Virus record (IMG/VR): IMGVR_UViG_3300036892_000014
Coordinates: 1-64,000 of that record
Origin: a virus
Direction: 5' to 3' (one strand)
Length of the DNA: 64,000 bases
In this document: positions 1 through 64,000 of the stretch, in pieces
Layout of the letters: every line of letters starts with the position of its first letter
Position numbering within the stretch: position 1 is the first letter of the stretch
Made by a program: the position numbers and the translations under genes
Notes under the pieces: generated by a model
Databases searched by the model: none
Told to the model about the DNA's origin: nothing
What the model saw: the letters and a program-made list of their open reading frames with translations, nothing else

Positions 1-26
1 GTATTGCCACTAGTAAAAGGCTCACG

Positions 27-287
27 TTACTCTCCCTGTATAAATTCGCGTGCGGTCTTGCGGTTCTTCACATGCTTTGCAATCTTACCCGAGTCTGGGC
101 GCGGGCCGACGCCTAGACACAGTAGCGTGGTGCCCGCGAAGGTCTCCGTGAATTCCACAACGCTACGGTTCAGTACGCGTGCCGCTACCGTGTGCGCTGT
201 ACGGGCTGCCTCGCCTGCGTCGTTATTGGCGAAGGTGAACACGTCCAAGCCTGCCTTGCGTGCATCCTCGAATGTTTTGATCTCCAT
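27..287 (-). CDS. hypothetical early protein
   Basis: 86-aa ORF with GGAGG RBS upstream of ATG. Confidence 0.6.
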   Translation of the reverse strand: MEIKTFEDARKAGLDVFTFANNDAGEAARTAHTVAARVLNRSVVEFTETFAGTTLLCLGVGPRPDSGKIAKHVKNRKTAREFIQGE

Positions 288-416
288 TTTATCCTCCGAC
301 TAGTCGAATGCACTACTCACGGCTCAAAGGCTGGTGCTTATTATTGTGCCAGTCCAGCGGCAACGCTCTGAGTGCACTCGGCTAGTCGGGCTCGCTTGTA
401 TCGAGCCCTGTGCTAG

Positions 417-542
417 TCAATCCTTGTCCTGCTCGTTCAACTTCTTCGCTTCCTCAAATTCGAGTTCGCCTTCGGCGGTTTCCAGATTCAGCTTGGCTTC
501 CGCTTCGGCGTTCAGCTTCTTGAGTGTATCTAGGCTCCACAT
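417..542 (-). CDS. small acidic early protein (41 aa, MWSLDTLKKLNAEAEAKL...)
   Basis: Not in ORF track; GGAGG RBS, directly downstream of promoter cassette 567-610. Confidence 0.55.
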   Translation of the reverse strand: MWSLDTLKKLNAEAEAKLNLETAEGELEFEEAKKLNEQDKD

Positions 543-566
543 TTGATGCCTCCTGATTACTTGTAC

Positions 567-610
567 AGTGTATTCTGAGTCCGAAAGTTTGTCTATAGTA
601 CTTTTGGTAC
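567..610 (-). promoter_or_regulatory. early promoter cassette 1 (GTAC box + TAGACA-17-TACACT)
   Basis: Sigma70 -35/-10 with 17-bp spacer; paired GTAC directly upstream of -35. Confidence 0.8.
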
Positions 611-838
611 CTATTTGCGGTCCCTAATGAGCAGGTAGCAGACAACCACAACGATGGGCGAGACGCCCGCAAACAACGCTGGTACCCAGAACGGGATGCT
701 TATCAGAACCAGCACGAAGACGGTTATCAAGACTCCAATCCAAAATTTGTCGCTACGGGTAGCGGGCTTTTCGTGGTAGTAGCAGGAAGCAACGAAGGCG
801 TCCTGTTTGGCTTGGTCGGTGTTTTGTTCTACTCTCAT
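611..838 (-). CDS. small membrane protein (2 TM)
   Basis: Hydrophobic C-terminal half; ATG 7 nt from -10 box. Confidence 0.6.
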   Translation of the reverse strand: MRVEQNTDQAKQDAFVASCYYHEKPATRSDKFWIGVLITVFVLVLISIPFWVPALFAGVSPIVVVVCYLLIRDRK

Positions 839-844
839 GTAAAC

Positions 845-887
845 AGTTTACCAGAACGCTGGGATATGTCAATGGTACTAAAGTACT
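845..887 (-). promoter_or_regulatory. early promoter cassette 2 (TTGACA-16-TAAACT, extended -10)
   Basis: Same GTAC-N4-GTAC box upstream of -35. Confidence 0.8.
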
Positions 888-963
888 ACCCTCAAGAAAA
901 CAATCAGCCCTAGGAGCAGCCCGAGGACTATGAAAAATTTGACGCTGTTCTTGGCGCTCAGAG

Positions 964-1161
964 TCATAGTCGTATCCTCATTTCTCTCAACAACACAAGG
1001 TCGGCGGCGGTCAAGAACGGCTTGCCTGGAGTCCGTGGCGTAGGCGTCGAGAGCGTGAACGGCTGCTGACAGTGCCAGCACTTACCAGGGCGGCCCTCGA
1101 TATGGGTTTTCCTCGCGTGATTCATTACACCGCAGTATGGACACTTCGCGCTAAGCATCAT
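964..1161 (-). CDS. small zinc-ribbon protein
   Basis: CPYC...CWHC motif. Confidence 0.55.
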   Translation of the reverse strand: MMLSAKCPYCGVMNHARKTHIEGRPGKCWHCQQPFTLSTPTPRTPGKPFLTAADLVLLREMRIRL

Positions 1162-1339
1162 AGTCGGCCATCCACTTTATCTTGTGCTTCGCTGGCTTGC
1201 GGCGAGCGTCTGGAATAACTTTCACCGCAGTTGTTATGCAGACAGTACGCTGTTGGTGCTTCCTCGCACGACGGCGGGCATCCTTCGCTTTGTTCATTCT
1301 GCGTACGTTTCGCATGGTTCCTCGCCATTCGGTAGACAA
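1151..1339 (-). CDS. small basic hypothetical protein
   Basis: Arg/Lys-rich ORF in the leftward gene run. Confidence 0.4.
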   Translation of the reverse strand: MSTEWRGTMRNVRRMNKAKDARRRARKHQQRTVCITTAVKVIPDARRKPAKHKIKWMADYDA

Positions 1340-1514
1340 GATACAGTCCGCCCAAGATAGAATTAAATATCCAAAGTAGTCTAGGCATCAGCGTTACCAC
1401 AGCTTCAGAATGAAGTGGAACAGTACAACGCCTATCGCGCCGTAGATCAGAAATGGCAGCGAGAGCACGAACAAGACGATGGCCGTGAGCGTAACGACTC
1501 TTGCAGTCTGCATA

Positions 1515-1784
1515 CTACCTCCCTGTGCTTTCAACAAAAGCGTTATAATCTGCCTCCACCTCGATGGTCAGATTGTATAAGGTCCGCACGCGGCGGTTGT
1601 GCTGAGCGAGTGCGTTTCCAATTGCAAACGCGTCCTGCGGATAATAGTCGCGACCGTTAGGCGCAGCCTGCATCACGGCTAACTGAGCAGCACGCAACGC
1701 TTCTAGCACGTTCTCATACTGCTTGCAGAGTGTTCCTTCGTCGGTGCCGTTCAGGTGCGCGGTCGGAATAATTCTCTTGCTCAT
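1515..1784 (-). CDS. phage hypothetical protein (PNGRDYYP motif)
   Basis: GGAG RBS before ATG 1784; ORF track extends in frame to 1922. Confidence 0.6.
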   Translation of the reverse strand: MSKRIIPTAHLNGTDEGTLCKQYENVLEALRAAQLAVMQAAPNGRDYYPQDAFAIGNALAQHNRRVRTLYNLTIEVEADYNAFVESTGR

Positions 1785-1918
1785 TTTGTTCTCCGGTTCG
1801 AAGTCTGAATCAGTGTAGCGGTCGTCGGCCATAGTATGTGCAGCGTTGGGGACGTTCCACAGCGCGTGGAGGTTAGCTACCGCATAGTAGAGGCAGGTGA
1901 GACAGATAATCGCTTTAA

Positions 1919-2272
1919 TCATTGTACAGACCTTTCTGCGATGCCCAAGAATATACGAGTCGGATCGTAAGTCAAACGGCCTACCTCGCGGTTGTATTCC
2001 GCCGAGAAAGGGTTAGAATCAGAGAAGACCACGAAGTTGCTCTTCGGGTCGAGTTTGTCATGGGCGCACATCTTCACCCAGAGGTTCTTCAAGACGAAGC
2101 GTTGTGGGTTAGTGGCTTCGGGTTCGCCGGTTTCAGGGTTAACGGGCAGAATCGCGGTCTCGCCGTTCGAAGCGTACAGCACGCGAAACTCGACGCCAGA
2201 GTACTTGCGGGCGAGACGGTTCAGGTGACGCTTGATGACTGCTTGGCTTGGTCGCATTCCCATTGCCTCCAT
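1919..2272 (-). CDS. early protein, paralog family A
   Basis: LW-x3-C...FVVFS..NP...EYN motif shared with 2326-2631 and 4097-4360. Confidence 0.7.
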   Translation of the reverse strand: MEAMGMRPSQAVIKRHLNRLARKYSGVEFRVLYASNGETAILPVNPETGEPEATNPQRFVLKNLWVKMCAHDKLDPKSNFVVFSDSNPFSAEYNREVGRLTYDPTRIFLGIAERSVQ

Positions 2273-2278
2273 GTAAAG

Positions 2279-2322
2279 AGTGTACCGCAACACCAGAATT
2301 CTGTCTATAGTACTTTAGTACC
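2279..2322 (-). promoter_or_regulatory. early promoter cassette 3 (TAGACA-17-TACACT)
   Basis: GTAC box; 28 bp identical to cassette 7. Confidence 0.8.
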
Positions 2323-2325
2323 GAA

Positions 2326-2631
2326 TTATTCGTAGTACGTGCCGTCGAGTGAGCCTTTAACCCGGGTGAGACCGAGGTCGGTCATTGCAGCGTGCTTCGC
2401 ACGACGGGCTGCGTTGGCTTTGATGCGCTTCACCATTTTGAAGTACGCGGACATCCGGGTGTTGTACTCGTCGGCCTTCGGGTTGCCGTTCGAGAAGATG
2501 ATGCAAGTCGCCGAGGTATCGGTGATGCCGTCGATGGCGCACGCTTCCAACCAAAGGGCGCGGAGTTCCCGTTTCGCGAGCACGACTTGATTGTATTCTT
2601 TGACGGTGTAGTTTGACATTGTGTCCCTCAT
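2326..2631 (-). CDS. early protein, paralog family A
   Basis: LWLEAC..DG...IIFSNGNP...EYN. Confidence 0.7.
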   Translation of the reverse strand: MRDTMSNYTVKEYNQVVLAKRELRALWLEACAIDGITDTSATCIIFSNGNPKADEYNTRMSAYFKMVKRIKANAARRAKHAAMTDLGLTRVKGSLDGTYYE

Positions 2632-2637
2632 GAAACC

Positions 2638-2681
2638 AGTATCGCATGCGCTCCGAAATTGGTCAATGGTACTTTGGTACT
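2638..2681 (-). promoter_or_regulatory. early promoter cassette 4 (TTGACC-17-GATACT)
   Basis: GTAC box upstream of -35. Confidence 0.75.
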
Positions 2682-2877
2682 AAAGATTCATCGCCTTCGT
2701 GAAGTCAGGGAGTTCGTTGTTATCTTCCACGACTCGGAAACCGTGCCAACCGTCCTTAGACGCAGCTTCTTTGACCTTTTCAACTTGCTTCGCAGTCAAC
2801 GCCATGCTGGTGAGTGTTTTCTCATCCAGTCGGTCATTCGAGTTCTTCGGCATCGCCCAAACAATGTAGAGTTTCAT
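2680..2877 (-). CDS. hypothetical early protein
   Basis: 65-aa ORF with GAGG RBS, between two promoter cassettes. Confidence 0.65.
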   Translation of the reverse strand: MKLYIVWAMPKNSNDRLDEKTLTSMALTAKQVEKVKEAASKDGWHGFRVVEDNNELPDFTKAMNL

Positions 2878-2900
2878 GATATGCCTCGCTTTCTGAAACC

Positions 2901-2944
2901 ATCATCTCACGCATGCGGATGGTTGGCAATGGTACTTTAGTACC
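2901..2944 (-). promoter_or_regulatory. early promoter cassette 5 (TTGCCA-17-GATGAT)
   Basis: GTAC box upstream of -35. Confidence 0.7.
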
Positions 2945-2946
2945 GA

Positions 2947-3129
2947 TTATCGCAGGCCGATAAACTGACCGTACTCCGTCTTGTACCAGTTACCGATGCG
3001 AGAACGTACCTCGCCGATAAACTTCATTTTGCAGAACCGTAGAGGTACGAGGTACAGCTTGTCTCCGCTTGCTTGTCCGGATGCGACAGGGACTGCAGTC
3101 TTGCGGACTTCGAAGGGCGCTTTAACCAT
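2947..3129 (-). CDS. hypothetical early protein
   Basis: GGAG RBS, between cassettes. Confidence 0.55.
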   Translation of the reverse strand: MVKAPFEVRKTAVPVASGQASGDKLYLVPLRFCKMKFIGEVRSRIGNWYKTEYGQFIGLR

Positions 3130-3241
3130 TGAGTGTTCTCCCTACTAAGGGCCGCTGTAGTCGATTGCGACATATTGCGGGCCTTAGAAGGGGGGCGAGG
3201 TCTCTCAGGTCTCGCCCTGTGCTCTCTCTCAATCTGTAACC

Positions 3242-3286
3242 AGTGTACACCCGGCGCTCGATATCCGTCAATGGTACGTTGGTACT
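3242..3286 (-). promoter_or_regulatory. early promoter cassette 6 (TTGACG-18-TACACT)
   Basis: GTAC-N4-GTAC box upstream of -35. Confidence 0.7.
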
Positions 3287-3704
3287 AATCAGTGTATGCC
3301 GCAGACATACCATTCTCATTGAACAGCACACATCTAGCGCTGTGAATCGGTGATGCTAATTCTTTCACCCACTTGTTCATCACAACAGCCATAAACGATT
3401 TGTCATGAGGATTATATCCAATCTTAACCGGGAGGTCTTTACCATTACGGTCTATGCCGCAACAACTACCAACCAGCAGCCCGACAGCGAAAGCGTGAAC
3501 GTTCTTTCTGTTTTCGCGAAGCACGCGCTGCCTACCGGATTCTCGAACTTTAAAGGTTACATCTTTAAGAACGAGACGGTGACGACGTGCAACCACTTTC
3601 CCGTTTTGCATGATTGAATAAAGCAGACGAGTGCTGCGACCGTGTTTTAAATTACGATAAACCCAAATACGCTTTGTTTTATCAAGTTTGGAAGTCGTCT
3701 TCAT
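3285..3704 (-). CDS. conserved phage protein (VYRNL...KNVHAF family)
   Basis: Recognisable phage family motifs; GGAG RBS before ATG 3704. Confidence 0.7.
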   Translation of the reverse strand: MKTTSKLDKTKRIWVYRNLKHGRSTRLLYSIMQNGKVVARRHRLVLKDVTFKVRESGRQRVLRENRKNVHAFAVGLLVGSCCGIDRNGKDLPVKIGYNPHDKSFMAVVMNKWVKELASPIHSARCVLFNENGMSAAYTD

Positions 3705-4096
3705 ACTCCAATTCCTCCAGTAACTAATCTCGTCGGATACGAGCAGCGTGTAGTCGTTCCAGCACATCGATGGCCACATCGTGGTCCATTTTATGGTCAT
3801 CAACTACATGGGTGAGGAAACGTAAGCCGAATCGATTGTGCAGGTATTTGACGCACATTGGCAGTTGGCTATCTCCACGTGTGTTGGGACAGATACGATA
3901 TAGACAGCGGGGGTGCGGGTGAGCCATCGTCGGAGCATTGAGAGCATTATAGCCAACCATCTGACAGTGCAAGCCAATGTGCGATGCGAACAGGAAAGTT
4001 ATTCATAAATCACCTCGCTCAGTAACCACCAACCAATCGTGAGCAGCACGGTCAAGAGGACCAAGCTGACCGAGATTTGCACGATCGCTTGACTAT

Positions 4097-4360
4097 TCAT
4101 GATAGCCCGAGAGACTTCAAGGTAGCGTGGCGTTCGCGGCGAGCCTCATTCTTCCGGATGCGTGCTAGGCCCTTGTGAAACTCAGCCATCGCTTCATTGT
4201 GCGCCTTGCACGCGGCGCTAGATTGATCGAACACCACAAACTTGGAATCAACTGGCACACCAGCTTCGGTGCAGGCTGCGTTCCAGAGTACCTTGATGTT
4301 GGCCTTCCAGAGATTCAGTTGGCTGACTTCTCGCTTGGTGAGCATCGGTGTTGCCTCCAT
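4097..4360 (-). CDS. early protein, paralog family A
   Basis: LWNAAC...SKFVVF...HNE; C-terminus RHATLKSLGL resembles KHAAMTDLGL of 2326-2631. Confidence 0.7.
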   Translation of the reverse strand: MEATPMLTKREVSQLNLWKANIKVLWNAACTEAGVPVDSKFVVFDQSSAACKAHNEAMAEFHKGLARIRKNEARRERHATLKSLGLS

Positions 4361-4366
4361 GTAAAG

Positions 4367-4409
4367 AGTGTACCGCAAGCCTTGGAAACTGTCAATAGTA
4401 CTTTAGTCC
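4367..4409 (-). promoter_or_regulatory. early promoter cassette 7 (TTGACA-17-TACACT)
   Basis: GGAC/GTAC box upstream of -35. Confidence 0.8.
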
Positions 4410-4471
4410 TGTTCTGGCTGTCACCTGAGACTGTAAGCGTTCCTAGTTTCATATGTTCACCTCAATCTGAG

Positions 4472-4500
4472 AGATTATCAGGTTGGCGACAGAATGTCAA
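4472..4500 (-). promoter_or_regulatory. sigma70 promoter TTGACA-17-TAATCT
   Basis: Consensus match with A-rich upstream tract; spacer contains a TGGCGACA repeat. Confidence 0.65.
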
Positions 4501-5710
4501 GTGTTATTTTTCAACTATTTTGGCGACAGGTCGATTCGTCGTTTGTTCGCCCATCTATCTTAAGAGATGTAAGAGTCTTAGATATCCTGAAGTTCTTAAA
4601 GCTCTTCAGATTCATTATAGATATCTAGATATATTAGGGAAAGATGCCCCAAATGCTGTCGCCAAAGGGGCGGGGTCGGGAGAGAGAGCTAATTATAAGT
4701 CATATTTAAGTTATAATTAATTATCTCCTAAATAGCGTAAGTCATTTGTTTTTATAAACATGGAAAACCCCGCGATAAGTATATATTATCTTTTGGTCAA
4801 ATATTGTGTGTGTGTGTGTATGGACGACACCGCTTTGGCGACACCATTTTGTTAAACTCTTTATTATGTGTGGTTTACAAGCCAAAAAGGTGTCGCCGCC
4901 AATGGAATCAATGACTTACAAGATCGTGAAATGGCGACAGGATCGTGGCGACAGCTTCCGGCCTCAAATTGATAAGGGCGACGGTATACAGACATCTTAT
5001 GAGGACACTAGAGGCCGACATAGTCTCAACGATGATTCGCTCTCGTGAGACGATGTCAGACCAATTCTCATTTTGAGACAAGAGCGTTGTTTAGCCTAAG
5101 ACAGGCGATGAGACAGCGCAAGTCATTAATAACACAAGCGTTATACGCACACATCAGAATTGTGAGACGCGGATGGTTCATCTGGCGCACAAAAAGCGAG
5201 AAAATTACAAAATTTTTACGCTTTCGATGCAAATAAAAGCGATTTTACGCTAAAACGTTGAAAACACACAAGTTAGTAACACACAAAAGCCAGATAACAG
5301 GCGGAACACTGACGAAATGCTCGGACGAGGTAGCTTAGCCAACGACTCCGAGAGACCTGTGGCAACGTGAGCATAACTAATCATTAAGCGCATCAGCAGT
5401 AAGCGCAATCAAATCAAGGGTTTGCAACAAAGTGCAATGAATGTGTAATCGGCAATAGGTTGGCATTAGTCGTGCTTTTAGTAAACGTAAGTCATTGAAG
5501 ACGAATGAGTTGCTGCTATGTTATGTGCTATGTTGTAGATAGCCTTCGTCCTATAAGTCCTTTGGAATCATGAGGGTGCCGCCAGCCAGTAATCCGCCAA
5601 GACACCCACCCGCCCCTCCCGCACGTTGACGATGGCGACGGTAGCAGTTTCAGCGTACCCTCTGCTCTCGTAGCATCAGGATACCTAAGTCCTTTAGAAT
5701 CAGTTAGTTA
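4483..5710. repeat. non-coding region with about 8 TGGCGACA-like repeats and about 9 IHF-like TAAGTC...TTA sites
   Basis: Repeats in both orientations at 4483-4985; WATCARNNNNTTR matches near 4906, 5412, 5698. Confidence 0.6.
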
Positions 5711-5940
5711 CATAGTTGAGCGGTCTGGGTCGGGTCTGTCTGTCAGACCACCTCTGCTAACCTCTGTATCATCAGTGAGACTGGGTGTCAGACCACCTGA
5801 GACAGGAACAATGACAACGGCAATGGTTAACAGAATTTTCGAGGCCGACTCACGTTGGCTCGCCAGTCTTTGCGAAGAGGAGCTAAAGCAGAGAGAAGCG
5901 ACGGCACGGCGCAATAGAAAAGTTTTAAAGGAACCAGCCA

Positions 5941-6483
5941 ATGAGCAGTGAGACGATTGCGAACAAAGCGCCAGAGTCATTTGGCCAAAAGATTGAAAGG
6001 GAAGCACTTGGTCTACCTGACCCGCTAACAGACCGTGTTCGACCGAACGAGTCTCAGGGCGACGTGCCCATCCCGAAAGAATTCCGCACCGCTGTTGACC
6101 CCGCGCTGTACCCGAAGGATGGCGTTGCCGGGGATTCGTCCCAGGCCGCCGTCACCTCGAAGACGCTTTACGGCACTGTTACGCTACCATCCTCTACGAA
6201 AGAGGAATCGACATGGGAAGAAGAGGGCGGACACCCCGGCTACGATGTCTCGAAGACGCCCCAAGAAGTTTTGGACAAGATCGTCGAACAGGCCGCCATT
6301 GAGTTAGGCACATCTGCCGCCGCAGCATTTAGCGGAAAGTCAGAACCGCCGCGCATGGTCGCCGTACAGATCGACACGCTGTTGGAAGGTTCGACCGCAG
6401 GCGATCTAGCTAAGTTTAAGAAACAGGTCATCGCCGCATTTAAGCATTTGGGCCTTGACGTGAGGAAGCACTTTGGAGTATAG
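5941..6483 (+). CDS. hypothetical protein
   Basis: 180-aa ORF, first long gene of the rightward arm. Confidence 0.65.
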   Translation: MSSETIANKAPESFGQKIEREALGLPDPLTDRVRPNESQGDVPIPKEFRTAVDPALYPKDGVAGDSSQAAVTSKTLYGTVTLPSSTKEESTWEEEGGHPGYDVSKTPQEVLDKIVEQAAIELGTSAAAAFSGKSEPPRMVAVQIDTLLEGSTAGDLAKFKKQVIAAFKHLGLDVRKHFGV

Positions 6484-6484
6484 T

Positions 6485-6697
6485 ATGGATGCATACCCGC
6501 AGCGTGAACGACCGCCCGTCAGTGAAGTGAAGGATGCAACGTGCCGCGAGAATGCTTGCACGGATGCAGCGAAGAAACAGTGCGGACGCAACGGATTTCC
6601 TTTCATGGACGACCGCATCGACGAACCGAACAAGCCGCCTATGCTGGCCGAAGACACAAAGTACGACCGAGACAAGGCGACGCATAAGAACGGATAA
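6485..6697 (+). CDS. hypothetical protein
   Basis: GGAG RBS, follows previous stop. Confidence 0.5.
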   Translation: MDAYPQRERPPVSEVKDATCRENACTDAAKKQCGRNGFPFMDDRIDEPNKPPMLAEDTKYDRDKATHKNG

Positions 6698-6917
6698 GGA
6701 AAAGAAATGTACGCAATTATCTGTCTCGTTGTTACGTTGGCTGTCGGGGCTCTGTTTATCGCGGCCTTCAGAAAATCTTGGAATTAAGGGAAACGAAATG
6801 ATGAAAGCAGTCCTGCATTATTTGGATAAAGAGATTTTCAGGCTCTCAGCGCAGTTGCGCTATTTGAAGAACCTGCAAAAGTTTCTTTCATAAAGTTCTT
6901 GACAAACAGGAGATATC

Positions 6918-7145
6918 ATGGTAGAATTCGTATTAGCAATCGGGGCTGTCATCGCAACAGCCGTCGCGATCTCGAAGCACTTCTCCGCGGCGCAGCTTAA
7001 GGTTGACCTAGCCTCAGCGAAGGCAGCCGTGGTGAGCGAAGTGAACAAGGTCAAGGCTACAGTCATCGTCGAGTTGGCCAAGGTCGCTCCGAGCGCAAGC
7101 GCGGACGTTCAGGCACTCGTGGTTAAGATCAAAGCAGTGCTTTGA
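6918..7145 (+). CDS. small membrane-anchored Ala/Val-rich protein
   Basis: AGGAG RBS, N-terminal hydrophobic helix. Confidence 0.65.
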   Translation: MVEFVLAIGAVIATAVAISKHFSAAQLKVDLASAKAAVVSEVNKVKATVIVELAKVAPSASADVQALVVKIKAVL

Positions 7146-7188
7146 TGCCTCGCTCTCAAGAGCAGACAGAATTCTGTAAAGTTTCAAT

Positions 7189-7265
7189 GGTGAGCCAGGC
7201 GAAACAGGTGACGCGCTAGACTGTGAATCTGGTTACAGTGGGTTCGAGACCCACGGCCCACCCCA
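7189..7265 (+). tRNA. tRNA-His(GTG)
   Basis: Cloverleaf, G-1, encoded CCA. Confidence 0.9.
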
Positions 7266-7336
7266 ATTTTAAATCCACGACTACGGTCAGGTGCAAAGTT
7301 TGAAGTTGAAGTTGCCGAAAGAAAAAGTTTAGATAA

Positions 7337-7414
7337 CGCGCCTGTCCAGGCATTGGGGTCGCCCCAGAATTCGGACCATCTGGTCCCGAACGCTCGCGAG
7401 AGGATCGGGGCACA
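7337..7414 (+). ncRNA. putative cloverleaf-like ncRNA
   Basis: Outer stem plus hairpins TGGGG/CCCCA and TTCGG/CCGAA; ATTTT trailer like the tRNAs. Confidence 0.35.
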
Positions 7415-7432
7415 TTTTAGAAAGCAGGGTTT

Positions 7433-7708
7433 ATGGCCGGATACGAGATGGATGTTCCCGAGTATCCGCACAGAATGACGTACCGCGTCGTCGGAGGTTT
7501 CCACTTGCCTTACGACGTGTCAAAGACTCCCGAAGAAAAGAAGTCCAGCCCGCAGCGGCTTGAGCAGTTGATCTTGGCAGGCGAGCAAGCGAGTATAACG
7601 TTTCGCGTTCTTCCCGTGGACATACAGCAACTGTACGTGAAACAGTTCGCGATGTTACTGGCCGAGATCGAGAAGTTGAGATTGAAGTTGCCTAAAGAAA
7701 AAGTTTAG
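7433..7708 (+). CDS. hypothetical protein in tRNA array
   Basis: 91-aa ORF; shares YDVSKTP with 5941-6483. Confidence 0.55.
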   Translation: MAGYEMDVPEYPHRMTYRVVGGFHLPYDVSKTPEEKKSSPQRLEQLILAGEQASITFRVLPVDIQQLYVKQFAMLLAEIEKLRLKLPKEKV

Positions 7709-7782
7709 CCGCTCTAGCTCAGTGGTAGAGCGCCGGTCTGAAAAGCCGGGCGTCTGTGGTTCGATTCCCCAGTGCGGCACCA
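7708..7782 (+). tRNA. tRNA-Phe(GAA)
   Basis: Cloverleaf, CCA. Confidence 0.9.
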
Positions 7783-7788
7783 AGTTTT

Positions 7789-7855
7789 GGCTGAGTATGC
7801 TTCGCCGTGCAAACGGAATGAAGACCAACCAGCGGTCCTGTTACCAGGAGCCGCA
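7789..7855 (+). ncRNA. putative four-way-junction ncRNA
   Basis: GGCT/AGCC closing stem with three hairpins; AAGTTT trailer. Confidence 0.35.
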
Positions 7856-7861
7856 AAGTTT

Positions 7862-7972
7862 ATGAAAACTAGATGGTGTACGATTTGTCACTGGTGGTTA
7901 ACATTGCCGTGGTCTCACAACCACTGCTCTAAGTGTGGCTCGCGTCTAGTACAAGTAGCAAATCGGTTTTAG
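7862..7972 (+). CDS. 36-aa zinc-ribbon peptide
   Basis: CTIC...CSKC. Confidence 0.45.
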   Translation: MKTRWCTICHWWLTLPWSHNHCSKCGSRLVQVANRF

Positions 7973-8055
7973 CCCTGCTGGTGGAATGGCAGACGCGCCG
8001 CACTCAAAACGCGGTTCCTTCGGGAGTCTCAGTTCGAATCTGAGGCGGGGCACCA
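7972..8055 (+). tRNA. tRNA-Leu(CAA)
   Basis: Cloverleaf, long variable arm, CCA. Confidence 0.9.
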
Positions 8056-8060
8056 AAGAT

Positions 8061-8142
8061 TGGAGTGACTTCGAAAACGGTCAATAAGTTTCGAAGCTTG
8101 TTGAACCGCAGCCTCCGCCTAGAAAGCGCGGGCAGCACTCCA
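8061..8142 (+). ncRNA. putative structured ncRNA ending in CCA
   Basis: TGGAGTG/CACTCCA outer stem, CTTCGAAA/TTTCGAAG hairpin, possible loop pseudoknot CGGTCAA/TTGAACCG. Confidence 0.45.
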
Positions 8143-8159
8143 TAGTTTTAGTCCAAGTT

Positions 8160-8366
8160 TGACCGCGTGGAAGGATACCAAGGTTCTCTCGTGAACGATG
8201 AGGCCCAGAAACGCGAAACGTCGGCGGACGAGACTCCGCAGGTAGTCGTCAAAAAGTTCGTAGGCATGATAGCGCGGCTCCGCCGAATAAATCGGTAAAG
8301 ACGGGTACGCCGACCGAGATCACGCTACCGATGTTTGATTGACAAGGGCCGCTTAATCGCGGTCGG
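8160..8366 (+). ncRNA. putative ~205-nt multibranch ncRNA
   Basis: GACCGCG/CGCGGTC outer stem; nested AAACGTCGG/CCGATGTTT, GGTAG/CTACC, GCGGA/TCCGC. Confidence 0.5.
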
Positions 8367-8371
8367 AGATT

Positions 8372-8461
8372 ACCCCGCAGCGATGGTTCGCGGCAGAGTT
8401 CTATAAACTCTTCGGGCCAGATAAGCCTTGCTATGTCGTCCGATTCGACAGTGGGGTACCA
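8372..8461 (+). tRNA. atypical tRNA-Ile(TAT) with long variable arm
   Basis: ACCCCGC/GTGGGGT acceptor, AGAGT-TCTATAA-ACTCT anticodon arm, CCA. Confidence 0.7.
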
Positions 8462-8466
8462 ATTTT

Positions 8467-8552
8467 GCGCTGCTGATGGAATGGCAGACATGCGGGACTT
8501 AAACCCCCGTGGGAGAAATCCCATGAGCGTTCGACTCGCTCGCGGCGCACCA
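8467..8552 (+). tRNA. tRNA-Leu(TAA)
   Basis: Cloverleaf, CCA. Confidence 0.9.
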
Positions 8553-8576
8553 AGTTCTAGAAGTCATGGAGTCTTT

Positions 8577-8816
8577 ATGAGCAAGTCATATGGTGATAAC
8601 CGCGACGACCAAGCATCAGTGCCGTCGGCTGGCGGGGAAATTCGTGCCCGTGGTAAGAGCAGCGCCGAGCAGGATAAGGGTCGCGACGATCAGTCGGCTG
8701 TGGCTGTTGGCGGTGGTGTGAACCGCATGCGTGGTAAGTTGACAGCCGAACAGGACAACGGTCGCGATGACCAGTTTTCAAAGCCGTCAAGCGGCGGAAC
8801 GATCCGTAAGAAGTAA
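8577..8816 (+). CDS. 79-aa hydrophilic protein with three 27-aa RDDQ repeats
   Basis: GGAG RBS; repeats visible in the protein. Confidence 0.7.
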   Translation: MSKSYGDNRDDQASVPSAGGEIRARGKSSAEQDKGRDDQSAVAVGGGVNRMRGKLTAEQDNGRDDQFSKPSSGGTIRKK

Positions 8817-8911
8817 TGCTCACGGGAATAATTATCGGGCTGGCGATTGTGGTGGCTATAGAGTTGATCTCGGACCACCCGCTGTTCGTCCGTCGTAGAA
8901 AATAAGTTTAT

Positions 8912-8987
8912 GCGTTTGTAGCTCAATAGGCAGAGCACTCCCCTCTTAAGGGATAGGTTGCTGGATCATTGCCAGCCGGACGCACCA
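8912..8987 (+). tRNA. tRNA-Lys(CTT)
   Basis: Cloverleaf, CCA. Confidence 0.9.
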
Positions 8988-9004
8988 TTTTGTACGTACA
9001 TTAG

Positions 9005-9048
9005 TTGGGGAGTGCCCTAACACTCCCCGACATCCTTTAGGGAGGATG
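9005..9048 (+). promoter_or_regulatory. kissing-loop RBS-masking leader, copy A
   Basis: GGGGAGTG-CCCTAA-CACTCCCC then CATCCT-TTAGGG-AGGATG; loops complementary. Confidence 0.8.
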
Positions 9049-9050
9049 CC

Positions 9051-9557
9051 ATGATTTGTAAACTTTGTAGCGAGGTCTTTTCGTCGAAAGACAAGCGAAG
9101 ACTATTTTGTTCTAGGTCTTGTTCAGCAACGTACTCGAACAAGTTTGGTGATAGACCAGTTTCACAGAACAGACGACCGTGTCCAGATTGTGGGCAAGAG
9201 ATTAGAAATAAGAATACCAAGACTTGCATAGATTGCCGTGCTGGCAGGCAGCACAGAGAAACAGGATTTCTCAAAAAGAAAGACGTGAATCGTGAGAGGA
9301 TTAGCGCTCACGCTAGAAGGGTTATCAAAGAACACCTCTCGTCTTGTAAAGTTTGCGGGTACGACTTTGCTGTAGAAGCAGCGCACGTCAAACCCGTTAA
9401 AGAGTTTTCAGGTGACGCGACGATAGAAGAGATTAACAGAATAGAAAATCTGTTGCCTCTATGTCCTAATCACCACTTAGAGTTCGACCGAGGTAAGTTG
9501 ACTCTAGAAACAATCTTATCGGTTGCGGATGCGAGCGGCAGCAATGCGGCCTTTTAA
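9051..9557 (+). CDS. HNH homing endonuclease (Zn fingers + HNH)
   Basis: CxxC repeats, EAAHVKP...ENLLPLCPNHH. Confidence 0.9.
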   Translation: MICKLCSEVFSSKDKRRLFCSRSCSATYSNKFGDRPVSQNRRPCPDCGQEIRNKNTKTCIDCRAGRQHRETGFLKKKDVNRERISAHARRVIKEHLSSCKVCGYDFAVEAAHVKPVKEFSGDATIEEINRIENLLPLCPNHHLEFDRGKLTLETILSVADASGSNAAF

Positions 9558-9594
9558 GCCGAGTGTCAGGGTTCGAGCCCCTGGCGACCGACCA
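9520..9594 (+). tRNA. tRNA-Lys(TTT)
   Basis: Cloverleaf, CCA; overlaps HNH 3' end. Confidence 0.85.
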
Positions 9595-9600
9595 ATTTTG

Positions 9601-9692
9601 TGGGAATATAGTTCGGGATAATATCCGAATAGTCCTGGCAACGCATGCGAAACCAGGAAAGGGCGTCGTGAGAATCGGCGAGTTCCCAGCCA
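9601..9692 (+). ncRNA. tRNA-like RNA without a standard anticodon loop
   Basis: TGGGAAT/GTTCCCA acceptor + G + CCA, T-arm CGTCG-TGAGAAT-CGGCG, aberrant D and anticodon arms. Confidence 0.6.
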
Positions 9693-9700
9693 TTTTACGT

Positions 9701-9790
9701 GGAAGTGCGGCGAAGACGGCGGGTCGTATCTGTCTGTAAAACAGATTGCCCTTGTGGCACTAAGAGGTTCAAATCCTCTCGCTTCCACCA
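9701..9790 (+). tRNA. tRNA-Tyr(GTA)
   Basis: Cloverleaf, long variable arm, CCA. Confidence 0.9.
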
Positions 9791-9798
9791 TTTTCTAT

Positions 9799-9873
9799 AG
9801 TTCACTGGCGCAACAGCAGCGCAGTCTCTTGATAGGGGAACGGTTCGTGGTGCAAATCCACGGTGGACTACCA
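9799..9873 (+). tRNA. tRNA-Ile(GAT)
   Basis: Cloverleaf, CCA. Confidence 0.8.
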
Positions 9874-9877
9874 ACTT

Positions 9878-9980
9878 AGTGTTGAGTTCGACGTGTGCAA
9901 GCGTCGGATGTAGTACAGCACAATCAGTTCGTTCTCGGACGTAAACCGAATGGTGGATCAATAATTCCTGATGACACTCC
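9878..9980 (+). ncRNA. putative pseudoknotted ncRNA or leader upstream of HNH
   Basis: AGTGTTG/TGACACT outer stem, TTCGACG/CGTCGGA hairpin, loop TGTGC pairs with GCACA. Confidence 0.4.
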
Positions 9981-9997
9981 TGCCCAGGGAGAATCAC

Positions 9998-10489
9998 ATG
10001 ATTATTGTTTCCGATAGTTGGGACGGACAAATAAGAAAGCTGTCCTCTCATAGTTGTTTGCAATGCAGTGAAGAATTTTTCGCGCCGCTTAAAGCGCGAG
10101 CTAAGTATTGTAGTAGAGACTGCATGGGTTTTGCTACGCGGACTCGAATCAAGATTTCGTGTTCTAGGTGTCGTAAAGAGTTTGAACGACAACAGAACAA
10201 AGTTAAAGAGTTAAACTATTGTAGTAGGGAGTGCAAAGAGTTAGACCAGCAGATTGGCGGTCCTCTAGCGCTACCACACTACAAAGACGGCAGACACGAT
10301 TACAGAAATCGAGCGTTTCGCTTACAAGGAAAGAAGTGTAAGCAATGTAGCTTCGATGAAGACGAGCGAATGCTCGATGTTCATCACATAGATAGTAATC
10401 GAGATAACGGACGACCTGAGAACTTAGTTGTTCTTTGCGTTTGGTGTCACGCCGCCACCACAAGAAAAGTTTCTGGGGCTATCGCCTAA
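9998..10489 (+). CDS. HNH homing endonuclease
   Basis: CxxC/YCSRxC repeats, LDVHHIDSNRDN...ENLVVLCVWCH. Confidence 0.9.
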   Translation: MIIVSDSWDGQIRKLSSHSCLQCSEEFFAPLKARAKYCSRDCMGFATRTRIKISCSRCRKEFERQQNKVKELNYCSRECKELDQQIGGPLALPHYKDGRHDYRNRAFRLQGKKCKQCSFDEDERMLDVHHIDSNRDNGRPENLVVLCVWCHAATTRKVSGAIA

Positions 10490-10551
10490 TTGGGATGGCA
10501 CTTCCCTTGCAAGGAAGAACAATGTCGGATCGTCCCCGACTAGCTCCACCA
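10475..10551 (+). tRNA. tRNA-Ala(TGC)
   Basis: Cloverleaf, G3:U70, CCA; overlaps HNH stop. Confidence 0.9.
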
Positions 10552-10560
10552 AGTTTCAAT

Positions 10561-10635
10561 TCGCGGCTGGCAGATCGGCTCATGCATCGGTCCTACACAC
10601 CGACCAGCGAGGTTCAACTCCTCGGCGGCGAACCA
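10561..10635 (+). tRNA. tRNA-Val(TAC)
   Basis: Cloverleaf, C33, CCA. Confidence 0.8.
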
Positions 10636-10639
10636 TTTT

Positions 10640-10714
10640 GGCTCCTTGGTCCAACGAACAAGACTCAGCGCTACGAACGCTGCAATTTCGGTTTGAATCC
10701 GAAGGGGGCTTCCA
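10640..10714 (+). tRNA. tRNA-Arg(ACG)
   Basis: Cloverleaf, CCA. Confidence 0.85.
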
Positions 10715-10719
10715 ATCTT

Positions 10720-10795
10720 TGGGGATTCGTCTAAACGATAAGACATCTGGCCGTTAACCAGACCGATGAAGGTTTGAATCCTTTGTCCCCAGCCA
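10720..10795 (+). tRNA. tRNA-Asn(GTT)
   Basis: Cloverleaf, C33, CCA. Confidence 0.85.
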
Positions 10796-10803
10796 TTTTA
10801 CGA

Positions 10804-10879
10804 GCACGCATCATATAGCGGTCCAATATTCCGAGCTTGTACCTCGGTCACTTCCGTTCGAATCGGAATGTGTGCTCCA
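10804..10879 (+). tRNA. tRNA-Thr(TGT)
   Basis: Cloverleaf, CCA. Confidence 0.85.
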
Positions 10880-10884
10880 GTTTT

Positions 10885-10958
10885 GCTTTGCTCGTCTAGT
10901 GGTAAGACGACGGTTTCGTAAACCGCAAACGACTGTTCGATTCAGTCGCGAAGCTCCA
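10885..10958 (+). tRNA. tRNA-Thr(CGT)
   Basis: Cloverleaf, CCA. Confidence 0.9.
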
Positions 10959-10964
10959 GTTTAT

Positions 10965-11038
10965 GCTTTGTTCGTACAAAGGAAGTACACGTCTTTGGTA
11001 AAGACGAAACGATGGGTCAGTACCATCACGAAGCTCCA
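10965..11038 (+). tRNA. tRNA-Thr(GGT)
   Basis: Cloverleaf, CCA. Confidence 0.85.
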
Positions 11039-11043
11039 GTTTA

Positions 11044-11110
11044 CGCCCCGAGTCACGCAACACGTAGCCTACAAAACAGGTAGGAGCTAGTGGCCTTTTG
11101 AAAGGGGCGA
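11044..11110 (+). ncRNA. putative structured ncRNA
   Basis: CGCCCC/GGGGCG outer stem, GTCAC/GTGGC, CCTAC/GTAGG. Confidence 0.4.
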
Positions 11111-11119
11111 AAAATTTAC

Positions 11120-11198
11120 GGTCTCGTGGCCCAGCCTGGCCCACGGCGCTCCCCTGTCACGGGAGATTTCACGAGTTCAAATCTCGTCGAGACCGCCA
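11120..11198 (+). tRNA. tRNA-Asp(GTC)
   Basis: Cloverleaf, CCA. Confidence 0.9.
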
Positions 11199-11204
11199 AT
11201 TTAT

Positions 11205-11278
11205 GGCCCTGTCTTCTAATGGCAGGATTCTTGCTTCTCAGGCAGGCGGCAGCGGGTCAGTACCGCTCAGGGCTACCA
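11205..11278 (+). tRNA. tRNA-Glu(CTC)
   Basis: Cloverleaf, CCA. Confidence 0.85.
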
Positions 11279-11283
11279 ATTTT

Positions 11284-11358
11284 CGCGCAGTACGTTATGG
11301 GTTAGACAGCGTGCCTTTCAAGCACGCAGACAGAGTTCGAGTCTCTGCTACGCGACCA
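11284..11358 (+). tRNA. tRNA-Glu(TTC)
   Basis: Cloverleaf, CCA. Confidence 0.85.
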
Positions 11359-11448
11359 ATTATCGATGTGTGCGACAACTTTAGCGAAGTAGTTCTCGGA
11401 CACATTGCACGATGCGGTGCAAGTAGCAATTCCGCGTCGGAGTTTAAT

Positions 11449-11533
11449 GCCCTGCTGATGGAATTGGCAGACATATCCGTCTTAGAAACGGATGCCTTCG
11501 GGCGTACAGGTTCGACTCCTGTGTGGGGTACCA
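11449..11533 (+). tRNA. tRNA-Leu(TAG)
   Basis: Cloverleaf, long variable arm, CCA. Confidence 0.9.
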
Positions 11534-11541
11534 ATTTCAAT

Positions 11542-11629
11542 TGTGGGTTCGACTAGTGGCCGATGTCGCCTGTCTCATAAGCAGGTCAGCGAAAGCGCAC
11601 CGTTGGTTCAAATCCAACACCCGCAACCA
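11542..11629 (+). tRNA. tRNA-Met or Ile2 (CAT) with long variable arm
   Basis: Cloverleaf, CCA; Met versus lysidine-Ile cannot be resolved by eye. Confidence 0.8.
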
Positions 11630-11644
11630 ATTTGATGCATCATA

Positions 11645-11689
11645 GGCCGGGGTGCCCTTAACACCCCGACCAACTCTTTAAGGGAGAGT
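11645..11689 (+). promoter_or_regulatory. kissing-loop RBS-masking leader, copy B
   Basis: CGGGGTG-CCCTTAA-CACCCCG then ACTCT-TTAAGGG-AGAGT. Confidence 0.8.
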
Positions 11690-11692
11690 GCT

Positions 11693-12187
11693 ATGTTTAA
11701 CAAGGCAGAAAACCATAAGCGTTACATGCGGGAAGTTTGGTATCCGGCTAACAAGCGAAAACACCAGACGATGGTTCACCGACGTAAGGTAGCCATACTA
11801 GAATTTGTTCGAGCCGCTAAAGCAATCGGCTGTTCGAGGTGTCCAGAGAAAGAGATATGCTGTCTGGACTTTCATCACGCTAAAGGTAAGAAGAGCGCCA
11901 GCCTATCAAGGGTTCATACGTTGGGCTGGTCGTGGGCTAGGATTAAGCGAGAGATCGCAAAGTGCATTATATTGTGTTCTAACTGTCACAGGAAAGAACA
12001 TGCTAGAGGCCGTGGGCTCGTTTCCCACCCCTGCTACCAATTTATGAATCATAAACGCCGTCGCCCAAAGAATCGCCGTGCTGGATGTCTCATGTGCAAA
12101 GCGCATAAGATGAACGGTGCAAAAGGTGAAATGCTCGCGACCAAGGTCAAGGGCATCAAGGGTAAGATACGGCTTGAAGAAGTTTAA
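11693..12187 (+). CDS. HNH endonuclease fused in frame, through a tRNA remnant, to a small basic ORF (12044-12187)
   Basis: CSRC...LDFHH...EIAKCIILCSNCHRKEH, then reads through a tRNA 3' half. Confidence 0.8.
   Translation: MFNKAENHKRYMREVWYPANKRKHQTMVHRRKVAILEFVRAAKAIGCSRCPEKEICCLDFHHAKGKKSASLSRVHTLGWSWARIKREIAKCIILCSNCHRKEHARGRGLVSHPCYQFMNHKRRRPKNRRAGCLMCKAHKMNGAKGEMLATKVKGIKGKIRLEEV
12003..12039 (+). pseudogene. 3' half of a tRNA (T-arm, acceptor strand, CCA)
   Basis: GTGGG-CTCGTTT-CCCAC CCCTGCT A CCA ATTT; 5' half absent. Confidence 0.7.
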
Positions 12188-12261
12188 GCGATGTTGGTAT
12201 AGTGGTAGAACGATTCCTTGCCAAGGAATAGGCACCGTTTCGATTACGGTACGTCGCTCCA
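12188..12261 (+). tRNA. tRNA-Gly(GCC)
   Basis: Cloverleaf, CCA. Confidence 0.85.
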
Positions 12262-12475
12262 TAGCCGCGAGTGGTGAAAGCCACGGACGGCTCCAAGTTT
12301 CGTTAACCCCGCAATTATGGCGGGACAACCAAATCGTAGGTAGGTTGAAAACCCTACCCCAATTTTACCATATGCCTTGCGGCATGATCGGCATACATAG
12401 TAGAAGCCGCAGTCTTCGCTGCCCGTCAGTTGTTCAAGACTTTAAACATGGGCGACGGGCGAATTTAGGTGATCT

Positions 12476-12721
12476 ATGTTCACAGCCGTAGTGATGACAC
12501 TCGGACTTGTTGTAGACTTGGTCGCTCTGTATTTCTTAGTCGGCATTTGGCGCGATGACAGATTGATGAGAATCGCCGCAGAAGACACATTGAAGGTGCA
12601 GCAAGAATATCTCGGCCTCAGACGAAAGTGGTATGAGAGTCGCACAAAGAAGAAGACTGATGCTCAAGAACCGAAAGCCGCAACTGGAATTCCTGATGGC
12701 GGTAGTTCGAACCCTGTGTAA
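12476..12721 (+). CDS. small membrane protein
   Basis: AGGTG RBS, N-terminal TM helix. Confidence 0.6.
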   Translation: MFTAVVMTLGLVVDLVALYFLVGIWRDDRLMRIAAEDTLKVQQEYLGLRRKWYESRTKKKTDAQEPKAATGIPDGGSSNPV

Positions 12722-12785
12722 CGTGGCAGGCGTAATCATCAGCATCATTTACGTTCTTTGGCAAATGCATTTGTTACCTTTTTAA

Positions 12786-12859
12786 GCGGGCTTGACCGAA
12801 CGGCCAGGTACCTGCCTTCCAAGCAGAGGAAGCGATTTCGACTATCGCAGTCCGCTCCA
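12786..12859 (+). tRNA. tRNA-Gly(TCC)
   Basis: Cloverleaf, CCA. Confidence 0.85.
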
Positions 12860-12862
12860 GTA

Positions 12863-12943
12863 TTCGGGTAGAGGGGTTCGAATCCCACAGGCGTGAACGG
12901 GTAAGGCCGCACGTTGCTATAGTGTAATGGCAGCACACCCGAA
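12863..12943 (+). ncRNA. circularly permuted tRNA-like RNA (YrlA / Y RNA-like)
   Basis: T-loop TTCGAAT precedes D-arm AGTGTAATGGCAGCAC; ends pair TTCGGGT/ACCCGAA. Confidence 0.65.
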
Positions 12944-12954
12944 ATTAGTTCCGC

Positions 12955-13029
12955 GAGTCGCAAGTGTTATGGCTGCATCTCCGTCTCCAAAACGGTAGGG
13001 TGATAGTTCGAATCTATCGCGTCTCGCCA
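12955..13029 (+). tRNA. tRNA-Trp(CCA)
   Basis: Cloverleaf, CCA. Confidence 0.85.
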
Positions 13030-13036
13030 ATTTTAT

Positions 13037-13111
13037 GGGTCTCTCGTTCAATGGAGAGGACGCCACACTTCTAAGGTGGCTATGTCGGTTCGATTCCGAC
13101 GGGGCCTTCCA
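13037..13111 (+). tRNA. tRNA-Arg(TCT)
   Basis: Cloverleaf, CCA. Confidence 0.85.
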
Positions 13112-13117
13112 GTTTCT

Positions 13118-13192
13118 GAATGTATAGCTCAATGGAAAGAGCTAGGGTTTCCTAAACCCTCGATCCAGGTTCGACTCCTGGTACGTTCTCCA
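13118..13192 (+). tRNA. tRNA-Arg(CCT)
   Basis: Cloverleaf, CCA. Confidence 0.9.
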
Positions 13193-13206
13193 GTTCAAGG
13201 GGCAGT

Positions 13207-13605
13207 ATGAAACTCAGTAGGTTCCCATATTGGCAACTGCTAGCGATACCTGCTCTAGCGTGGTGCCTAGGACTCGGATTAAACCAGGCGGTATTGATTG
13301 CCAATCACGGGAAGTTCCCCGTGATGGTGAATGAAGTCCAGTATGAGATACATTGCACCGCGGATGAAGACTCAGATGACGCGCCGTCATCATCGTGTGT
13401 AAAAGGCGGTCAGTTCTTTGATAGAGAACATAGTGTTATGGGGCCGAACTCGCGTCTGAAACCATTAGCCGACATCCTTCCGATAGTCGGCGGCGTATAC
13501 AGTATCGGCGACACTCTACTCCTCGTGGGTGGAGAGTCATTTGCAATTTTGAAATTTATGTGGCTTGCTCTGGTAATCAGAAAGGCCTCACAGAACTTAG
13601 GGTAG
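13207..13605 (+). CDS. DUF5317-like membrane protein
   Basis: LNQAVLIANHGKFPV...HSVM...SRLKPLADIL...YSIGD motifs. Confidence 0.7.
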   Translation: MKLSRFPYWQLLAIPALAWCLGLGLNQAVLIANHGKFPVMVNEVQYEIHCTADEDSDDAPSSSCVKGGQFFDREHSVMGPNSRLKPLADILPIVGGVYSIGDTLLLVGGESFAILKFMWLALVIRKASQNLG

Positions 13606-13912
13606 GCTGGACGACCGCAGGAAACTGAGGAAGTTCGGGACTCTTCTAGACAGAAGACTGTGGAAGATGCAGGACGCGTAAGCGTACGGGTAAGGCCAGA
13701 TGCGGTGCAGATGCTATGGGAAACCAAATGCGGACATCGCCATTCAAGTCTGGGCACTCCCTCTTCGGAGCAATCTCAAATAGGACCTGAGCGCGTCTAG
13801 CGCGATGACGGTCGGGTTGAGAGCAAAGACGGATGGTCGTCAACTTATAACGTGACAATTCGAAAGATTTGTCAACTTATAACGTGACAGAATCCCGGCT
13901 ATAGGCCGACCC
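13600..13912 (+). ncRNA. rnpB: RNase P RNA (bacterial A-type-like, reduced)
   Basis: GAGGAAGTTCGGGA and ACAGAATCCCGGCTA form P4; P1, P2, P3, P6 (CTAGA/TCTAG), P8, P9 and P15-17 can be paired. Confidence 0.9.
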
Positions 13913-13923
13913 AAAGATATTAC

Positions 13924-14009
13924 GGATCAGTGGCGAAATGGTAGACGCACGAGTTTGCTAAACTCGCAACTGAAAGGTTGTGCCTGTTCAAGTCGGGCCT
14001 GATCCGCCA
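13924..14009 (+). tRNA. tRNA-Ser(GCT)
   Basis: Cloverleaf, long variable arm, CCA. Confidence 0.9.
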
Positions 14010-14017
14010 AATTTCAA

Positions 14018-14102
14018 GGAAGATTCCGCTCATGGTGGGCAATCCGGTTTGAACCCGGAGGCTGCTGAAAGGCAGGGGTTTCGATTACTCACTCTTCCTC
14101 CA
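14018..14102 (+). tRNA. tRNA-Ser(TGA)
   Basis: Cloverleaf, long variable arm, CCA. Confidence 0.8.
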
Positions 14103-14108
14103 TTTTAA

Positions 14109-14182
14109 CCACGAGTCGGCAAACGGCAAGCTGAATGTCTGCAAAACATTTACCGCTGGTTCGACTCCAGCCTCGTGGTCCA
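14109..14182 (+). tRNA. tRNA-Cys(GCA)
   Basis: Cloverleaf, U73, CCA. Confidence 0.9.
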
Positions 14183-14191
14183 AGTTTCTAC

Positions 14192-14266
14192 TGGGCGATG
14201 GTGTAACGGTAACATCACGGACTTTGAATCCGTTGGATGAACGTTCGAATCGTTCTTGCCCAGCCA
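14192..14266 (+). tRNA. tRNA-Gln(TTG)
   Basis: Cloverleaf, CCA. Confidence 0.9.
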
Positions 14267-14274
14267 ATTTCAAT

Positions 14275-14349
14275 TGCTCGGTCATCTAATTAGTAGGATG
14301 CGATCCTCTGAAGATTGTCATGCTGGTGCGAGTCCAGCCCAAGCAACCA
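14275..14349 (+). tRNA. tRNA-Gln(CTG)
   Basis: Cloverleaf, CCA. Confidence 0.85.
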
Positions 14350-14350
14350 A

Positions 14351-14426
14351 CACCCGATAGCTCAAAGCGATTAGAGCACCTGGCTTGACCAGAGAGATAC
14401 CGCCTAGCGAACGGTTTGGGTGACCA
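14351..14426 (+). ncRNA. tRNA-like RNA with 5-nt anticodon loop
   Basis: CACCCGA/TTGGGTG acceptor + ACCA, D-arm, CTGG-CTTGA-CCAG, non-canonical T-loop. Confidence 0.6.
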
Positions 14427-14433
14427 ATTTAAT

Positions 14434-14522
14434 CGGGTTATAGCTCCGTAATCTGGCAGCGGTCTGGTTTTGGAAACCAGTGACTAACGTCCTTCGAGGT
14501 CCGAATCCTCGTAGCCCGACCA
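14434..14522 (+). tRNA. tRNA-Pro(TGG) with extended variable arm
   Basis: Cloverleaf, CCA. Confidence 0.85.
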
Positions 14523-14542
14523 TTTTGTATGTACGTACATTT

Positions 14543-14590
14543 GACGGGACGAGCCTGTAACTCGTCCCGTCTACTCTTTACAGGAGAGTA
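14543..14590 (+). promoter_or_regulatory. kissing-loop RBS-masking leader, copy C
   Basis: GACGGGACGAG-CCTGTAA-CTCGTCCCGTC then TACTCT-TTACAGG-AGAGTA. Confidence 0.85.
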
Positions 14591-14592
14591 TC

Positions 14593-14973
14593 ATGATTAG
14601 TTCAGAAGCGCAGAAAGCGTGGAAGAGAAAAGACTATCTAGATAAGAAAGCATATAAGAAAGCATATTATTTAGCGCGAGACACCGAGCGATACTACAGG
14701 TTTCGAGAGATTTTGATTGAGGCGAAGAGAAAGCCTTGCATAGATTGCGGACACGAGTTTCCGACCTGTGCAATGGATTTGCATCATAGAAACCAGAGTG
14801 AGAAGATTCGAAACGTCTCTACCTTAAAAGACTTCTCTTCCGAGAAGAAATTGAGAGAAGAGATTGCCAAGTGTGATGTGATATGTGCTTGCTGTCATCG
14901 AATCCGCTCAGATAAAGACAAAGTTTACTTCGGGAATTCTGATAGTGGTAATCTACGCCCTTCGGATGGGTGA
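14593..14973 (+). CDS. HNH endonuclease
   Basis: CIDCG...MDLHH...EIAKCDVICACCHRIR; stop codon lies inside tRNA-Pro(CGG). Confidence 0.85.
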   Translation: MISSEAQKAWKRKDYLDKKAYKKAYYLARDTERYYRFREILIEAKRKPCIDCGHEFPTCAMDLHHRNQSEKIRNVSTLKDFSSEKKLREEIAKCDVICACCHRIRSDKDKVYFGNSDSGNLRPSDG

Positions 14974-15004
14974 GACAGAGTTTCGATTACTCTATTCCCG
15001 ACCA
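14931..15004 (+). tRNA. tRNA-Pro(CGG)
   Basis: Cloverleaf, CCA. Confidence 0.85.
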
Positions 15005-15013
15005 TATTAAAGT

Positions 15014-15050
15014 AAAGCCGCCTTCGCTTTAACAAGCAGGCGGCTTTTGT
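15014..15050 (+). terminator. rho-independent terminator ending the tRNA array
   Basis: AAAGCCGCCT...AGGCGGCTTTT hairpin with T-tract. Confidence 0.75.
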
Positions 15051-15068
15051 ATTTCTGGAGGTGTCGTC

Positions 15069-15542
15069 ATGTGGATGGGACAAGGGCAACTAAACTTCGA
15101 TGACGGCACTGTGCAGGTTACCGCAGCGGGTGGACCCGCAACCATTATTCAGACTGTGGCTATCGACCCCACAGCGCCAACAACCGGACAGGTTCTAACC
15201 GCGATCAGCGCCAGCGCAGCAAGTTGGCAAGCTGCTGGTGGTTCTTCATTGAACTACAAGACCATACGTTCTGCCCCGACGAGCTTTACTCAGGCAGGAA
15301 TTACCGGTCCTATCGTGATGTCTTTCTCTACACCTTTTGCGGACAACAACTACACCATACAGGTCACTGTATTAGGTGATGAAGTTGCTCCAGGCACACC
15401 CACAATCACTCAGTTCCCTTCAGTAGGAATTAGTTACATCGCGCTTCAGACAACCCCTGGCGCTGGTGTGAATGTGTGGATTGCAAATAACGATTCCATT
15501 GCGCACACGGGCATCATACACGTCACCGCAATTCACGACTAA
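15069..15542 (+). CDS. putative virion protein
   Basis: GGAGG RBS, Thr/Gly/Ala-rich beta-type sequence. Confidence 0.7.
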   Translation: MWMGQGQLNFDDGTVQVTAAGGPATIIQTVAIDPTAPTTGQVLTAISASAASWQAAGGSSLNYKTIRSAPTSFTQAGITGPIVMSFSTPFADNNYTIQVTVLGDEVAPGTPTITQFPSVGISYIALQTTPGAGVNVWIANNDSIAHTGIIHVTAIHD

Positions 15543-15557
15543 GATTCAGGAGACACG

Positions 15558-17087
15558 ATGGCCACAGTAACTGCACAACTAGCATCAGCGGCAAATTATG
15601 TGTTACTTGCGGCTGCTGGTATCACAAATTCGGGTTCGTCAATTATATCAGGTGGAAACATCGGCTCATACCCGACTACGTCTATCACTCCAGGCGCTTG
15701 GATTCTCATCCCGCCTAGCGTCATCGATAACGCCGACGCCCAGCAAGCGAACCTAGACGGGCTCGCAGCTTATAATTATTTTGCGGCACTTCCCTTCACT
15801 TCACTCTCAGCATCCTCTGTAAACCTTTCCGTTTCAGGAAACGGCGCAACACCCTTCACGTATACTCCCGGTAACTATTCCGCTGGAACAAGCATGGACA
15901 TCCCGACATCTATCACACTAGATGCGCAGGGAAACCCTCAAGCTGTGTTTATCTTCAAGGCGGGCAGCACTGTTACCCTTGAGAGCGGCGCTTCCATCAT
16001 TTTGGCTAACGGCGCGAATGCTGCGAATGTCGTTTGGTTGGTGGGCAGCTCATTGACGACCGTCTTCGCGGGCGTGTCTGTATTCAACGGACAGGTGCTC
16101 GCCGCTACATCTATCACACTCGGCGGTGGGAATTTTAATGGGCGTGCGCTAGCAGGATTGGTCAACAGTTCCGGCGCTATCACCATCGCAACAGCATTGA
16201 CCATGACAGGTTCTTCTGTCGCAGCCCAGCCGACTACGGCAGGCGGACAGGCGCAAGCATTGATCGCGTCTCAGCCAGGACAGACATTCCTACAGGCGTA
16301 TCCTCAAGTAACGCCGAACGGCATCGGCCCGCAGAATCTCGACCTGATGCACATCAAGGATGAGGGTGGATTTGATCTTGTAACTGTTGACTACACCGGA
16401 GCGGTACACGGCGGCGCAGGAAGCTACGCAACCAGTTTCGCATCGGCCTCTGTTGCAGTTTCCACGTTCGCTGTAACGAATGTGGTCGCTTCAACGGGCG
16501 TGTACACGGGAACATTCACGGGCGGCGCGGCTAACGCGTTCGCTGGTCAGAATGCAGTCATCCTCGGATTCACGAACGGCGGCAACAACGGCACGAAGCT
16601 TATCACGGCTTCATCTGCTACCACGATTACCGTATCGACCGCCGGTCTCGTAAATGAAACTGCGTCGGCTACCGCTTCGGTCTCAAACTTCAGCCTAGCG
16701 ACCTACACGGGAACCATTACGGGCGGCGCTAACAACGCCTACGCGGGACGTACGGTAACCTTCACGGGTTTCTTGGCGGGCACAGGCGCAAACAATGTGA
16801 CTGCGCTTGTTATCTCAAGCACGGCAACCACGTTGGTTGTTGCGTACTCCGATCAAGTCACCGAAACCCAAACAGGACTCGCAACGCTTCCGTCGGCCTT
16901 CGCGGCAGTGCCAGGTGGTACGCGTCTTGGAACGTATTACACCCGTCTAGGTCAGAGCGCAACCATCGCGCAGATATTCGCCGACGCCTTCACGAACCCG
17001 TCATTGCTTGACATCGTTCACATTGTTAATTTGGGAGGTAACATCAGTTACGTTTTGAATTACCAAGGTGTTGCGAGCGGAAGCTAA
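15558..17087 (+). CDS. DUF3494 ice-binding-domain protein, putative virion protein
   Basis: LDAQGNPQAVFIFK...LANGANAANVVWLVGSS...FNGQVLAATSITL...NGRALA matches DUF3494; two copies of a shared virion module follow. Confidence 0.85.
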   Translation: MATVTAQLASAANYVLLAAAGITNSGSSIISGGNIGSYPTTSITPGAWILIPPSVIDNADAQQANLDGLAAYNYFAALPFTSLSASSVNLSVSGNGATPFTYTPGNYSAGTSMDIPTSITLDAQGNPQAVFIFKAGSTVTLESGASIILANGANAANVVWLVGSSLTTVFAGVSVFNGQVLAATSITLGGGNFNGRALAGLVNSSGAITIATALTMTGSSVAAQPTTAGGQAQALIASQPGQTFLQAYPQVTPNGIGPQNLDLMHIKDEGGFDLVTVDYTGAVHGGAGSYATSFASASVAVSTFAVTNVVASTGVYTGTFTGGAANAFAGQNAVILGFTNGGNNGTKLITASSATTITVSTAGLVNETASATASVSNFSLATYTGTITGGANNAYAGRTVTFTGFLAGTGANNVTALVISSTATTLVVAYSDQVTETQTGLATLPSAFAAVPGGTRLGTYYTRLGQSATIAQIFADAFTNPSLLDIVHIVNLGGNISYVLNYQGVASGS

Positions 17088-17127
17088 ATCGGTTTAGCCC
17101 TCGGGGTTGCTCCCGAAGGTGAGACTT

Positions 17128-17179
17128 GGGGAGTGCCTACTCGCTCCCGTATTAAAACAAATCAGAAAGCGTAGGGAGC
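17128..17179 (+). promoter_or_regulatory. degenerate kissing-loop leader, copy F
   Basis: GGGAGTG-CCTACT-CGCTCCC with GTAGG partner at 17171; second stem lost. Confidence 0.45.
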
Positions 17180-17194
17180 AACAGGGGATTTAAA

Positions 17195-17575
17195 TTGGCA
17201 ATCACACAAGTAGAGTTAGCCACACCAGCGGGACTGTTTGTCTTTACGGATACGTCCATGGGGGCCTCTGTTGACGCAGTGAAGGCTTCTTCCGCTTTAG
17301 TGTATAGTATCAATATCAATAATTCTGCGAACAGTGTGCCGTCTTATGTTCGGCTGTTTAATCTGGCGTCAGGTTCGGTAATCGTCGGCACAACTGCCCC
17401 GGACTCAGTTTTGTATGTTCCTGCCAATGCAGTTGTTAGTTTTGCACTGTTCACGGGTGTACTGGCCGGAATAACTTTTGGTACGGCGCTATCTGCGTGC
17501 TGTGTCACGACAGGCGGAACGGCGGGCGTAACAGCGCCGTTGTCTTCCGTGGCCGTGACCATCACTTACGTTTAA
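17195..17575 (+). CDS. putative virion protein
   Basis: 126 aa, TTG start, beta-rich. Confidence 0.65.
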   Translation: MAITQVELATPAGLFVFTDTSMGASVDAVKASSALVYSININNSANSVPSYVRLFNLASGSVIVGTTAPDSVLYVPANAVVSFALFTGVLAGITFGTALSACCVTTGGTAGVTAPLSSVAVTITYV

Positions 17576-17708
17576 TATTCGCTATTTGCGAATCGAGAAC
17601 GGAGAAATTTAAAATTTTGTTAGCATCCAAAAGGGTGCTTCAATAAAGCGCAGCGTTTGCGTGCTAGAGTAATCGAAGCGCAGCGTTCGCGTTCATAGGG
17701 AGAAACAA

Positions 17709-18647
17709 ATGGGTGTTATCGCACAGTATCAAGTAAGCTTGGCATATCCGTCAACAGTCGGCGGAACGTCGGGCGTATTGCAGTATTTTTTCAGCAACAA
17801 CAGCCAGAACTTGTGGAACGTGGGCGCAACAGGCGTCAACACTCCGCAGAATAGCGCTCAGTTGGGCGCGGTTCCGTCAGCAACAAGTTCATTGGGTATG
17901 TTGCCATTCGACACCAGCGGATTCAAGTTGCAGGGCGGTCGTTTGTCTCTGTTTGTTTCCGGTGTGTTTTCATGCACGACTGGAACCCCGACGGTTACCC
18001 CGCTGATTCAGATTGTAACTCCGAATGCAACAACGGGTTCGATCTACACCAATCCGCAGTATACAGACTTCATGATAGGAGTCCCGTCTAGTGCATTGGT
18101 TGCAAACAGTCCGGTTGCGTTCTCAGCCGAAGCGGATATGGTTTTCGATCCGACCTCCGGAACGCTAGCTGGAATTCAGAACTACCAGATCGTGCCGAAG
18201 TCACCAGGGACGGCCTACGTATTGACGCAGGTAGCCGTTGCAGGAACCTCAACCACGTACACTGGAACCATCACGGGTGGTGCAGCGAATGCATACGCCG
18301 GTCAGACATTCCAGATTGCTGGATTCGCGGGCGCTGGCAACAACGTTAACGTGTTGGTTGTATCTTCAACCGCAACCACGTTGGTTGTAACGACCGCAAC
18401 CCAGGTTAACGAAACGCATGCTGCAACCGCAACGGGTGGTGGTGTGCCAGTTAACAACGGCCCAGGATTCTTCACTGCAATTCAGGGATTGGTTGCCGCA
18501 ACTCCGGTCAACCCGAACATCCCAGGACAGCAGACGAATTCTTACGGCATGAACCCGGGCTTTGGATTCGTAGCTGGAGTAACCTTCAGTTCAGGCAACG
18601 TTGGCAACAGCGCTAGCCTTTACGAGTTCAAGATCGTTCAGTTCTAA
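17709..18647 (+). CDS. putative virion protein with shared TGGAANAYAG module
   Basis: GGAG RBS, 312 aa. Confidence 0.75.
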   Translation: MGVIAQYQVSLAYPSTVGGTSGVLQYFFSNNSQNLWNVGATGVNTPQNSAQLGAVPSATSSLGMLPFDTSGFKLQGGRLSLFVSGVFSCTTGTPTVTPLIQIVTPNATTGSIYTNPQYTDFMIGVPSSALVANSPVAFSAEADMVFDPTSGTLAGIQNYQIVPKSPGTAYVLTQVAVAGTSTTYTGTITGGAANAYAGQTFQIAGFAGAGNNVNVLVVSSTATTLVVTTATQVNETHAATATGGGVPVNNGPGFFTAIQGLVAATPVNPNIPGQQTNSYGMNPGFGFVAGVTFSSGNVGNSASLYEFKIVQF

Positions 18648-18672
18648 TAAACCAATTTCGTTAGAGACTAAC

Positions 18673-18700
18673 GGGGCGCAGATACAGAACGCGCCCCTTG
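18673..18700 (+). terminator. possible terminator
   Basis: GGGGCGC/GCGCCCC hairpin, weak T-tract. Confidence 0.45.
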
Positions 18701-18769
18701 TCTGCTACGATACTGTGCAAACCAGGACCTGTCGGACGTTATAGTCGTTGACACCTTTTATAGGCTCCG

Positions 18770-19099
18770 ATGCTATTCCTAATTGCTCCCGCCGTCGAGG
18801 CGGTTCATTCTGTTGTTGAAATTCTCGGATGGCCTACGCTATTGGCAACGATAGTGTGGGTTGTACGCAAGTGGGACAAGCTGACAGGAGAATTGAGAAG
18901 CATTGATAAGCGCACGCAAGACAACTTGGTTACTACAACAGTCGTGAAGGCTGCCGTGGAAACGATTAGAGACAATCACCTGGCCCATGTCGAACAGGGC
19001 GTGAAAGATTTAGCGTCATCGCACGACAAGACTATTGAAGTATTGGGCAGCATCGACAAGAACATCGCACTTCTTGTGGACCGCTTCCCGAGGGCGTAA
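18770..19099 (+). CDS. membrane protein with coiled coil (possibly lysis-related)
   Basis: N-terminal TM, heptad-like C-terminus. Confidence 0.55.
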   Translation: MLFLIAPAVEAVHSVVEILGWPTLLATIVWVVRKWDKLTGELRSIDKRTQDNLVTTTVVKAAVETIRDNHLAHVEQGVKDLASSHDKTIEVLGSIDKNIALLVDRFPRA

Positions 19100-19100
19100 C

Positions 19101-19289
19101 ATGCCAGCCGTTTCTAAAGCGCAACAGATCGCTATGGCAATTGCCGAGCATCATCCAGAAGACCTTAACTCAGACAATGCGGGCTTGAAGAAGATGACAC
19201 ATCAGCAACTGCACGACTTCGCATCGACCCCGCGTAAGCATCTTCCTTCATATGTTCACGCGCATAAAGCACGTAAAGATGCTTCTTAA
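19101..19289 (+). CDS. DUF3008-like small protein
   Basis: MPAVSKAQQ...LHDFASTPRKHLP motif. Confidence 0.65.
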   Translation: MPAVSKAQQIAMAIAEHHPEDLNSDNAGLKKMTHQQLHDFASTPRKHLPSYVHAHKARKDAS

Positions 19290-19373
19290 TATTCGGATAC
19301 TTTGGAAGAGAATTCAACTTCATTGGCATTTGTTTAGACAAAAGTTGGGGCTTTACGATTAGGGAGACTGATA

Positions 19374-19592
19374 ATGGCTTTACTCCAACTTGAACCCTCC
19401 CTGCCGTTGGTAACGCCGAAAGGAAAGGGTCGCGCAGTCGTTTTGATTGACTACGGAATTGAAGAGAATTTGCTCTGGGTTGTTTTTATAGACGAGACAG
19501 GTGAGTGCTGGGCGTTCCAAAACAAAGATGTTCGTTTGGAGTCCAATATTACGATAGGGGCAAAGCGGGACTCATCACCATTGAGGAAGTAA
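19374..19592 (+). CDS. hypothetical phage protein
   Basis: GGAG RBS, 72 aa. Confidence 0.65.
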   Translation: MALLQLEPSLPLVTPKGKGRAVVLIDYGIEENLLWVVFIDETGECWAFQNKDVRLESNITIGAKRDSSPLRK

Positions 19593-20212
19593 TGAGACAG
19601 TTCTCAGATACCCCGTATAAGTTGGCTAGGATGACCAAGGAACCGATTCTCTATCTCGTTCGTCATGGCGCAACATTGGGTGATGATACATACAGTGGAC
19701 CACCGAATCCGCCCCTGACCGAACAGGGACGCAATGACGCCGCAGAAGTAGCGCAATTCTTTGTCGGCAGAAAGACGGGTGATATTGTTTCTTCTGAACT
19801 AGGTAGGACGCAAGCGACCGCTAATGAAATTGGAAAGGCACTCGGCAAGAAAGTCCAATTGAGTAAGGGACTAGATTCGCTCGACGTTGGGGATGTATCC
19901 AAGATCAAAGATAAAGACGAAGCGGATAAAGTAATTCATCACCACCAAGATAATCCGGATGAACCCATCCCTGGCGGCGAATCTATTAATCATTTTGACC
20001 GCAGGATTGAACCGGAGTTGATGAAGGGCATCGGCACTTACTACAAAACGGGGTTGCCGTCGATCTTCTCCATTCATCACAGTGTTCAGCACACAGCAGG
20101 AAAGATTTTTAATAATGACAAGGATTCCGCGTTGACTCATCCAGGTGGGGTAGTAGCAGTTTACAAAGATTCAAATGGCTTTCGGGCCGTTCCGATTTTT
20201 AAACCGGAATAA
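19592..20212 (+). CDS. histidine phosphatase superfamily protein
   Basis: LVRHG, LTEQG, SSxLxRTxxT, GGES and C-terminal His motifs. Confidence 0.85.
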   Translation: MRQFSDTPYKLARMTKEPILYLVRHGATLGDDTYSGPPNPPLTEQGRNDAAEVAQFFVGRKTGDIVSSELGRTQATANEIGKALGKKVQLSKGLDSLDVGDVSKIKDKDEADKVIHHHQDNPDEPIPGGESINHFDRRIEPELMKGIGTYYKTGLPSIFSIHHSVQHTAGKIFNNDKDSALTHPGGVVAVYKDSNGFRAVPIFKPE

Positions 20213-20227
20213 TTTTAGGAGTCAGTC

Positions 20228-20533
20228 ATGGCAAAGAAGCACCCGTTCAGTCATACTGTGGTTGAACACCACAAAGACGGAAGTCACACCGTCCACCACA
20301 TTCATGAGAAGCACGGTCATCAACACACCGCGCCTGTTCGTGAAGGCGATGTGAAGGGTGCGGCAGGCGGTCACGATGAGATGATGGATCACATGATGGA
20401 TCACACCTCTGAGCCGAACCCGGGCGAGGCAGAAGCGGCAGCGGGTCCAGCAGGCGCAGCACCAGCGGCAGCAGCCCCGGCAGCACCAGCGGCAGCACCG
20501 ATGGGCGCGTCGTCAACCGGCGCAGGACAGTAA
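20228..20533 (+). CDS. His-rich protein with Ala/Pro tail
   Basis: AGGAG RBS; HHKDGSHTVHHIHEKHGHQH. Confidence 0.7.
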   Translation: MAKKHPFSHTVVEHHKDGSHTVHHIHEKHGHQHTAPVREGDVKGAAGGHDEMMDHMMDHTSEPNPGEAEAAAGPAGAAPAAAAPAAPAAAPMGASSTGAGQ

Positions 20534-20572
20534 CATCGGACATTCCTCGGCCCATTACCGAGGCGCAGACTC

Positions 20573-20619
20573 GTGGGCGTGCCTAACTCACGCCCGCAGT
20601 CGCATTCTAGTTAGGAGAA
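20573..20619 (+). promoter_or_regulatory. kissing-loop RBS-masking leader, copy E
   Basis: GGGCGTG-CCTAACT-CACGCCC then TTCT-AGTTAGG-AGAA, ATG at 20624. Confidence 0.75.
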
Positions 20620-20623
20620 AGAT

Positions 20624-20755
20624 ATGCCTGTTAAGGGTCAGATTAATCCTGCGATTCGAGATCAGCGAACTATTTGGATGAGTCTAAGGAAATGAGATTA
20701 GAACCAACAACCGAGGATTTTACGGTTGCTTCGAAATTATTGCAGGAGCACTTAA
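20624..20755 (+). pseudogene. probable deletion remnant of an endonuclease gene
   Basis: 23-codon ORF after leader E; another frame has RSANYLDES, resembling EndoVII C-termini. Confidence 0.4.
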
Positions 20756-20944
20756 ATGGCAAAGCACAATGCGTCCCTATACAGGGCGATGCATCAACTT
20801 AGAAAAGGAAATTTGCATAAGCATCTTGGTATTCCTGAAGGTAACTCTATTCCCGCTGAGAAATTAGAAGTCTCTCCGAATGATAGTGAACACGTCAAGC
20901 ATATGAAGAATTTTGCAAAAACCATGTCAGGATTTAAACACTAA
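20756..20944 (+). CDS. small basic phage protein
   Basis: AGGAG RBS; KGNLHKHLGIPEG motif. Confidence 0.65.
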   Translation: MAKHNASLYRAMHQLRKGNLHKHLGIPEGNSIPAEKLEVSPNDSEHVKHMKNFAKTMSGFKH

Positions 20945-21171
20945 TGTGGAGTTTAATTAAGTCAACAGTCCTCGACAACGATGGCACTGTAAATCCAGCG
21001 CACATCATCACTATAGCATTGACTGCGGCAATCATCGCCTGGGGTACTCACGTGGCAATTCACACGCACGCAATGCCTGAACTAACCGGAGCAGCGGCTC
21101 TTCTAGGCGGGGGCGCAGCCGTGAACGTTGCGCACAAGGCTGAAGACATCGTCGCAAAGATCAAGGAGTAA
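20944..21171 (+). CDS. putative holin (2 TM)
   Basis: Two hydrophobic helices, charged C-terminus. Confidence 0.5.
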   Translation: MWSLIKSTVLDNDGTVNPAHIITIALTAAIIAWGTHVAIHTHAMPELTGAAALLGGGAAVNVAHKAEDIVAKIKE

Positions 21172-21173
21172 CC

Positions 21174-21440
21174 ATGCCACAGCAAGACGATGGCGGTGTA
21201 GCAGCAAAGCTTGCAGAAGCCAAGGCTGCTTTGACGGGCGCATCGAATTCTAACGTATCACCAACGAAGTCACCTTACGCACCGCCGCCGTCGTACGCAG
21301 CGCCGCACGCGATAAGGAAGGGTGGTGGCCCTAAGCCCCCAGCGCCTAAGCCAGGCGTATCGGGGGAAGTAGAGTCAGCCGCCGCAGGCCTAGCAGCAAA
21401 GCAAAAGAATGTTGACGACTACAAAGCCGCCAACCAATAA
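21174..21440 (+). CDS. hypothetical Pro/Ala-rich protein
   Basis: AGGAG RBS. Confidence 0.6.
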   Translation: MPQQDDGGVAAKLAEAKAALTGASNSNVSPTKSPYAPPPSYAAPHAIRKGGGPKPPAPKPGVSGEVESAAAGLAAKQKNVDDYKAANQ

Positions 21441-21452
21441 GTTGGAGGCTCA

Positions 21453-23729
21453 ATGCCTATTACAGGAATCGAAAAGGACCGCTTAAATTTTGTTGACGAG
21501 CGCGTTCGTACGCAGAAGGCTATATGGCCTGGAATCGTCGAGAAGTGGGATGCTGAAGCGAATGGAAAGCGCTACAAGTCCGAAGTCCTTTCGATGAAGG
21601 CGTTGTGGAACCTGTATGTGGGTGGCAATCCGGAACAGTTGACCGAGGAAGAAGAGGCTCGCGGTAAGAAGCCATTAAAGAAAAAAACCGGGTACGAAGT
21701 CATCCCGATCAAAGCGTTTGAGTTGCCTGGGCGATTTAACGAGAAGGGTCGCAAGCGCGACGACACCTTGATTCACACGGGTGTCAATGGCTATCTCCAC
21801 TTCAATCAGTGGTTGATGGCTCGCGATCAGGCGCGTAAGGATTTGTTCTGGTTCGGAAAAGAAGTCTTCCACATGGACTTCGAGCCTGAAGTGCATCAAG
21901 TAACCTGCAATCAGTTCGTGCAGAAAGATTTTGATGGCGTTTGGGTAGAAGATTATGGCCAGAAAGAATTTAAAGTAGCTATGGCAAGTCAGACTCGTAT
22001 TCCTAGAGTGTGGGTGCAGGCTGACGAGTACGAAAAGAATTCCTTGCGAGACATCGGGTACTATATGCCCGACCCAATAGAAGCGGAGAAAGGTCCTAAC
22101 CTTGCCCGCACTATGATTTTGTTGGACCCTCGTGGGTTCTTCAAGTCATACACAGACGCGCTAGATTGCGTCCAGTGGATTATCAACTGCCCAGACATTC
22201 GTATCCTCATCATGAGCGGTACGTATAAGTTGACATTGCAGTTCCTTGCCAACGCAAAGGGTAAGTTCTATCTTCCACGTGGACTACGTCCGACTTACTT
22301 TCATTTACTGTTCCCAGAATATGTTATTCGAGGGGTTGACGGTGATTCGAAAGAGCCTTTGATTCTCGACCCGACACTGCGCCGACTAGAGTCCCAAGAC
22401 CCGACGTTGGGAATCATGTCTATCGGATCGTCATTGTCCGGGTTCCACTGCGACGTGTTAAAGTTCGACGATATCGTCACAGACGAGAATTGCAACACGG
22501 ATGAGACCAGAGAAGGACTGAAGGACAAGGCCGACGGCGCGGTCAACTTGCGCATGCCGTGGGGCTGGACGGATATCATCGGGACGCGCTACTTCCCAGA
22601 TGACTATTACGGACTACTCTTGGACAAGTTCAAAGAAAGTCCAGAAGATTTTAACCTGAAGTTTTTTACCCGCGCTGCATGGGTAGTTAAGCCTGAGTTC
22701 AAAGACGTAGAAGAAAGAAGTTTGTTTGAACTGAAAGAGGATATGGTTGATCTGACCTTTCCACAGCATAAGTCATGGAAGAGTCTTCGTCAGGACTTGA
22801 AGAACGAGAAAAGTTTTCGCTGCCAGCAACTTAACCAACCTGTCTGGGGAAACGAGAACAGCGTCAAGTTTGATCGCGGCGTGTTGGAAGCGCACAGAGG
22901 TGTTAAACTATTGGCCGAAGTGGTCATGGCACCCGGAAAAGTTTACGGTGCTATTGACCTAGCGCGTGAGAACAAACAGTTCTCAGACTTCACGGCACTT
23001 GCTGTCGGAAAAGTCTATCAAGAAGGTTCGATCCCGATTCTTACACCAGAGCAAGCCGCAGCGTCAGTGCGGCTAGAAGGAAAGTGGATTCTGGTCGTCC
23101 TCGATGTGCAATTTGGGAAGTGGTCTCAGACGGAGATCGCGGCTAGGATTGCAAAGATGCATGACGTATGGCGTCCTTCGCAGTGGTACGGCGAGGATAC
23201 CGGCGGCATTCAGCTATTGAAGGAAAAGATTGTAGACGTATCCAAAACGACGTACGGCCATTGGCCGTATATTGATTGGAGAACGCCGGATAATTCCGAG
23301 AATGCAAAGCGAGGCCGCATCAAAGGCCTTGAGATGCTTCTTACCACCGATAGACTGTTCTTTTTGACGGGCGGGTGGAATTCGGAAGTGTTCGAACAAC
23401 TTGAGAAATATAAAGGACAGAAGAGTACGCGCTTCTTTAAGGATGACGTACCTGATGTTCTATCTCAGTTGGCTAATAAATATATTCCGAGCATCATTCA
23501 GAAGTCGAAAAAAGAATTGATCGAGGAAGCTAGTCAGAGGGAAGCCCAGTATAGGGAGTATCTTCGTCGCGAGGTCAAGAGACAGATTTACGGCGAGGAT
23601 AACGGGGGCTTCGGCATGGCAGCACCCAGTCAATCATATTGGTACAATGAGCCTCCCCCACAGCAGCCGTCATCGCCAGTGAGTGAGATTGCACGAAAGT
23701 TGTTTGGCGGCAATGGGATGAGGGGATAA
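21453..23729 (+). CDS. terL: terminase large subunit
   Basis: PRGFFKS Walker A, VLKFDD Walker B, GTRY motif III, nuclease AIDLA...DD. Confidence 0.9.
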   Translation: MPITGIEKDRLNFVDERVRTQKAIWPGIVEKWDAEANGKRYKSEVLSMKALWNLYVGGNPEQLTEEEEARGKKPLKKKTGYEVIPIKAFELPGRFNEKGRKRDDTLIHTGVNGYLHFNQWLMARDQARKDLFWFGKEVFHMDFEPEVHQVTCNQFVQKDFDGVWVEDYGQKEFKVAMASQTRIPRVWVQADEYEKNSLRDIGYYMPDPIEAEKGPNLARTMILLDPRGFFKSYTDALDCVQWIINCPDIRILIMSGTYKLTLQFLANAKGKFYLPRGLRPTYFHLLFPEYVIRGVDGDSKEPLILDPTLRRLESQDPTLGIMSIGSSLSGFHCDVLKFDDIVTDENCNTDETREGLKDKADGAVNLRMPWGWTDIIGTRYFPDDYYGLLLDKFKESPEDFNLKFFTRAAWVVKPEFKDVEERSLFELKEDMVDLTFPQHKSWKSLRQDLKNEKSFRCQQLNQPVWGNENSVKFDRGVLEAHRGVKLLAEVVMAPGKVYGAIDLARENKQFSDFTALAVGKVYQEGSIPILTPEQAAASVRLEGKWILVVLDVQFGKWSQTEIAARIAKMHDVWRPSQWYGEDTGGIQLLKEKIVDVSKTTYGHWPYIDWRTPDNSENAKRGRIKGLEMLLTTDRLFFLTGGWNSEVFEQLEKYKGQKSTRFFKDDVPDVLSQLANKYIPSIIQKSKKELIEEASQREAQYREYLRREVKRQIYGEDNGGFGMAAPSQSYWYNEPPPQQPSSPVSEIARKLFGGNGMRG

Positions 23730-25844
23730 ATGTCGGAACCGCTAAATAATCAGGCAGCGTTGATACTTGGGAATCGCGAGGTTACCGCTGCGGATCAGAT
23801 TACGTCAGAGAACATACACAAGGATAAGGATACTGGTACCTTCCTGTATGATGACCAAGCGGCTCTGAAGTTAGTTATTAACGATGCGGCAATGGCGGAC
23901 AACTACGCCAACGTCAATCAGTGGGCCAGCACTTGGACGCAGTCAGCGATTATTTTGCAGAGTCCAGCGAGCGCTTCGGCGTTCGACGGCGGCAACATAG
24001 CGCAGGCTAACGTTCCCAAGTTCACGTTATCGAACCACATAAGTGAGATAGTGCCGAAGATTATGGAAGGACTCTTTTATGAAGACCCTCCGTTTCTTCT
24101 TCGCCCGCGCCCGGGTACAAAACAGGAAATAGTCCGTTCAAAGACGGCACTGTTCTCTGCGCAATTGTGGGACATGCAGTTCAAGGTTGAGATGGAGCGT
24201 GGCCTTGAACAGATGGCGCTACTCGGCACCACAGTATTTAAGTGGGGCTACTTAGAGCGTCCCGTTAAATTGAAGCAGTTTCGCCGTAAGCAGGAACAGT
24301 TGCAACTTAATACATCTGTTCCAACTGACCCGATTAACACACCGGATTCTGACGCTTACGAAATGTTTATCCTCGACGAAGTGGAATCACGTCCGTGGAT
24401 AAAGTACTGTGATATTCGTACTGTATTGGTTGAGCCAGGATGCCGTTACGGCGATATCCGTCGCGCAAAGTGGGTAGTATATCGCGACTTTGCTACATAT
24501 GATGATTTGAACACGCTGCGCAATGTTCCAGGCTACGATATCCCCGACGAGAAAACGTTGAGGGCGTTGTTCATGTCTGGTGCGACAACGGGTGCTGACA
24601 ACATTACCATGACCATCCCAGAAGGGATGCGTGGTTATTTGCAGCAAGCGTTGCCACGTAGCTTCAGGAGTTCGACTGATGAGTTGCAGAACTCGTTGGA
24701 AATTCTTGAGCGCTGGGACAATGATAAGGTTATTGTCGCGCTTACCTTCAATGGTAAGCACATACTGATTCGTAACGAACTCAACCCGTACGGAAAGATT
24801 CCGTTCCTTTCGGCCAACTGGCGCAACCTGCCAGACAGTTTTTACGGACAAGGCCTAGGCCAGCTAATCGGAAGCGAGCAAATCGTGGAGCAGGGAGTTA
24901 CCAACCTTGCGCTCGATCTACTTGCTTATGGATTGCAGCCGACAGCCATTCGTAAGAAGGGCTTCAACGTTCCGACACAGATGACCCGTTGGAAGCAAGG
25001 CGGAATCATCGACGTTGACGACGACGTTGACAAGGCTTTTAAGTTTATGACCATGCCTCCCGTACCGAGCGAGGCTTGGCAATTCATTAACCAGGCAAAG
25101 CAGGATGCGGCTGGAACATCAGGTTCAAACGAAATCGTAGGCCAGGGCGGCACCGTCGGTGGTGGTCGCGGCACCGGAATGCGTTCGGGTACCGGAGCGG
25201 CAGCCGTTGTTCAGGCTAATGCTAGCCGACTTGACGGCCCGACCACACGCGTGATTGAGCAGGTTTTTGAACCGTGGCTTTACCAGATGGATCAGTTGAA
25301 TAATGAACTGCTTCCGACCAGTGTCCTCCGTCGTGTATTGGGCGAGGAAATGGGCAATGACTACTTGCAAGATCACATTGAATTTCGCAATGCGAAGTTT
25401 CAGTATGAAGTTCTTGCAGGAGCGCATCTCGGGGCCAAGAAAGAAATGGCTCAGGCGTTGCCAGTCATCATTCAACTTTTGAATAACCCGACGTTCGTGA
25501 AGAACGTTAATGACGGGCACTATCAGTTCGACGCGGTTGCAATCTTCAAGGCGTTTACGGATGCGGCAGGTTGGAAGTTCTCTCAAGAATTCCTACGCCC
25601 GATGACACCAGAAGAAACACAACGCTATGAAGCGAATTCGCCAGCGGCACTTCAGCAGCAACAGTTGAAGGCGCAGCAGAATCAGGCGCAGCAAAAGTTC
25701 CAACAGGAACAGCAATTAGAAGATCAAAAGCAACTCGGAAAGGCGGGAGCAGAAGTTCTTCGCGCAACAACTGAGCACAGCTTGTCTTCTGAAGATACGG
25801 GAGAACCGGGCAATCAAGGTTTCGGTTCGGAAGTTTCCGTTTAA
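23730..25844 (+). CDS. portal protein (P22-like)
   Basis: 704 aa after terL; NPYGKIPF, FYGQGLG, Gln-rich C-terminal barrel. Confidence 0.85.
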   Translation: MSEPLNNQAALILGNREVTAADQITSENIHKDKDTGTFLYDDQAALKLVINDAAMADNYANVNQWASTWTQSAIILQSPASASAFDGGNIAQANVPKFTLSNHISEIVPKIMEGLFYEDPPFLLRPRPGTKQEIVRSKTALFSAQLWDMQFKVEMERGLEQMALLGTTVFKWGYLERPVKLKQFRRKQEQLQLNTSVPTDPINTPDSDAYEMFILDEVESRPWIKYCDIRTVLVEPGCRYGDIRRAKWVVYRDFATYDDLNTLRNVPGYDIPDEKTLRALFMSGATTGADNITMTIPEGMRGYLQQALPRSFRSSTDELQNSLEILERWDNDKVIVALTFNGKHILIRNELNPYGKIPFLSANWRNLPDSFYGQGLGQLIGSEQIVEQGVTNLALDLLAYGLQPTAIRKKGFNVPTQMTRWKQGGIIDVDDDVDKAFKFMTMPPVPSEAWQFINQAKQDAAGTSGSNEIVGQGGTVGGGRGTGMRSGTGAAAVVQANASRLDGPTTRVIEQVFEPWLYQMDQLNNELLPTSVLRRVLGEEMGNDYLQDHIEFRNAKFQYEVLAGAHLGAKKEMAQALPVIIQLLNNPTFVKNVNDGHYQFDAVAIFKAFTDAAGWKFSQEFLRPMTPEETQRYEANSPAALQQQQLKAQQNQAQQKFQQEQQLEDQKQLGKAGAEVLRATTEHSLSSEDTGEPGNQGFGSEVSV

Positions 25845-25859
25845 CCAATAAGGAATAGC

Positions 25860-26195
25860 ATGCCTACACCACTAATGTTTGATGAACTAAATGCAACTGA
25901 GCGCGTTAATCTCGCGGGACTCCAACAGCATCCAGGATATGCAGTTCTGGAGAAGTTGATGATGTCCGCTTGCCGTCGCGCCACTGAATTAGTTATCGCA
26001 TTGGACCCGACCGCGGAGGACTACGAGCGTAAGCTACGAGTCCTTCAAAGTCTTGCTCGCGAACGAAGTCAATTTTGTACGTTGGTCTTGAAGTCTGTAG
26101 CCTGGCAAGTTGATTATGAAGCCGAGTTACAGAAGAAAGAGAAGCCAACAGACAAGCCAGAACGTAATCCAATACTGAAGGGGATGCCACAATGA
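25860..26195 (+). CDS. hypothetical protein (portal-adjacent)
   Basis: Helical 111 aa at a conserved position. Confidence 0.65.
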   Translation: MPTPLMFDELNATERVNLAGLQQHPGYAVLEKLMMSACRRATELVIALDPTAEDYERKLRVLQSLARERSQFCTLVLKSVAWQVDYEAELQKKEKPTDKPERNPILKGMPQ

Positions 26196-27412
26196 GTGAT
26201 CTAGCACCTACGCCACAAAGCATTGATATGGCCATGATCCGCGGATGGGACGCGGCGACCATGAAGAGATATATGGCTGGCCCGTTACGTGCTACCATAT
26301 TTGAAGTGATCTCGAACGCTGAGACTGCTAGGCAGGAACAAGCGGCTGCTGCACAGACGGAACTGGCGCAAGCCCCTCCTGTTGTCGGTGAGCCCGCAAC
26401 TACGGATGTTGCCGAAGTAGAGCGTGTTCGCGCACAGCGTGTTGCCGAAGAAGCGCAGCGCGTTGAAGCACAGCGTCTCGAAGCAGAAGCTGTCGCTGCG
26501 CAAGTACCAAAAAAGATCGTTCTTGAATATCAAGTGACAGATGAGAGCGGGAACGCCATCGGGCGTCCGACTCATCTTGAAGCCACCAGCCATGAAGAAA
26601 TGGTTGCGAAGGTTAAGGAAGCGCACATACAAGCAACGCGTGCGTTTAATCGCTTGAAGAGTCAGAAAGTACAATCCCTGAAAGAGGCAACCGCGTCAGG
26701 ACAGATCGTGACGCCTCCCCAGGCTGCTCCGAGCATGTCCGATGAGGAAATGATCGCAGCCATTAAGGCACTAAAGTCAGACGACCCGAAGGTCGCCTTG
26801 GAAGCTCACAGAAAGTTGCAAGCGGATGAACTAGCCAAGCAGAAGGCTGTATCCGATGCGGAACTCGCTAGAGTAAATGAAGATCGTCGCCAAGAAAAAG
26901 TCAGCCATGGTTTCTTGAACGATCACAAACACGATTTTAATCCGTGCGAAGCGAACATTAATCTGATTCGTGATTACTTCCAAGAAAATCAATTACCTTG
27001 GACACGCGATAATCTAGAAGTAGCTTTGCTCGCTAAGTCATCAGAGTTGGCTGGAGTTGTACAGCCAACAGCGCCTGTCGCCCCTAATCCGGTTCCGACA
27101 GCAACGCTACCCGCAGCAGCGGTAACAACTACAGTAGCGGTCCCGCCAGTGCAGGCGGCTCCGACTGCGACGGTCGCAGCAATTCCTCCGGCAAATCCGG
27201 CAGTGATTGTTCCGAGACCGGGCGTTAACGCAGGAGTAGTTCCCGGTGAGACCTCAGGGTCGCGCCCGACAGGAACGACTTCGAGCGGCATAACGGTAGC
27301 AGAGATTACTTCATGGGATGCTAAGACGATGCGTGAGAAGATGCGTAATCCGCAGCTTCGAGCCCAAATACAGGCAGTCATCGCAGCCAACCCCACGAAT
27401 AAGTTTCGCTAA
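26192..27412 (+). CDS. putative capsid scaffolding protein
   Basis: Ala/Glu/Gln-rich coiled coil before the capsid gene; WDAxTM motif at both ends. Confidence 0.65.
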   Translation: MSDLAPTPQSIDMAMIRGWDAATMKRYMAGPLRATIFEVISNAETARQEQAAAAQTELAQAPPVVGEPATTDVAEVERVRAQRVAEEAQRVEAQRLEAEAVAAQVPKKIVLEYQVTDESGNAIGRPTHLEATSHEEMVAKVKEAHIQATRAFNRLKSQKVQSLKEATASGQIVTPPQAAPSMSDEEMIAAIKALKSDDPKVALEAHRKLQADELAKQKAVSDAELARVNEDRRQEKVSHGFLNDHKHDFNPCEANINLIRDYFQENQLPWTRDNLEVALLAKSSELAGVVQPTAPVAPNPVPTATLPAAAVTTTVAVPPVQAAPTATVAAIPPANPAVIVPRPGVNAGVVPGETSGSRPTGTTSSGITVAEITSWDAKTMREKMRNPQLRAQIQAVIAANPTNKFR

Positions 27413-27459
27413 AGAGTCCCAGCGAAGTCTGAAGACTAAGGGGCACACGGAGGCTTGCT

Positions 27460-28701
27460 ATGGCAGGCTCACCGAATCCGTCAGCAGCAAATGTAGGAAA
27501 TATACTGACGGCGCAAAGCATTATGTTTGATAAGGAACTCATCCCGAACTTGAAGGGAGAAACGGATGCGTTCATCGTAGCAGCAGAAAAGCGTGTACAG
27601 CCGAACGGCGTTGGTATCAACCGCCAGTTCTTCCAGTACAACACTTTGACTGGTGATACGACACAGGTAGGAGACGGAGTTGTTGGCTCACCGGAATTCG
27701 TCGGTCAGATCAGCGCCCCGGCTCAGTTGGGCGAATGGAACAACTACACGAACTTCAGTTCGTTCGTAATTGCTTCAGCGCTTGACGACCTAGTGGGTAA
27801 TTCCGCAGTCGAACTAGCCTACCAGGCTGGTCAGAGCATTTCCGAGTTGTACAGCGCCGTAGCAGACAGTGCTGGTCTAGCCTCAGTGGACACACAGGTT
27901 AACCAGAGCGCTTTGCTAGCATCGCCTTACACATTGGACTTGGCAACTGTACGTGAATTGAAGCAGCAGCTTGTTTCAAAGAACGTACTGCCGAACCGCA
28001 ATGGTAAGTTCGCAGGCGTTGTATCTTCTAACGTGTTGGGCGACATCTTCAACGCAACGACAGTGAACAACTCAATCGTTGACTTGTGGAAGTACGCAAA
28101 CATCGAGAAGTTCGACAAGATCGCTGGTGCAGACCAGAAGATGGACATCGAACTCCCGGGAACGAACATCGTGCTTCGTCAGACGCCGTTCGTAACCACG
28201 ACCGCTAACTACGCTGGCTCAGGTAAGATTTCTTACCGTACCTACGTAATGGGACAGTATGCCTTGATCGGCATCTGGCAGCAAGTTGGTGGAGACACCG
28301 ACTTGGGTGACGGAGACTGGCGCACAATCGACTGCAAGGTCGTAGAGAGCGCACCGGCATCAGCATTTGATCCGACGGGAACAATCGGTGGATAAAGAGT
28401 ACTGTCCACTTTAAATTTTCTCTGATTGACTTGAACGCTGAAAAGCCAACAAGGGGCAAGCCGAAAGGCAGCCTGAACGACTAAGTGAGAAAACACCCTC
28501 TGACAAAAGGGTGATGCGATAGTCTGACCATACGGGAATCAAAACCGTATGAACCGAACAGAAATGATTCGGTACACTCTGGTGAGTGTTAACAAGAGCG
28601 GGTGCTCATATAAATTTCACCAAACAGTTTCATTGCCGCCAGCACGTGGGGCTAACACCCAGCGTATGCGCTACATTGACTCTGTCCCAGCAATTCAGTA
28701 A
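27460..28701 (+). CDS. major capsid protein, spliced (join 27460-28393, 28601-28701; 344 aa)
   Basis: Position after scaffold; splicing gives DPTGTIGG-W-CSYKFHQTV...DSVPAIQ. Confidence 0.85.
28394..28600 (+). mobile_element. group I intron without an ORF (207 nt)
   Basis: P1 GGTGGAT/GTCCACT with U:G, P10 GAGTAC/GTGCTC, R CTGAACGACTA, S GATAGTCTG, terminal G. Confidence 0.9.
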
Positions 28702-28730
28702 TAAACCTCTTCCCACGGGCTTATAATCCG

Positions 28731-28787
28731 TGGTATACTAATCAGGGGCATGCCAGAAACATGCCCCAGATTCTCTTTTCTGGAGAG
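28731..28787 (+). promoter_or_regulatory. extended -10 (TGGTATACT) plus kissing-loop leader, copy D
   Basis: GGGGCATG-CCAGAAA-CATGCCCC then CTCT-TTTCTGG-AGAG. Confidence 0.8.
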
Positions 28788-28792
28788 TACAC

Positions 28793-29284
28793 ATGTTCTA
28801 TGGATTTAAGTCAAGAAGTGCTAGACAAAAGTATTATAAGAAGTGGAATAAAAGAAACAAACATCGCACTAAGAAATATGCCAAGAAGTGGTATTTAAAC
28901 AATCGGGATAGGATTCTCAAGAGAGAAAAATCAAGGAAAGTCCGAACCCGAAAGTACAAGACTCGAAGACTGTGGAGAAGCCGTAATCGACTTCGAGAAC
29001 TATCATATGGTTTGAAAGCCAAGTACGACATGAGTCTTTCTGGGTATAGAAAGATGTTCAAACATCAGAAAGGAAGATGTGCGATTTGCGGGAAGAAAGA
29101 GTCTATGCGGGATTCAAACACCGGAAAGATTCGTCTTCTCTGTGTAGACCACAATCATAAAACTAAAAAGATTCGTAAACTCCTATGTTGGCACTGTAAC
29201 CTTGGCATAGGTATTTTCAAGGACGACTGGAGGCTATTGCAAATAGCATCTAGATATTTGAAAACGAATAAAGGAACTCGGTAA
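28793..29284 (+). CDS. free-standing endonuclease VII-family homing endonuclease
   Basis: CAICG...VDHNH...RKLLCWHCNLGIGIFKDD. Confidence 0.9.
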   Translation: MFYGFKSRSARQKYYKKWNKRNKHRTKKYAKKWYLNNRDRILKREKSRKVRTRKYKTRRLWRSRNRLRELSYGLKAKYDMSLSGYRKMFKHQKGRCAICGKKESMRDSNTGKIRLLCVDHNHKTKKIRKLLCWHCNLGIGIFKDDWRLLQIASRYLKTNKGTR

Positions 29285-29937
29285 TGGCACAATCTCAAAC
29301 GCCGCCGCTTCAGACGCTGACGAATCCCTGGGAAGGACGCAGTGACCTGAAAACCACAAGAGCCACAATAAAACAACTCTTAGCTGGTGGGACACCCTCG
29401 TGGGTCCGTTGGCCGAAGGACTATCGTAGCTTCGCCCAGGAATCGATTCTCGCCGACAAAGAAGTTAGTGATCGGATGACGTTGCGTTACAAAATGGAAG
29501 ACCAGGAACTGCTTCTAAATGAAGAGGCACGGAAGGTTAATCCATGGCGTACTCGGAACTTCGTAGAGAAGATGAGGAACTCGGGCATCAGATGCTATAC
29601 GATCTTCAATGGATTCCCTCCATCGACGGTCGCACTTTGGGCCTTCAGACCGGGAACAGACCATGTCGTACCCGTGTGTTATTTGCAGACCCCGGCGATG
29701 TACGAATGGAGCGTGTTAAGGCTCGATAAACGTGGTCTACCAGCGGGAGAATCCTTTCGCGGATGGCGAACCGTTGTCGGGCAATTGATTGAGAAAGGGA
29801 TTATTTCAGAGGCGCGAGCCAATGAAATTTTCGGACGACCGTGCGATGGCCCCGTTAGTCGCAGGTACAGAAGAAATATGTACTGGCTCCGCAATCGGCG
29901 TGAACTAGTGGCAACTCCCGAAGAGATAGAACTGTAA
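29284..29937 (+). CDS. hypothetical protein
   Basis: 217-aa ORF coupled to the previous stop. Confidence 0.7.
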   Translation: MAQSQTPPLQTLTNPWEGRSDLKTTRATIKQLLAGGTPSWVRWPKDYRSFAQESILADKEVSDRMTLRYKMEDQELLLNEEARKVNPWRTRNFVEKMRNSGIRCYTIFNGFPPSTVALWAFRPGTDHVVPVCYLQTPAMYEWSVLRLDKRGLPAGESFRGWRTVVGQLIEKGIISEARANEIFGRPCDGPVSRRYRRNMYWLRNRRELVATPEEIEL

Positions 29938-30025
29938 AACAGTAGTATCGTCCAGTGGACGTTAAACCATCGCCTAGGACTACTAGGACAAGCGCTGGGC
30001 TGTGCCCGATGCGCGAGGAAGTACA

Positions 30026-30553
30026 ATGACCGATCAAACACCGGGCGCAACCCCGCAGCCTGCATCATCCGATGCAGCTACGTTGCAAATGCTTGTCCAG
30101 TTGCTACTGGCCGAACGCCAGGATGCGATGACGGACAGACAGGAAAAGATTCGCGCCATTCAAGAGCGCGAAAAGCAACGCCGTATCAATTCTGAACATA
30201 CGCTGGCCGAGAAGAAGACCAGTCAGAAGTTCTGCACTCACAAGAAGAATCAGAAGGGCATTCGTGGTCCGCACGTGGACTACGCTGTCTCGTTCCATAC
30301 TTTTACCAGCGCTGAGAGCTACATACGTTGCTTGATTTGCGGTATGAAGTGGAAGAACAAGGACACCGATGAATACCTGGTTCGTCGCGGAGAGAAGGTG
30401 CCTAACCACACCGGAATGGGGTGGGCAGGCGCTTACAAGATGTTAAGTGAAAGCACCAACACGGCAACATCATCTGAAGTTCAGTTGACGACAAGTCCCG
30501 TTGTACATGCGGCACCGGACTTTGCGACCAACATACGCGCAGTCGAGATTTAA
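30026..30553 (+). CDS. hypothetical protein with putative Zn site
   Basis: CTH...H...CLIC. Confidence 0.65.
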   Translation: MTDQTPGATPQPASSDAATLQMLVQLLLAERQDAMTDRQEKIRAIQEREKQRRINSEHTLAEKKTSQKFCTHKKNQKGIRGPHVDYAVSFHTFTSAESYIRCLICGMKWKNKDTDEYLVRRGEKVPNHTGMGWAGAYKMLSESTNTATSSEVQLTTSPVVHAAPDFATNIRAVEI

Positions 30554-30704
30554 CCTAAAGTATCCGGCACGGCGGATTATACTCTCGGACTCCGATGCAA
30601 TTCCGAGATTCCCCAGGAGATAACTCTGTACATTCATTTCTAATCATCACTAGACTACGGGTAGCGAACGGGTCTGGTGACCCGCCGCCTTAGTCCTCTT
30701 AAAC

Positions 30705-30849
30705 ATGACTCACTCTACGAAGCCTCAAAACCTGATAGGAAAACGATTTGGAAAGTTACTTGTTCTCAAACAAACTGCGAGCAAAAATCGCGTTAGACGT
30801 TGATAAGTTTAAGGAGCATATCAAGAAGATTGCTTCTTACGTAGATTAA
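30705..30849 (+). pseudogene. internally deleted HNH endonuclease remnant
   Basis: N-terminus NLIGKRFGKLLVL joined out of frame to C-terminus RAKIALDVDKFKEHIKKI. Confidence 0.65.
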
Positions 30850-30853
30850 AAAT

Positions 30854-32197
30854 ATGGCTAACTTCCCTAATTCACAAGCGACATATACGTTGCAGAACAT
30901 GCTCGACAAGGTGCTCCCTCTTGGAGATGTGCGCCCAGTCTTGAGTGAAATTGCCGGTTACCAACTTGAACCATTCATTACGATCTGCACCGACGTTTAT
31001 CGCGAAATCGTAGGTGTGCCGTTTCCTCACAAGTGGAATGAAATCCAGTGCCCGCAATTTTATACGAACAGCCTTCAACAAGATTATGTGCTTTTGAATC
31101 CAGACGGTACCAGTTTTTATAATCTAGAATGGTTGGAGCGCGGCATGGCTGTCGAGATGACATCAAACGTGCTCCCGAAGCCATGGGGCTATGTTGAGTG
31201 CGGTCGTCAACTTCCTGCGGTAACGGGCACCATCGAACAGTTTGCCGGATGGGAAAATCCCACCTTCGTCTGCAACACCTTTCCAAATTACATGTTATAC
31301 TACGGAACCTGGGGCGCGAACAAGGCATCGGCATCGCAAGGAAATAACCCAGAGCCTGGAAGACCCATCTTCAATCCGCTAGGCGCGTCAGTCCTGGCCG
31401 CCACATACACTGCTGGCACAATCATTTTCACACTTAACTATGTTCCACAGGGTCTCATCGTTGGCGGTAACATGACCGTTGGTGCTGCGTTCCCGCGTAC
31501 GTATAACAACACGTACGTCATTACTGCTATCCTAGGAAACAATATTACTGTAACGTCTGTGATAAATCCGGGCGTATATGAAGCAGGTGGAATCATATCG
31601 GTTCTCGGAAACGACAACACGCCATACTTGTTCAGTCTGTCCCAACTTCAGAATCCAATTTGCCAAATCAAAGACACAAATGGAAACCTTCAGGTTGTGA
31701 CACAGTACGGAGTCTGTGGACTCAATCAACCAGCATGGCCTGCATCGAATGCTGCGCCAGGAACCCAAACGAATGACGGGACAGTCATATGGACGGTTGC
31801 CGATCCGAACGGCATGGGGGTTCGTATTCTTCCTGTTCCGAATCAAAGTGGGGTTGTGTTTCAGATTAATCTAGTCGGACAGATGCCAGCAATCCAGTTC
31901 ACGGATTTGTCAGACACGATTGCACCGCTCCCAAATAAGTACGAGAGTTACTTCCGTCAGGGTGTCATCGCGCAGTGTTACCGCTACAGCCCCGATCCGA
32001 AGATACGCGCAAAGTTTGATATAGAATTTAAGTTGTGGAAGTTGACGTTGAATGATCTTCGTGCTGCGGAAGATCGTGAACTCGAAGAGAACCGTTTCGT
32101 TCCTGAGCAGTCTATTTGGTCACGTGGCGGTTCACGTGGTGGTACTTGGCGCGGAGCAGGATATCCGTTCAACTATCCGGGTGGTACGGGATACTAA
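30854..32197 (+). CDS. putative head-tail adaptor protein
   Basis: Position; paralogous with 48096-49043 (P..WN...QDY...LE.G). Confidence 0.6.
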   Translation: MANFPNSQATYTLQNMLDKVLPLGDVRPVLSEIAGYQLEPFITICTDVYREIVGVPFPHKWNEIQCPQFYTNSLQQDYVLLNPDGTSFYNLEWLERGMAVEMTSNVLPKPWGYVECGRQLPAVTGTIEQFAGWENPTFVCNTFPNYMLYYGTWGANKASASQGNNPEPGRPIFNPLGASVLAATYTAGTIIFTLNYVPQGLIVGGNMTVGAAFPRTYNNTYVITAILGNNITVTSVINPGVYEAGGIISVLGNDNTPYLFSLSQLQNPICQIKDTNGNLQVVTQYGVCGLNQPAWPASNAAPGTQTNDGTVIWTVADPNGMGVRILPVPNQSGVVFQINLVGQMPAIQFTDLSDTIAPLPNKYESYFRQGVIAQCYRYSPDPKIRAKFDIEFKLWKLTLNDLRAAEDRELEENRFVPEQSIWSRGGSRGGTWRGAGYPFNYPGGTGY

Positions 32198-32367
32198 TGG
32201 ACATTAAGAATGTAGGCGCGGCAACGCCGGTAAACACATTAGACACGATGCCAAAACCGTTGACTGCGCACGAGCTAGTAGAACCGCCGATAGCGAACAC
32301 CACACCACCGGATTTATTTAAGGCAGCGAGTTATAAGACGGCTCGCAAGACTCGTCAGCAAGGATAA
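32197..32367 (+). CDS. small hypothetical protein
   Basis: Coupled start and stop with neighbours. Confidence 0.5.
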   Translation: MDIKNVGAATPVNTLDTMPKPLTAHELVEPPIANTTPPDLFKAASYKTARKTRQQG

Positions 32368-32369
32368 AG

Positions 32370-33443
32370 ATGGCACCAGCATTTGTACAAGCAGTCGGAT
32401 CAACCCAACTTAATCCTGCTTCGCCGACCGTATCATTCGGTTCAAATGTGTCTGCGGGTAACGCGATCATTGTGTATGGTGGTTCTTATCTCTCTGGAAC
32501 TACAATAAGTTCTGTAACCGATAACCTGGGTAATTTATACACTGAGATTCCAAATGGGTCAGGAATACATGCAAATATCACGTGGAGCATCTGGGCGACG
32601 TTCAGTATCACAGGCGGCGCTTGTACGGTAACCGTAAACTACGGCAGTGGTAGCAGCAACGCAAGAATCGCAATTGCAGAATATTCTGGTGTATCATCGT
32701 TCGATCAAACAAGTAACGAACAGGGACTTGCGTCAAGTGGGCCAACTGCGATCTCTTCGGGGAACGTCACCACAACATCAGCATCGGAGATGCTAGTCGG
32801 AATCGGTTTTATTAATAATGACGGGGCTGTTTTCACGCCAGGTACTGGGTTTTCTTTAGACCTGAATAACGTCGATACTACCTTGAGTACGTTACTCTTT
32901 ATCGAAGATATGGCGGTATCATCGATAGGAAGTTATGCAGCAACAGGGAGTTTCACCGGCTCATTTTTCGGTTGGAGCTTAGCACTTGTAACTCTTGTTG
33001 GAGCCGCCGTAATACCTCCAACAGGATCGTTTAATCTTCAAGGTAATGCGGGAGTCCCATTCGCCAGCGTATCGTTGACGGGGACTGCTACTGCAACAGT
33101 GACAGCGGATGCGAACGGCACGTACACGTTCGAGAACCAAACGACGGGCACGTATACGATCACGCCGACCTTGGCAACTTACACATTCACACCTACCACG
33201 CATAGCGAGACAATCACAACCGCCGACATCTACGGCATTAACTTCACGGCGGTGAATGCGTCGGCAGCCACGTCCGTTATCGATTCACGTCCCGCTCCGA
33301 ATTCAACCGTGGACATTGAAGATACGCAATTTTATATTCCTGCTAACCCACCGTCCCATCTACTACCCGTGGATTCGAGAGCAGCGGGCGCACCAGTTGA
33401 TTCGAGGATAAGCATTCCAGAGAATTCAAGGACAGAGGCATAA
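32370..33443 (+). CDS. virion protein with Ig/carboxypeptidase-regulatory-like domain
   Basis: TADANGTYTF...GTYTITPT...INFTA; C-terminal DSR repeats. Confidence 0.65.
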   Translation: MAPAFVQAVGSTQLNPASPTVSFGSNVSAGNAIIVYGGSYLSGTTISSVTDNLGNLYTEIPNGSGIHANITWSIWATFSITGGACTVTVNYGSGSSNARIAIAEYSGVSSFDQTSNEQGLASSGPTAISSGNVTTTSASEMLVGIGFINNDGAVFTPGTGFSLDLNNVDTTLSTLLFIEDMAVSSIGSYAATGSFTGSFFGWSLALVTLVGAAVIPPTGSFNLQGNAGVPFASVSLTGTATATVTADANGTYTFENQTTGTYTITPTLATYTFTPTTHSETITTADIYGINFTAVNASAATSVIDSRPAPNSTVDIEDTQFYIPANPPSHLLPVDSRAAGAPVDSRISIPENSRTEA

Positions 33444-33444
33444 C

Positions 33445-34134
33445 ATGGCTACCGAAGCAGAACTTTCGCAACAGATAGTGGCGCTACACAAGCGCCTACT
33501 GAAGATGGAACAGGAACACACCTCGCGCAGGGGTCTGCCTGGTGAGAGGGGCGAGGCTGGTGCGCCTTCTTTTATTCCCGGGCCGCAGGGAGTACAGGGA
33601 ATTCCCGGCCAATCTATTCGCGGTGAAAAAGGCGATTCAGTGCGCGGAGAAAAAGGTGAGCCAGGAATTTCTAATACACCGGGACCCCCTGGGGCGAACG
33701 GGGCAGACGGAAGAGATGGCATCGATGGAAAGAACGGTGTAGATGGAAAATCCGGCAGAGACGGAAAGAACGGAGCGGACGGGAAAAACGGCGTAGATGG
33801 AAAAGATGGTACCGATGGAAAGAACGGTGTAGACGGAAAGCCGGGCATAGACGGTAAGAACGGAGTAGACGGGAAAGATAGCATCGACGGAAAAGACGGT
33901 ATCAATGGAAAGAATGGCATCGACGGAAACCCCGGCACAAATGGGAAGAACGGTCTTGACGGCAAAGATGGTGTCAACGGTAAAGATGGTGTCGATGGCA
34001 AAGACGGCATCGGAACACCAGGCCCCCGTGGACCAGCTGGAGACATTTCTGCTGCCCTGTCCAACTGCGAAAAGTATGTACAGACAGAGTTAGCTGCTTT
34101 CAGAAAAGAAATTCTTAGTCTTTTAGCCAAGTGA
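33445..34134 (+). CDS. collagen-like triple-helix protein
   Basis: Long G-X-Y run (GKNGVD/GKDG). Confidence 0.85.
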   Translation: MATEAELSQQIVALHKRLLKMEQEHTSRRGLPGERGEAGAPSFIPGPQGVQGIPGQSIRGEKGDSVRGEKGEPGISNTPGPPGANGADGRDGIDGKNGVDGKSGRDGKNGADGKNGVDGKDGTDGKNGVDGKPGIDGKNGVDGKDSIDGKDGINGKNGIDGNPGTNGKNGLDGKDGVNGKDGVDGKDGIGTPGPRGPAGDISAALSNCEKYVQTELAAFRKEILSLLAK

Positions 34135-34251
34135 AAACAACTTCGATTCCTATCTTTTTCATGTTCTCAGCGAAGAGATACTGCTCCCGTCGTATCCCGT
34201 CATTCAAACTTTTGACTTCTTCTAGTAGAAGCTCTAGGGAAACAAATTCTC

Positions 34252-34279
34252 TTGACAATCGCTAGAATCTGAGTACAAT
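34252..34279 (+). promoter_or_regulatory. sigma70 promoter TTGACA-16-TACAAT
   Basis: Upstream of the XRE gene. Confidence 0.7.
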
Positions 34280-34306
34280 GTGTACAGCTGTTGGAGGTAG
34301 CTCACC

Positions 34307-34645
34307 ATGGCAACTGCTATGTCGACTCGTACCGATGAACTTCGAGCATTCAAGAAAGAGGTCGGCACCATTGACGTGAAGGTTGATGCGGAATTTCAGA
34401 GAGCACTGCGGACGGCTCAGGAGCTGCTGGAGATGTCGGATCAGGAGATTGGCGACGCGCTTTCGGTGAGCCACCCCACCGTGAATCGTTGGATAAACGG
34501 CACGAACCTTCCTTACAACGCGATGAGGAAAGTGGTGTTGAGTTGGATTTATGAAAAACTGGCCGCGAAGGTGCGGACAATTGAGGGATTCAGGCCCCAT
34601 TCAATGACCGCACAACTCTCGAATATAGCCCCTAGAATCTTTTAG
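34307..34645 (+). CDS. XRE-family HTH regulator
   Basis: MSDQEIGDALSVSHPTVNRWING HTH; GGAGG RBS. Confidence 0.8.
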   Translation: MATAMSTRTDELRAFKKEVGTIDVKVDAEFQRALRTAQELLEMSDQEIGDALSVSHPTVNRWINGTNLPYNAMRKVVLSWIYEKLAAKVRTIEGFRPHSMTAQLSNIAPRIF

Positions 34646-34750
34646 CCTTCTTCGAGTCGGTTCGAAGCCAAATACACGCAAAGCCCTGTGAATGTGTCCA
34701 GCGCTTTTTCCTAGTTGTTTTGCAATGCACATGCAGTTTACATAGTTCAT
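34601..34750 (-). CDS. 49-aa putative HTH protein (MNYVNCMCIAKQLGKSAGHIHRALRVFG...)
   Basis: Not in ORF track; GGAGG RBS and its own promoter. Confidence 0.6.
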   Translation of the reverse strand: MNYVNCMCIAKQLGKSAGHIHRALRVFGFEPTRRRLKDSRGYIRELCGH

Positions 34751-34770
34751 TTTGTAGTCCTCCACTCTGT

Positions 34771-34799
34771 ATAGTATCACAGTTGGAGGTGATTGTCAA
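34771..34799 (-). promoter_or_regulatory. sigma70 promoter TTGACA-17-TACTAT
   Basis: Consensus match; converges on the XRE gene. Confidence 0.75.
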
Positions 34800-34811
34800 G
34801 GACTAATTTTC

Positions 34812-37811
34812 ATGGCAACAGCACCCCCGAATTCAAGCAAGCCGACGACAGCAATTCCCGTTGCGGGAGACTACAACGTAACTGCACCCGTTCTTATTGA
34901 CGGGCAGGCTACTGCGCTGCAAGTCGATGTAAACGGTAACCTGAAGACGACGAGCACTGGCGGCGGCGGTGGAAATGTAAATCTTACGGGTATCAACGGC
35001 ACCGCTCCGTCACTGACGAATCCCCTCGCTGTAGAACTGAGCGACGGCACGAATCCGCTAGGCGTGTCGGGCAATCCTCTTTATGTTACAGGCACTATTA
35101 GTGCGTCGAACCCAAGCGTTGGTGCGACAGGTGTGGCTGCTCCGACATCTGCGACTGAGATAGGTATTATTGTTGCCGGTGATCTCGAAGGTGTGAGTTC
35201 TTCCAACCCTCTTCCGGTAAGCGGTACGGTAGCAGTTTCAAACTTCCCAGCGACGCAACCAGTCAGCGGAACGGTAACCGCCGTACAACCTACTGGAGCA
35301 AATCTTCACGTTGACGTGGATAACTCTGTTGCTGTTACCGGAACTTTCTTCCAGGCAACACAGCCTGTAAGTGGAACCGTAGCAGTTTCAAACTTCCCGG
35401 GAACACAACCTGTTTCAGGTACAGTCGTTGCAGAGATAGAAGGTCATGCAGGCGCGACACTGGACAGTGCTGCGGGCACTCCGAACGCTCAAGCGGTTAC
35501 CGTTCAAGGTAACGCTAGCGGCGTCCCTGTTCCGGTAAGTGGAAGCGTAACGGTAACGCAAGCAACGGGCGCAAATCTTCACGTTGATGTGGACAATTTC
35601 CCGGCAACGCAACCAGTCAGTGGAACGGTAGCCGTTTCGAACTTCCCAGCAACACAGCCTGTTAGCGGAACTGTCGTTGCAGAAATTGAAGGTCACGCTG
35701 GAGCAACATTGGACAGTGCTGCGGGTACCCCGAACGCTCAAGCAGTTACGATTCAAGGTAATGCGAGCGGTGTACCTGTTCCGATATCAGGAACTGTTAC
35801 GGCCACGGTCGCAAGCACGACGATCACAGGCAACGTTACGGTTGTTCAACCTACGGGAACCAATCTTCATACAGTTGTTGATTCGGGAACCATCACGGCT
35901 GTCACAGCGATCACGAACGCTCTACCTGCGGGTACGAACACCATCGGGAAGGTGGACATCCTCGGCAACGCGGGCGCGATTCTAGACGGGACAGCGGGAA
36001 CACCATCGGTTGGCGTCTTGACCGTTCAAGGTGTTTCAGGCGGAACAGCGCAGCCAGTTTCAGGAACGGTAGTCGCAGAAATCGAAGGTCACGCAGGAGC
36101 GACACTCGATAGCGCTGCGGGTACTCCGAACACACAGGCCGTAACGATTCAGGGTAATGCAAGCGGAGTCCCGGTTCCTATTTCTGGTAGCGTGACAGCT
36201 ACGGTAGCCAGCACCACGATCACAGGCAATGTAACAGTCGTACAGCCGACGGGTTCGAACCTTCACGTAGACATTGACAACACGGTTCCCGTAACCTTGG
36301 CATCAACGACGATCACCGGTACGGTCGCGGTAGACGGCGCACTCACGAATAATAACGCAGCACCAACCGCGACGCTTCAAGGAATTCTTGGAGCAATCGC
36401 GGAAACTGCGTACAGCACGGTTACTTATACGACAGGCGATATGGTTTTGCCTGTTACAGATTTGCACGGCGCACTCAACTTTGATCTACAAGCCTACGCG
36501 GGAACCGCGCTAGGTGCAGGTTCCAACTACGGAACATCACCGGGCGCTGTAAACGTCATGGGTGTAAACGCCTTCATTACGAACACACCAGCGTTTACGC
36601 TTGCTAGCACCACGATCACAGGTACGGTAGCCGTTGACGGGGCACTGACGAATAACAATGCTGCGCCTACCGCAACGCTTCAGGGCGTCCTAGCCGCGAT
36701 TGCGGAAACTGCGTACAGCACAGTCACCTACACGACGGGAGATATGGTTCTTCCGGTCACCGACTTGCATGGCGCTCTAAATCAAGACCTCCAAGCTGTT
36801 GCAGGTGTAGCACTCGGCGCAACGGCTGTAACCACTTATGGCGGCACCCCTGCTGCCGTGAACGTTCCTGCGGTGAACGCGGCGATTACGAACACGCCTG
36901 CGGTTACTCTGACGAGTACGACGATTACGGGAACGTCTACGATTGCGGGAAACAAGACGAACAACAACGCAGTCCCTGGCGCTACGAATCTCGGCGTGTT
37001 GCCAGCTATCGCTGCGACGGTGTATACGACCAACACTTATACCAACGCCGACCAAGTTGCGCTCGTAACGGATTTGAACGGCGCTATCAATACTGATTTA
37101 CAGGCTGTTGCTGGAAATGCCGTTGTTACGGCCACGACCGGCGTTCAGTTGGTGGGTATCGAAGGTCACGGCGGCGCAGCACTCGACGCGGTTACGACCG
37201 CAGCCACAGCCCCAGTGAACGGTCTCGCCGTACTTGACGTGTACACAGCAACCGTGCCCGTCTTGACCACGGGTCAGTCTCTCGCATTGCAAGCCGACAC
37301 AACTGGCGGACAGTACGTAAACCAAGAAGGTCGCAAGGCAACGTTTGCGTGCCAAATAATTTCTGGTACCGCAGTTTCAGGCGGTAACTTTGTTTTAGTT
37401 GGATCGGCCACTAAGGTCATTCGTATCACGCGTGTAGTATTTTCTGGTTATGCAACGGCTGCTGGGTCTACTTCTGTTGGCTGCCAAATCTCCACGCCGT
37501 ATACGGGTGGAACGTCATCTACAACCGGTACCCAAATTGGACCATTCGATAGTGCTAGTGCTGCGGCCACCGCCACGAGATTAGTATACACCGTAGCTCC
37601 CACTGGCGGGGGATCACCGCAGTCATATCCGATTACTTTTAATTACACTTTCGCGGCAGTTGCAACGGGGAACATCTATACTTGGGATTTTGGTAACCGC
37701 GCCGCGGGTTGTCCGGTCTTGCGCGGTACGTCGCAGATTTTTGCATTGTTTATTTCTGTTGCGCCAGCAACTTGCACGTATACTTGCGAATTCGAATGGA
37801 CAGAGGAATAA
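34812..37811 (+). CDS. Thr/Val/Ala-rich repetitive fibre protein
   Basis: Nested repeats NFPATQPVSGTV, EIEGHAGATLDSAAGTPN, TNNNAAP...TDLHGALN. Confidence 0.8.
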   Translation: MATAPPNSSKPTTAIPVAGDYNVTAPVLIDGQATALQVDVNGNLKTTSTGGGGGNVNLTGINGTAPSLTNPLAVELSDGTNPLGVSGNPLYVTGTISASNPSVGATGVAAPTSATEIGIIVAGDLEGVSSSNPLPVSGTVAVSNFPATQPVSGTVTAVQPTGANLHVDVDNSVAVTGTFFQATQPVSGTVAVSNFPGTQPVSGTVVAEIEGHAGATLDSAAGTPNAQAVTVQGNASGVPVPVSGSVTVTQATGANLHVDVDNFPATQPVSGTVAVSNFPATQPVSGTVVAEIEGHAGATLDSAAGTPNAQAVTIQGNASGVPVPISGTVTATVASTTITGNVTVVQPTGTNLHTVVDSGTITAVTAITNALPAGTNTIGKVDILGNAGAILDGTAGTPSVGVLTVQGVSGGTAQPVSGTVVAEIEGHAGATLDSAAGTPNTQAVTIQGNASGVPVPISGSVTATVASTTITGNVTVVQPTGSNLHVDIDNTVPVTLASTTITGTVAVDGALTNNNAAPTATLQGILGAIAETAYSTVTYTTGDMVLPVTDLHGALNFDLQAYAGTALGAGSNYGTSPGAVNVMGVNAFITNTPAFTLASTTITGTVAVDGALTNNNAAPTATLQGVLAAIAETAYSTVTYTTGDMVLPVTDLHGALNQDLQAVAGVALGATAVTTYGGTPAAVNVPAVNAAITNTPAVTLTSTTITGTSTIAGNKTNNNAVPGATNLGVLPAIAATVYTTNTYTNADQVALVTDLNGAINTDLQAVAGNAVVTATTGVQLVGIEGHGGAALDAVTTAATAPVNGLAVLDVYTATVPVLTTGQSLALQADTTGGQYVNQEGRKATFACQIISGTAVSGGNFVLVGSATKVIRITRVVFSGYATAAGSTSVGCQISTPYTGGTSSTTGTQIGPFDSASAAATATRLVYTVAPTGGGSPQSYPITFNYTFAAVATGNIYTWDFGNRAAGCPVLRGTSQIFALFISVAPATCTYTCEFEWTEE

Positions 37812-37812
37812 A

Positions 37813-38766
37813 ATGGCAATTATATCGGAAAATATTCAATCCTACATTCTTAAAGGTGACGGCGTAAGTACGGTAGGTACCATCAATCTTGGATACGGTC
37901 CCCCGTTCGCCACCTTCGTGCAGGCGATTCAGCAGAACGGCAGTGTAGATGTTTCCTCTAACGTGTCGTCCATCGTTCTAACTGGCAGCACCATAACTGT
38001 CAATTTCGTTGCAACATTTTCTTACACTGTTGTGATATTTATAAATACCGTACCTGAGACACTTGTTGTTTCTGGCAGCGTAGCCGCTACAGGGTCTTCG
38101 GGCGGGGTTATGGATACCGTTATAACACCTGCCACTGCTCCGACGAATGCTTTGGCGACTCTAGGGGTTTACTATTCTACCCCTCCCGTTCTAACTACGG
38201 GTCAATCTGTGGTGGATCAGACAGACACCACGGGCTCGCACTATGTGAACGTTGAAGGCAGAAAGGCTACGTATCGTGCGGCTACATTCAGTTACCAACC
38301 GACAGGCAGCGGAACCCAACCTATGTTATCGATTAGGGGTTCCGCGACAAAAACAATTCGTGTCACGCGACTTCAGTTTTCAATCGGATATACTACGGGA
38401 CTTATCGGTGGAACGTTACTCATACTCCAGAGATTTAGTGTACTATCTGGCGGAACGCCTACCGCCCTTACCGCGGGTTCGAATGATATCAATAATCCTG
38501 CGGCTACTGCACTGGTGCAGACTTGGTCACCGCTGGCTACGACGGCCACGACGGTTGGCGGGCAACTTCAGATTCAGAAATATAACCTCGCTACCGAAGC
38601 CGTAGGCGCAGGCGACAACACGATGCCGCCGTATGAGTGGCAGTTCGGAGATCACTCTGCACAGAGCATTGTTCTGCGTGGCACGAGCGATTACTTCGGA
38701 CTGATGATGCTCAGTGTTCCTACAGCGCCCCTAGTTAATTTTACGATTGAGTGGACAGAAGAATGA
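37813..38766 (+). CDS. virion protein sharing the C-terminal domain of 34812-37811
   Basis: EGRKAT...GSATK.IR.TR...LRGTS...EWTEE in both. Confidence 0.75.
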   Translation: MAIISENIQSYILKGDGVSTVGTINLGYGPPFATFVQAIQQNGSVDVSSNVSSIVLTGSTITVNFVATFSYTVVIFINTVPETLVVSGSVAATGSSGGVMDTVITPATAPTNALATLGVYYSTPPVLTTGQSVVDQTDTTGSHYVNVEGRKATYRAATFSYQPTGSGTQPMLSIRGSATKTIRVTRLQFSIGYTTGLIGGTLLILQRFSVLSGGTPTALTAGSNDINNPAATALVQTWSPLATTATTVGGQLQIQKYNLATEAVGAGDNTMPPYEWQFGDHSAQSIVLRGTSDYFGLMMLSVPTAPLVNFTIEWTEE

Positions 38767-39185
38767 TGAAACTAACTACAGTCAGCGAATCAGATCGGGA
38801 ATTGATCCAGTCATTTATAGATGCAGACACTCTGTCGCGTCCGTCAACCCCCGACTTCTGGTTCACGAGGGACGACGCTCTTCTTTCTTTTGCAGTAGAG
38901 GACAACCTGGGCGTTGTTTTGTTTGCACGATTCGACCAACCCGTGGACGGCCAGGTTCGTTTCCACACCTTGTTTATGCCGGAAGACGGAACCAGTCGCA
39001 AGCGTGTTGCAATCGTTTTGATTAAGGGTTTTCAATCTGTTATCGATAAGATTAAAGAGTCATGCAGTAGCGTGATCTTTGAAAGTATTAGTGCCGACCT
39101 GACTCACTTCATGGTTGGGCACTTCAGTTTTGTCCCGGTAGACGGGACTAAGGATTACGTTTTGTACTTCGGAGCACAGCAATGA
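38763..39185 (+). CDS. hypothetical protein, possibly GNAT-like
   Basis: Size and position before the ejection proteins. Confidence 0.5.
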   Translation: MMKLTTVSESDRELIQSFIDADTLSRPSTPDFWFTRDDALLSFAVEDNLGVVLFARFDQPVDGQVRFHTLFMPEDGTSRKRVAIVLIKGFQSVIDKIKESCSSVIFESISADLTHFMVGHFSFVPVDGTKDYVLYFGAQQ

Positions 39186-41302
39186 CGATTCAATTGACAC
39201 CAGGCCAACAGGCTCTTGTCCCGGGATTTGGTACTCCCCCGGCAACGACAGGCGCTCCCGCCGAACAGACGGATGATAACACGGCAGGAGCAGCGGCGCT
39301 CCAACCTGCGCCCGTGAATGGCGGCGCAACTATCGGACAGCGCATGGTCGCGAAGGGAAGTCCCAAATTGGACGCCTTCACTGCTGGCTTAAATGCTATA
39401 GCTCAAACCAATCCGGCTCCAGCCGCCCCAGGCGCGTGGGCAAAGAATCTAGTCGCTGCTGTTCCACATTTGCTTGGTAATGCAAGCTCGGCATTCGGTG
39501 ATGCAGCCGCTGCGGGTGAGGGCCTTCGCCCTGGACAGGGCTGGCTGGCAGGAGCCGAGAAGACGGCGTCAGCGCACAGCGAACGTGTGGGTAAAGAGAA
39601 ACAGCAACAGTTCGCGAACAGCCAAGAAGCCCAGAAGACTGCGGCACAGGTAGCATACAACCAAGCTGAGACGATGCAAATTTCACGTAATATCCAGAGG
39701 CAAGATGCGGAGGCTCGCACGTCATCCGCTAACATAGGAAAGGCTGCCATTGATGCAGGAAGGGCGACTCACGATACAAAAGACAACATTCCAGATTCTG
39801 CGTTTCAGGACATGGTAAAGAAGAATCCAGATTACATGCAAACGCACTATGCGCAGATCACTGCGTACGAGCCCATGATCGGTCCAGATGGTAAGCAGAT
39901 GATTGACCCGAAGACCAAACAACCAATCGAGAATCCTACTTGGTCAGTTCAGGAGCGTGCCCCGAAAGCGAATACGACGGCTCCAGTGACGATGACCAAG
40001 GCAGTTCACGATGACTGGGTAGCTGCTGGGATGAAAAACGTCCCCGACGTTGGCGTAGAGGTTCCGTACGACTCATTTCATGATCTAGCTGGCACGGCGC
40101 ATACTGTAGCAAATACGGTTCACCTAGCTAATCAAGACCGTAATGAGCAGCTAACGGATGAACAGATTCAGCAGAATCATGACCTCTTTGCAAAGCCAGC
40201 CGTGGCAAACGCGATAGCTGCGGACCCGGCGCATGGTGCTATCGGCGGAATTCAGAAGTCATTGGACATTGCCAAACAGCACGATCAGGCTTTGACTGCT
40301 CAGCTTGCGCTTGCACAAAAGAAGGGCGACACAGCAGCGGTCCAGAAGTTGCAAAGCACGCTTGCGGACGTGAAGCAACAAGAGGCCGATATAAACAAGG
40401 CTTATAGTACTTTTACGGCGAAAGACAAGCAAGACTATGCGAAAGACCTTGAGAAAGAGCGTGTAGACAACGCTGATATTCGTCAGAAGAATGCTGCGGC
40501 AGACAAAGACCAGGCGGATGCGCTAAAGACAAAGAATGATGCAGCGATGGAAGGCACGCTGAATCCCGCCGGGGCTAATGACCTAACGGGTGAAACGTAC
40601 TTGAATGCGCTGCCAGTTGGTCCGCGGAATGTGATAAAAGCAATCGCAGAGGGTCGTGAGACTCGCTCGTCTCGTCAGTTACAAGACAAGAATGGCAACC
40701 CGTCGCCCCTAGCGATATCGTTACATCGTGCATATCCAGACCTCGACATTACAAATCTGACCGCCTATTCAAAACTTCGCGAGAAGTTTGAGACAGGTAA
40801 GGAATCAATTGCCCTGAACGGTGGTGGTACTGCATTGAAGCACTTGAGTGAACTACAGCAGTTAAACACGAATAAATCTCGTATCCCGGGCACTGATGAT
40901 TACAACGCTTACAACAACAAACTAGACACACTTGCGGGTGAGTTGCTCACTTTCTACGGCACACCTCTAACCAATGAAAACATAGCGGGAATAAAGAAGA
41001 CCCTCGGGGCCACTTTCAACAGGGACTCAGCTATCAAAACCCAGATAGGTTCTATGGGCGACAAACTTGTGAGCTATGAACAGACTTGGAAGAATGGTCA
41101 ACCCCGCCCTTCGTACACTCCACCGATGCCGAGCATTGACCCAGAAGCCAAGGCTGCGCTGATTCGTTTGGACCCACAGTTTGCGAAGGCGCATCCGTCT
41201 CTTTCAACCGTCAACATGAAGGCACCGGACGGCACAATCCAACCTGTTTCAGCCGATCAAGTCGATCACTTTAAGTCTCTAGGAGCCACGGTAGATAAGT
41301 AA
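39182..41302 (+). CDS. putative DNA ejection / internal virion protein
   Basis: Ala/Gln/Lys-rich helical 706 aa. Confidence 0.65.
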   Translation: MTIQLTPGQQALVPGFGTPPATTGAPAEQTDDNTAGAAALQPAPVNGGATIGQRMVAKGSPKLDAFTAGLNAIAQTNPAPAAPGAWAKNLVAAVPHLLGNASSAFGDAAAAGEGLRPGQGWLAGAEKTASAHSERVGKEKQQQFANSQEAQKTAAQVAYNQAETMQISRNIQRQDAEARTSSANIGKAAIDAGRATHDTKDNIPDSAFQDMVKKNPDYMQTHYAQITAYEPMIGPDGKQMIDPKTKQPIENPTWSVQERAPKANTTAPVTMTKAVHDDWVAAGMKNVPDVGVEVPYDSFHDLAGTAHTVANTVHLANQDRNEQLTDEQIQQNHDLFAKPAVANAIAADPAHGAIGGIQKSLDIAKQHDQALTAQLALAQKKGDTAAVQKLQSTLADVKQQEADINKAYSTFTAKDKQDYAKDLEKERVDNADIRQKNAAADKDQADALKTKNDAAMEGTLNPAGANDLTGETYLNALPVGPRNVIKAIAEGRETRSSRQLQDKNGNPSPLAISLHRAYPDLDITNLTAYSKLREKFETGKESIALNGGGTALKHLSELQQLNTNKSRIPGTDDYNAYNNKLDTLAGELLTFYGTPLTNENIAGIKKTLGATFNRDSAIKTQIGSMGDKLVSYEQTWKNGQPRPSYTPPMPSIDPEAKAALIRLDPQFAKAHPSLSTVNMKAPDGTIQPVSADQVDHFKSLGATVDK

Positions 41303-44300
41303 TGGCACAAGACTGGTTCGCACAGAACGCTCCGACCGCAACGGCAACCGCACCTGCGCCGCAGGCACAACCAGCGGCTCCAGCGCCTGCGCAAGCTGCG
41401 TCGGCACCAGCGGGCGGTGATTGGTTTACGAAGAATGCTCCGAAGCCGCAAGCAGCCCAGGCTAATGTAGAAGGTGCTCCGACGCACATTCTTGAAGGCG
41501 GTGTCATTAAGCGTTTCGGGGAACGTCTCGGGCAGAGTCTCGGAATGCCGACGAACCAGGCAGAACTTCAGGCTGCGGCACCGACAACGGGCGATTACGC
41601 TGAACTAGCAACAGGCACCAAGCCGCTGATTGACGCTGGCAAGATGCTGTACAATTATGGCAAGACGGCTCTTCAAGGCGCACACGAGGCGGGTCAGGAA
41701 ATCGGAGAAGCCGGAACGAACATCGCCGAAGGCGGCCCAGTCGGCGCAAACATCGGCAAGGCTGCGGGCGGCGTTCTACATGGCGCATTGTCCGCTGTGC
41801 CATTCGTTGGCGCTCCGTTAGAGCAGGCCGGGGTAGACGTTCACGCCGGAAATTATGCCGGAACTATCGGCGGAATGCTTGGTGTGTTGGCACAGATCGA
41901 GGGACCGCATGCCGTTGACGAAGTTCTTCAATCACGAGCAGTGAAGTTGGCAGAGACAAATCACGCGTCTGCGGAAGCACAACACAATATTCGTGTCAAG
42001 GAACTCGATACTCATCTAAACCAGGCGCAGGCGGCCTCCGCGGCAGCCGATCAAGCTGTGGCAGCCGAACAAGCCGGAACAGGAACCAGACAGCAAACCA
42101 TTGACGCCAAGAATTACGCCAGCGAGGCGGCAGCCCAGGCTAAGAAGTCTCAGCAGGCCCTGGCCGAAGCTACCGTAGCAAAGAATACAGCGGCGTATGA
42201 GCGCGATAAGGTTGTGCGCAAAACAGTGGATGATGTGCAGAAGTCTAAGCCCGTCGTAGATCAGAAGCAGACGAAGGCACAAGCAGGGGCACTCGAAGAC
42301 TCAATGAAGAGCGCACCTCCGGCAGCAAATGGTCCCGCTGCATATACAGTAGATGACGCTAAGATCGCCCGCGGTTACGAAGAACAAGAACACGCGAAGA
42401 AGCCAGTTACAACAATTCAGGGACGTGCCGAAGCACTTCAGAATATCTCGGACAGAATTGATGACCGAGTCGGTGAGTACGTTCAGGACTACGCGAACGA
42501 ACCTATCTCCACAAATGTTAATATGGATGTACGCGGCGAACTCGCCAAGAGCCCGAAGGCAGACTTCGTTGAAAAGGGCATGGCGGAATTGGAGAACTGG
42601 AATCTGACTGACCCGAGTATGGCAGAGGCTCAGAAGCTGGTTACGGATTTGAACGCGGAGAATCGTGCCACTCTTAAGAAGAACTTCTGGGATGTTGCGA
42701 CTGCGCTCAAGGTCGATCCAGCCTTTGCAGCACGTCAGGCTGCACTGGATTCGCTGCGCAAGGGCATAGACGGAACGCTCGTGGATCACGGTGTCGATGG
42801 CGTGCGTCAACTTCGCAATGACCAAGCATCTATCATTCGCGTGAAGAGTGCCGTCGAGAAGCAAGCACTGAACGGCGATCAAGTTGTACGTGGTAGCGGC
42901 CAAGCTGGTAGATTGCGTAATTTCGCAGCTAGGAGCGCTGACAAGGTAGGGGCAGTCGGGGGCGGTATCAGTGGTGGAGTCGCTGGTGCTGCTTATGGCC
43001 CTGCTGCTAGCGTATATGGTATAATATCCGGCGCACGCATGGGCGAAGAACTTGGAAGGTGGGTCGGGAAGAAAATTCAGCCTGGTGATGTGACCAGAGA
43101 TGCGCTCATAGAACGTAGTAACAAGACGACGGGCGCGGGCCGTGCGATTACAGATATCAAGGACAATAATGCAAGGCCGAGTAATCCCCCAGGCTTTCCA
43201 ACGCCGCCTGCACCGACGGACGCATTATCGCAGCGCGACATACTTCAAATTCAACGTGAGCAGTCACCACTTCACGGCGAGCTAGCGACACACTTAAACA
43301 AGTCAGTTAACGATCCGAAGGCGTCATATGCTGCGTTAGAGAAGCAGTTCATGGACGATTATGAAGATAAGGTACGCAACGGTGTCAAGATTGAACCCGC
43401 CGACAAGCAACTATTCGGTAAGATAAACCAGCAAGACCTTTCCGACAATCAGGCTGTACAGAAGATGCAGCAAGAGCAAGCGGAGAAGGTAGCCGCCGGG
43501 CAGAAGCTTCTACCGACAGCAACCTTACCCGAGAATGCCGAGCCTGCGATGCAGATGCGCGGCAGAATGCAGAAGGGCATGAACACGCAGAACGCCCTCG
43601 TTCACGATATGGCGCACGCCGTGGTAGCTGATGAGATCATGGGCGACAAGCTTCCGAGCCTAGGTATTAACTCTCACCTACACCCAGAGAATGCAGGCAC
43701 GAGCGCCGTCGCAACCGCGGCATTCGACTGGAGCAAGTTTGTAGACGAAGACGGCAATATGGACCCGAAGAAATTCGCACCAGCGATTGACGATCTTGCG
43801 ACGGTCTTCGTATCGGGTGGCATTGCAAACGATTTGTTCCACGATATCCCGTTCACTGAGAACCATCACCTAGGAGCGGACCTACATATTCTTCGCCGTT
43901 TGATGAATGCAATCGATATAGACAAGCCTACGCAGCAAGCTATTGTCACGCGTGCGGGCCAGAGAGCAGCAGAAATCCTAAGCCGTCCTGGTGTGGAAGA
44001 CGTACTCCACGAACATGCGGCAGTCCGTGAGCCGGGGCTTGATTCACATATGCACGTTAGCCCAGAGAGAATGCAGCAAATAATTCAAGACGTAAAGGGT
44101 GGAGACAATGAAGTCGGAAATGAGCCTGCAAGCGGCAATGGAAAGCCTAATCGGAACCCTGAACAAGGAGCCGAAGAACGAAGAGGAAAAGGAGCAGCAG
44201 AAGGCGCTAAAGCTGCAACTAAAGACGATGTGGGTAAAGTCGTCGGCAAAGAACGCGAAGGAAGCGCAGAAGGAACTGGAAAAGAAACAGGAAGCAAGCA

Positions 44301-47244
44301 AGCCGAAGGAATCAAGCCAGTCAACCCCTCGCTCGAAGAAAAGCCCGAGCTAACGCACCGCAAGACTCCGCAAGGTGGGGAAGTTAGCCTAGACAGCGAA
44401 CAGAATGGGTTGATAAAGAACCGTGGCTGGTTGACGTATGCCAACGAGGGCGACACCGCGCACGTACGAGTATCCGACATGGACCAAGCGTTCCGTGGTC
44501 AGGGACACGGACAGAAGATGTATGAGCGTGCTGCGGACGAGGCTCGTGCAAATGGCTCGAAGGTTCTAGCCAGCGACGTGCCCGACCAGATGTCTACGGA
44601 TGCTGTCCGCGTCTGGGACAAGCTATCTGAGAAGCACCCAGGCGAGATCGAGAAGACGCCGACGGGATACCGTTGGAACCTAGAAGCGAAGCCTGAGATC
44701 AAGCCAGAGAATCCTGCGCTAAGCGATTATCAAGTTCCAACTAGAAAACATTTAAGTACACCAGATGAGGCGTCGAACCCTGGTGCAACAGTAAAAACCA
44801 TGCAGCACGAGTTGGGTCACTACATGGTCGGGCACAATGAGGGCTTAGAAGCGAAGGGGATATTGAGGCACACTCATCCAGATGTGCCGAGCGGCACAAA
44901 TGCGGCGGTATCGTGGGACACATCTATTCTCGACCAAAACACGGGTCGAGTTAAGCCGGAAAAGGTTCCAAGCGTGGTTCGAATGGCGATGGGCGGGATT
45001 GCTCAAGATGAAATCTTAGGCATTCCGAGAGCCGAGAATCGTAACTTCAATACCAAATTCTCAATTGGTGACGGGCGTCTTGCTAGGAAAATTCTCCACG
45101 ACGCGGGCTACACACCCGAACAGATTGAACCGATGTTGCATCAGGCTATAGATGATGCAAAAGCGCACTTGACAAAGCCTGCGGTTTCTGATATTCTCAG
45201 GGAGAATGCAGGTACGAGAGAGAATGGTCTTTCGAACCAGTATCATTACAGCCCAGAACGCCTAAAGGCGATGGGAGACGAGGCAGCAAGGAGGATAGCA
45301 AATGAGCCTAACAACGGAGCAGCTATTACAGAAGGTGGCAGAGGACGTGCAGAAAATGTCGCCGGAAGAGAAGGCGAGGCTCAGGGAGCAGTTGGACAAG
45401 GAGTTCCTAAAGAAGGGATAAAGCCAGAGAATCCTGCGCTATCCAATGAAGATTTACAACGTGGCTTGAAAGAGACTACCACAGGCAACCCCGACCACGA
45501 TCAGATGATTCGAAACGCTGGCGGAATTCCTGCGGGCAACATGGGCGGCAAGCTGCCACTGTATCACGACCCGACATCTGGTTCAACGCTCGCCACAGAA
45601 GCGCACAACATGAGTGAGGCAGAGGTTCGCAGAAATTTACACGAATCTAGAGCAGCGTTTGCGCCGCAGAATGCCGTCGCAGAACAAGCGAAGTCTGGCG
45701 GCTTCAGTTTCAACCCGAAGGACGGTAGCGTCCCGAAGGACGGATACATGGTTGAGACCCATCTCGACCGCGGCAAGGACCTAGGTCACCCTCCGACAAC
45801 GGACGACATCAAACAGTTTATCGCAGACAATAAGGACGTTCTGGACAAGAATCCGAACCTCCACGTCGGCGGTTGGGGTAACACGCTAGGAATCTCAGAA
45901 CGTATCGCTGACCAAGATGCTGCAATCAAGGCAGGCACAGACAGGAATCAGAAGGCTATCTTCGACGTGAAGAGCGGCAAGGACATCCAGACAGGCGGTA
46001 CGGGCGCAGTGCCGATCAAACCCGCGAACCCAGCGCTTTCGAAGGCTCAGTACCCAGAAAATCCAGAGGGATTTGAGAATATCCACCCCGACTTGTTGAA
46101 GAGCATGGAGCCGGACGAGAAGGAATTCGTAAAGGGTGACAAGCGTAAGCAGACTGCAATCGAAAAGTCTTACAATGACATCAAGCCTACCATCGATGAA
46201 ACCAAGGCAGCCATGCAAGCGGGTGGTGCTCTGGGCGGTTGGTGGCAGAGATTCATGGACACGTTCAAGGCACTCGGCGAGCCCACAGAGGCCGCGAAGA
46301 TCGAGCAACTCGGCCCAGAGCATGCGGAGGCTTTGAAGGCTTGGCACTCAGCGGTATCGGGTAACAAATCAGTCTCGGACGCTAATAGAACTGCATGGGG
46401 CACCTACGCCGACTGGCTAGACCAGGGTCGCCCGAAGGATCGCGAATCAATTAACAAGATCGTTGCGGCGAATGGGAAGCCAAAAGGCAATGCTGCAATA
46501 TCAGATACCATCAAGAACGGTAAGGTCATCAACAAGGGATTGGATACGACGAAGCTGCACAGCTTAATCAACTCTCCGCAGATGCGCGACGTGAATCCTG
46601 AGCCGTTTCACGGCGGTATATTCAATCCGAACAACCCGAGTCCAATAGCGGGTGTGTCGAACGGTGCTAGGAAGATTCCGTCAATGGGCGCTACCGTAGC
46701 TGGCGAGGGAAACCTGAATCGCTTGGTGCTCGACGCTCACATGCTCGACTTTTACGGCGAGAACGGTTGGACGGATAATAAGTACATTGCGCATTCTATT
46801 CACCTTCGTCAGGCTGCCGAGGAACTAGGCTTGAAGGCTGGAGAAGGGCAAGAGCAGATATGGGGCACTGTTCTAGGTATTAAGAAGTTGTTACGTGAGG
46901 GTGTGCCTACTAGCGACATACCGCACGAGCTAACAAATGATGTTGTAAATTCTATCGGAAAGGACTATGCTGATATCATCAGGGAAGACCCAGAGCTGAA
47001 TACGATATTTGAACAGCTCAAGAAGCATGGGATCGACCCGGGAGGCACACGTGCTCAATCAAGACTCGCAGAAATTACCAACAAGCCAGCAGTTAAAGAA
47101 ACGGGAGCTAATCAAGACCTTCTTACAAATGTTGCTGAAAGAATCAAAGGAAGGCTCAAGAACCTCCCAGAAGCCGACGACTCCAGCTTCAACTTTGGAG
47201 CAAACGTAAAGTCGAAGGCAGGACTCGCTGCGCTCAGGCATTAA
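41302..47244 (+). CDS. large polyvalent ejection protein (metallopeptidase-like x2, GNAT, glycosylase-like)
   Basis: HDMAH and HELGH motifs, FRGQGHG acetyl-CoA motif, LVLDAHM...GQEQIW. Confidence 0.75.
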   Translation: MAQDWFAQNAPTATATAPAPQAQPAAPAPAQAASAPAGGDWFTKNAPKPQAAQANVEGAPTHILEGGVIKRFGERLGQSLGMPTNQAELQAAAPTTGDYAELATGTKPLIDAGKMLYNYGKTALQGAHEAGQEIGEAGTNIAEGGPVGANIGKAAGGVLHGALSAVPFVGAPLEQAGVDVHAGNYAGTIGGMLGVLAQIEGPHAVDEVLQSRAVKLAETNHASAEAQHNIRVKELDTHLNQAQAASAAADQAVAAEQAGTGTRQQTIDAKNYASEAAAQAKKSQQALAEATVAKNTAAYERDKVVRKTVDDVQKSKPVVDQKQTKAQAGALEDSMKSAPPAANGPAAYTVDDAKIARGYEEQEHAKKPVTTIQGRAEALQNISDRIDDRVGEYVQDYANEPISTNVNMDVRGELAKSPKADFVEKGMAELENWNLTDPSMAEAQKLVTDLNAENRATLKKNFWDVATALKVDPAFAARQAALDSLRKGIDGTLVDHGVDGVRQLRNDQASIIRVKSAVEKQALNGDQVVRGSGQAGRLRNFAARSADKVGAVGGGISGGVAGAAYGPAASVYGIISGARMGEELGRWVGKKIQPGDVTRDALIERSNKTTGAGRAITDIKDNNARPSNPPGFPTPPAPTDALSQRDILQIQREQSPLHGELATHLNKSVNDPKASYAALEKQFMDDYEDKVRNGVKIEPADKQLFGKINQQDLSDNQAVQKMQQEQAEKVAAGQKLLPTATLPENAEPAMQMRGRMQKGMNTQNALVHDMAHAVVADEIMGDKLPSLGINSHLHPENAGTSAVATAAFDWSKFVDEDGNMDPKKFAPAIDDLATVFVSGGIANDLFHDIPFTENHHLGADLHILRRLMNAIDIDKPTQQAIVTRAGQRAAEILSRPGVEDVLHEHAAVREPGLDSHMHVSPERMQQIIQDVKGGDNEVGNEPASGNGKPNRNPEQGAEERRGKGAAEGAKAATKDDVGKVVGKEREGSAEGTGKETGSKQAEGIKPVNPSLEEKPELTHRKTPQGGEVSLDSEQNGLIKNRGWLTYANEGDTAHVRVSDMDQAFRGQGHGQKMYERAADEARANGSKVLASDVPDQMSTDAVRVWDKLSEKHPGEIEKTPTGYRWNLEAKPEIKPENPALSDYQVPTRKHLSTPDEASNPGATVKTMQHELGHYMVGHNEGLEAKGILRHTHPDVPSGTNAAVSWDTSILDQNTGRVKPEKVPSVVRMAMGGIAQDEILGIPRAENRNFNTKFSIGDGRLARKILHDAGYTPEQIEPMLHQAIDDAKAHLTKPAVSDILRENAGTRENGLSNQYHYSPERLKAMGDEAARRIANEPNNGAAITEGGRGRAENVAGREGEAQGAVGQGVPKEGIKPENPALSNEDLQRGLKETTTGNPDHDQMIRNAGGIPAGNMGGKLPLYHDPTSGSTLATEAHNMSEAEVRRNLHESRAAFAPQNAVAEQAKSGGFSFNPKDGSVPKDGYMVETHLDRGKDLGHPPTTDDIKQFIADNKDVLDKNPNLHVGGWGNTLGISERIADQDAAIKAGTDRNQKAIFDVKSGKDIQTGGTGAVPIKPANPALSKAQYPENPEGFENIHPDLLKSMEPDEKEFVKGDKRKQTAIEKSYNDIKPTIDETKAAMQAGGALGGWWQRFMDTFKALGEPTEAAKIEQLGPEHAEALKAWHSAVSGNKSVSDANRTAWGTYADWLDQGRPKDRESINKIVAANGKPKGNAAISDTIKNGKVINKGLDTTKLHSLINSPQMRDVNPEPFHGGIFNPNNPSPIAGVSNGARKIPSMGATVAGEGNLNRLVLDAHMLDFYGENGWTDNKYIAHSIHLRQAAEELGLKAGEGQEQIWGTVLGIKKLLREGVPTSDIPHELTNDVVNSIGKDYADIIREDPELNTIFEQLKKHGIDPGGTRAQSRLAEITNKPAVKETGANQDLLTNVAERIKGRLKNLPEADDSSFNFGANVKSKAGLAALRH

Positions 47245-47303
47245 AACTTAAATCTTCTTCAGGGCGTCCGTAGTTCGGGCGCTCGTTGTATTTTCGGAGC
47301 ACT

Positions 47304-48083
47304 ATGTACAGCACAAAGATAATTCTGGAAATTCAGGACAAAATCGGAGAGTACGTCGTCATCGAGAAGGATTCTCATGACTATGACGGTCCAGTCGATC
47401 TGTGCTGCGGACCATCTGGCTCGGAAGAAAACATAGCGAATCAGCAAGCAGGACTCGGCAGCGCCCTGACTGGTTATCTGAATTCGAGCTTCGCCAACCA
47501 GCAAGATGTCTTGTCTAATTTGAATTCACAGCTTAACCCAATCCTGGCGCAGGGGCCATCACAGGCTGGATTCTCCCCGACCGAAACTGCACAACTAAAT
47601 ACACAGAATATTAACTCTAATGCAGCGGCAGCATCTAATGCAGAACGCAGCGTTGATTCTAAGTTGGCAGGACAGGGCGGGGGGCAGAACGGAGTTTCTA
47701 GTGGCATCAAGAATCAGATCGACGCCAGTCTAGCGTCTACGGCTGCGGGCAATACGGCAGCAGGCCAGACACAGATCGGGCTCGCTAGTGAAGCGCAAGG
47801 GAACGCGAACTGGAAGACTGCGGCTGCGGGCTTGAACGCTCTTGGGCAGCAGTATGGAAGTTCGGCACAGACCTTCGGTGGACAAGCTGATACAGCAGAA
47901 GCTAATGCATTCGGTTCAGCTAACCAGATTCAAACACAGAAGAATCAAGAGCAGGCGGACATTGCTGGCGCAGTTACAAGTTTGCCAGGTATGATTGCCC
48001 CAGGGGCGGGCATGCTGTCAGCAGGTATATCAGCGTTGAGCCCGAATGCCGATACCGGATTCTTAGACGCTATTGCCGGTTAG
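47304..48083 (+). CDS. putative DNA ejection protein
   Basis: Gly/Ala/Asn/Gln-rich; GGAG RBS before ATG 47304. Confidence 0.6.
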   Translation: MYSTKIILEIQDKIGEYVVIEKDSHDYDGPVDLCCGPSGSEENIANQQAGLGSALTGYLNSSFANQQDVLSNLNSQLNPILAQGPSQAGFSPTETAQLNTQNINSNAAAASNAERSVDSKLAGQGGGQNGVSSGIKNQIDASLASTAAGNTAAGQTQIGLASEAQGNANWKTAAAGLNALGQQYGSSAQTFGGQADTAEANAFGSANQIQTQKNQEQADIAGAVTSLPGMIAPGAGMLSAGISALSPNADTGFLDAIAG

Positions 48084-48095
48084 CAAGGAAGCTAA

Positions 48096-49043
48096 ATGAG
48101 TTTACTAAATAATTTATCAACGAGTGTAGCATTTTCCAAGCCATTTCTTGCGGGCGTATCTCTCTTCGCATGGAACAACTCGGAACCTGCGTGCAGCGTC
48201 CAGCAGTTGGTACGCAATATAATTCTAGGTGCCCCGTATATATGGCCATGGAATCGCTCAAATTTTCCACTGACTATCACAACCGCCAACCAAGATTATC
48301 CAGTCTCTATTCCAAATTTCGGATTCTTAGAGAAGGGTTCGCTTCAAGACAGCACAGGAAAATTCTATCAAATTCCGACCGTGTATAATACAACTGGGTT
48401 GGCTGTAAGTACGACCAAGGCCCGTCCTATGACGATATCGATAGAAACAAATGATGGGAATGGGAATCTCTTACTGCGTTTCAGTGCCGTACCCGACCAA
48501 AGTTATACCGTAAATCTTGTCTATCTGAGGGCATCTGCGCCCGAGGGCATCGGTGTTCAGCCAAATGGAATCGCCAGTGCAGCAGCCGCATCACAGGGGA
48601 ATACGGCCTATACAGGTTCATTTAACCCCGCGGCGCTTCCTGCGTTGTCATACACAGTCATATCTGGATTTGTCAACGCGGGGAACAACGGAACATTTGT
48701 GATCGTCTCCTGCTCAGCTACAACACTAGTCGTAGCCAATGAGAATGGTGTTGTGGAAACGCCGCTTACCACGGCAAGTGCATTTCCAAATGCATGGGCT
48801 CCGATTCCAGATCAATTCTCGGATATCTTCAACCCACTGTTTTTGGCAGAAATGGCTGCACCCTATGACCCGCAATTATCCGCGGAGTACCGTAAGCGTG
48901 GTATGGCGGCATTGATCGCACGTCAGGATGGGTTGCTAGCAACGGCGAAAAATGTATTCGCTGAAACGTCGCAAGACAAGGAAGCTGAGAAGCAGCGTGA
49001 AGCGCTTGAAGTAACTCAGGCCGTTCAGGCTCGCGGAGTTTAA
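48096..49043 (+). CDS. putative tail adaptor (tail tubular A-like)
   Basis: Paralog of 30854-32197; precedes the large tail protein. Confidence 0.6.
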   Translation: MSLLNNLSTSVAFSKPFLAGVSLFAWNNSEPACSVQQLVRNIILGAPYIWPWNRSNFPLTITTANQDYPVSIPNFGFLEKGSLQDSTGKFYQIPTVYNTTGLAVSTTKARPMTISIETNDGNGNLLLRFSAVPDQSYTVNLVYLRASAPEGIGVQPNGIASAAAASQGNTAYTGSFNPAALPALSYTVISGFVNAGNNGTFVIVSCSATTLVVANENGVVETPLTTASAFPNAWAPIPDQFSDIFNPLFLAEMAAPYDPQLSAEYRKRGMAALIARQDGLLATAKNVFAETSQDKEAEKQREALEVTQAVQARGV

Positions 49044-52000
49044 ATGGGACAGCAACTATTTGGAAAGGAAGGGGCGCAAACAGGGAAGGGGCCGAAGTGG
49101 ACTCCTCTGCTTGCGGACAGACTCTTCACAGGTTTGTTCACGAATCGTGCGCCGCTCGGGGACACTGCGGATTCGTTTGCTGCGAAGCTTTACTATGGCG
49201 GACGCAAAGATACATTGTGGGATGACGGAACCGGAGACTATTCTAAGAACGTAGAACTCACAAATAAGTTGACGCTGCAACGACGTTTCGGACTTTCTGA
49301 ATTTTCTAGTTTCTTGTATCCGACACCTCCTAATCGAGCATATAGGTTCGAACTATCTACCGGAGATATTCAGGTAATCATTGATACTCCGTCTGGTGTG
49401 TATTGGGATCAGCAAGACGGTAATGTCGTATTATTGTATTCAAAGGTTGGCGCACCGATCACAGCGGATGCCCTTTTCGCGGGGTTGCCGGGGAATCCTG
49501 CGGTAGCAGTCGTTTCCGCTGCGAATGATTTTGAGAACGGGCAGAGGGTTTACCTCAGCGGCACTATAAACGGAAGCGGTGAACTAAACGGGTGGCAGAC
49601 GGTACTTATCGCAAACCCAGTAACCGGGCAGTTTCAGTTCGATTTTCCTGTTACAGGCGATATAGAATATTTTAATGGGACGCCCGATGTGGGTTTTGTT
49701 AGCACGTCAGGGCCTGCTTATTTTCAGTCTGTGGGCGATATTCTTTATATCGGAGATGGGCCCAACCTTTACGCCTATACCCCGTTGAACACGAACGTTT
49801 CCGGCATAGGAAATAATCAAATTTGGCTATGGGGTATCCAACCTCCAACGAACCAACCACTTTTGACAGTTACGCCATCTGGTAGCGCTGCTGTTGCATG
49901 GCAGGCGGATACCGCATTTACGACCATGGGTCTAGTTATCGACGCGGGCGCGGGTGGTACAGGTGATATCTTTCAATTAGTCAATGTGAACGCTGCATTG
50001 ACAAATTCTACACAGTTCGCGACGACGGGAAACGGTCAGCCAGCATGGAACCAAATTCCGGGCGGGACAACTACAGATAACACCATCACATGGACGAACA
50101 AGGGACCTATCGTCGCCTGGACTCCGGACACTGCGTACAACAATGCGACTCTCGGTGGAACTTTGGCGCAACCTTGTATTATTTACGATCCAGGTTGTTC
50201 CGCATGCTATATTTCAACCAGTTCATCGGTGGGAACCAGCAGCCAAAATAAACCAAAATTCACTGGGGCATTTGGCCAAAAGATTTTAGATGGAACGGAC
50301 TTTAGCGGTGTCTTCTGGTTCTGCCTGGGCTCGCCGAAGATTATGGGAATCTGGCAGCCAAGTACGGCATATCCTGCGCTCGGTTCTGTTCATGATAACG
50401 ACTCAGTCTCGGGTATTTCCGAACCCGTTGGCCCTGTTGCTGCGGGCATCGGCGGCGCAACGCCTCAGCAAATTTTCTGGCAGACATCAGCGGGCGGAAC
50501 ATCGGGCACGGGTGGCACGGGTCCGTTTCAAATGGGGACGGCGGTGGGCACGCTTACGACTGACAACAATAACATTCAGTGGCTGGCGTTAGGAAGCCCG
50601 ACATGGACAGCCGGTCGCACCATCTTGGGCTACACGACCTTCGGCGCAGTCTTCACTGCGATCAAGGACTCTAACGGAAACTTCCAGGTCGCGCTGACTT
50701 CAGGAACGGCGGGAACGGTGCAGCCGGTATGGCTGACGGAATACGGTCAGGTCACGACCGAGACAGGCGGAACGCTTGTCCAGTGGGTTAACGTTGGTCC
50801 TAGCATGAACTGGGTAGCGTCTACAATCTTCTACCTACCAGTCGGGGGCTTTGCTCCTCCAACGGGTGCAGGCGCAGGAACGGATAACCCGTACCCCGGT
50901 TCAATCGTAGTTGATACGAACGGGAACCTACAAGCGGTAATAGCTTCTGGCGTCAGTGCAGGCTCTCACCCAGTTTGGGCAACCATCTTAAACAATTCAA
51001 CAACGGATGGTACAATCACATGGCGAATGGTCGGAACACAGTCTGTGGAAAGTCTTTCTTGGCTTACATCGCATACCTGGGCAGTAAGTTACAAGGCACG
51101 TTCGACTGACGATTATTACTCAACCAAATTGACCACGACGAGCGCAACAGGTGTTAGCACGACTGCGCTACCGATTCCACCAGGACGTAAGCAACCGCTA
51201 CCAGCAATCACAGGTTCAGGGACGGGAGATATTTCATCTGCATCTCCAGTTACAACACTGACAGGAGCAAATGCAGGAGCAGTCGTACAACTTCAAATTC
51301 TAGGCAGCACGAACCCAGCCGTTGACACGATTGTAATCTGGCGCGATGCGGATGGCGGCGGTCTCGATAATATGTTTGAGTTAACCGAAATTCCGAACGT
51401 ACCGCCAATTAACGGTGTAGCACAATTCGCTTATTTCAATGACTACTTGCCAGATATTCCGACGACAGTCAGTGGAGTATTGTTGCCCGGATTGGACAAT
51501 CTAAGTCCAGCTCCGATTGACGATGTGAACGATCCGCCTCCTGCGGGCTATCTCCCGATGGCGTTCTACTATGAGCGCATCTGGGGGTCGGTAGGAAATA
51601 CCGCTTACATTTCTGGCGGCCCAGACACCTTGGTGGGTAATCCGAATTCTTGCTTTAATCCGTCGGACAATTTCTCATTCTCAAGTCAAATTACGAGAAT
51701 TCAACCGAATCCGTCTGTGATGCTTTGCTTCACTACGTCCGATATAGACGGTGTTTATGGCGGCCCGCAGACTGCGTCATTTTACCCGGGCAATGTATCA
51801 CCTGGTATCGGGTTACGCTCATTCAATGCATTGGACACGTACGGTGGGGAAGTTTACTTCTTCAGTTCTGGAAGGCAGTTCATGACACTGTCTCCGAATC
51901 TAAGCGTTGCTGAACTAGGATTTCCGGTTCAAAATGTTCTAGCAAATATTGACCCGACTAATGCATATGTTGCGGTTCTGCAAGCAGAGGGAGATAACTC

Positions 52001-53339
52001 AATCTACGTGGGTACTGGCTTGAGTCCTTCTGCCGTTGGAATCGGAACGATTACGCCGGGAACAGATGCGCTAAAGGCTGCCCTAGGAATTGCGGCAACT
52101 TACGCGTTACTAGCAGCCGCAGGCATCACGAATTCGGGTGCCACATTAATCACAGGCGGAAATATCGGCTCATTCCCGACCACGAGCATCACGGGATTCG
52201 TCGGAAGCAACTTCACTCCACCTGCGACAACGGACAATACAGATGCTGCGGCAGCCCAGACGGCAGCATTAAGTGTATACAATTTGTATTCTGGGTTGAC
52301 GTTCGTATCGTTGAGCGCGTCATCCGCTGATTTGTCTGTTCTAGGTAACGGAGCTACGGCTTCGACTTATAATGCAGGAAATTACTCAGCGGGAACGAGT
52401 ATGGATATTCCTACAAGCATCACGCTAGACGCTCAAGGCAACCCAAACGCAGTCTTTGTATTCAAGGCTGGTAGCACGTTGGTTCTAGAGAGCGGGGCAT
52501 CAATCATCTTAGCCAATGGCGCTCAAGCTGAAAACGTTGTGTGGCTCGTGGGCAGTTCAGCCACGACTGTAGGCACCGTAGGCGTATTCAATGGAAACAT
52601 TCTAGCTAACACGAGCATCAGTCTCGGCGGTGGAACCTTGAACGGTCGTGCTCTAGCAGGCATCGTAACCAGTTCGGGGGCAATCACTATCGCGACAGCT
52701 ACAAATATCACGGTTCCGAGTATCGCTACGGTATTGACTCCTGGTGGAGGAACCGGAACAGGTTGGTACAGATTAAATCCTCGCCAGATGCCCGAGCAGA
52801 CTGCGGTATGGTCTCCGTTTGCTGCGCCGGTCACGGGTTGCAAGATGCTTCAGACGATTGAAATATCCACTGGCGTGCATAAACTTCTAGTCGGCAGTAC
52901 ATTAGTCAATGAGCCAATTGGGGAGCGCAACACATCAATATTCACCGATCTAGGCGCATCTTATCCTTCATACTTCACAATCGGTTCTCTAGTGTTGTGT
53001 CCGCCGTCGCAGATTGCCGTTCTCGGTTTCATTGAGGGTGATTATGCTGCGCTAGGCGATCATCCACAGGTCAGTGTTCTTTTGAATGAAGTCTCGGGGG
53101 ATTTCACGAACGTGCCATTTACAGGAATCTATGATTCTCCATCGGTCTACGGAGACAGTGGAACCATAATTCCTACAAGCTATTATCCGCTGCGCTATGA
53201 ATTTAGCGGCATCTTAGATGATAACACCGAACCTAGGGTAGCTCGTCACTTGATGATGCAGTTTGATTTTGGCGTCCAGCCCGTAGGTTCAGAACTTTGG
53301 GATTTCACTTTGTATGGGCATGTCATGCAGGAAAAGTAA
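49044..53339 (+). CDS. tail tubular B / nozzle-like protein with inserted DUF3494 ice-binding domain
   Basis: YYERIWG-type propeller blades, WT-rich repeats, DUF3494 at about 52083-52715. Confidence 0.75.
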   Translation: MGQQLFGKEGAQTGKGPKWTPLLADRLFTGLFTNRAPLGDTADSFAAKLYYGGRKDTLWDDGTGDYSKNVELTNKLTLQRRFGLSEFSSFLYPTPPNRAYRFELSTGDIQVIIDTPSGVYWDQQDGNVVLLYSKVGAPITADALFAGLPGNPAVAVVSAANDFENGQRVYLSGTINGSGELNGWQTVLIANPVTGQFQFDFPVTGDIEYFNGTPDVGFVSTSGPAYFQSVGDILYIGDGPNLYAYTPLNTNVSGIGNNQIWLWGIQPPTNQPLLTVTPSGSAAVAWQADTAFTTMGLVIDAGAGGTGDIFQLVNVNAALTNSTQFATTGNGQPAWNQIPGGTTTDNTITWTNKGPIVAWTPDTAYNNATLGGTLAQPCIIYDPGCSACYISTSSSVGTSSQNKPKFTGAFGQKILDGTDFSGVFWFCLGSPKIMGIWQPSTAYPALGSVHDNDSVSGISEPVGPVAAGIGGATPQQIFWQTSAGGTSGTGGTGPFQMGTAVGTLTTDNNNIQWLALGSPTWTAGRTILGYTTFGAVFTAIKDSNGNFQVALTSGTAGTVQPVWLTEYGQVTTETGGTLVQWVNVGPSMNWVASTIFYLPVGGFAPPTGAGAGTDNPYPGSIVVDTNGNLQAVIASGVSAGSHPVWATILNNSTTDGTITWRMVGTQSVESLSWLTSHTWAVSYKARSTDDYYSTKLTTTSATGVSTTALPIPPGRKQPLPAITGSGTGDISSASPVTTLTGANAGAVVQLQILGSTNPAVDTIVIWRDADGGGLDNMFELTEIPNVPPINGVAQFAYFNDYLPDIPTTVSGVLLPGLDNLSPAPIDDVNDPPPAGYLPMAFYYERIWGSVGNTAYISGGPDTLVGNPNSCFNPSDNFSFSSQITRIQPNPSVMLCFTTSDIDGVYGGPQTASFYPGNVSPGIGLRSFNALDTYGGEVYFFSSGRQFMTLSPNLSVAELGFPVQNVLANIDPTNAYVAVLQAEGDNSIYVGTGLSPSAVGIGTITPGTDALKAALGIAATYALLAAAGITNSGATLITGGNIGSFPTTSITGFVGSNFTPPATTDNTDAAAAQTAALSVYNLYSGLTFVSLSASSADLSVLGNGATASTYNAGNYSAGTSMDIPTSITLDAQGNPNAVFVFKAGSTLVLESGASIILANGAQAENVVWLVGSSATTVGTVGVFNGNILANTSISLGGGTLNGRALAGIVTSSGAITIATATNITVPSIATVLTPGGGTGTGWYRLNPRQMPEQTAVWSPFAAPVTGCKMLQTIEISTGVHKLLVGSTLVNEPIGERNTSIFTDLGASYPSYFTIGSLVLCPPSQIAVLGFIEGDYAALGDHPQVSVLLNEVSGDFTNVPFTGIYDSPSVYGDSGTIIPTSYYPLRYEFSGILDDNTEPRVARHLMMQFDFGVQPVGSELWDFTLYGHVMQEK

Positions 53340-54638
53340 ATGACAAAGAATTCAAAACAACCACCCGATAACTATGGATTGGACCCGAAGAGATGGGAAC
53401 CCGTAGAGACGAAGGTCATTCAGCCGTTTGCTTCACAGACGACTGCGCAAATTCCCCCTCCTGCGAATGACGTTCGTCCAGACAATCTAAGAAGCAGCTT
53501 GCCATTGGCGCTAGGACTACAGTCTGATTTGGTTGCCACTCAGGCTGCTGGAGGGCCGGTAACCCGCTTGATGCCGCCCAGACCGTCCGGTGTTTCGCCG
53601 GTGAACGCTGCGACAGCTAGCACCAGCAAGCCGTTAACGCAGGCCGCGGTTGCGGGTGTCGTGGATACAATTCTACCGGGCTCTGTTTCTAAGGTCGGTG
53701 ACCCAAATTTTTATTTCGTTCGTACGAGTCTAGGAAACGGAACGAGCAAGGGCGTTGCGGACAGCCAAGCTAACAACCGTTATGCAAGGACGGCAACGCA
53801 TTCTAGTAACTTACCCTTGACCAATCCGCTCACCAGCACAGACGCTGGAACGAGTGCTACGGTTACGATTGCGCCCTACCTCTTACAGACGCCGGACACT
53901 TCTCTGAATTTTGACGGAGGCCAGGTTAGTTACTTAGGCGGAACGATTGTAGGACTTTCTTATGGTACGCTTTATTATATCTGGCAGACGCAATTACCTG
54001 AACTACCTGTGTTCTCTGGCGGCGCAACGAACTACTTCTCGTCTCTAGCCAAGGCGGCGACACTAGCCCCGGGCACGACCGAGAATTCGTCTACCAATCT
54101 TTTTGTTGGCTCGATCACAACTGCGACAATGGGCGGCGGCCCTACTGTCGGGAATGGGGATGGCGGTTCAGCGTCCAACCAGACAGGGTTGACTGCAAAC
54201 TTCGGGCCGACAACTCAGATTAATCCGTATTACACCCCTAATTATAACGCCTATGTTGGTGTAACAAATTCGGGCGGACAGACAACTATATCGAGTGCTA
54301 GCCTTCACCCGCAATCAGCCTGTGTTTGGAATGGCTTTGTTAACCCAGTGGTCGCAGTCCCATCGTCCATAACATTGAATGTAACCAGTGTGTTTACGCT
54401 TACGGGAGCCACAGGCAATGCGCAATTAGAATATTCAACTAACGCGGGAACCAGCTTCAACGTCATATACAGTGCTACAGCCAACAGAGCGACGACGACA
54501 GATCGAGTGTCTATTCCCCCAAGTACTCCGTTTGGAAATATTTACATATTGGCCCAGGCCGCGGCAACCGGGGCACTTGGGCCGGGGGATTCAGTGTTTC
54601 AACAATTAACTGCTATAAGTCTGACGGTTGTATATTAA
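53340..54638 (+). CDS. putative tail protein
   Basis: Thr/Ser/Gly-rich 432 aa. Confidence 0.65.
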   Translation: MTKNSKQPPDNYGLDPKRWEPVETKVIQPFASQTTAQIPPPANDVRPDNLRSSLPLALGLQSDLVATQAAGGPVTRLMPPRPSGVSPVNAATASTSKPLTQAAVAGVVDTILPGSVSKVGDPNFYFVRTSLGNGTSKGVADSQANNRYARTATHSSNLPLTNPLTSTDAGTSATVTIAPYLLQTPDTSLNFDGGQVSYLGGTIVGLSYGTLYYIWQTQLPELPVFSGGATNYFSSLAKAATLAPGTTENSSTNLFVGSITTATMGGGPTVGNGDGGSASNQTGLTANFGPTTQINPYYTPNYNAYVGVTNSGGQTTISSASLHPQSACVWNGFVNPVVAVPSSITLNVTSVFTLTGATGNAQLEYSTNAGTSFNVIYSATANRATTTDRVSIPPSTPFGNIYILAQAAATGALGPGDSVFQQLTAISLTVVY

Positions 54639-54646
54639 GAGGAAGC

Positions 54647-54925
54647 ATGCGTTCGAAAACAATCACAGTAAATAATAACGCGATCTCGGTAGCGCATGAG
54701 GTTACTACCAGAGACGATCATCAGACAGTGATAAAATTGTCTGCTCGCCATGCTGCGAGCAAGACTACAGTCGAGCATAGGTTCACAATTGGTAGCGTTG
54801 AGGGATTGCCAGCGGGATATGGGGCGGAACAATTGCAGAAGGATTTCGATGCTGCCAGACAGAAACTCGCAGAGCTTTGTGAGTCGAGGGCACGTGGAAA
54901 GAAACTAGCCAAGGAGTTAGTCTAA
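54647..54925 (+). CDS. hypothetical protein
   Basis: GAGG RBS. Confidence 0.6.
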   Translation: MRSKTITVNNNAISVAHEVTTRDDHQTVIKLSARHAASKTTVEHRFTIGSVEGLPAGYGAEQLQKDFDAARQKLAELCESRARGKKLAKELV

Positions 54926-55476
54926 TGCCTCAAGATATCGACGGGGTACCACATGTAATCATGCCTGTTCTTCACCCATCAGGTGACGTTGACAGAATCG
55001 CCGTGCCTGCGGACACGCCGCTAGCCGACGTGCATAGCGCTTTAAGCGACTACTATCACCAAGCACAACCAGACGCTCAAGGGAGTGTTGAGAATAATCC
55101 CGTCTTTAAGAATGCCGCGGCTCAAGCCGTGGCTGCGATGCACGCCAGTGAAATGCGAGGACGTGGTGGTCACGAAGCAGGCTTCTCGATGAGCCGCACA
55201 GGTCAGGCGAGCAAGGTTGATATACAGCCCGACGAGGAAGCATCCGGCAAGGGTCATATGACGCAGACCTTTCCCGCGAATACGATAGGAAGCTTACATA
55301 CGCATGATTCTGGTCACAAGGATATTCCGAGCCAAGGCGATGTGAACGCAGCGAAGCAGGCCAAGACAACCATTTATGTGGCGTCAAGAACCGGACTCCA
55401 CGCAGTTGACCCAGGCGGAAATGTTACACAAGTTTTTAAGAGTCCGACCTGGGCGACAGACAAAATTTCGAAGTGA
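54925..55476 (+). CDS. JAB/MPN-like metalloprotease domain protein
   Basis: E...HTH...PSQGD motif. Confidence 0.65.
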   Translation: MPQDIDGVPHVIMPVLHPSGDVDRIAVPADTPLADVHSALSDYYHQAQPDAQGSVENNPVFKNAAAQAVAAMHASEMRGRGGHEAGFSMSRTGQASKVDIQPDEEASGKGHMTQTFPANTIGSLHTHDSGHKDIPSQGDVNAAKQAKTTIYVASRTGLHAVDPGGNVTQVFKSPTWATDKISK

Positions 55477-55485
55477 GGAAATAAT

Positions 55486-57873
55486 ATGCCAGCAGTGCCA
55501 GCATTCGTATTGACAGGTACATTCAGTTCGTTGACTTCGACGGATACAGGTTATGTGACAATTGAACTTCAGAACTTTCGTCCGTTCATTCCGCGCTCAG
55601 GCGGTTACGTAATCGAGCCCACGAATGTATCTACCGCGCCTCCTGCGGCGACTTTCTCGGTAACGGTATACGGCAATGATGTTATAACTCCTGGGAATAC
55701 ATTTTACTTGATAACTGTGTTCGACGCGAACGGGCGACCAGTATCTTCGGGTAAGTATTTCTTGGCAGGAACGAGCGGCGATCTTTCAACTTTGCTTCCT
55801 GCTGGGGTAACTCCTGCGCCGACTCCGAGTCCTGCGCTCGTCGGTGCGGGCGAAGTTCTTATTGGGCCTGTTACGGGCACTGGTGCGCCCACTTTCCGAA
55901 ATTTACAGATCACTGATCTTCCTACGACTGGGAATTACGATTTCAACGGAACCTTCACGGGAAATACTGGCTTCTCAGGTTCTCTGACATTCCCAGGAGA
56001 TGCAACCATTATAATGGGCGGAGCCAGCGATCCTTACGCTGGATTAATTTCCGCGGCTATCACGGCTCTGCCTTCGAGTGGGGGTGTTATCGACGCCCGC
56101 TCTAGCAACGTGGCCAGCATCCCGCAAGGCTCTGTCGATCCTGGCTCAAAGTCGGTCACGATCTTGCTCGGCCCATGGACATACACCTTCACGCAAGTCA
56201 AGGTTCGCTCTGGTCTTAGAATTTATGGTTCAGACGAACAAAGAACGCTCGTGCAGGCTTCTTTGACGGCCAGCGGTTCCTTGTTTACAGGCCCTGCGCC
56301 AACGGAAGTCGCAGCCTTCTCCGTAGCCTTTCAAGACTTTTCTGTTATCGGTCCTGGCGGGAATACACAGACGCCTGCTACGCCTAACTATCTAGACGCA
56401 TTTCATTTTGATGCATCCAACGTTCTCTCTGCAAACTATCCGAATGCTAATCTACTCAACTGCGTCTGGAACCGAATATCCGTCAACGGATTCGGTGGAA
56501 GTGCTTGGAAGTTTCTTGGCGCTCAAACCGCAGGGAACGCTGGGGCACACCAGTTTCTTTCATTCTACGACTGCGCAGGTATTGCAAACATTGGTCCTGG
56601 TTCTGGCGCCATATCTGGATTCACTTTGACTTCAGTGGCTGTGACAGGAGTGACGACAACCTACAACGGCACCATCACGGGCGGGGCTGCGAATGCTTAT
56701 GCAGGATTCCAGTTCACTGTGGCAGGATTTGTGAATGCTGGAAACAACGTAACCTTTACCGTCACGTCATCGACAGCTACGACGTTGGTTACCACGACTA
56801 CGACCCAGGTCAATGAGACTCATGCGGCTACCTCAACCGGCATCGGTATGAGCCCAGTTTTGATGATCGTAGGCTCTAACTTCCAGCACTTCTGGTGGAA
56901 TTCTCAAATTAACGGATACCTTGAGAACGCGGCGACGGACAGCACTAATGGTTCTATCCCGTTGGTCTATATCGGAAACTCTGGCTCGATTGGCAGTGAG
57001 GGAAACCCATTCATCATCGGATTCAAAGGACTGACCGTCCAGGGCAGACAGAATGCCGTTCAACTGGACGGTTGCACGGACGTAACCTTCAATAAAATTC
57101 ACATGGAGCGTAACTTCGTCTGCTTCGATGTTTCTTATGCTGCTGGCGTGCCAGGGATCGTGCCATCTGGTGGAACGAACTCTTTTAACTCCGGACTCAC
57201 CGTAGACGCGTCATCCTTCGATACGGATACTGCGGTTAACTCAGGCAGCGGCGCAATCATCGCAGTAAATACCACGAAGCTGTACGGGATGACGCTACAA
57301 AACTCTGTTTACAACTCTCCGCTATTTGGGCAGACGGGGGCAGGAAGTCCAGACCACTGGCTACTGCTGAACTCTACACCAGCGGTTCCGGTGAGCTTAC
57401 TGAACAACATCGATGTAAACGCAGCATCCGATGCCTCTTTCTCATCAGCCGTGATGCTGTACCCGAATGCGCCAACGACTGCGATACGTGGGGGCACGGC
57501 GAACGGTACGAACTACACGACCACATCAACCAGTCTCACTCCAGTGGACGCAACGAATCTTAAGTATGTGATCGGAATCCCGCTGGGTTGGAAACTATTA
57601 GTACAGGTTTCAGGCTCATCCCAGTCCGATACCGCCGCAACCACGGATCAGATTGCTATCGTTGACGGCGTGACCACGGTCGCAAGCACAATCGTAAACT
57701 ACACCGCTGGTGCTGGGGGAGCATTCTCTCTAAGCGCGTTGATAACGGGGAACGAGGCTCCTCATACGATTGAACTACAGTTTGCAACCGGCAACGCTGG
57801 AGATAAGCTTGAAATTGTGAACCAGCCAACGGGTTGGGTAAACATGACCTTCTTGCTCACCCCGTCTAACTAA
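55486..57873 (+). CDS. tailspike / receptor-binding protein (beta-helix)
   Basis: AAITALPSSGGVID neck, pectate-lyase-like repeats. Confidence 0.75.
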   Translation: MPAVPAFVLTGTFSSLTSTDTGYVTIELQNFRPFIPRSGGYVIEPTNVSTAPPAATFSVTVYGNDVITPGNTFYLITVFDANGRPVSSGKYFLAGTSGDLSTLLPAGVTPAPTPSPALVGAGEVLIGPVTGTGAPTFRNLQITDLPTTGNYDFNGTFTGNTGFSGSLTFPGDATIIMGGASDPYAGLISAAITALPSSGGVIDARSSNVASIPQGSVDPGSKSVTILLGPWTYTFTQVKVRSGLRIYGSDEQRTLVQASLTASGSLFTGPAPTEVAAFSVAFQDFSVIGPGGNTQTPATPNYLDAFHFDASNVLSANYPNANLLNCVWNRISVNGFGGSAWKFLGAQTAGNAGAHQFLSFYDCAGIANIGPGSGAISGFTLTSVAVTGVTTTYNGTITGGAANAYAGFQFTVAGFVNAGNNVTFTVTSSTATTLVTTTTTQVNETHAATSTGIGMSPVLMIVGSNFQHFWWNSQINGYLENAATDSTNGSIPLVYIGNSGSIGSEGNPFIIGFKGLTVQGRQNAVQLDGCTDVTFNKIHMERNFVCFDVSYAAGVPGIVPSGGTNSFNSGLTVDASSFDTDTAVNSGSGAIIAVNTTKLYGMTLQNSVYNSPLFGQTGAGSPDHWLLLNSTPAVPVSLLNNIDVNAASDASFSSAVMLYPNAPTTAIRGGTANGTNYTTTSTSLTPVDATNLKYVIGIPLGWKLLVQVSGSSQSDTAATTDQIAIVDGVTTVASTIVNYTAGAGGAFSLSALITGNEAPHTIELQFATGNAGDKLEIVNQPTGWVNMTFLLTPSN

Positions 57874-58070
57874 AATTCACCAATCGCCCCGGTCGGGCGT
57901 TGGGCGGTCGAACGACTCGCGGGCAGAATCCTGCAAGCGGAACCCTTATTTGCGCGGTTCGCTACCTCTATCTCGGCGACCCGCTTAGAGGGAACTTGCT
58001 TCCAAAGGTACCACGTGCCATGATCCAGGTATTCGATGGCGTAGGGTTCTGTGAATTTTGTGATCGTCAT
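57870..58070 (-). CDS. hypothetical protein
   Basis: AGGAG RBS. Confidence 0.5.
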   Translation of the reverse strand: MTITKFTEPYAIEYLDHGTWYLWKQVPSKRVAEIEVANRANKGSACRILPASRSTAQRPTGAIGEF

Positions 58071-58285
58071 GGCGTATCTCCTGAGTGTACAACCCCAGCC
58101 AGACGGTCGGTGTAGTAGTCTTCGTCCTCGACCGCCGTGACTTCGATGATATCGGAGCACGGGTACTTAGGGTGAATAGTATCCTGCTTAACCAAGGTGC
58201 GTGCGGTCTGTTCGCCGTTCTTAGCACGATCCAACTTGGATAGTAGCGTCAAAAGATTGCGTCTTGTTAGATAAACTTTTTGCAT
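58067..58285 (-). CDS. hypothetical phage protein
   Basis: GGAGG RBS; LTRRNLLTLLSKLD motif. Confidence 0.65.
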   Translation of the reverse strand: MQKVYLTRRNLLTLLSKLDRAKNGEQTARTLVKQDTIHPKYPCSDIIEVTAVEDEDYYTDRLAGVVHSGDTP

Positions 58286-58330
58286 TGGTTCCTCCTGTTA
58301 TCGAGGGTCATCTGACACAGCCGCTTCTGG

Positions 58331-59326
58331 TCAGGAGAAGCCGACAGCATTCCCGCTCTCGTTCGTCTTCTGCTTCGGATGAACCTTCATCGTCTTGAGT
58401 CGCTGAATGACTTCCTCGTAAGGCTGATCCAGGCACGTCACGGCGATCACGAGTTCCTTCACGTGAGAAATGCTCAGCTTCTCTGTGTCCTTGATGGCCT
58501 TCTCGAAAGGGAATGTGGTATCCCCGTGAAGGATATGAGTCAAATACTGGCGGCGCATCCCCTCCGCGGGCATGTCGATCTTGATGACTTCATCGAATCG
58601 GCTCGGGCGGTTGACGATTCTAGCGCCAAGTTCCTCGGGGTAGTTGGTCGTCGCCAGTGAGACGATGTTCTCTGTCTGGTTCTCGCCGTCGAGCAGCGCG
58701 AGTAGTTCATGCTCGCCAGAGTTACGGATGATTTCGTCGATGTCTTCAAAGATGATGATAATGGGGCGGTCGGGCTCGATACTTCGAAACTGGCGCAAGG
58801 CCGCCTTGATGAAACCAGGCTGCTTCACAATGAACACGATCCCGCCCATCTTGACGAGCTGGTTCATTAACAGAATCAGAGTGACCGTCTTGCCGCTACC
58901 TGGAGGCCCCCAGAGCAGAATCCCGCGCTTGTAAATGACTTCACGCTTTACGTACTCTTCTCTACGAGTCCAGAACTTCTTGATGCCTTCGATGACTCGT
59001 TTAGAGTTCGAATCATGAAGATCGACTAGGTTATCCGTGACGATGTTCTTCAAGACGAAGACGATACTTCCCTCCTGATCCTGGGAGATTTCGTACACCG
59101 CGGGCGGTAGAATCGGGACCGTCATGCTCGCCGCGGAGAATGTTTCATCCGGTCGAACGATCCACTGTGCAACATCCGTGGAAAGCTTCTCTATTTTTTC
59201 AAGCTTCTCTATTTTTTCAAGCTTCTTTTTTCCTGTAACGGCCTCAAACAAATCTCCCACGCTGAATTTTCGCTTGAACTTCGGTGGTCGCCCAGGCTTA
59301 TTCAACTGTTTCTGTAGGTCATCCAT
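58331..59326 (-). CDS. AAA+ ATPase
   Basis: GPPGSGKT, IIFEDID, TTN, RPSRFD. Confidence 0.9.
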   Translation of the reverse strand: MDDLQKQLNKPGRPPKFKRKFSVGDLFEAVTGKKKLEKIEKLEKIEKLSTDVAQWIVRPDETFSAASMTVPILPPAVYEISQDQEGSIVFVLKNIVTDNLVDLHDSNSKRVIEGIKKFWTRREEYVKREVIYKRGILLWGPPGSGKTVTLILLMNQLVKMGGIVFIVKQPGFIKAALRQFRSIEPDRPIIIIFEDIDEIIRNSGEHELLALLDGENQTENIVSLATTNYPEELGARIVNRPSRFDEVIKIDMPAEGMRRQYLTHILHGDTTFPFEKAIKDTEKLSISHVKELVIAVTCLDQPYEEVIQRLKTMKVHPKQKTNESGNAVGFS

Positions 59327-59430
59327 GATTGCCTCCCTGTTTTGCTCTCTTTAGAATCCACAAGCACGCGTCGCAACGTCCCATCCAATACATCCTAGCC
59401 AATGCTGTCTTACTCGACTTCAAGAAGTAC

Positions 59431-59703
59431 CTAGCTAGTCGAAGTTGTAATCTGACAGTCTGTGCAGTTTGCATTTAGGTCCAGTAGAAAAGATAAAATT
59501 TTTGCCATCGAGACCGGGCGCAGGAAAGCTATGCTGTCTATGCTGTCTATGCTGTCTAGTTGACGAAACTGATATTCCTTGCTATATTCGTCGTACCCGA
59601 TCTCGCCGATCTTGCAGTACTCTTGCTTGTGGAGCACCGTCCCCATAGTATAAGACGTGGTGTTACTTACGTTGTAGCCTTTTTCTGTTTTGACAAAGTT
59701 CAT
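59431..59703 (-). CDS. hypothetical protein
   Basis: AGGAG RBS. Confidence 0.5.
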   Translation of the reverse strand: MNFVKTEKGYNVSNTTSYTMGTVLHKQEYCKIGEIGYDEYSKEYQFRQLDSIDSIDSIAFLRPVSMAKILSFLLDLNANCTDCQITTSTS

Positions 59704-59711
59704 GTTTTCTC

Positions 59712-60389
59712 CTATTCCAAAACGCACGGCACGCAGAATCCGCCGTTCGCGTGATTGTACAACTCGCCACAAATGCCGCACGGTCTCATATCCGTTAAAT
59801 TGTCCCAACGCTTGCCAGGCAGTGGTTCTAGGTCGCCTTGCATCTGCTCGCTGAGACTCGGGCCGGATGGCTCGCTCGCGGTGCGTGCCAGCTCGGCCCT
59901 CGCGGCTATAGCCAGCTCACAGTCGTGTTGTGCGTGCACGCCAATCTTTCCGCAGTGCTCGCAAACATACTCAGGATCATCAACGCGCAGCGGGCCGGTG
60001 CGTGCTAGTTCGGCTTTCAGCTCATCAGAACACCCTTTCAGCAAATCCCCTATTGTGTAGTTGGGCAAAACATCATATTCCTTTGCCTCTTTATGCCACT
60101 TCGCCGCCAGCCCCTCCAGCCTCTTGTGCAGGTCAGTCATCGAACTTCCACTCCGCTTTCTCGTGCGTACGTGCGAGTAATATTCACCGGTCGTAGGACT
60201 AATCTGCATCTTATCGGCTTCTACCTCTAACCCATCCTCAAGTAGTTTTTTTACTTGTCGGAAAAGTTTTTCCTTGAAAAGGGTGCGGTCTCGATGAAAA
60301 ACAAGATATTCGTTAGTCCATCGTCCGCCCCCTCGATCTTGCTCGTGCTGGCTCATCCGGTCCCGCAACCGTTCGTTCGGTACGCTCAT
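59712..60389 (-). CDS. hypothetical protein with CxxC motifs
   Basis: ORF track; possible internal start at 60140. Confidence 0.5.
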   Translation of the reverse strand: MSVPNERLRDRMSQHEQDRGGGRWTNEYLVFHRDRTLFKEKLFRQVKKLLEDGLEVEADKMQISPTTGEYYSHVRTRKRSGSSMTDLHKRLEGLAAKWHKEAKEYDVLPNYTIGDLLKGCSDELKAELARTGPLRVDDPEYVCEHCGKIGVHAQHDCELAIAARAELARTASEPSGPSLSEQMQGDLEPLPGKRWDNLTDMRPCGICGELYNHANGGFCVPCVLE

Positions 60390-60580
60390 CGGCCCCTCCG
60401 CGTGTAGTCAACTCGCTTGTGACATTTTTGATTTTCGTGTAACCAAAGTGCCCCAGCATCGACGTACGGCTTACCGCAATATCTGCACCATTGTTGGCAT
60501 TGAGTGATTTTTTCGTTATGAGTGAGTAGGTGCCACGGCTTGCGCCCTTGGTTCGGTACGTGGCTGGCGGCGATGTTCAT
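60386..60580 (-). CDS. small C2H2-like zinc-finger protein
   Basis: CRYC...LWLHENQKCH; promoter TTGACA-17-GACAAT at 60605-60633. Confidence 0.6.
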   Translation of the reverse strand: MNIAASHVPNQGRKPWHLLTHNEKITQCQQWCRYCGKPYVDAGALWLHENQKCHKRVDYTRRGR

Positions 60581-60646
60581 GATGTTATATCCCTCAGTGA
60601 GAACATTGTCTCAATTTTCCGATTCCTTGTCAAGAAAAATCGACAC

Positions 60647-61000
60647 CTATTTTCCAGTTGGGCTGCCTTCCTTCTCAATGGCGAGATCATAAATTTTCAG
60701 GATGCGTGAGTGCCCACGCCAGCCTATATTGAGACCAATGATATCTCGCGTATGGTACAATTCTTTGGCCGCATCCTCCAGGGCGATGAGAGCTGACCTA
60801 CAATAAGGCGATGAGTACAAGGCCCCAAATGAGTACAAGGCCCCAAATGCACACCAACAAGTAGCCTCTGGATCATTGCACTGCTCCATTCTCATTCCAT
60901 GCAACGACCACCACGATCTCTTCGCCCATGCCATCCGACACCAATGGCGTCGTTTGGTGATCTTCGCTCGTGCTGCCTTCAAAATTTCTAGCTTTGTCAT
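60647..61000 (-). CDS. DUF6197-like phage protein
   Basis: ARAKI...W.R.AWA...CWCAFGAL pattern. Confidence 0.55.
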   Translation of the reverse strand: MTKLEILKAARAKITKRRHWCRMAWAKRSWWSLHGMRMEQCNDPEATCWCAFGALYSFGALYSSPYCRSALIALEDAAKELYHTRDIIGLNIGWRGHSRILKIYDLAIEKEGSPTGK

Positions 61001-61233
61001 CCCTTGACTCCTTGAACGATTCTGCGTTTTACTTCTTTAAATGCACGGCAATGACGGCAAATGCGATTGGTAGGGAGTAGGGCGCGCTGCCAGCAGGGAT
61101 AAGAACTATCCTTGAACTCTGAACTGGTGCAAGATTCCTTAGCAAGAATCTCACCTAATTCAGCATTGCTCAATTCTTCTACTTGCCTTTGTTGCAGGTG
61201 AAAGAAAGTCGATTCATGTATGTACGTGGTCAT
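60997..61233 (-). CDS. hypothetical protein
   Basis: GGAGG RBS; promoter TTGACA-17-GATAAT at 61263-61291. Confidence 0.55.
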   Translation of the reverse strand: MTTYIHESTFFHLQQRQVEELSNAELGEILAKESCTSSEFKDSSYPCWQRALLPTNRICRHCRAFKEVKRRIVQGVKG

Positions 61234-61379
61234 GGGTGTTACCTCCATACTTCACATTATACATTATCGGATAATTACCGGAAAATGTCAAGAACAATTT
61301 AGTACAGGCCCATTTCCCCTTGCCAAAGAGCACGCCTTGTGCCATACTTCCTTTCGCGGAACAAGCTCGTGCTTCCCGC

Positions 61380-61727
61380 TCACCTCCGGCCCGGGGGATG
61401 CCATGAACGTCCTCCGGCGCCGGATACCCCTCCCATCGCAGCGTAGCAGGCTCGCAGATACTGCAGTTCCGCCCCGCTAGCTCTCTCCATACGCTTGCGC
61501 TGATAATCCAGGACCGCGTAGCATTGCGGACGCGAAGCGGGACGATACCGCAGATCGAAATTGGTAAACCGGAAACCGAAACTGCGGGCCGGTGGTTCAT
61601 TCGCAGCAGGCGGCTCCTGCGATTCCAGCGCGTCTCTCCAACCGTGGAGATAGTAAATCAATTGGCCTGCATCGAATATTAGGCGCTTCTCTGCTGCTTG
61701 CTTTGCTCGCTTAATTTCGTCGGTCAT
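61380..61727 (-). CDS. hypothetical protein
   Basis: GGAGG RBS. Confidence 0.5.
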   Translation of the reverse strand: MTDEIKRAKQAAEKRLIFDAGQLIYYLHGWRDALESQEPPAANEPPARSFGFRFTNFDLRYRPASRPQCYAVLDYQRKRMERASGAELQYLRACYAAMGGVSGAGGRSWHPPGRR

Positions 61728-61917
61728 CTTTCCCTCCGTAGTCGTTCCAGTGCGGACAGCCGTCCTTCGACTTCGCGCACATTTCATAGCACTTGTAATC
61801 GTGTCCGCACTGACCGTGGCAGTCCGACTTGTGTCGAGCGTCGCGGAGGTAGATTATCCCCAAAACCCCAATAAGTCCGAGTATAAAGATCAAGATCATC
61901 TTCTCCATATTCTCCAT
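61711..61917 (-). CDS. small membrane protein with Cys-rich tail
   Basis: TM helix followed by four Cys. Confidence 0.5.
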   Translation of the reverse strand: MENMEKMILIFILGLIGVLGIIYLRDARHKSDCHGQCGHDYKCYEMCAKSKDGCPHWNDYGGKDDRRN

Positions 61918-61935
61918 AAATCCCTCCTAGAAGCT

Positions 61936-62169
61936 TTAGAACTTCCACCAAGGCTTCTTGAGTCTCGATGGAGTAATCATCAAAGTGATTAACTGATACA
62001 GCCCGAGCAGGGAGTCTATCGTCATGTTGACGCGGAGAACGCCGTCCTTGATGAAGGCGAAGTCTTCAACCTTTGTCTCGGGTGCGGGCGTGATGCCGAA
62101 TTCCACGATCAATGACCCATCCTTGACGACCACGTCTACCGTGGCACCGCAGCTAAGTTGTGCCTTCAT
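61936..62169 (-). CDS. hypothetical protein
   Basis: Coupled to the upstream gene. Confidence 0.55.
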   Translation of the reverse strand: MKAQLSCGATVDVVVKDGSLIVEFGITPAPETKVEDFAFIKDGVLRVNMTIDSLLGLYQLITLMITPSRLKKPWWKF

Positions 62170-62504
62170 GATCGTTCCTTCAACCCCAAGACACGGAGCA
62201 AATCTTTGCGCATATCCTTTATCTTACGCTCTAACCACGCGGACTCAGCCATGTCGGCAGCATGCGCGATATCCTGCGCTAAATCCTTATCCATATTTAA
62301 TTCTTCCGCGGCCTCAATAAAACCAGAGTTAGTGTGTTCGAATCCCTGAACAGCGCAGATCGGACAGAAGTCATACCCGATCCCATACTCGATCCTAGTA
62401 CCACGTTCGAAAAAGTCCGTGCACCGAATGTTGCCGCCCGGGAAAATTTCCCACCGCTTGTCCTTCAACTTGCCGAGCGCTTCTAGAAATTGTTCGTAGG
62501 TCAT
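62166..62504 (-). CDS. hypothetical protein
   Basis: GGAGG RBS, CPIC. Confidence 0.6.
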   Translation of the reverse strand: MTYEQFLEALGKLKDKRWEIFPGGNIRCTDFFERGTRIEYGIGYDFCPICAVQGFEHTNSGFIEAAEELNMDKDLAQDIAHAADMAESAWLERKIKDMRKDLLRVLGLKERS

Positions 62505-63391
62505 GACGCCTCCAGTTGGAACCCGAGTCCCGCCTGCTCCGCGAAAGCCTTGCGCTTCTGAATCTCTTCGCCAACCATGGTGTAGCGATCAGAGATTGTA
62601 CTATCCGCGTGTCCAGCCCAGTAGTGAACCACTGGCTCTGGTATCCCAAGCATTCGCAGGTGGGTGACACGGAACCTGCGCAGGCTATGGAATCCACCGA
62701 TTATACCATACTTCACTAACGCTTGTCTATAGAAACTTTCAGACTTCGAAAAGATCACCCCGCCGCCGAAGAGGTGCTTCTGTACGAAGGCACACAACGT
62801 AGAGTGCATATCCACTTCCCGAACACCCGCCGGGGTCTTCGGGCTGTCCTCTCCCCGCTGGCGAGATACTAAGACTTTACACCCATCGAAGTGATTTGCC
62901 ACGTCCGACCGGCTGTTCGAGATATCCAGTGCCTCATTCACACGGAGGCCGGTCCCAGCCAATAAGGCGATCAAACAGGCGGTTTCAGTGTCCGAAGCCT
63001 CTAGAGCCAGTTTGATGGCTCCTGCGACCGCTGTAGCGTTTGCTATGGGTCTTCGCTGATTCTCTACGACCGGCAAGTCAATAAAGTCTGAATTCCACGT
63101 CCTAGGGTACATCTGGTTCCCGTTTTCGTCTACCGCCGATGCGATAATCTGTTTTAAGATATTGATAACAAGGGAGATAGTTGCCGCCGAAAGCCTCTTT
63201 TCAGACAGTGAAGCGATCAGAGACTTAACTGCCCCATTATCAATGACTTCAACTTTCTTCTTCCCGAGCACTGGAACTAAGTGCTTATTTATCATCATCT
63301 TATACGTGTACGCCGTGCTTGAGCGGATCGGGTTCCGCTTGCGGTTCGTGCTCTGTTTGAGAAACGTGTCGGCCTGTTCCTTGAATGTCAT
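62501..63391 (-). CDS. int: tyrosine recombinase / integrase
   Basis: GLRVNE, KT, HSLRR, GH and Y catalytic residues; promoter TTGACA-17-TAGTAT at 63412-63440. Confidence 0.9.
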   Translation of the reverse strand: MTFKEQADTFLKQSTNRKRNPIRSSTAYTYKMMINKHLVPVLGKKKVEVIDNGAVKSLIASLSEKRLSAATISLVINILKQIIASAVDENGNQMYPRTWNSDFIDLPVVENQRRPIANATAVAGAIKLALEASDTETACLIALLAGTGLRVNEALDISNSRSDVANHFDGCKVLVSRQRGEDSPKTPAGVREVDMHSTLCAFVQKHLFGGGVIFSKSESFYRQALVKYGIIGGFHSLRRFRVTHLRMLGIPEPVVHYWAGHADSTISDRYTMVGEEIQKRKAFAEQAGLGFQLEAS

Positions 63392-63577
63392 GTTTTCAAC
63401 CTCTGGACTTAATACTAACTTAAGCGCAGGGATTTGTCAAGTCTTTTCTTTTCTTCATCGCCAGAATCAGGTCGTCCGCGCACTTTCTGCACCCGCCGAG
63501 CCCGTTCAAGAAGATGATAATGCGCCGACCGTGGGCACGGCAGTACACGGGCGGCTTCTTGCTAACCCACTCGGCCT

Positions 63578-63910
63578 TCACTTCACCGCCCAAGCGAGCA
63601 GCGCCGCCTTGTTGAGGCCGCTGAACCGCATGCAGCCCACTAAGAAGTCGCCCTCGTAGAAGTAAGCGTTCCAGCCGAACTTTCCCCAGCCCGTTACAGG
63701 GAGTCCGAAAAGTCTTTCTTCGATGACGTTGGAATAAGCGAAACGAACGTACTGCCCTAAGAGTTCTCTCGGCTGTCCACTTAGGATCACCCGCTTCAAT
63801 TCCCTCCGACGAACGCGGCGGTACACCCTACCGTCATCAGTCAATTGGGAGAGATAGAGCCACCCGAGTTTAAACGTCTTGCCGCCTTCGGCTGTGATAT
63901 ATTCGCTCAT
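63578..63910 (-). CDS. hypothetical protein
   Basis: AAGGA RBS, 110 aa. Confidence 0.55.
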   Translation of the reverse strand: MSEYITAEGGKTFKLGWLYLSQLTDDGRVYRRVRRRELKRVILSGQPRELLGQYVRFAYSNVIEERLFGLPVTGWGKFGWNAYFYEGDFLVGCMRFSGLNKAALLAWAVK

Positions 63911-64000
63911 GTTGTTTTCCTTTCGAGCGGGTCAACCCAAACCCCAGGCTTCCTCGCTTCGATGATTCGTTTCGTGTACTCACGCACCGACTCGCGTTCC

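Follow-up and report, generated by a model that had tools for sequence, protein, structure and literature searches.

An RNase P RNA homologue with a slid P4 helix and reduced architecture in the tRNA gene array of a tailed phage

The tRNA gene array of a tailed phage contains, at 13599-13917 on the + strand, a homologue of bacterial type A RNase P RNA. Its catalytic domain is complete, with helices P1-P5 and P15-17, the P6 pseudoknot and the GGU that binds CCA. We consider it probable that the locus is a phage gene, rnpB, for a type A-derived RNase P RNA subunit that works with the RnpA protein of the host, a reading for which there are no activity data. A literature search, in which papers on rnpB annotation tools were included, returned no paper that describes an RNase P RNA encoded by a phage; coverage was incomplete, and a prior report is possible. 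Within that limit, the carrier of this type A-descended RNase P RNA is unreported, and the RNA itself has a distinctive P4 and is reduced in architecture. The window referred to below is the whole stretch of DNA analyzed, positions 1 to 64,000 of IMG/VR record IMGVR_UViG_3300036892_000014, and the RNA gene within it is termed the window copy.

Results

Identification of the RNase P RNA

A permissive cmscan of 13190-13930 matched the locus to the Rfam model RNaseP_bact_a (RF00010) over model positions 1-367, with a score of 93.6 bits (E 3.9e-29). When the whole 83,881-bp record was searched, an RNase P RNA match was returned at the identical place (E 1e-30). The RF00010 gathering cut-off is 100 bits, and the window copy, ~6 bits short, does not meet this requirement of at least 100 bits. 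A scan of the whole window at Rfam gathering thresholds reported 17 tRNAs and no RNase P, a result that reflects a score below the cut-off and is a threshold effect only. The preliminary description of this DNA, made from the sequence alone, had called an RNase P RNA at 13600-13912 and named a cmscan against RNaseP_bact_a as the check; place and strand were right, and the match sits below the gathering cut-off. The predicted RNA folded at -113 kcal/mol, with a z score of -4.9 against dinucleotide shuffles. Features of the locus and its surroundings, in window positions, are as follows.

6899-6927, +, promoter-like site ahead of the first tRNA gene (TTGACA, 17 nt, TAGAAT, with TG); consensus match only
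7190-15004, +, array of 28 tRNA genes surrounding rnpB, with CCA encoded in all (ARAGORN)
13207-13605, +, 132-aa ORF inside the tRNA array with a DUF5317 match (E 4e-8); stop codon within the P1 5' strand
13599-13917, +, putative phage rnpB, a reduced type A RNase P RNA of ~319 nt (RF00010 match, RNA contigs)
13600-13616, +, P1 5' strand (13600-13609) and P2 5' strand (13610-13616, GACGACC), pairing with 13902-13912 and 13835-13841
13618-13627, +, minimal P3 of 3 bp with a GAAA loop (CAG-GAAA-CUG; RF00010 alignment)
13632-13640, +, P4 5' strand, AGUUCGGGA, in a variant 'slid' form, pairing with UCCCGGCU at 13893-13900
13645-13652, +, J5/7 with the P6 5' strand (AGAC, 13648-13651); complement GUCU at 13795-13798 in the P17 loop
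13653-13766, +, specificity-domain (S-domain) remnant: P7 (GAAGA/UCUUC), P8, P9 (GUAA loop), P10 and a long irregular GAAA-capped arm
13767-13822, +, P5 3' strand, P15, L15, P16/17, J16/15 with GGU, and P15 3' strand (RF00010 alignment; P15 and P5 covary)
13823-13841, +, joiner from P15 directly to AGACGGAUG without P18, then P2 3' strand GGUCGUC (cmscan)
13842-13886, +, J2/4 insertion forming a GAAA-capped P19-like hairpin; arms are copies of a 19-nt repeat
13887-13912, +, ACAGAA, P4 3' strand UCCCGGCU and P1 3' strand (RF00010 alignment)

Phage rnpB genes had been described as uncommon in the preliminary description, in agreement with our searches. Exact matches to the P4 motifs detailed below were few among ~2.9 million IMG/VR contigs, and blastn with the window RNA and with that of a 204 kb viral relative (G010) gave no match in 50,697 deposited phage genomes.

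Genomic setting

The source record is an 83.9 kb linear metagenome contig of an uncultured peat/permafrost tailed phage, with an estimated IMG/VR completeness of ~79%. Genes for terminase, portal and major head protein lie downstream of the tRNA array, and rnpB is situated 7.5 kb upstream of terminase. The RNA had been placed inside a phage tRNA array, and the 28 tRNA genes on one strand, followed by these structural genes, bear this out. Its immediate neighbors are tRNA-Arg(CCT) at 13118-13192 and tRNA-Ser at 13924-14009, the latter starting 11 nt past P1. Some of the encoded tRNAs are atypical. T-loops depart from TTCRANY in 8 of 28 (genes at 7190, 8912, 9799, 10475, 10640, 10720, 14275 and 14434), with ATCATTG, ATCGTCC and TGCAAAT as examples, and the D-loop region lacks GG in 5 of 28. 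The elbow-deviant tRNAs include tRNA-Lys(CTT) at 8912 and tRNA-Ala at 10475.

A PF00825 search for RnpA found no match in the entire 83,881-bp record, which extends to the full contig an earlier statement that rnpA is missing from the window. RnpA was likewise not encoded in any of five related viral records, including two near-complete 360-kb genomes (at least 90%). Because the phage has no rnpA, any protein partner of the RNA must be the host's. Use of host RnpA is consistent with the data and is inferred.

Protein-coding genes are interspersed in the array. HNH endonuclease ORFs (Pfam HNH_2 and HNH) occur between tRNA genes at 9051-9557 and 9971-10489 (+). The DUF5317 ORF terminates at a UAG within the rnpB P1 5' strand; thus, its mRNA and the ribozyme would share a transcript or overlap. 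A scan for promoters and terminators gave counts no higher than shuffles, leaving the site at 6899-6927 as a lead only, and no terminator-like site was found on the + strand between rnpB and its neighbors.

The catalytic domain

In P1 of the window copy there is a single A.G mismatch and a single bulged A, and P2 is formed by GACGACC and GGUCGUC. P3 is reduced to 3 bp; P3 hairpins of relatives have 5 to ~30 bp. P4 consists of 8 bp plus one bulged U, and its flanks, GAGGA on the 5' strand and ACAGAA on the 3' strand, are identical to consensus. P5 is CUCU/GGAG and P15 is UCUC/GAGA. The P6 pseudoknot is formed by CUAGAC in J5/7, which is complementary to GUCUAG in the P17 loop. The L15/16 internal loop retains CGGGUU at 13813-18, which includes GGU, the pairing partner of tRNA 3'-CCA in type A enzymes. 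The type A hallmark, P15-P16-P17 with a GGU internal loop and P6 pairing to the P17 loop, is therefore present. P1, P2, P3, P4 with its bulged U, P6, P8, P9 and P15-17 are all located where the preliminary description had put them. The retained GGU, together with CCA encoded in 28 of 28 tRNAs of the array, constitutes a fit between RNA and substrates.

The specificity domain and the J2/4 hairpin

The P7-P10 cruciform of the S-domain is present in the window copy, and P7 covaries. After P10, a single irregular GAAA-capped arm replaces P11-P14 and their joiners. P13/P14 are missing, and neither the J11/12 joiner (ACAGARA; CR-II) nor the J12/13 joiner (GUGAAA; CR-III) was found in the window copy. 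CR-II and CR-III motifs are present in the larger relatives G001, L113, L114, G011 and L129. The absence of ACAGAGA and GUGAAA joiners substantiates the earlier impression of a reduced specificity domain. Taken alone, the S-domain arm folded no better than shuffles (z -1.5).

At the position of P18, where the model has 24 nt, cmscan aligned 0 nt of the window copy, so the earlier wording that there is 'no clear P18' was accurate. A P18 capped by GNRA is retained in every other member, and the window copy lacks this type A feature. The feature is common and not obligatory, since natural P18-less type A RNAs exist (PMC8457005). In Aquificales and Chlorobium, P18 has been lost naturally, and a single interdomain strut (L8-P4) can suffice (PMC8457005). 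The window copy resembles these RNAs in having lost P18 while keeping L8/P4 and the core (PMC8457005). They differ in being cellular, with a complete S-domain and a canonical P4, whereas the window copy has also lost P13/14 and the joiners and has gained a hairpin in J2/4.

That hairpin arises from a 45-nt insertion between the P2 3' strand and ACAGAA (-12.4 kcal/mol, z -3.1). A 19-nt direct repeat had been noticed in the P19 region, and it is exact, with copies at 13839-13857 and 13871-13889. It is not a separate feature, however: because each copy is nearly palindromic, the two pair together as a long hairpin and make up the two arms of the P19-like element. Short GNRA hairpins with differing stem sequences occupy the J2/4 position in G001, L113, L149 and G019, and J2/4 is a plain 4 nt in six members, giving a hairpin in 5 of 12 distinct members with G019 counted. 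The hairpin of the window copy is by far the longest, and a pattern search found no other relative with a J2/4 insertion of 37-67 nt. We speculate that the long GAAA-capped hairpin serves as a substitute strut for the lost P18.

In type B RNase P RNA (Bacillus type, RF00011), P19 is a hairpin between the P2 3' and P4 3' strands. The window hairpin is at an equivalent place but is GNRA-capped and unusually long. The remainder of the window RNA is type A, with P15-17 and P6 and without P5.1, P10.1 or P15.1.

The slid P4 helix

Canonical bacterial P4 reads GAGGA-AAGUCCGGG-CUC and ACAGAA-CCCGGCUU-A. In the window copy and all its relatives, P4 reads GAGGA-AGUUCGGGA-CUC and ACAGAA-UCCCGGCU-A. Strand lengths and flanks equal those of the canonical helix and every pair is kept; the content is moved by one position. 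The change can be read in two equivalent ways. Either AGU and the bulged U are one pair nearer the 5' end of the helix, or the second U is bulged, the canonical geometry is retained and four pairs have changed on both sides. P4 is invariant in the clade except in L111, where an inner A-U pair has become G-C.

The atoms used in the RNase P active site are O4 of the bulged U together with backbone oxygens from the two nucleotides before it (PMC3488217). The window P4 still offers a bulged U that follows A and G, and catalysis by a slid-P4 RNA is plausible for this reason, without activity data. The active-site geometry may differ from the canonical one.

We found no rnpB with the exact variant P4 17-mer among 185,579 species genomes, a search that does not exclude near variants. 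The 24 matches of the 17-mer GAGGAAGTTCGGGACTC in these genomes were attributed to chance (~70 expected), as none had a downstream P4 3' strand or L15 motif. One candidate among viral contigs, L005, was also rejected as a chance match of the 17-mer.

Canonical-P4 RNAs also occur in viruses. The exact canonical P4 17-mer was found in 22 IMG/VR contigs, about nine of them with dense tRNA arrays, on contigs of 31-463 kb. Two of these RNAs, from a 463-kb contig (L175) and a 101-kb contig (L182), are 79-83% identical to the variant RNAs G001, L113 and G011 over 190-265 nt. Gene order around L182 is the same as in G001. The existence of such close canonical-P4 phage relatives indicates that the slide occurred, or was reverted, inside a phage RNase P RNA lineage. 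L175 and L182 resemble the window copy in residing in tRNA arrays of large phages, but in both of them P4 is of the standard type and P18 is present, and identity between the window copy and any canonical-P4 viral RNA is only ~50%. As a separate observation, the order Val(tac)-Gly(gcc)-Ala(tgc)-...-rnpB-Gly(tcc) is common to L175, L182 and L177 (canonical P4) and to L004 (G001, variant P4).

Relatives of the window copy

Relatives were sought with exact patterns: a 17-mer of the P4 5' strand and 17- and 18-mers of the P4 3' strand. RNase P RNAs were found in eight further viral records among ~2.9 million IMG/VR contigs. Seven are full-length by RF00010 (65-168 bits), namely G001 (89 kb), G005 (83 kb), G010 (204 kb), G011 (103 kb), G019 (43 kb) and two jumbo genomes of 360 kb each, G014 (90% complete) and G016 (91% complete). 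Seven metagenome contigs found with the P4 patterns scored 68-187 bits. Across relatives, nine RF00010 scores fell at 118-187 bits and three at 65-72. Ten further distinct relatives were recognized; eleven sequences including the window copy were compared and are 42-82% identical, with G019 as a twelfth. The nearest relative of the window copy is ~54% identical. Nearly all relatives are situated among tRNA genes. A terminase search of viral contigs yielded two short fragments only, without rnpB.

Several members are unusual in their own right. In the eighth viral record, G018 (L169:1-420 (-); 173 kb, 100% complete), no more than the 3' half of the RNase P RNA can be recognized, comprising L15/16 CGGGUAGG, AGAUAAAUG, the P2 3' strand, a hairpin in J2/4 and the P4 3' strand in its variant form. 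The P4 5' strand was absent within 420 nt upstream, and no RF00010 match was obtained. Its rnpB may be split, interrupted or degraded. The rnpB of G014 (L168:1501-2150 (-)) is 650 nt long, with a block of ~300 nt inserted in the P12-P14 region of the S-domain. L129, 82% identical to G014 rnpB, lacks the block, and a 130-aa ORF (1657-2049, -) overlaps it; the block may represent mobile DNA that inserted into a ribozyme gene. L149, L111 and L171 (G019) form a second reduced variant-P4 subclass of 277-345 nt (65-72 bits), 63% identical to one another, in which the S-domain is very small and the P15 region is constructed differently. On one metagenome contig, a weak sub-cut-off tmRNA-like match (L142:1445-1518 (-), 30.6 bits) lies in the tRNA array beside a variant-P4 rnpB.

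Covariation

MAFFT misplaced the J18/2-P2 3' segment of the window copy in the alignment because P18 is missing, and pairs were instead counted at fixed offsets from invariant anchors. For P1, P2, P5, P7 and P15, 96.9% of 257 cells were paired, compared with 72 +/- 2.4% after shuffling of partners, and none of 2000 shuffles reached the observed value. Shuffling of 3' partners preserves column make-up and ignores relatedness, so the significance is somewhat overstated; many double changes are plain nonetheless. P1 and P2 covary across 10 relatives. P6 occurs in six sequences (AGAC, GGAC, GAAC, GAGC, GUGC and GUAC), and its exact complement is found 11-15 nt past the L15 motif in 9 of 9 standard members. 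GGU is kept in 8 of the 9. On this comparative evidence, the catalytic-domain architecture is under selection within the clade. For the parts specific to the window copy, namely its long hairpin in J2/4 and its rebuilt arm of the S-domain, there is no covariation support because no close relative of the window copy was found.

DNA and RNA in metagenomes

A 1-kb stretch around rnpB that includes both junctions was represented in DNA runs of several independent studies, which contained 67-100% of its words. These were peat, permafrost and freshwater metagenomes, and six RNA runs contained part of the stretch. We compared four metatranscriptome assemblies with the rnpB region. In three runs from three studies, RNA contigs 100% identical to the phage fell only within the predicted RNA (13606-13777, 13618-13887 and 13629-13905). 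Their k-mer depths were 44, 48.5 and 124 to ~240, and flanking contigs in run X10 had depths of 2.1 and 3.5. The fourth, run X8, had flank contigs (13127-13615 and 14027-14100) and none on rnpB, a lack of cover that proves nothing. Assembled RNA contigs give no ends, strand or level, and carry-over of DNA is possible. The data hint, and no more than hint, at a stable transcript close to the predicted size.

Discussion

The window copy shares with bacterial type A RNA (E. coli M1 RNA/rnpB and Thermotoga maritima P RNA; RF00010) helices P1-P5, the P7-P10 cruciform and P15-L15-P16/17 with GGU. Also shared are the P6 pseudoknot, the conserved stretches of J18/2 and J2/4, and the bulged U in P4. 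It differs from these RNAs in being phage-encoded, in lacking rnpA, P18, P13/14 and the CR-II/III joiners, and in having a P3 of 3 bp, a 45-nt J2/4 hairpin and a P4 of AGUUCGGGA/UCCCGGCU instead of AAGUCCGGG/CCCGGCUU. Reduction of RNase P RNA has precedents. In Mycoplasma fermentans-type minimal RNAs, archaeal type T RNAs and plastid RNAs, the specificity domain is shrunken or degenerate and the catalytic domain is preserved, likely with greater dependence on protein. The window copy differs from these RNAs in lineage, phage tRNA-array setting and P4 sequence.

Several observations count against a working enzyme. These are the sub-cut-off score, the missing P18, P13/14 and CR-II/III joiners, the 3-bp P3, the A.G mismatch in P1 and a catalytic P4 that departs from a near-universal sequence. 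The locus could be a decaying relic, a once-functional phage rnpB or a captured host rnpB that is now inactive, with host RNase P doing all processing. Such decay would suit the low score, the short P3 and imperfect P1, the loss of CR-II/III motifs and P18 that larger relatives both retain, and an S-domain arm that folds no better than shuffles. It sits poorly, however, with a catalytic domain in which all helices, the P6 pseudoknot and GGU are intact. The losses are clean removals of whole modules rather than scattered damage, and the sequence inserted in J2/4 forms a GNRA hairpin that is well formed in its own right. High-depth RNA contigs confined to the gene in three studies, and recurrence of the same DNA in several peat, permafrost and freshwater metagenomes, also argue against decay. 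We therefore regard a relic as unlikely.

Another possibility is that the RNA has been repurposed, either as a sponge or retargeter of host RnpA or for processing of other phage transcripts, such as those at HNH-ORF/tRNA junctions, with general maturation of pre-tRNA secondary. The rebuilt substrate-reading domain is compatible with a new role, as are the need for a host partner in a phage without rnpA and the presence in the array of ORFs adjoining or overlapping rnpB and tRNA genes. Nevertheless, an RNA that served purely as a protein sponge would not require GGU, the loop of P15/16 or an entire active-site architecture, all of which are kept, and the constant association of relatives with tRNA arrays points to tRNA substrates. 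Repurposing is, in our judgment, quite improbable. That a bacterial rnpB, as host DNA or through an assembly chimera, was misjoined to phage sequence can practically be dismissed: the record is a linear metagenome contig that is ~79% complete, but the gene is inside a one-strand tRNA array 7.5 kb upstream of terminase, the 1-kb stretch with both junctions recurs, at 67-100% of its words, in DNA runs of several independent studies, the P4 17-mer is in no rnpB of the 185,579 species genomes, and relatives occur in eight other viral records.

On the favored reading, a phage RNase P RNA that acts with host RnpA, rnpB would be transcribed together with the phage tRNA array and would accumulate as a stable RNA of ~320 nt. 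The phage RNA and host RnpA would then cut 5' leaders off the CCA-bearing pre-tRNAs of the phage. The cut at tRNA-Ser, which starts 11 nt downstream, would at the same time remove the 3' trailer of the rnpB RNA. With its substrate-reading half rebuilt without elbow joiners, the enzyme is predicted to depend less on a canonical T/D-loop, an inference drawn from the loss of the joiners that read the elbow. The preliminary description had suggested that the RNA is tuned to atypical tRNAs. This is plausible and fits the 8 of 28 deviant T-loops and the five tRNAs without D-loop GG, which are no proof. A broader model is that large tailed phages maintain their own slid-P4 lineage of RNase P RNAs, stripped in smaller phages such as this one of the elbow-reading domain as well, and that altered geometry, relaxed substrate choice and host RnpA together provide processing of the phage's own, partly non-canonical tRNA array. 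We advance this model only tentatively, as a possibility.

The general view of RNase P RNA is that of a housekeeping ribozyme universal to cells. A lineage of it in phages would join the tRNAs, tmRNA and synthetases of large phages, and a phage rnpB would show phage investment in tRNA maturation beyond the supply of tRNAs. The sub-threshold Rfam score means that such genes are missed by default annotation. Without P18, P13/14 and the elbow-reading joiners, the window copy would represent a natural minimal type A enzyme, informative on the need for the specificity domain. The clade as a whole amounts to a natural experiment in which the enzyme's most conserved helix varies, as P4 has slid by one position, its pairs all kept, between RNAs that are ~80% identical. 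Because RNAs this similar differ in P4, tolerance of the active site can be tested directly by P4 swaps.

Follow-up and report, generated by a model that had tools for sequence, protein, structure and literature searches.

Two complete domains of the ice-binding DUF3494 fold are encoded in the 64,000-nucleotide stretch of DNA from an uncultured phage analysed here (the window), one at the N-terminus of a 509-aa protein and the other spliced into a 1431-aa protein which, from its modelled structure, is a podovirus tail nozzle. We suggest, with a probability of roughly 55%, that both domains serve as accessory cassettes for binding and are exposed on the virion surface. The two proteins and their domains are encoded as follows:

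15558-17087, + strand: 509-aa protein comprising an N-terminal DUF3494 domain, a linker modelled at low confidence, a pair of FCCH-like beta-barrels and a C-terminal module that is conserved (ORF, PF11999, AF2 model)
15558-16217, + strand: DUF3494 (ice-binding-fold) domain, aa 1-220 of the 509-aa protein (AF2 pLDDT about 96, VIA)
49044-53339, + strand: predicted tail nozzle/hub protein, 1431 aa, with a beta-propeller-rich core, homologue of Tunturi_3 gp19 (AF2, VIA, homologues)
52020-52751, + strand: inserted segment, aa 993-1236 of the 1431-aa protein, comprising short linkers and a DUF3494 domain (gp19 alignment, PF11999 at 52110-52691)

An initial annotation, made from the DNA alone, had placed two DUF3494 domains at about 15579-16200 and 52083-52715 and proposed a check against the Pfam profile. 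When this was run, PF11999 matched the 509-aa ORF at aa 17-200 (Bitscore: 108.2; e-value: 5.8e-31) and the 1431-aa ORF at aa 1023-1216 (Bitscore: 122.8; e-value: 2e-35), both well above the curated cut-off of 28.7 bits. When all 83,881 bp of the record were searched in six frames, PF11999 matched at exactly two places, 15606-16157 (111 bits) and 52110-52691 (127.3 bits). The two proteins share 68% amino acid identity over 205 aa (BLASTP; e-value: 4e-66), and the long stretches previously described as identical, GNYSAGTSMDIPTSITLDAQGNP and LESGASIILANGA, are present in both copies. A secretion signal is typical of cellular DUF3494 members, without being defining. As the initial annotation had noted, none is evident here: the 509-aa protein begins at the opening strand of the domain, leaving no space for a signal peptide, and, judging from the domain start, position 2 of the Pfam profile is already reached at aa 17, while the nozzle copy is internal to the 1431-aa protein.

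The AF2 model of the 509-aa copy (pLDDT about 96) is a triangular beta-solenoid that takes up the whole domain, with a single long alpha-helix, at residues 61-76, bracing it. Structural comparison by VIA aligned it with the ice-binding proteins (IBPs) AnpIBP (7bwy; Z 29.9; rmsd 1.6 Å; 199/203 residues), IBPv (5uyt), EfcIBP (6eio) and FfIBP (4nu2) (Z 28-29), and SfIBP_1 (6BG8; Z 27.2), and it shares 32-36% amino acid identity with experimentally proven IBPs. The nozzle copy, for which few alignment rows are available at the insertion site, was modelled at a pLDDT of about 30, and is 68% identical to the well-modelled 509-aa copy. Both copies are complete, canonical domains of the ice-binding fold. 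Their closest characterized counterparts, AnpIBP (7BWX/7BWY), EfcIBP (6EIO) and IBPv (5UYT), are cap-less single-domain IBP-1 proteins of the same Pfam family, and match the 509-aa domain over its full length (Z 29-30; rmsd 1.5-1.8 Å; 32-36% identity). Cold-adapted cells secrete these proteins, in stand-alone or tandem form, and their ice binding has been measured, whereas the phage domains lack a signal peptide, are fused into predicted virion proteins and belong to a phage-only clade.

The B face, which carries the ice site of AnpIBP, is predicted to be flat in the phage domains and is built of the rows AGITNS, TSIT, TSMDIP, STLVLE, SSATTVG and TSISLG, which align with the B-face rows of AnpIBP. 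Residues S1171 and T1174 fall on AnpIBP S153 and T156, whose replacement by Tyr leaves that protein with 17% of its activity, and the TSIT loop is also retained. Small residues and Ser/Thr thus occupy the ice-site positions, but this is not discriminating: the Ser/Thr ladder is equally kept in temperate-soil homologues from Streptomyces, Kitasatospora and Danish soil MAGs. Because ordinary soil bacteria show the same conservation, the B-face residues represent a family trait rather than evidence for ice, and their use as an ice-binding test was abandoned. Furthermore, the B face in the phage clade frequently carries Asp (59%) and Glu (55%), residues which are unusual at the centre of an ice-binding site.

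The identity of the 1431-aa protein rests on its predicted structure. Outside the DUF3494 insert, no nozzle family was recognized by sequence (Pfam, PHROG and a 30-sequence profile against the PDB), and the sole PHROG match, to 'head decoration', is marginal and falls on a 38-aa repeat. The core, modelled at a pLDDT of about 90, aligns in VIA with GP4 (8jov_A; Z 14.1; 361 aa), P22 gp10 (Z 13.2), SU10 (Z 12.6), the crAss001 muzzle (Z 12.3; 453 aa) and T7 gp12 (Z 11.6). All of the top 15 rows are nozzle/hub chains (Z 11.3-14.1; 312-456 residues aligned), with generic WD40 propellers trailing at Z 11.1 at most over ~220 aa, and Foldseek gives probabilities of 0.99-1.0 for SU10, A4, Pa223 and GP4. 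Structurally, as modelled, the protein is a podovirus tail nozzle/hub. It has the beta-propeller core of T7 gp12, P22 gp10, Sf6 gp8, SU10, GP4 and crAss001 gp44 (Z 11.4-14.1; 340-450 residues), but is much larger than these and carries the DUF3494 insert; we know of no such insert in any solved nozzle. The gene immediately upstream ends one base ahead of the nozzle start and is predicted to encode the tail adaptor:

48096-49043, + strand: adaptor-like protein, 315 aa, with one FCCH-like barrel at aa 165-229 (Tunturi_3 gp13 homologue)

Tunturi_3 gp13 itself matches PF24175 (SU10_adaptor) at 26.7 bits, just below the cut-off of 27. The nearest isolate, the Tunturiibacter phage Tunturi_3, is a podovirus (PMC11924767) and has capsid and tail-block genes in common with the phage of the window. 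Its gp19 (PP885686) is homologous to the N-terminal, middle and C-terminal parts of the 1431-aa protein (24.9-36.6% identity in local alignments) but lacks the insert, and no PF11999 match was found in the whole Tunturi_3 genome by the same search that recovered both copies in the record of the window. The 1431-aa protein has 96 homologues; ~70 homologues, gp19 included, are without the 244-aa insert, and no isolated phage is known to carry it. Residues 992 and 1240 of the 1431-aa protein correspond to residues 950 and 953 of gp19, such that the insert collapses, and the insert-free homologues run through the insertion site with the motif DGSTGWYRL. The insert follows the last propeller hairpin and precedes the C-terminal beta-sandwich, with the site flanked by strands at model residues 753-759 and 1010-1017. 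The nozzle fold and the insert-free homologues together bear out the proposal that one DUF3494 domain resides inside a tail nozzle. An assembly chimera was ruled out: contigs from two other samples, one a permafrost and one a peat metagenome from separate studies, span the two junctions of this insert and show no differences there, and the fusion is therefore not an artefact. Within the nozzle family DUF3494 domains occupy three distinct insertion sites, and a nearby hot spot is taken up in other homologues by unrelated inserts 200-260 aa long. Two of the latter, in P0046 and P0064, have no Pfam match, reach Atlas scores of only 0.82 and are unlike one another.

The gene for the 509-aa protein is not part of the main head-tail block but is located between the tRNA array and the terminase gene. 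Its protein and several others of the window are related through the barrels that it carries, or through relatives:

15069-15542, + strand: 157-aa protein 5′ of the 509-aa gene, whose C-terminal 94 aa recur in P0085 of a relative
16455-16889, + strand: two tandem FCCH-like barrels, aa 300-378 and 381-444 of the 509-aa protein (VIA)
17709-18647, + strand: 312-aa relative of Tunturi_3 gp7 that carries an FCCH-like barrel, encoded in the gene cluster of the 509-aa protein
55486-57873, + strand: 795-aa tail-block protein with an FCCH-like barrel at aa 375-451 (jackhmmer)

Residues 300-377 of the 509-aa protein align with the FCCH domain of the ubiquitin E1 enzymes UBA6/Uba1 (VIA Z 8.8), and five copies of this barrel were detected across four proteins of the window (jackhmmer). 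Homologues of the C-terminal part occur both with and without the N-terminal DUF3494 domain, which is an optional add-on to a fibre- or decoration-like protein that shares modules with tail proteins. P0085, a DUF3494-bearing protein of 1357 aa, is 57% identical at aa 1265-1357 to aa 64-157 of the 157-aa protein. Among 50,697 GenBank phage records no match to the 509-aa protein was found at E ≤ 1e-3 (tblastn). From these shared modules it is plausible that the 509-aa protein is a virion component.

The two domains belong to a larger pool. DUF3494 cassettes were identified at 44 IMG/VR loci, in 509-like proteins, giant proteins and proteins whose genes directly follow that of the capsid, while the adaptor homologues P0081 and P0082 represent the adaptor-like protein with an inserted DUF3494+FCCH cassette. 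The habitats, taken from metagenomes of several studies, are peat, permafrost and freshwater, and the sample metadata (peat/permafrost) agree with the cold-soil or permafrost source that the initial annotation had suggested. In a phylogenetic tree the phage domains form a clade of their own (49 rows; support: 98). The closest cellular relatives are just 36-45% identical and come from many phyla, and no cellular donor lineage stands out. This constitutes a phage-only cassette lineage occupying many positions in the structural proteins of related peat and soil podophages. The domain is 53-58% identical between genomes in which the portal (33-36%), capsid (34-36%) and terminase (25-27%) proteins have diverged further, and a dN/dS of 0.11 was obtained for the 509-aa copy against its L005 orthologue. 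Strong purifying selection acts on the cassette, which has diverged less than these three core proteins, although such tight conservation need not reflect an invariant ligand and could also stem from the cassette having been exchanged laterally in recent times.

While the initial annotation stands as regards true DUF3494 domains, nozzle insertion and a peat/permafrost source, its further suggestion that the domain was duplicated within this genome does not. The two copies share only 62% nucleotide identity with saturated synonymous sites (pS 0.74), their longest common exact word is 11 nt, and 17/23 codons differ in a 23-aa stretch that is identical in both. In the tree they are not sisters, each being 77-84% identical to cassettes of other phages compared to 68% to one another. 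The nucleotide identity, differing codons and non-sister placement rule out that the copies arose by gene conversion or by a recent duplication within the genome.

Phage particles can bear Ig-like, FN3 and carbohydrate-binding accessory domains, as in T4 Hoc, which are optional, swappable and dispensable for assembly and provide weak multivalent adhesion. The DUF3494 cassettes may work alike on a different fold, and no description of this fold in such a role was found in the literature searched. SfIBP_1 of Shewanella frigidimarina (6BG8), a proposed ice adhesin in which a DUF3494 domain is borne on an Ig-like stalk, likewise ends a series of small beta-domains that would anchor a cell, or here a particle, to a surface, but is a bacterial cell-surface protein and not a virion component. 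We read the cassette as a host-independent adhesion module. Known nozzles are hexamers and a 25-kDa solenoid is too large for the DNA channel, so that about six copies of the insert would project from the tail tip; more would be carried on the 509-aa protein, with exposure and copy number extrapolated from homologous nozzles. In PMC11645318 the last coil of the DUF3494 fold is described as lying beside the first, with adjacent termini. Two ends placed side by side would allow the domain to be inserted readily into a loop. Its B face, flat and lined with Ser/Thr, could then mediate multivalent, reversible adhesion to a target that is extended, repetitive, hydrated and invariant across hosts.

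Ice is tentatively named as the most likely single ligand in seasonally frozen peat and permafrost; a common environmental or envelope polymer would be the alternative. The fuller reading, in which a peat/permafrost phage clade displays many functional ice-binding domains on tail and head-proximal proteins, is advanced with more reserve. Ice binding might keep virions at ice-vein interfaces, the surfaces at which hosts would persist in frozen soil, or curb recrystallisation damage, such that particles adhere there or survive freeze-thaw. Viral populations in cold soils are huge and phages remain active below 0 °C, yet we know of no structural adaptation of the virion to ice. Were ice binding true, these cassettes would, for the first time on record, give a virus particle an ice-binding function, a cold adaptation of the particle itself that spreads between phages in swappable form, and would offer both a ready-made multivalent display and a metagenome marker of freeze-adapted phages. 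A different ligand would instead reveal a role for the very widespread non-polar DUF3494 domains.

Host-specific receptor binding is an unlikely, though not negligible, function of the cassette. The solenoid would recognize a capsule, EPS or LPS glycan, probably of an acidobacterial host (Acidobacteriota), and serve primary adsorption in the manner of a tailspike beta-helix. Its location on adsorption hardware, namely the nozzle and the adaptor homologues P0081/P0082, would suit such a role, as would a weak sub-threshold match of one carrier, P0087, to a depolymerase C-terminal domain (20.4 bits; cut-off 25), the module swapping between tail proteins that is typical of host-range determinants, and the EPS-rich acidobacterium that Tunturi 3 infects. 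However, fast divergence would be expected of a receptor-binding domain, while this one is far better conserved than the core genes at a dN/dS of 0.11. It is also found next to the capsid gene and in many other, unrelated places, suggesting that receptor geometry is not critical, and Tunturi_3 lacks PF11999 genome-wide. A purely structural role, with the rigid solenoid bracing or spacing the tail without any ligand, appears very improbable: nozzle homologues do tolerate unrelated 200-260 aa inserts at the nearby hot spot, but the same domain was independently recruited to at least three nozzle sites and several other proteins, and is more constrained than the surrounding scaffold.

It is improbable that the 509-aa protein is instead a soluble 'auxiliary' protein that binds ice, produced in the course of infection and set free at lysis for the protection of host or progeny. 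Free-standing PF11999 genes on Arctic marine viral contigs were interpreted in this way, as 'auxiliary metabolic genes' with stand-alone, host-protecting products, by Rahlff et al. 2024 (PMC11515562), and the position of the 509-aa gene outside the head-tail block would fit. Like the DUF3494 proteins of Hyperionvirus (BFVD), these are PF11999 genes on viral DNA from cold habitats; they stand alone, whereas here the domain lies within predicted structural proteins. A profile search did not find PF11999 in Synechococcus phage S-SKS1, which the same study names. Against a soluble product, the 509-aa protein lacks a signal peptide, the remainder of it consists of the FCCH-like barrels of tail-block proteins, and the whole of its DUF3494+FCCH arrangement recurs, at 50% identity over 453 aa, within the adaptor homologue that relatives encode; nor could this explanation apply to the nozzle copy. 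Neither domain appears to be a free-standing non-structural gene, one being internal to the nozzle and the other joined to modules common to tail-block proteins.

The structural comparison also bears on the annotation of Tunturi_3, in which the GenBank label of gp19, 'head decoration protein', is probably wrong, and, given its predicted nozzle fold, should be corrected to tail nozzle.

The window is phage DNA, with its large structural genes in a block after the major capsid gene, and the two open reading frames (ORFs) that carry DUF3494 domains lie on the forward strand.

Features of the window
7190-15004: array of 28 tRNA genes, ending ~550 bases before the 509-aa gene
15558-17087, + strand: ORF of the 509-aa protein
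16455-16889 (two), 18219-18434, 48588-48782 and 56608-56838: FCCH-like barrels
21453-23729: large terminase
23730-25844: portal
27460-28395: major capsid protein
48096-49043: 315-aa adaptor-like protein, directly upstream of the nozzle gene
49044-53339, + strand: ORF of the 1431-aa protein
52020-52751: inserted segment with DUF3494 (aa 993-1236 of the 1431-aa protein)

Both domains proposed in the initial annotation were recovered with the Pfam Ice_binding (DUF3494) profile, at residues 17-200 of the 509-aa protein (PF11999; Bitscore: 108; e-value: 5.8e-31) and residues 1023-1216 of the 1431-aa protein (Bitscore: 123; e-value: 2e-35), against a cut-off of 28.7 bits, and the peptides it had quoted as common to the two are identical in both copies. 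When all six frames of the complete 83,881-bp record are searched, PF11999 matches exactly two places, one in each of these ORFs. The copies share 68% identity over 205 aa, and the nozzle copy matches the PDB sequences of IBPv, AnpIBP and EfcIBP (e-values: 1e-21 to 6e-18), a sequence similarity far beyond chance. The sequence facts on both domains are solid.

The 1431-aa protein has 96 relatives in a large protein collection, the majority with lengths of 1010-1400 aa and without PF11999. Among GenBank phages, Tunturiibacter phage Tunturi_3 alone encodes a homologue, gp19, whose residues 950 and 953 align with residues 992 and 1240 of the 1431-aa protein, and the insertion site is uninterrupted in the insert-free relatives; the inserted segment covers aa 993-1236. 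No sequence profile match names the family. An AlphaFold model of residues 232-1431 has a confident core (pLDDT ~90), and its top structural matches are without exception podovirus nozzles or hubs, namely GP4 (8jov_A; Z 14.1; 361 residues aligned), P22 gp10 (Z 13.2; 342), the SU10 nozzle (Z 12.6; 343), the crAss001 muzzle (Z 12.3; 453), Sf6 gp8 (Z 12.2; 342) and T7 gp12 (Z 11.6; 347). Generic WD40 propellers reach Z ≤11.1 over about 220 residues. In the model, the DUF3494 insert is flanked by a propeller β-hairpin on one side and by the first strand of the C-terminal sandwich on the other, while the insert itself is poorly modelled because few alignment rows cover it. The adaptor-like protein encoded directly upstream is a homologue of Tunturi_3 gp13, whose match to the SU10 adaptor family (26.7 bits) falls under the cut-off of 27, and a nozzle gene is expected to follow an adaptor gene. 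The earlier designation of a tail nozzle is therefore supported, by predicted fold and synteny rather than by sequence-family membership. The GenBank label of Tunturi_3 gp19 (PP885686, 11995-15405), "head decoration protein", is probably wrong, as the predicted fold of the family is that of a podovirus nozzle/hub; its only PHROG match is marginal and falls on a 38-aa repeat. A short repeat, NGNxQ...SG...PxW....TxDG.xxW, is common to the nozzle (49044-53339), ORF 30854-32197 and Tunturi_3 gp12, gp13 and gp19, and probably folds into propeller blades or a similar β unit.

PF11999 genes have been reported on Arctic viral contigs (PMC11515562), where they are stand-alone "auxiliary" genes, whereas the nozzle copy is part of a structural protein. 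A literature search for "DUF3494" and "phage" returned no description of this domain in a phage structural protein. In BFVD, DUF3494 proteins are present for Hyperionvirus, and a few large proteins from uncultured phages have a similar fold. Synechococcus phage S-SKS1 (HQ633071) was named as carrying homologues of viral ice-binding-like proteins (PMC11515562), and a six-frame search of its 208-kb record yielded no PF11999 match at E ≤ 0.01.

With the nozzle copy as query, 44 IMG/VR loci were found (34-73% identity), and most of those with sufficient flanking DNA also encode homologues of the window's portal, terminase and capsid protein. In these loci DUF3494 is found in counterparts of the 509-aa protein encoded upstream of the terminase, in 330-550-aa proteins whose genes come immediately after that of the capsid and in proteins of 1116-2086 aa, while an 845-aa protein with two tandem phage-clade copies is nearly unchanged on several contigs of up to 186 kb (L011, L012, L014, L015 and L031). 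Within the nozzle family, DUF3494 occupies three sites: that of the window, one close to the N-terminus and one that lies 70-110 aa past the start of the C-terminal domain. The C-terminal domain has a second hot spot for insertions, 40-120 aa from its start, which holds unrelated 75-260-aa inserts in four relatives (P0046, P0060, P0064 and P0077) and is filled by DUF3494 in other members. The closest relatives of the nozzle copy are in P0081 (77% identity) and P0082 (74%), adaptor homologues of ~900 aa in which a DUF3494+FCCH cassette, which shares 50% identity with the 509-aa protein along 453 aa, sits in the middle of a protein homologous to ORF 48096-49043.

In a tree of 173 domains, both window copies belong to a 49-member clade (support 98) whose rows are all viral or metagenomic and none cellular, and the best cellular relatives, from many soil phyla, share only 36-45% identity. 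The window copies are not sisters: the closest neighbours of the 509-aa copy are its orthologues (84%), and those of the nozzle copy are P0081 and P0082. They share 62% nucleotide identity with saturated synonymous sites (pS 0.74), and duplication within this genome, as initially suggested, is contradicted. A fresh duplication or gene conversion is ruled out, since 17 of the 23 codons of an identical 23-aa peptide differ and the longest common DNA word is 11 nt.

Between the 509-aa protein and its orthologue on locus L005, dN/dS is 0.11 for the DUF3494 domain as against 0.20 for the remainder, and across ten related genomes the domain retains 53-58% identity to the window, as compared to 33-36% for the portal, 34-36% for the capsid and 25-27% for the terminase. 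Either the domain is under unusually strong constraint or the cassette moves laterally, and both speak against a receptor-binding domain that is host-specific and evolves fast. We infer instead that the domain would be an exposed cassette for multivalent adhesion to a surface that does not depend on the host. In the canonical topology (PMC11645318), the last coil lies beside the first, which would allow clean insertion into loops.

In the model of the 509-aa protein, the DUF3494 domain (aa 1-220; pLDDT ~96) superposes on AnpIBP with Z 29.9 (rmsd 1.6 Å; 199/203 residues) and on all other solved ice-binding proteins of the family with Z 26-29. A low-confidence linker follows, and after it two small barrels with similarity to the ubiquitin E1 FCCH domain (Z 8.8). 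This ~70-aa barrel, with the motif YTGTxTGGAANAYAGQ...GF..GNN...SSTATTLVV, occurs in five copies in four proteins, two in the 509-aa ORF and one each in the ORFs at 17709, 48096 and 55486, and has the look of another virion module subject to shuffling. The C-terminal 295 aa have homologues that carry the N-terminal domain (505-587 aa) and others that lack it (279-361 aa), so that this domain is an optional add-on here too. Sequence modules in common with the tail proteins suggest that the 509-aa protein is located in the virion. The C-terminal 94 aa of the neighboring 157-aa ORF 15069-15542 recur (57% identity) at the extreme C-terminus of the DUF3494-bearing relative P0085 (1357 aa), and may form an anchoring or trimerisation module.

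The published AnpIBP ice-binding site (PMC7277481) was mapped onto the Ser/Thr-lined B face through the residue alignment of the nozzle copy to PDB sequences. The phage B face keeps the Ser/Thr ladder, including the equivalents of AnpIBP S153 and T156, with frequent Asp and Glu in the phage clade. Judged by alignment, the ladder is a family trait and no test for ice binding, because homologues from Streptomyces, Kitasatospora and temperate-soil genomes conserve these positions to the same degree. The distribution of DUF3494 proteins is worldwide, and their substrates may be diverse (PMC7783341). For the phage domain, ice is the leading, unproven, ligand. Tunturi_3, a podovirus of 97.6 kb, comes from Acidobacteriota of Arctic tundra (PMC11924767) and shares the capsid, several tail-block genes and gp19 with the window at 25-35% identity. 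Near-identical copies of the stretch 51500-53339 are found in peat, permafrost and freshwater metagenomes from several studies, and contigs of one permafrost and one peat run span both ends of the nozzle insert with 0 differences. The window also encodes a 229-aa protein with collagen-like repeats (33445-34134), which matches many PHROG tail-fibre families.
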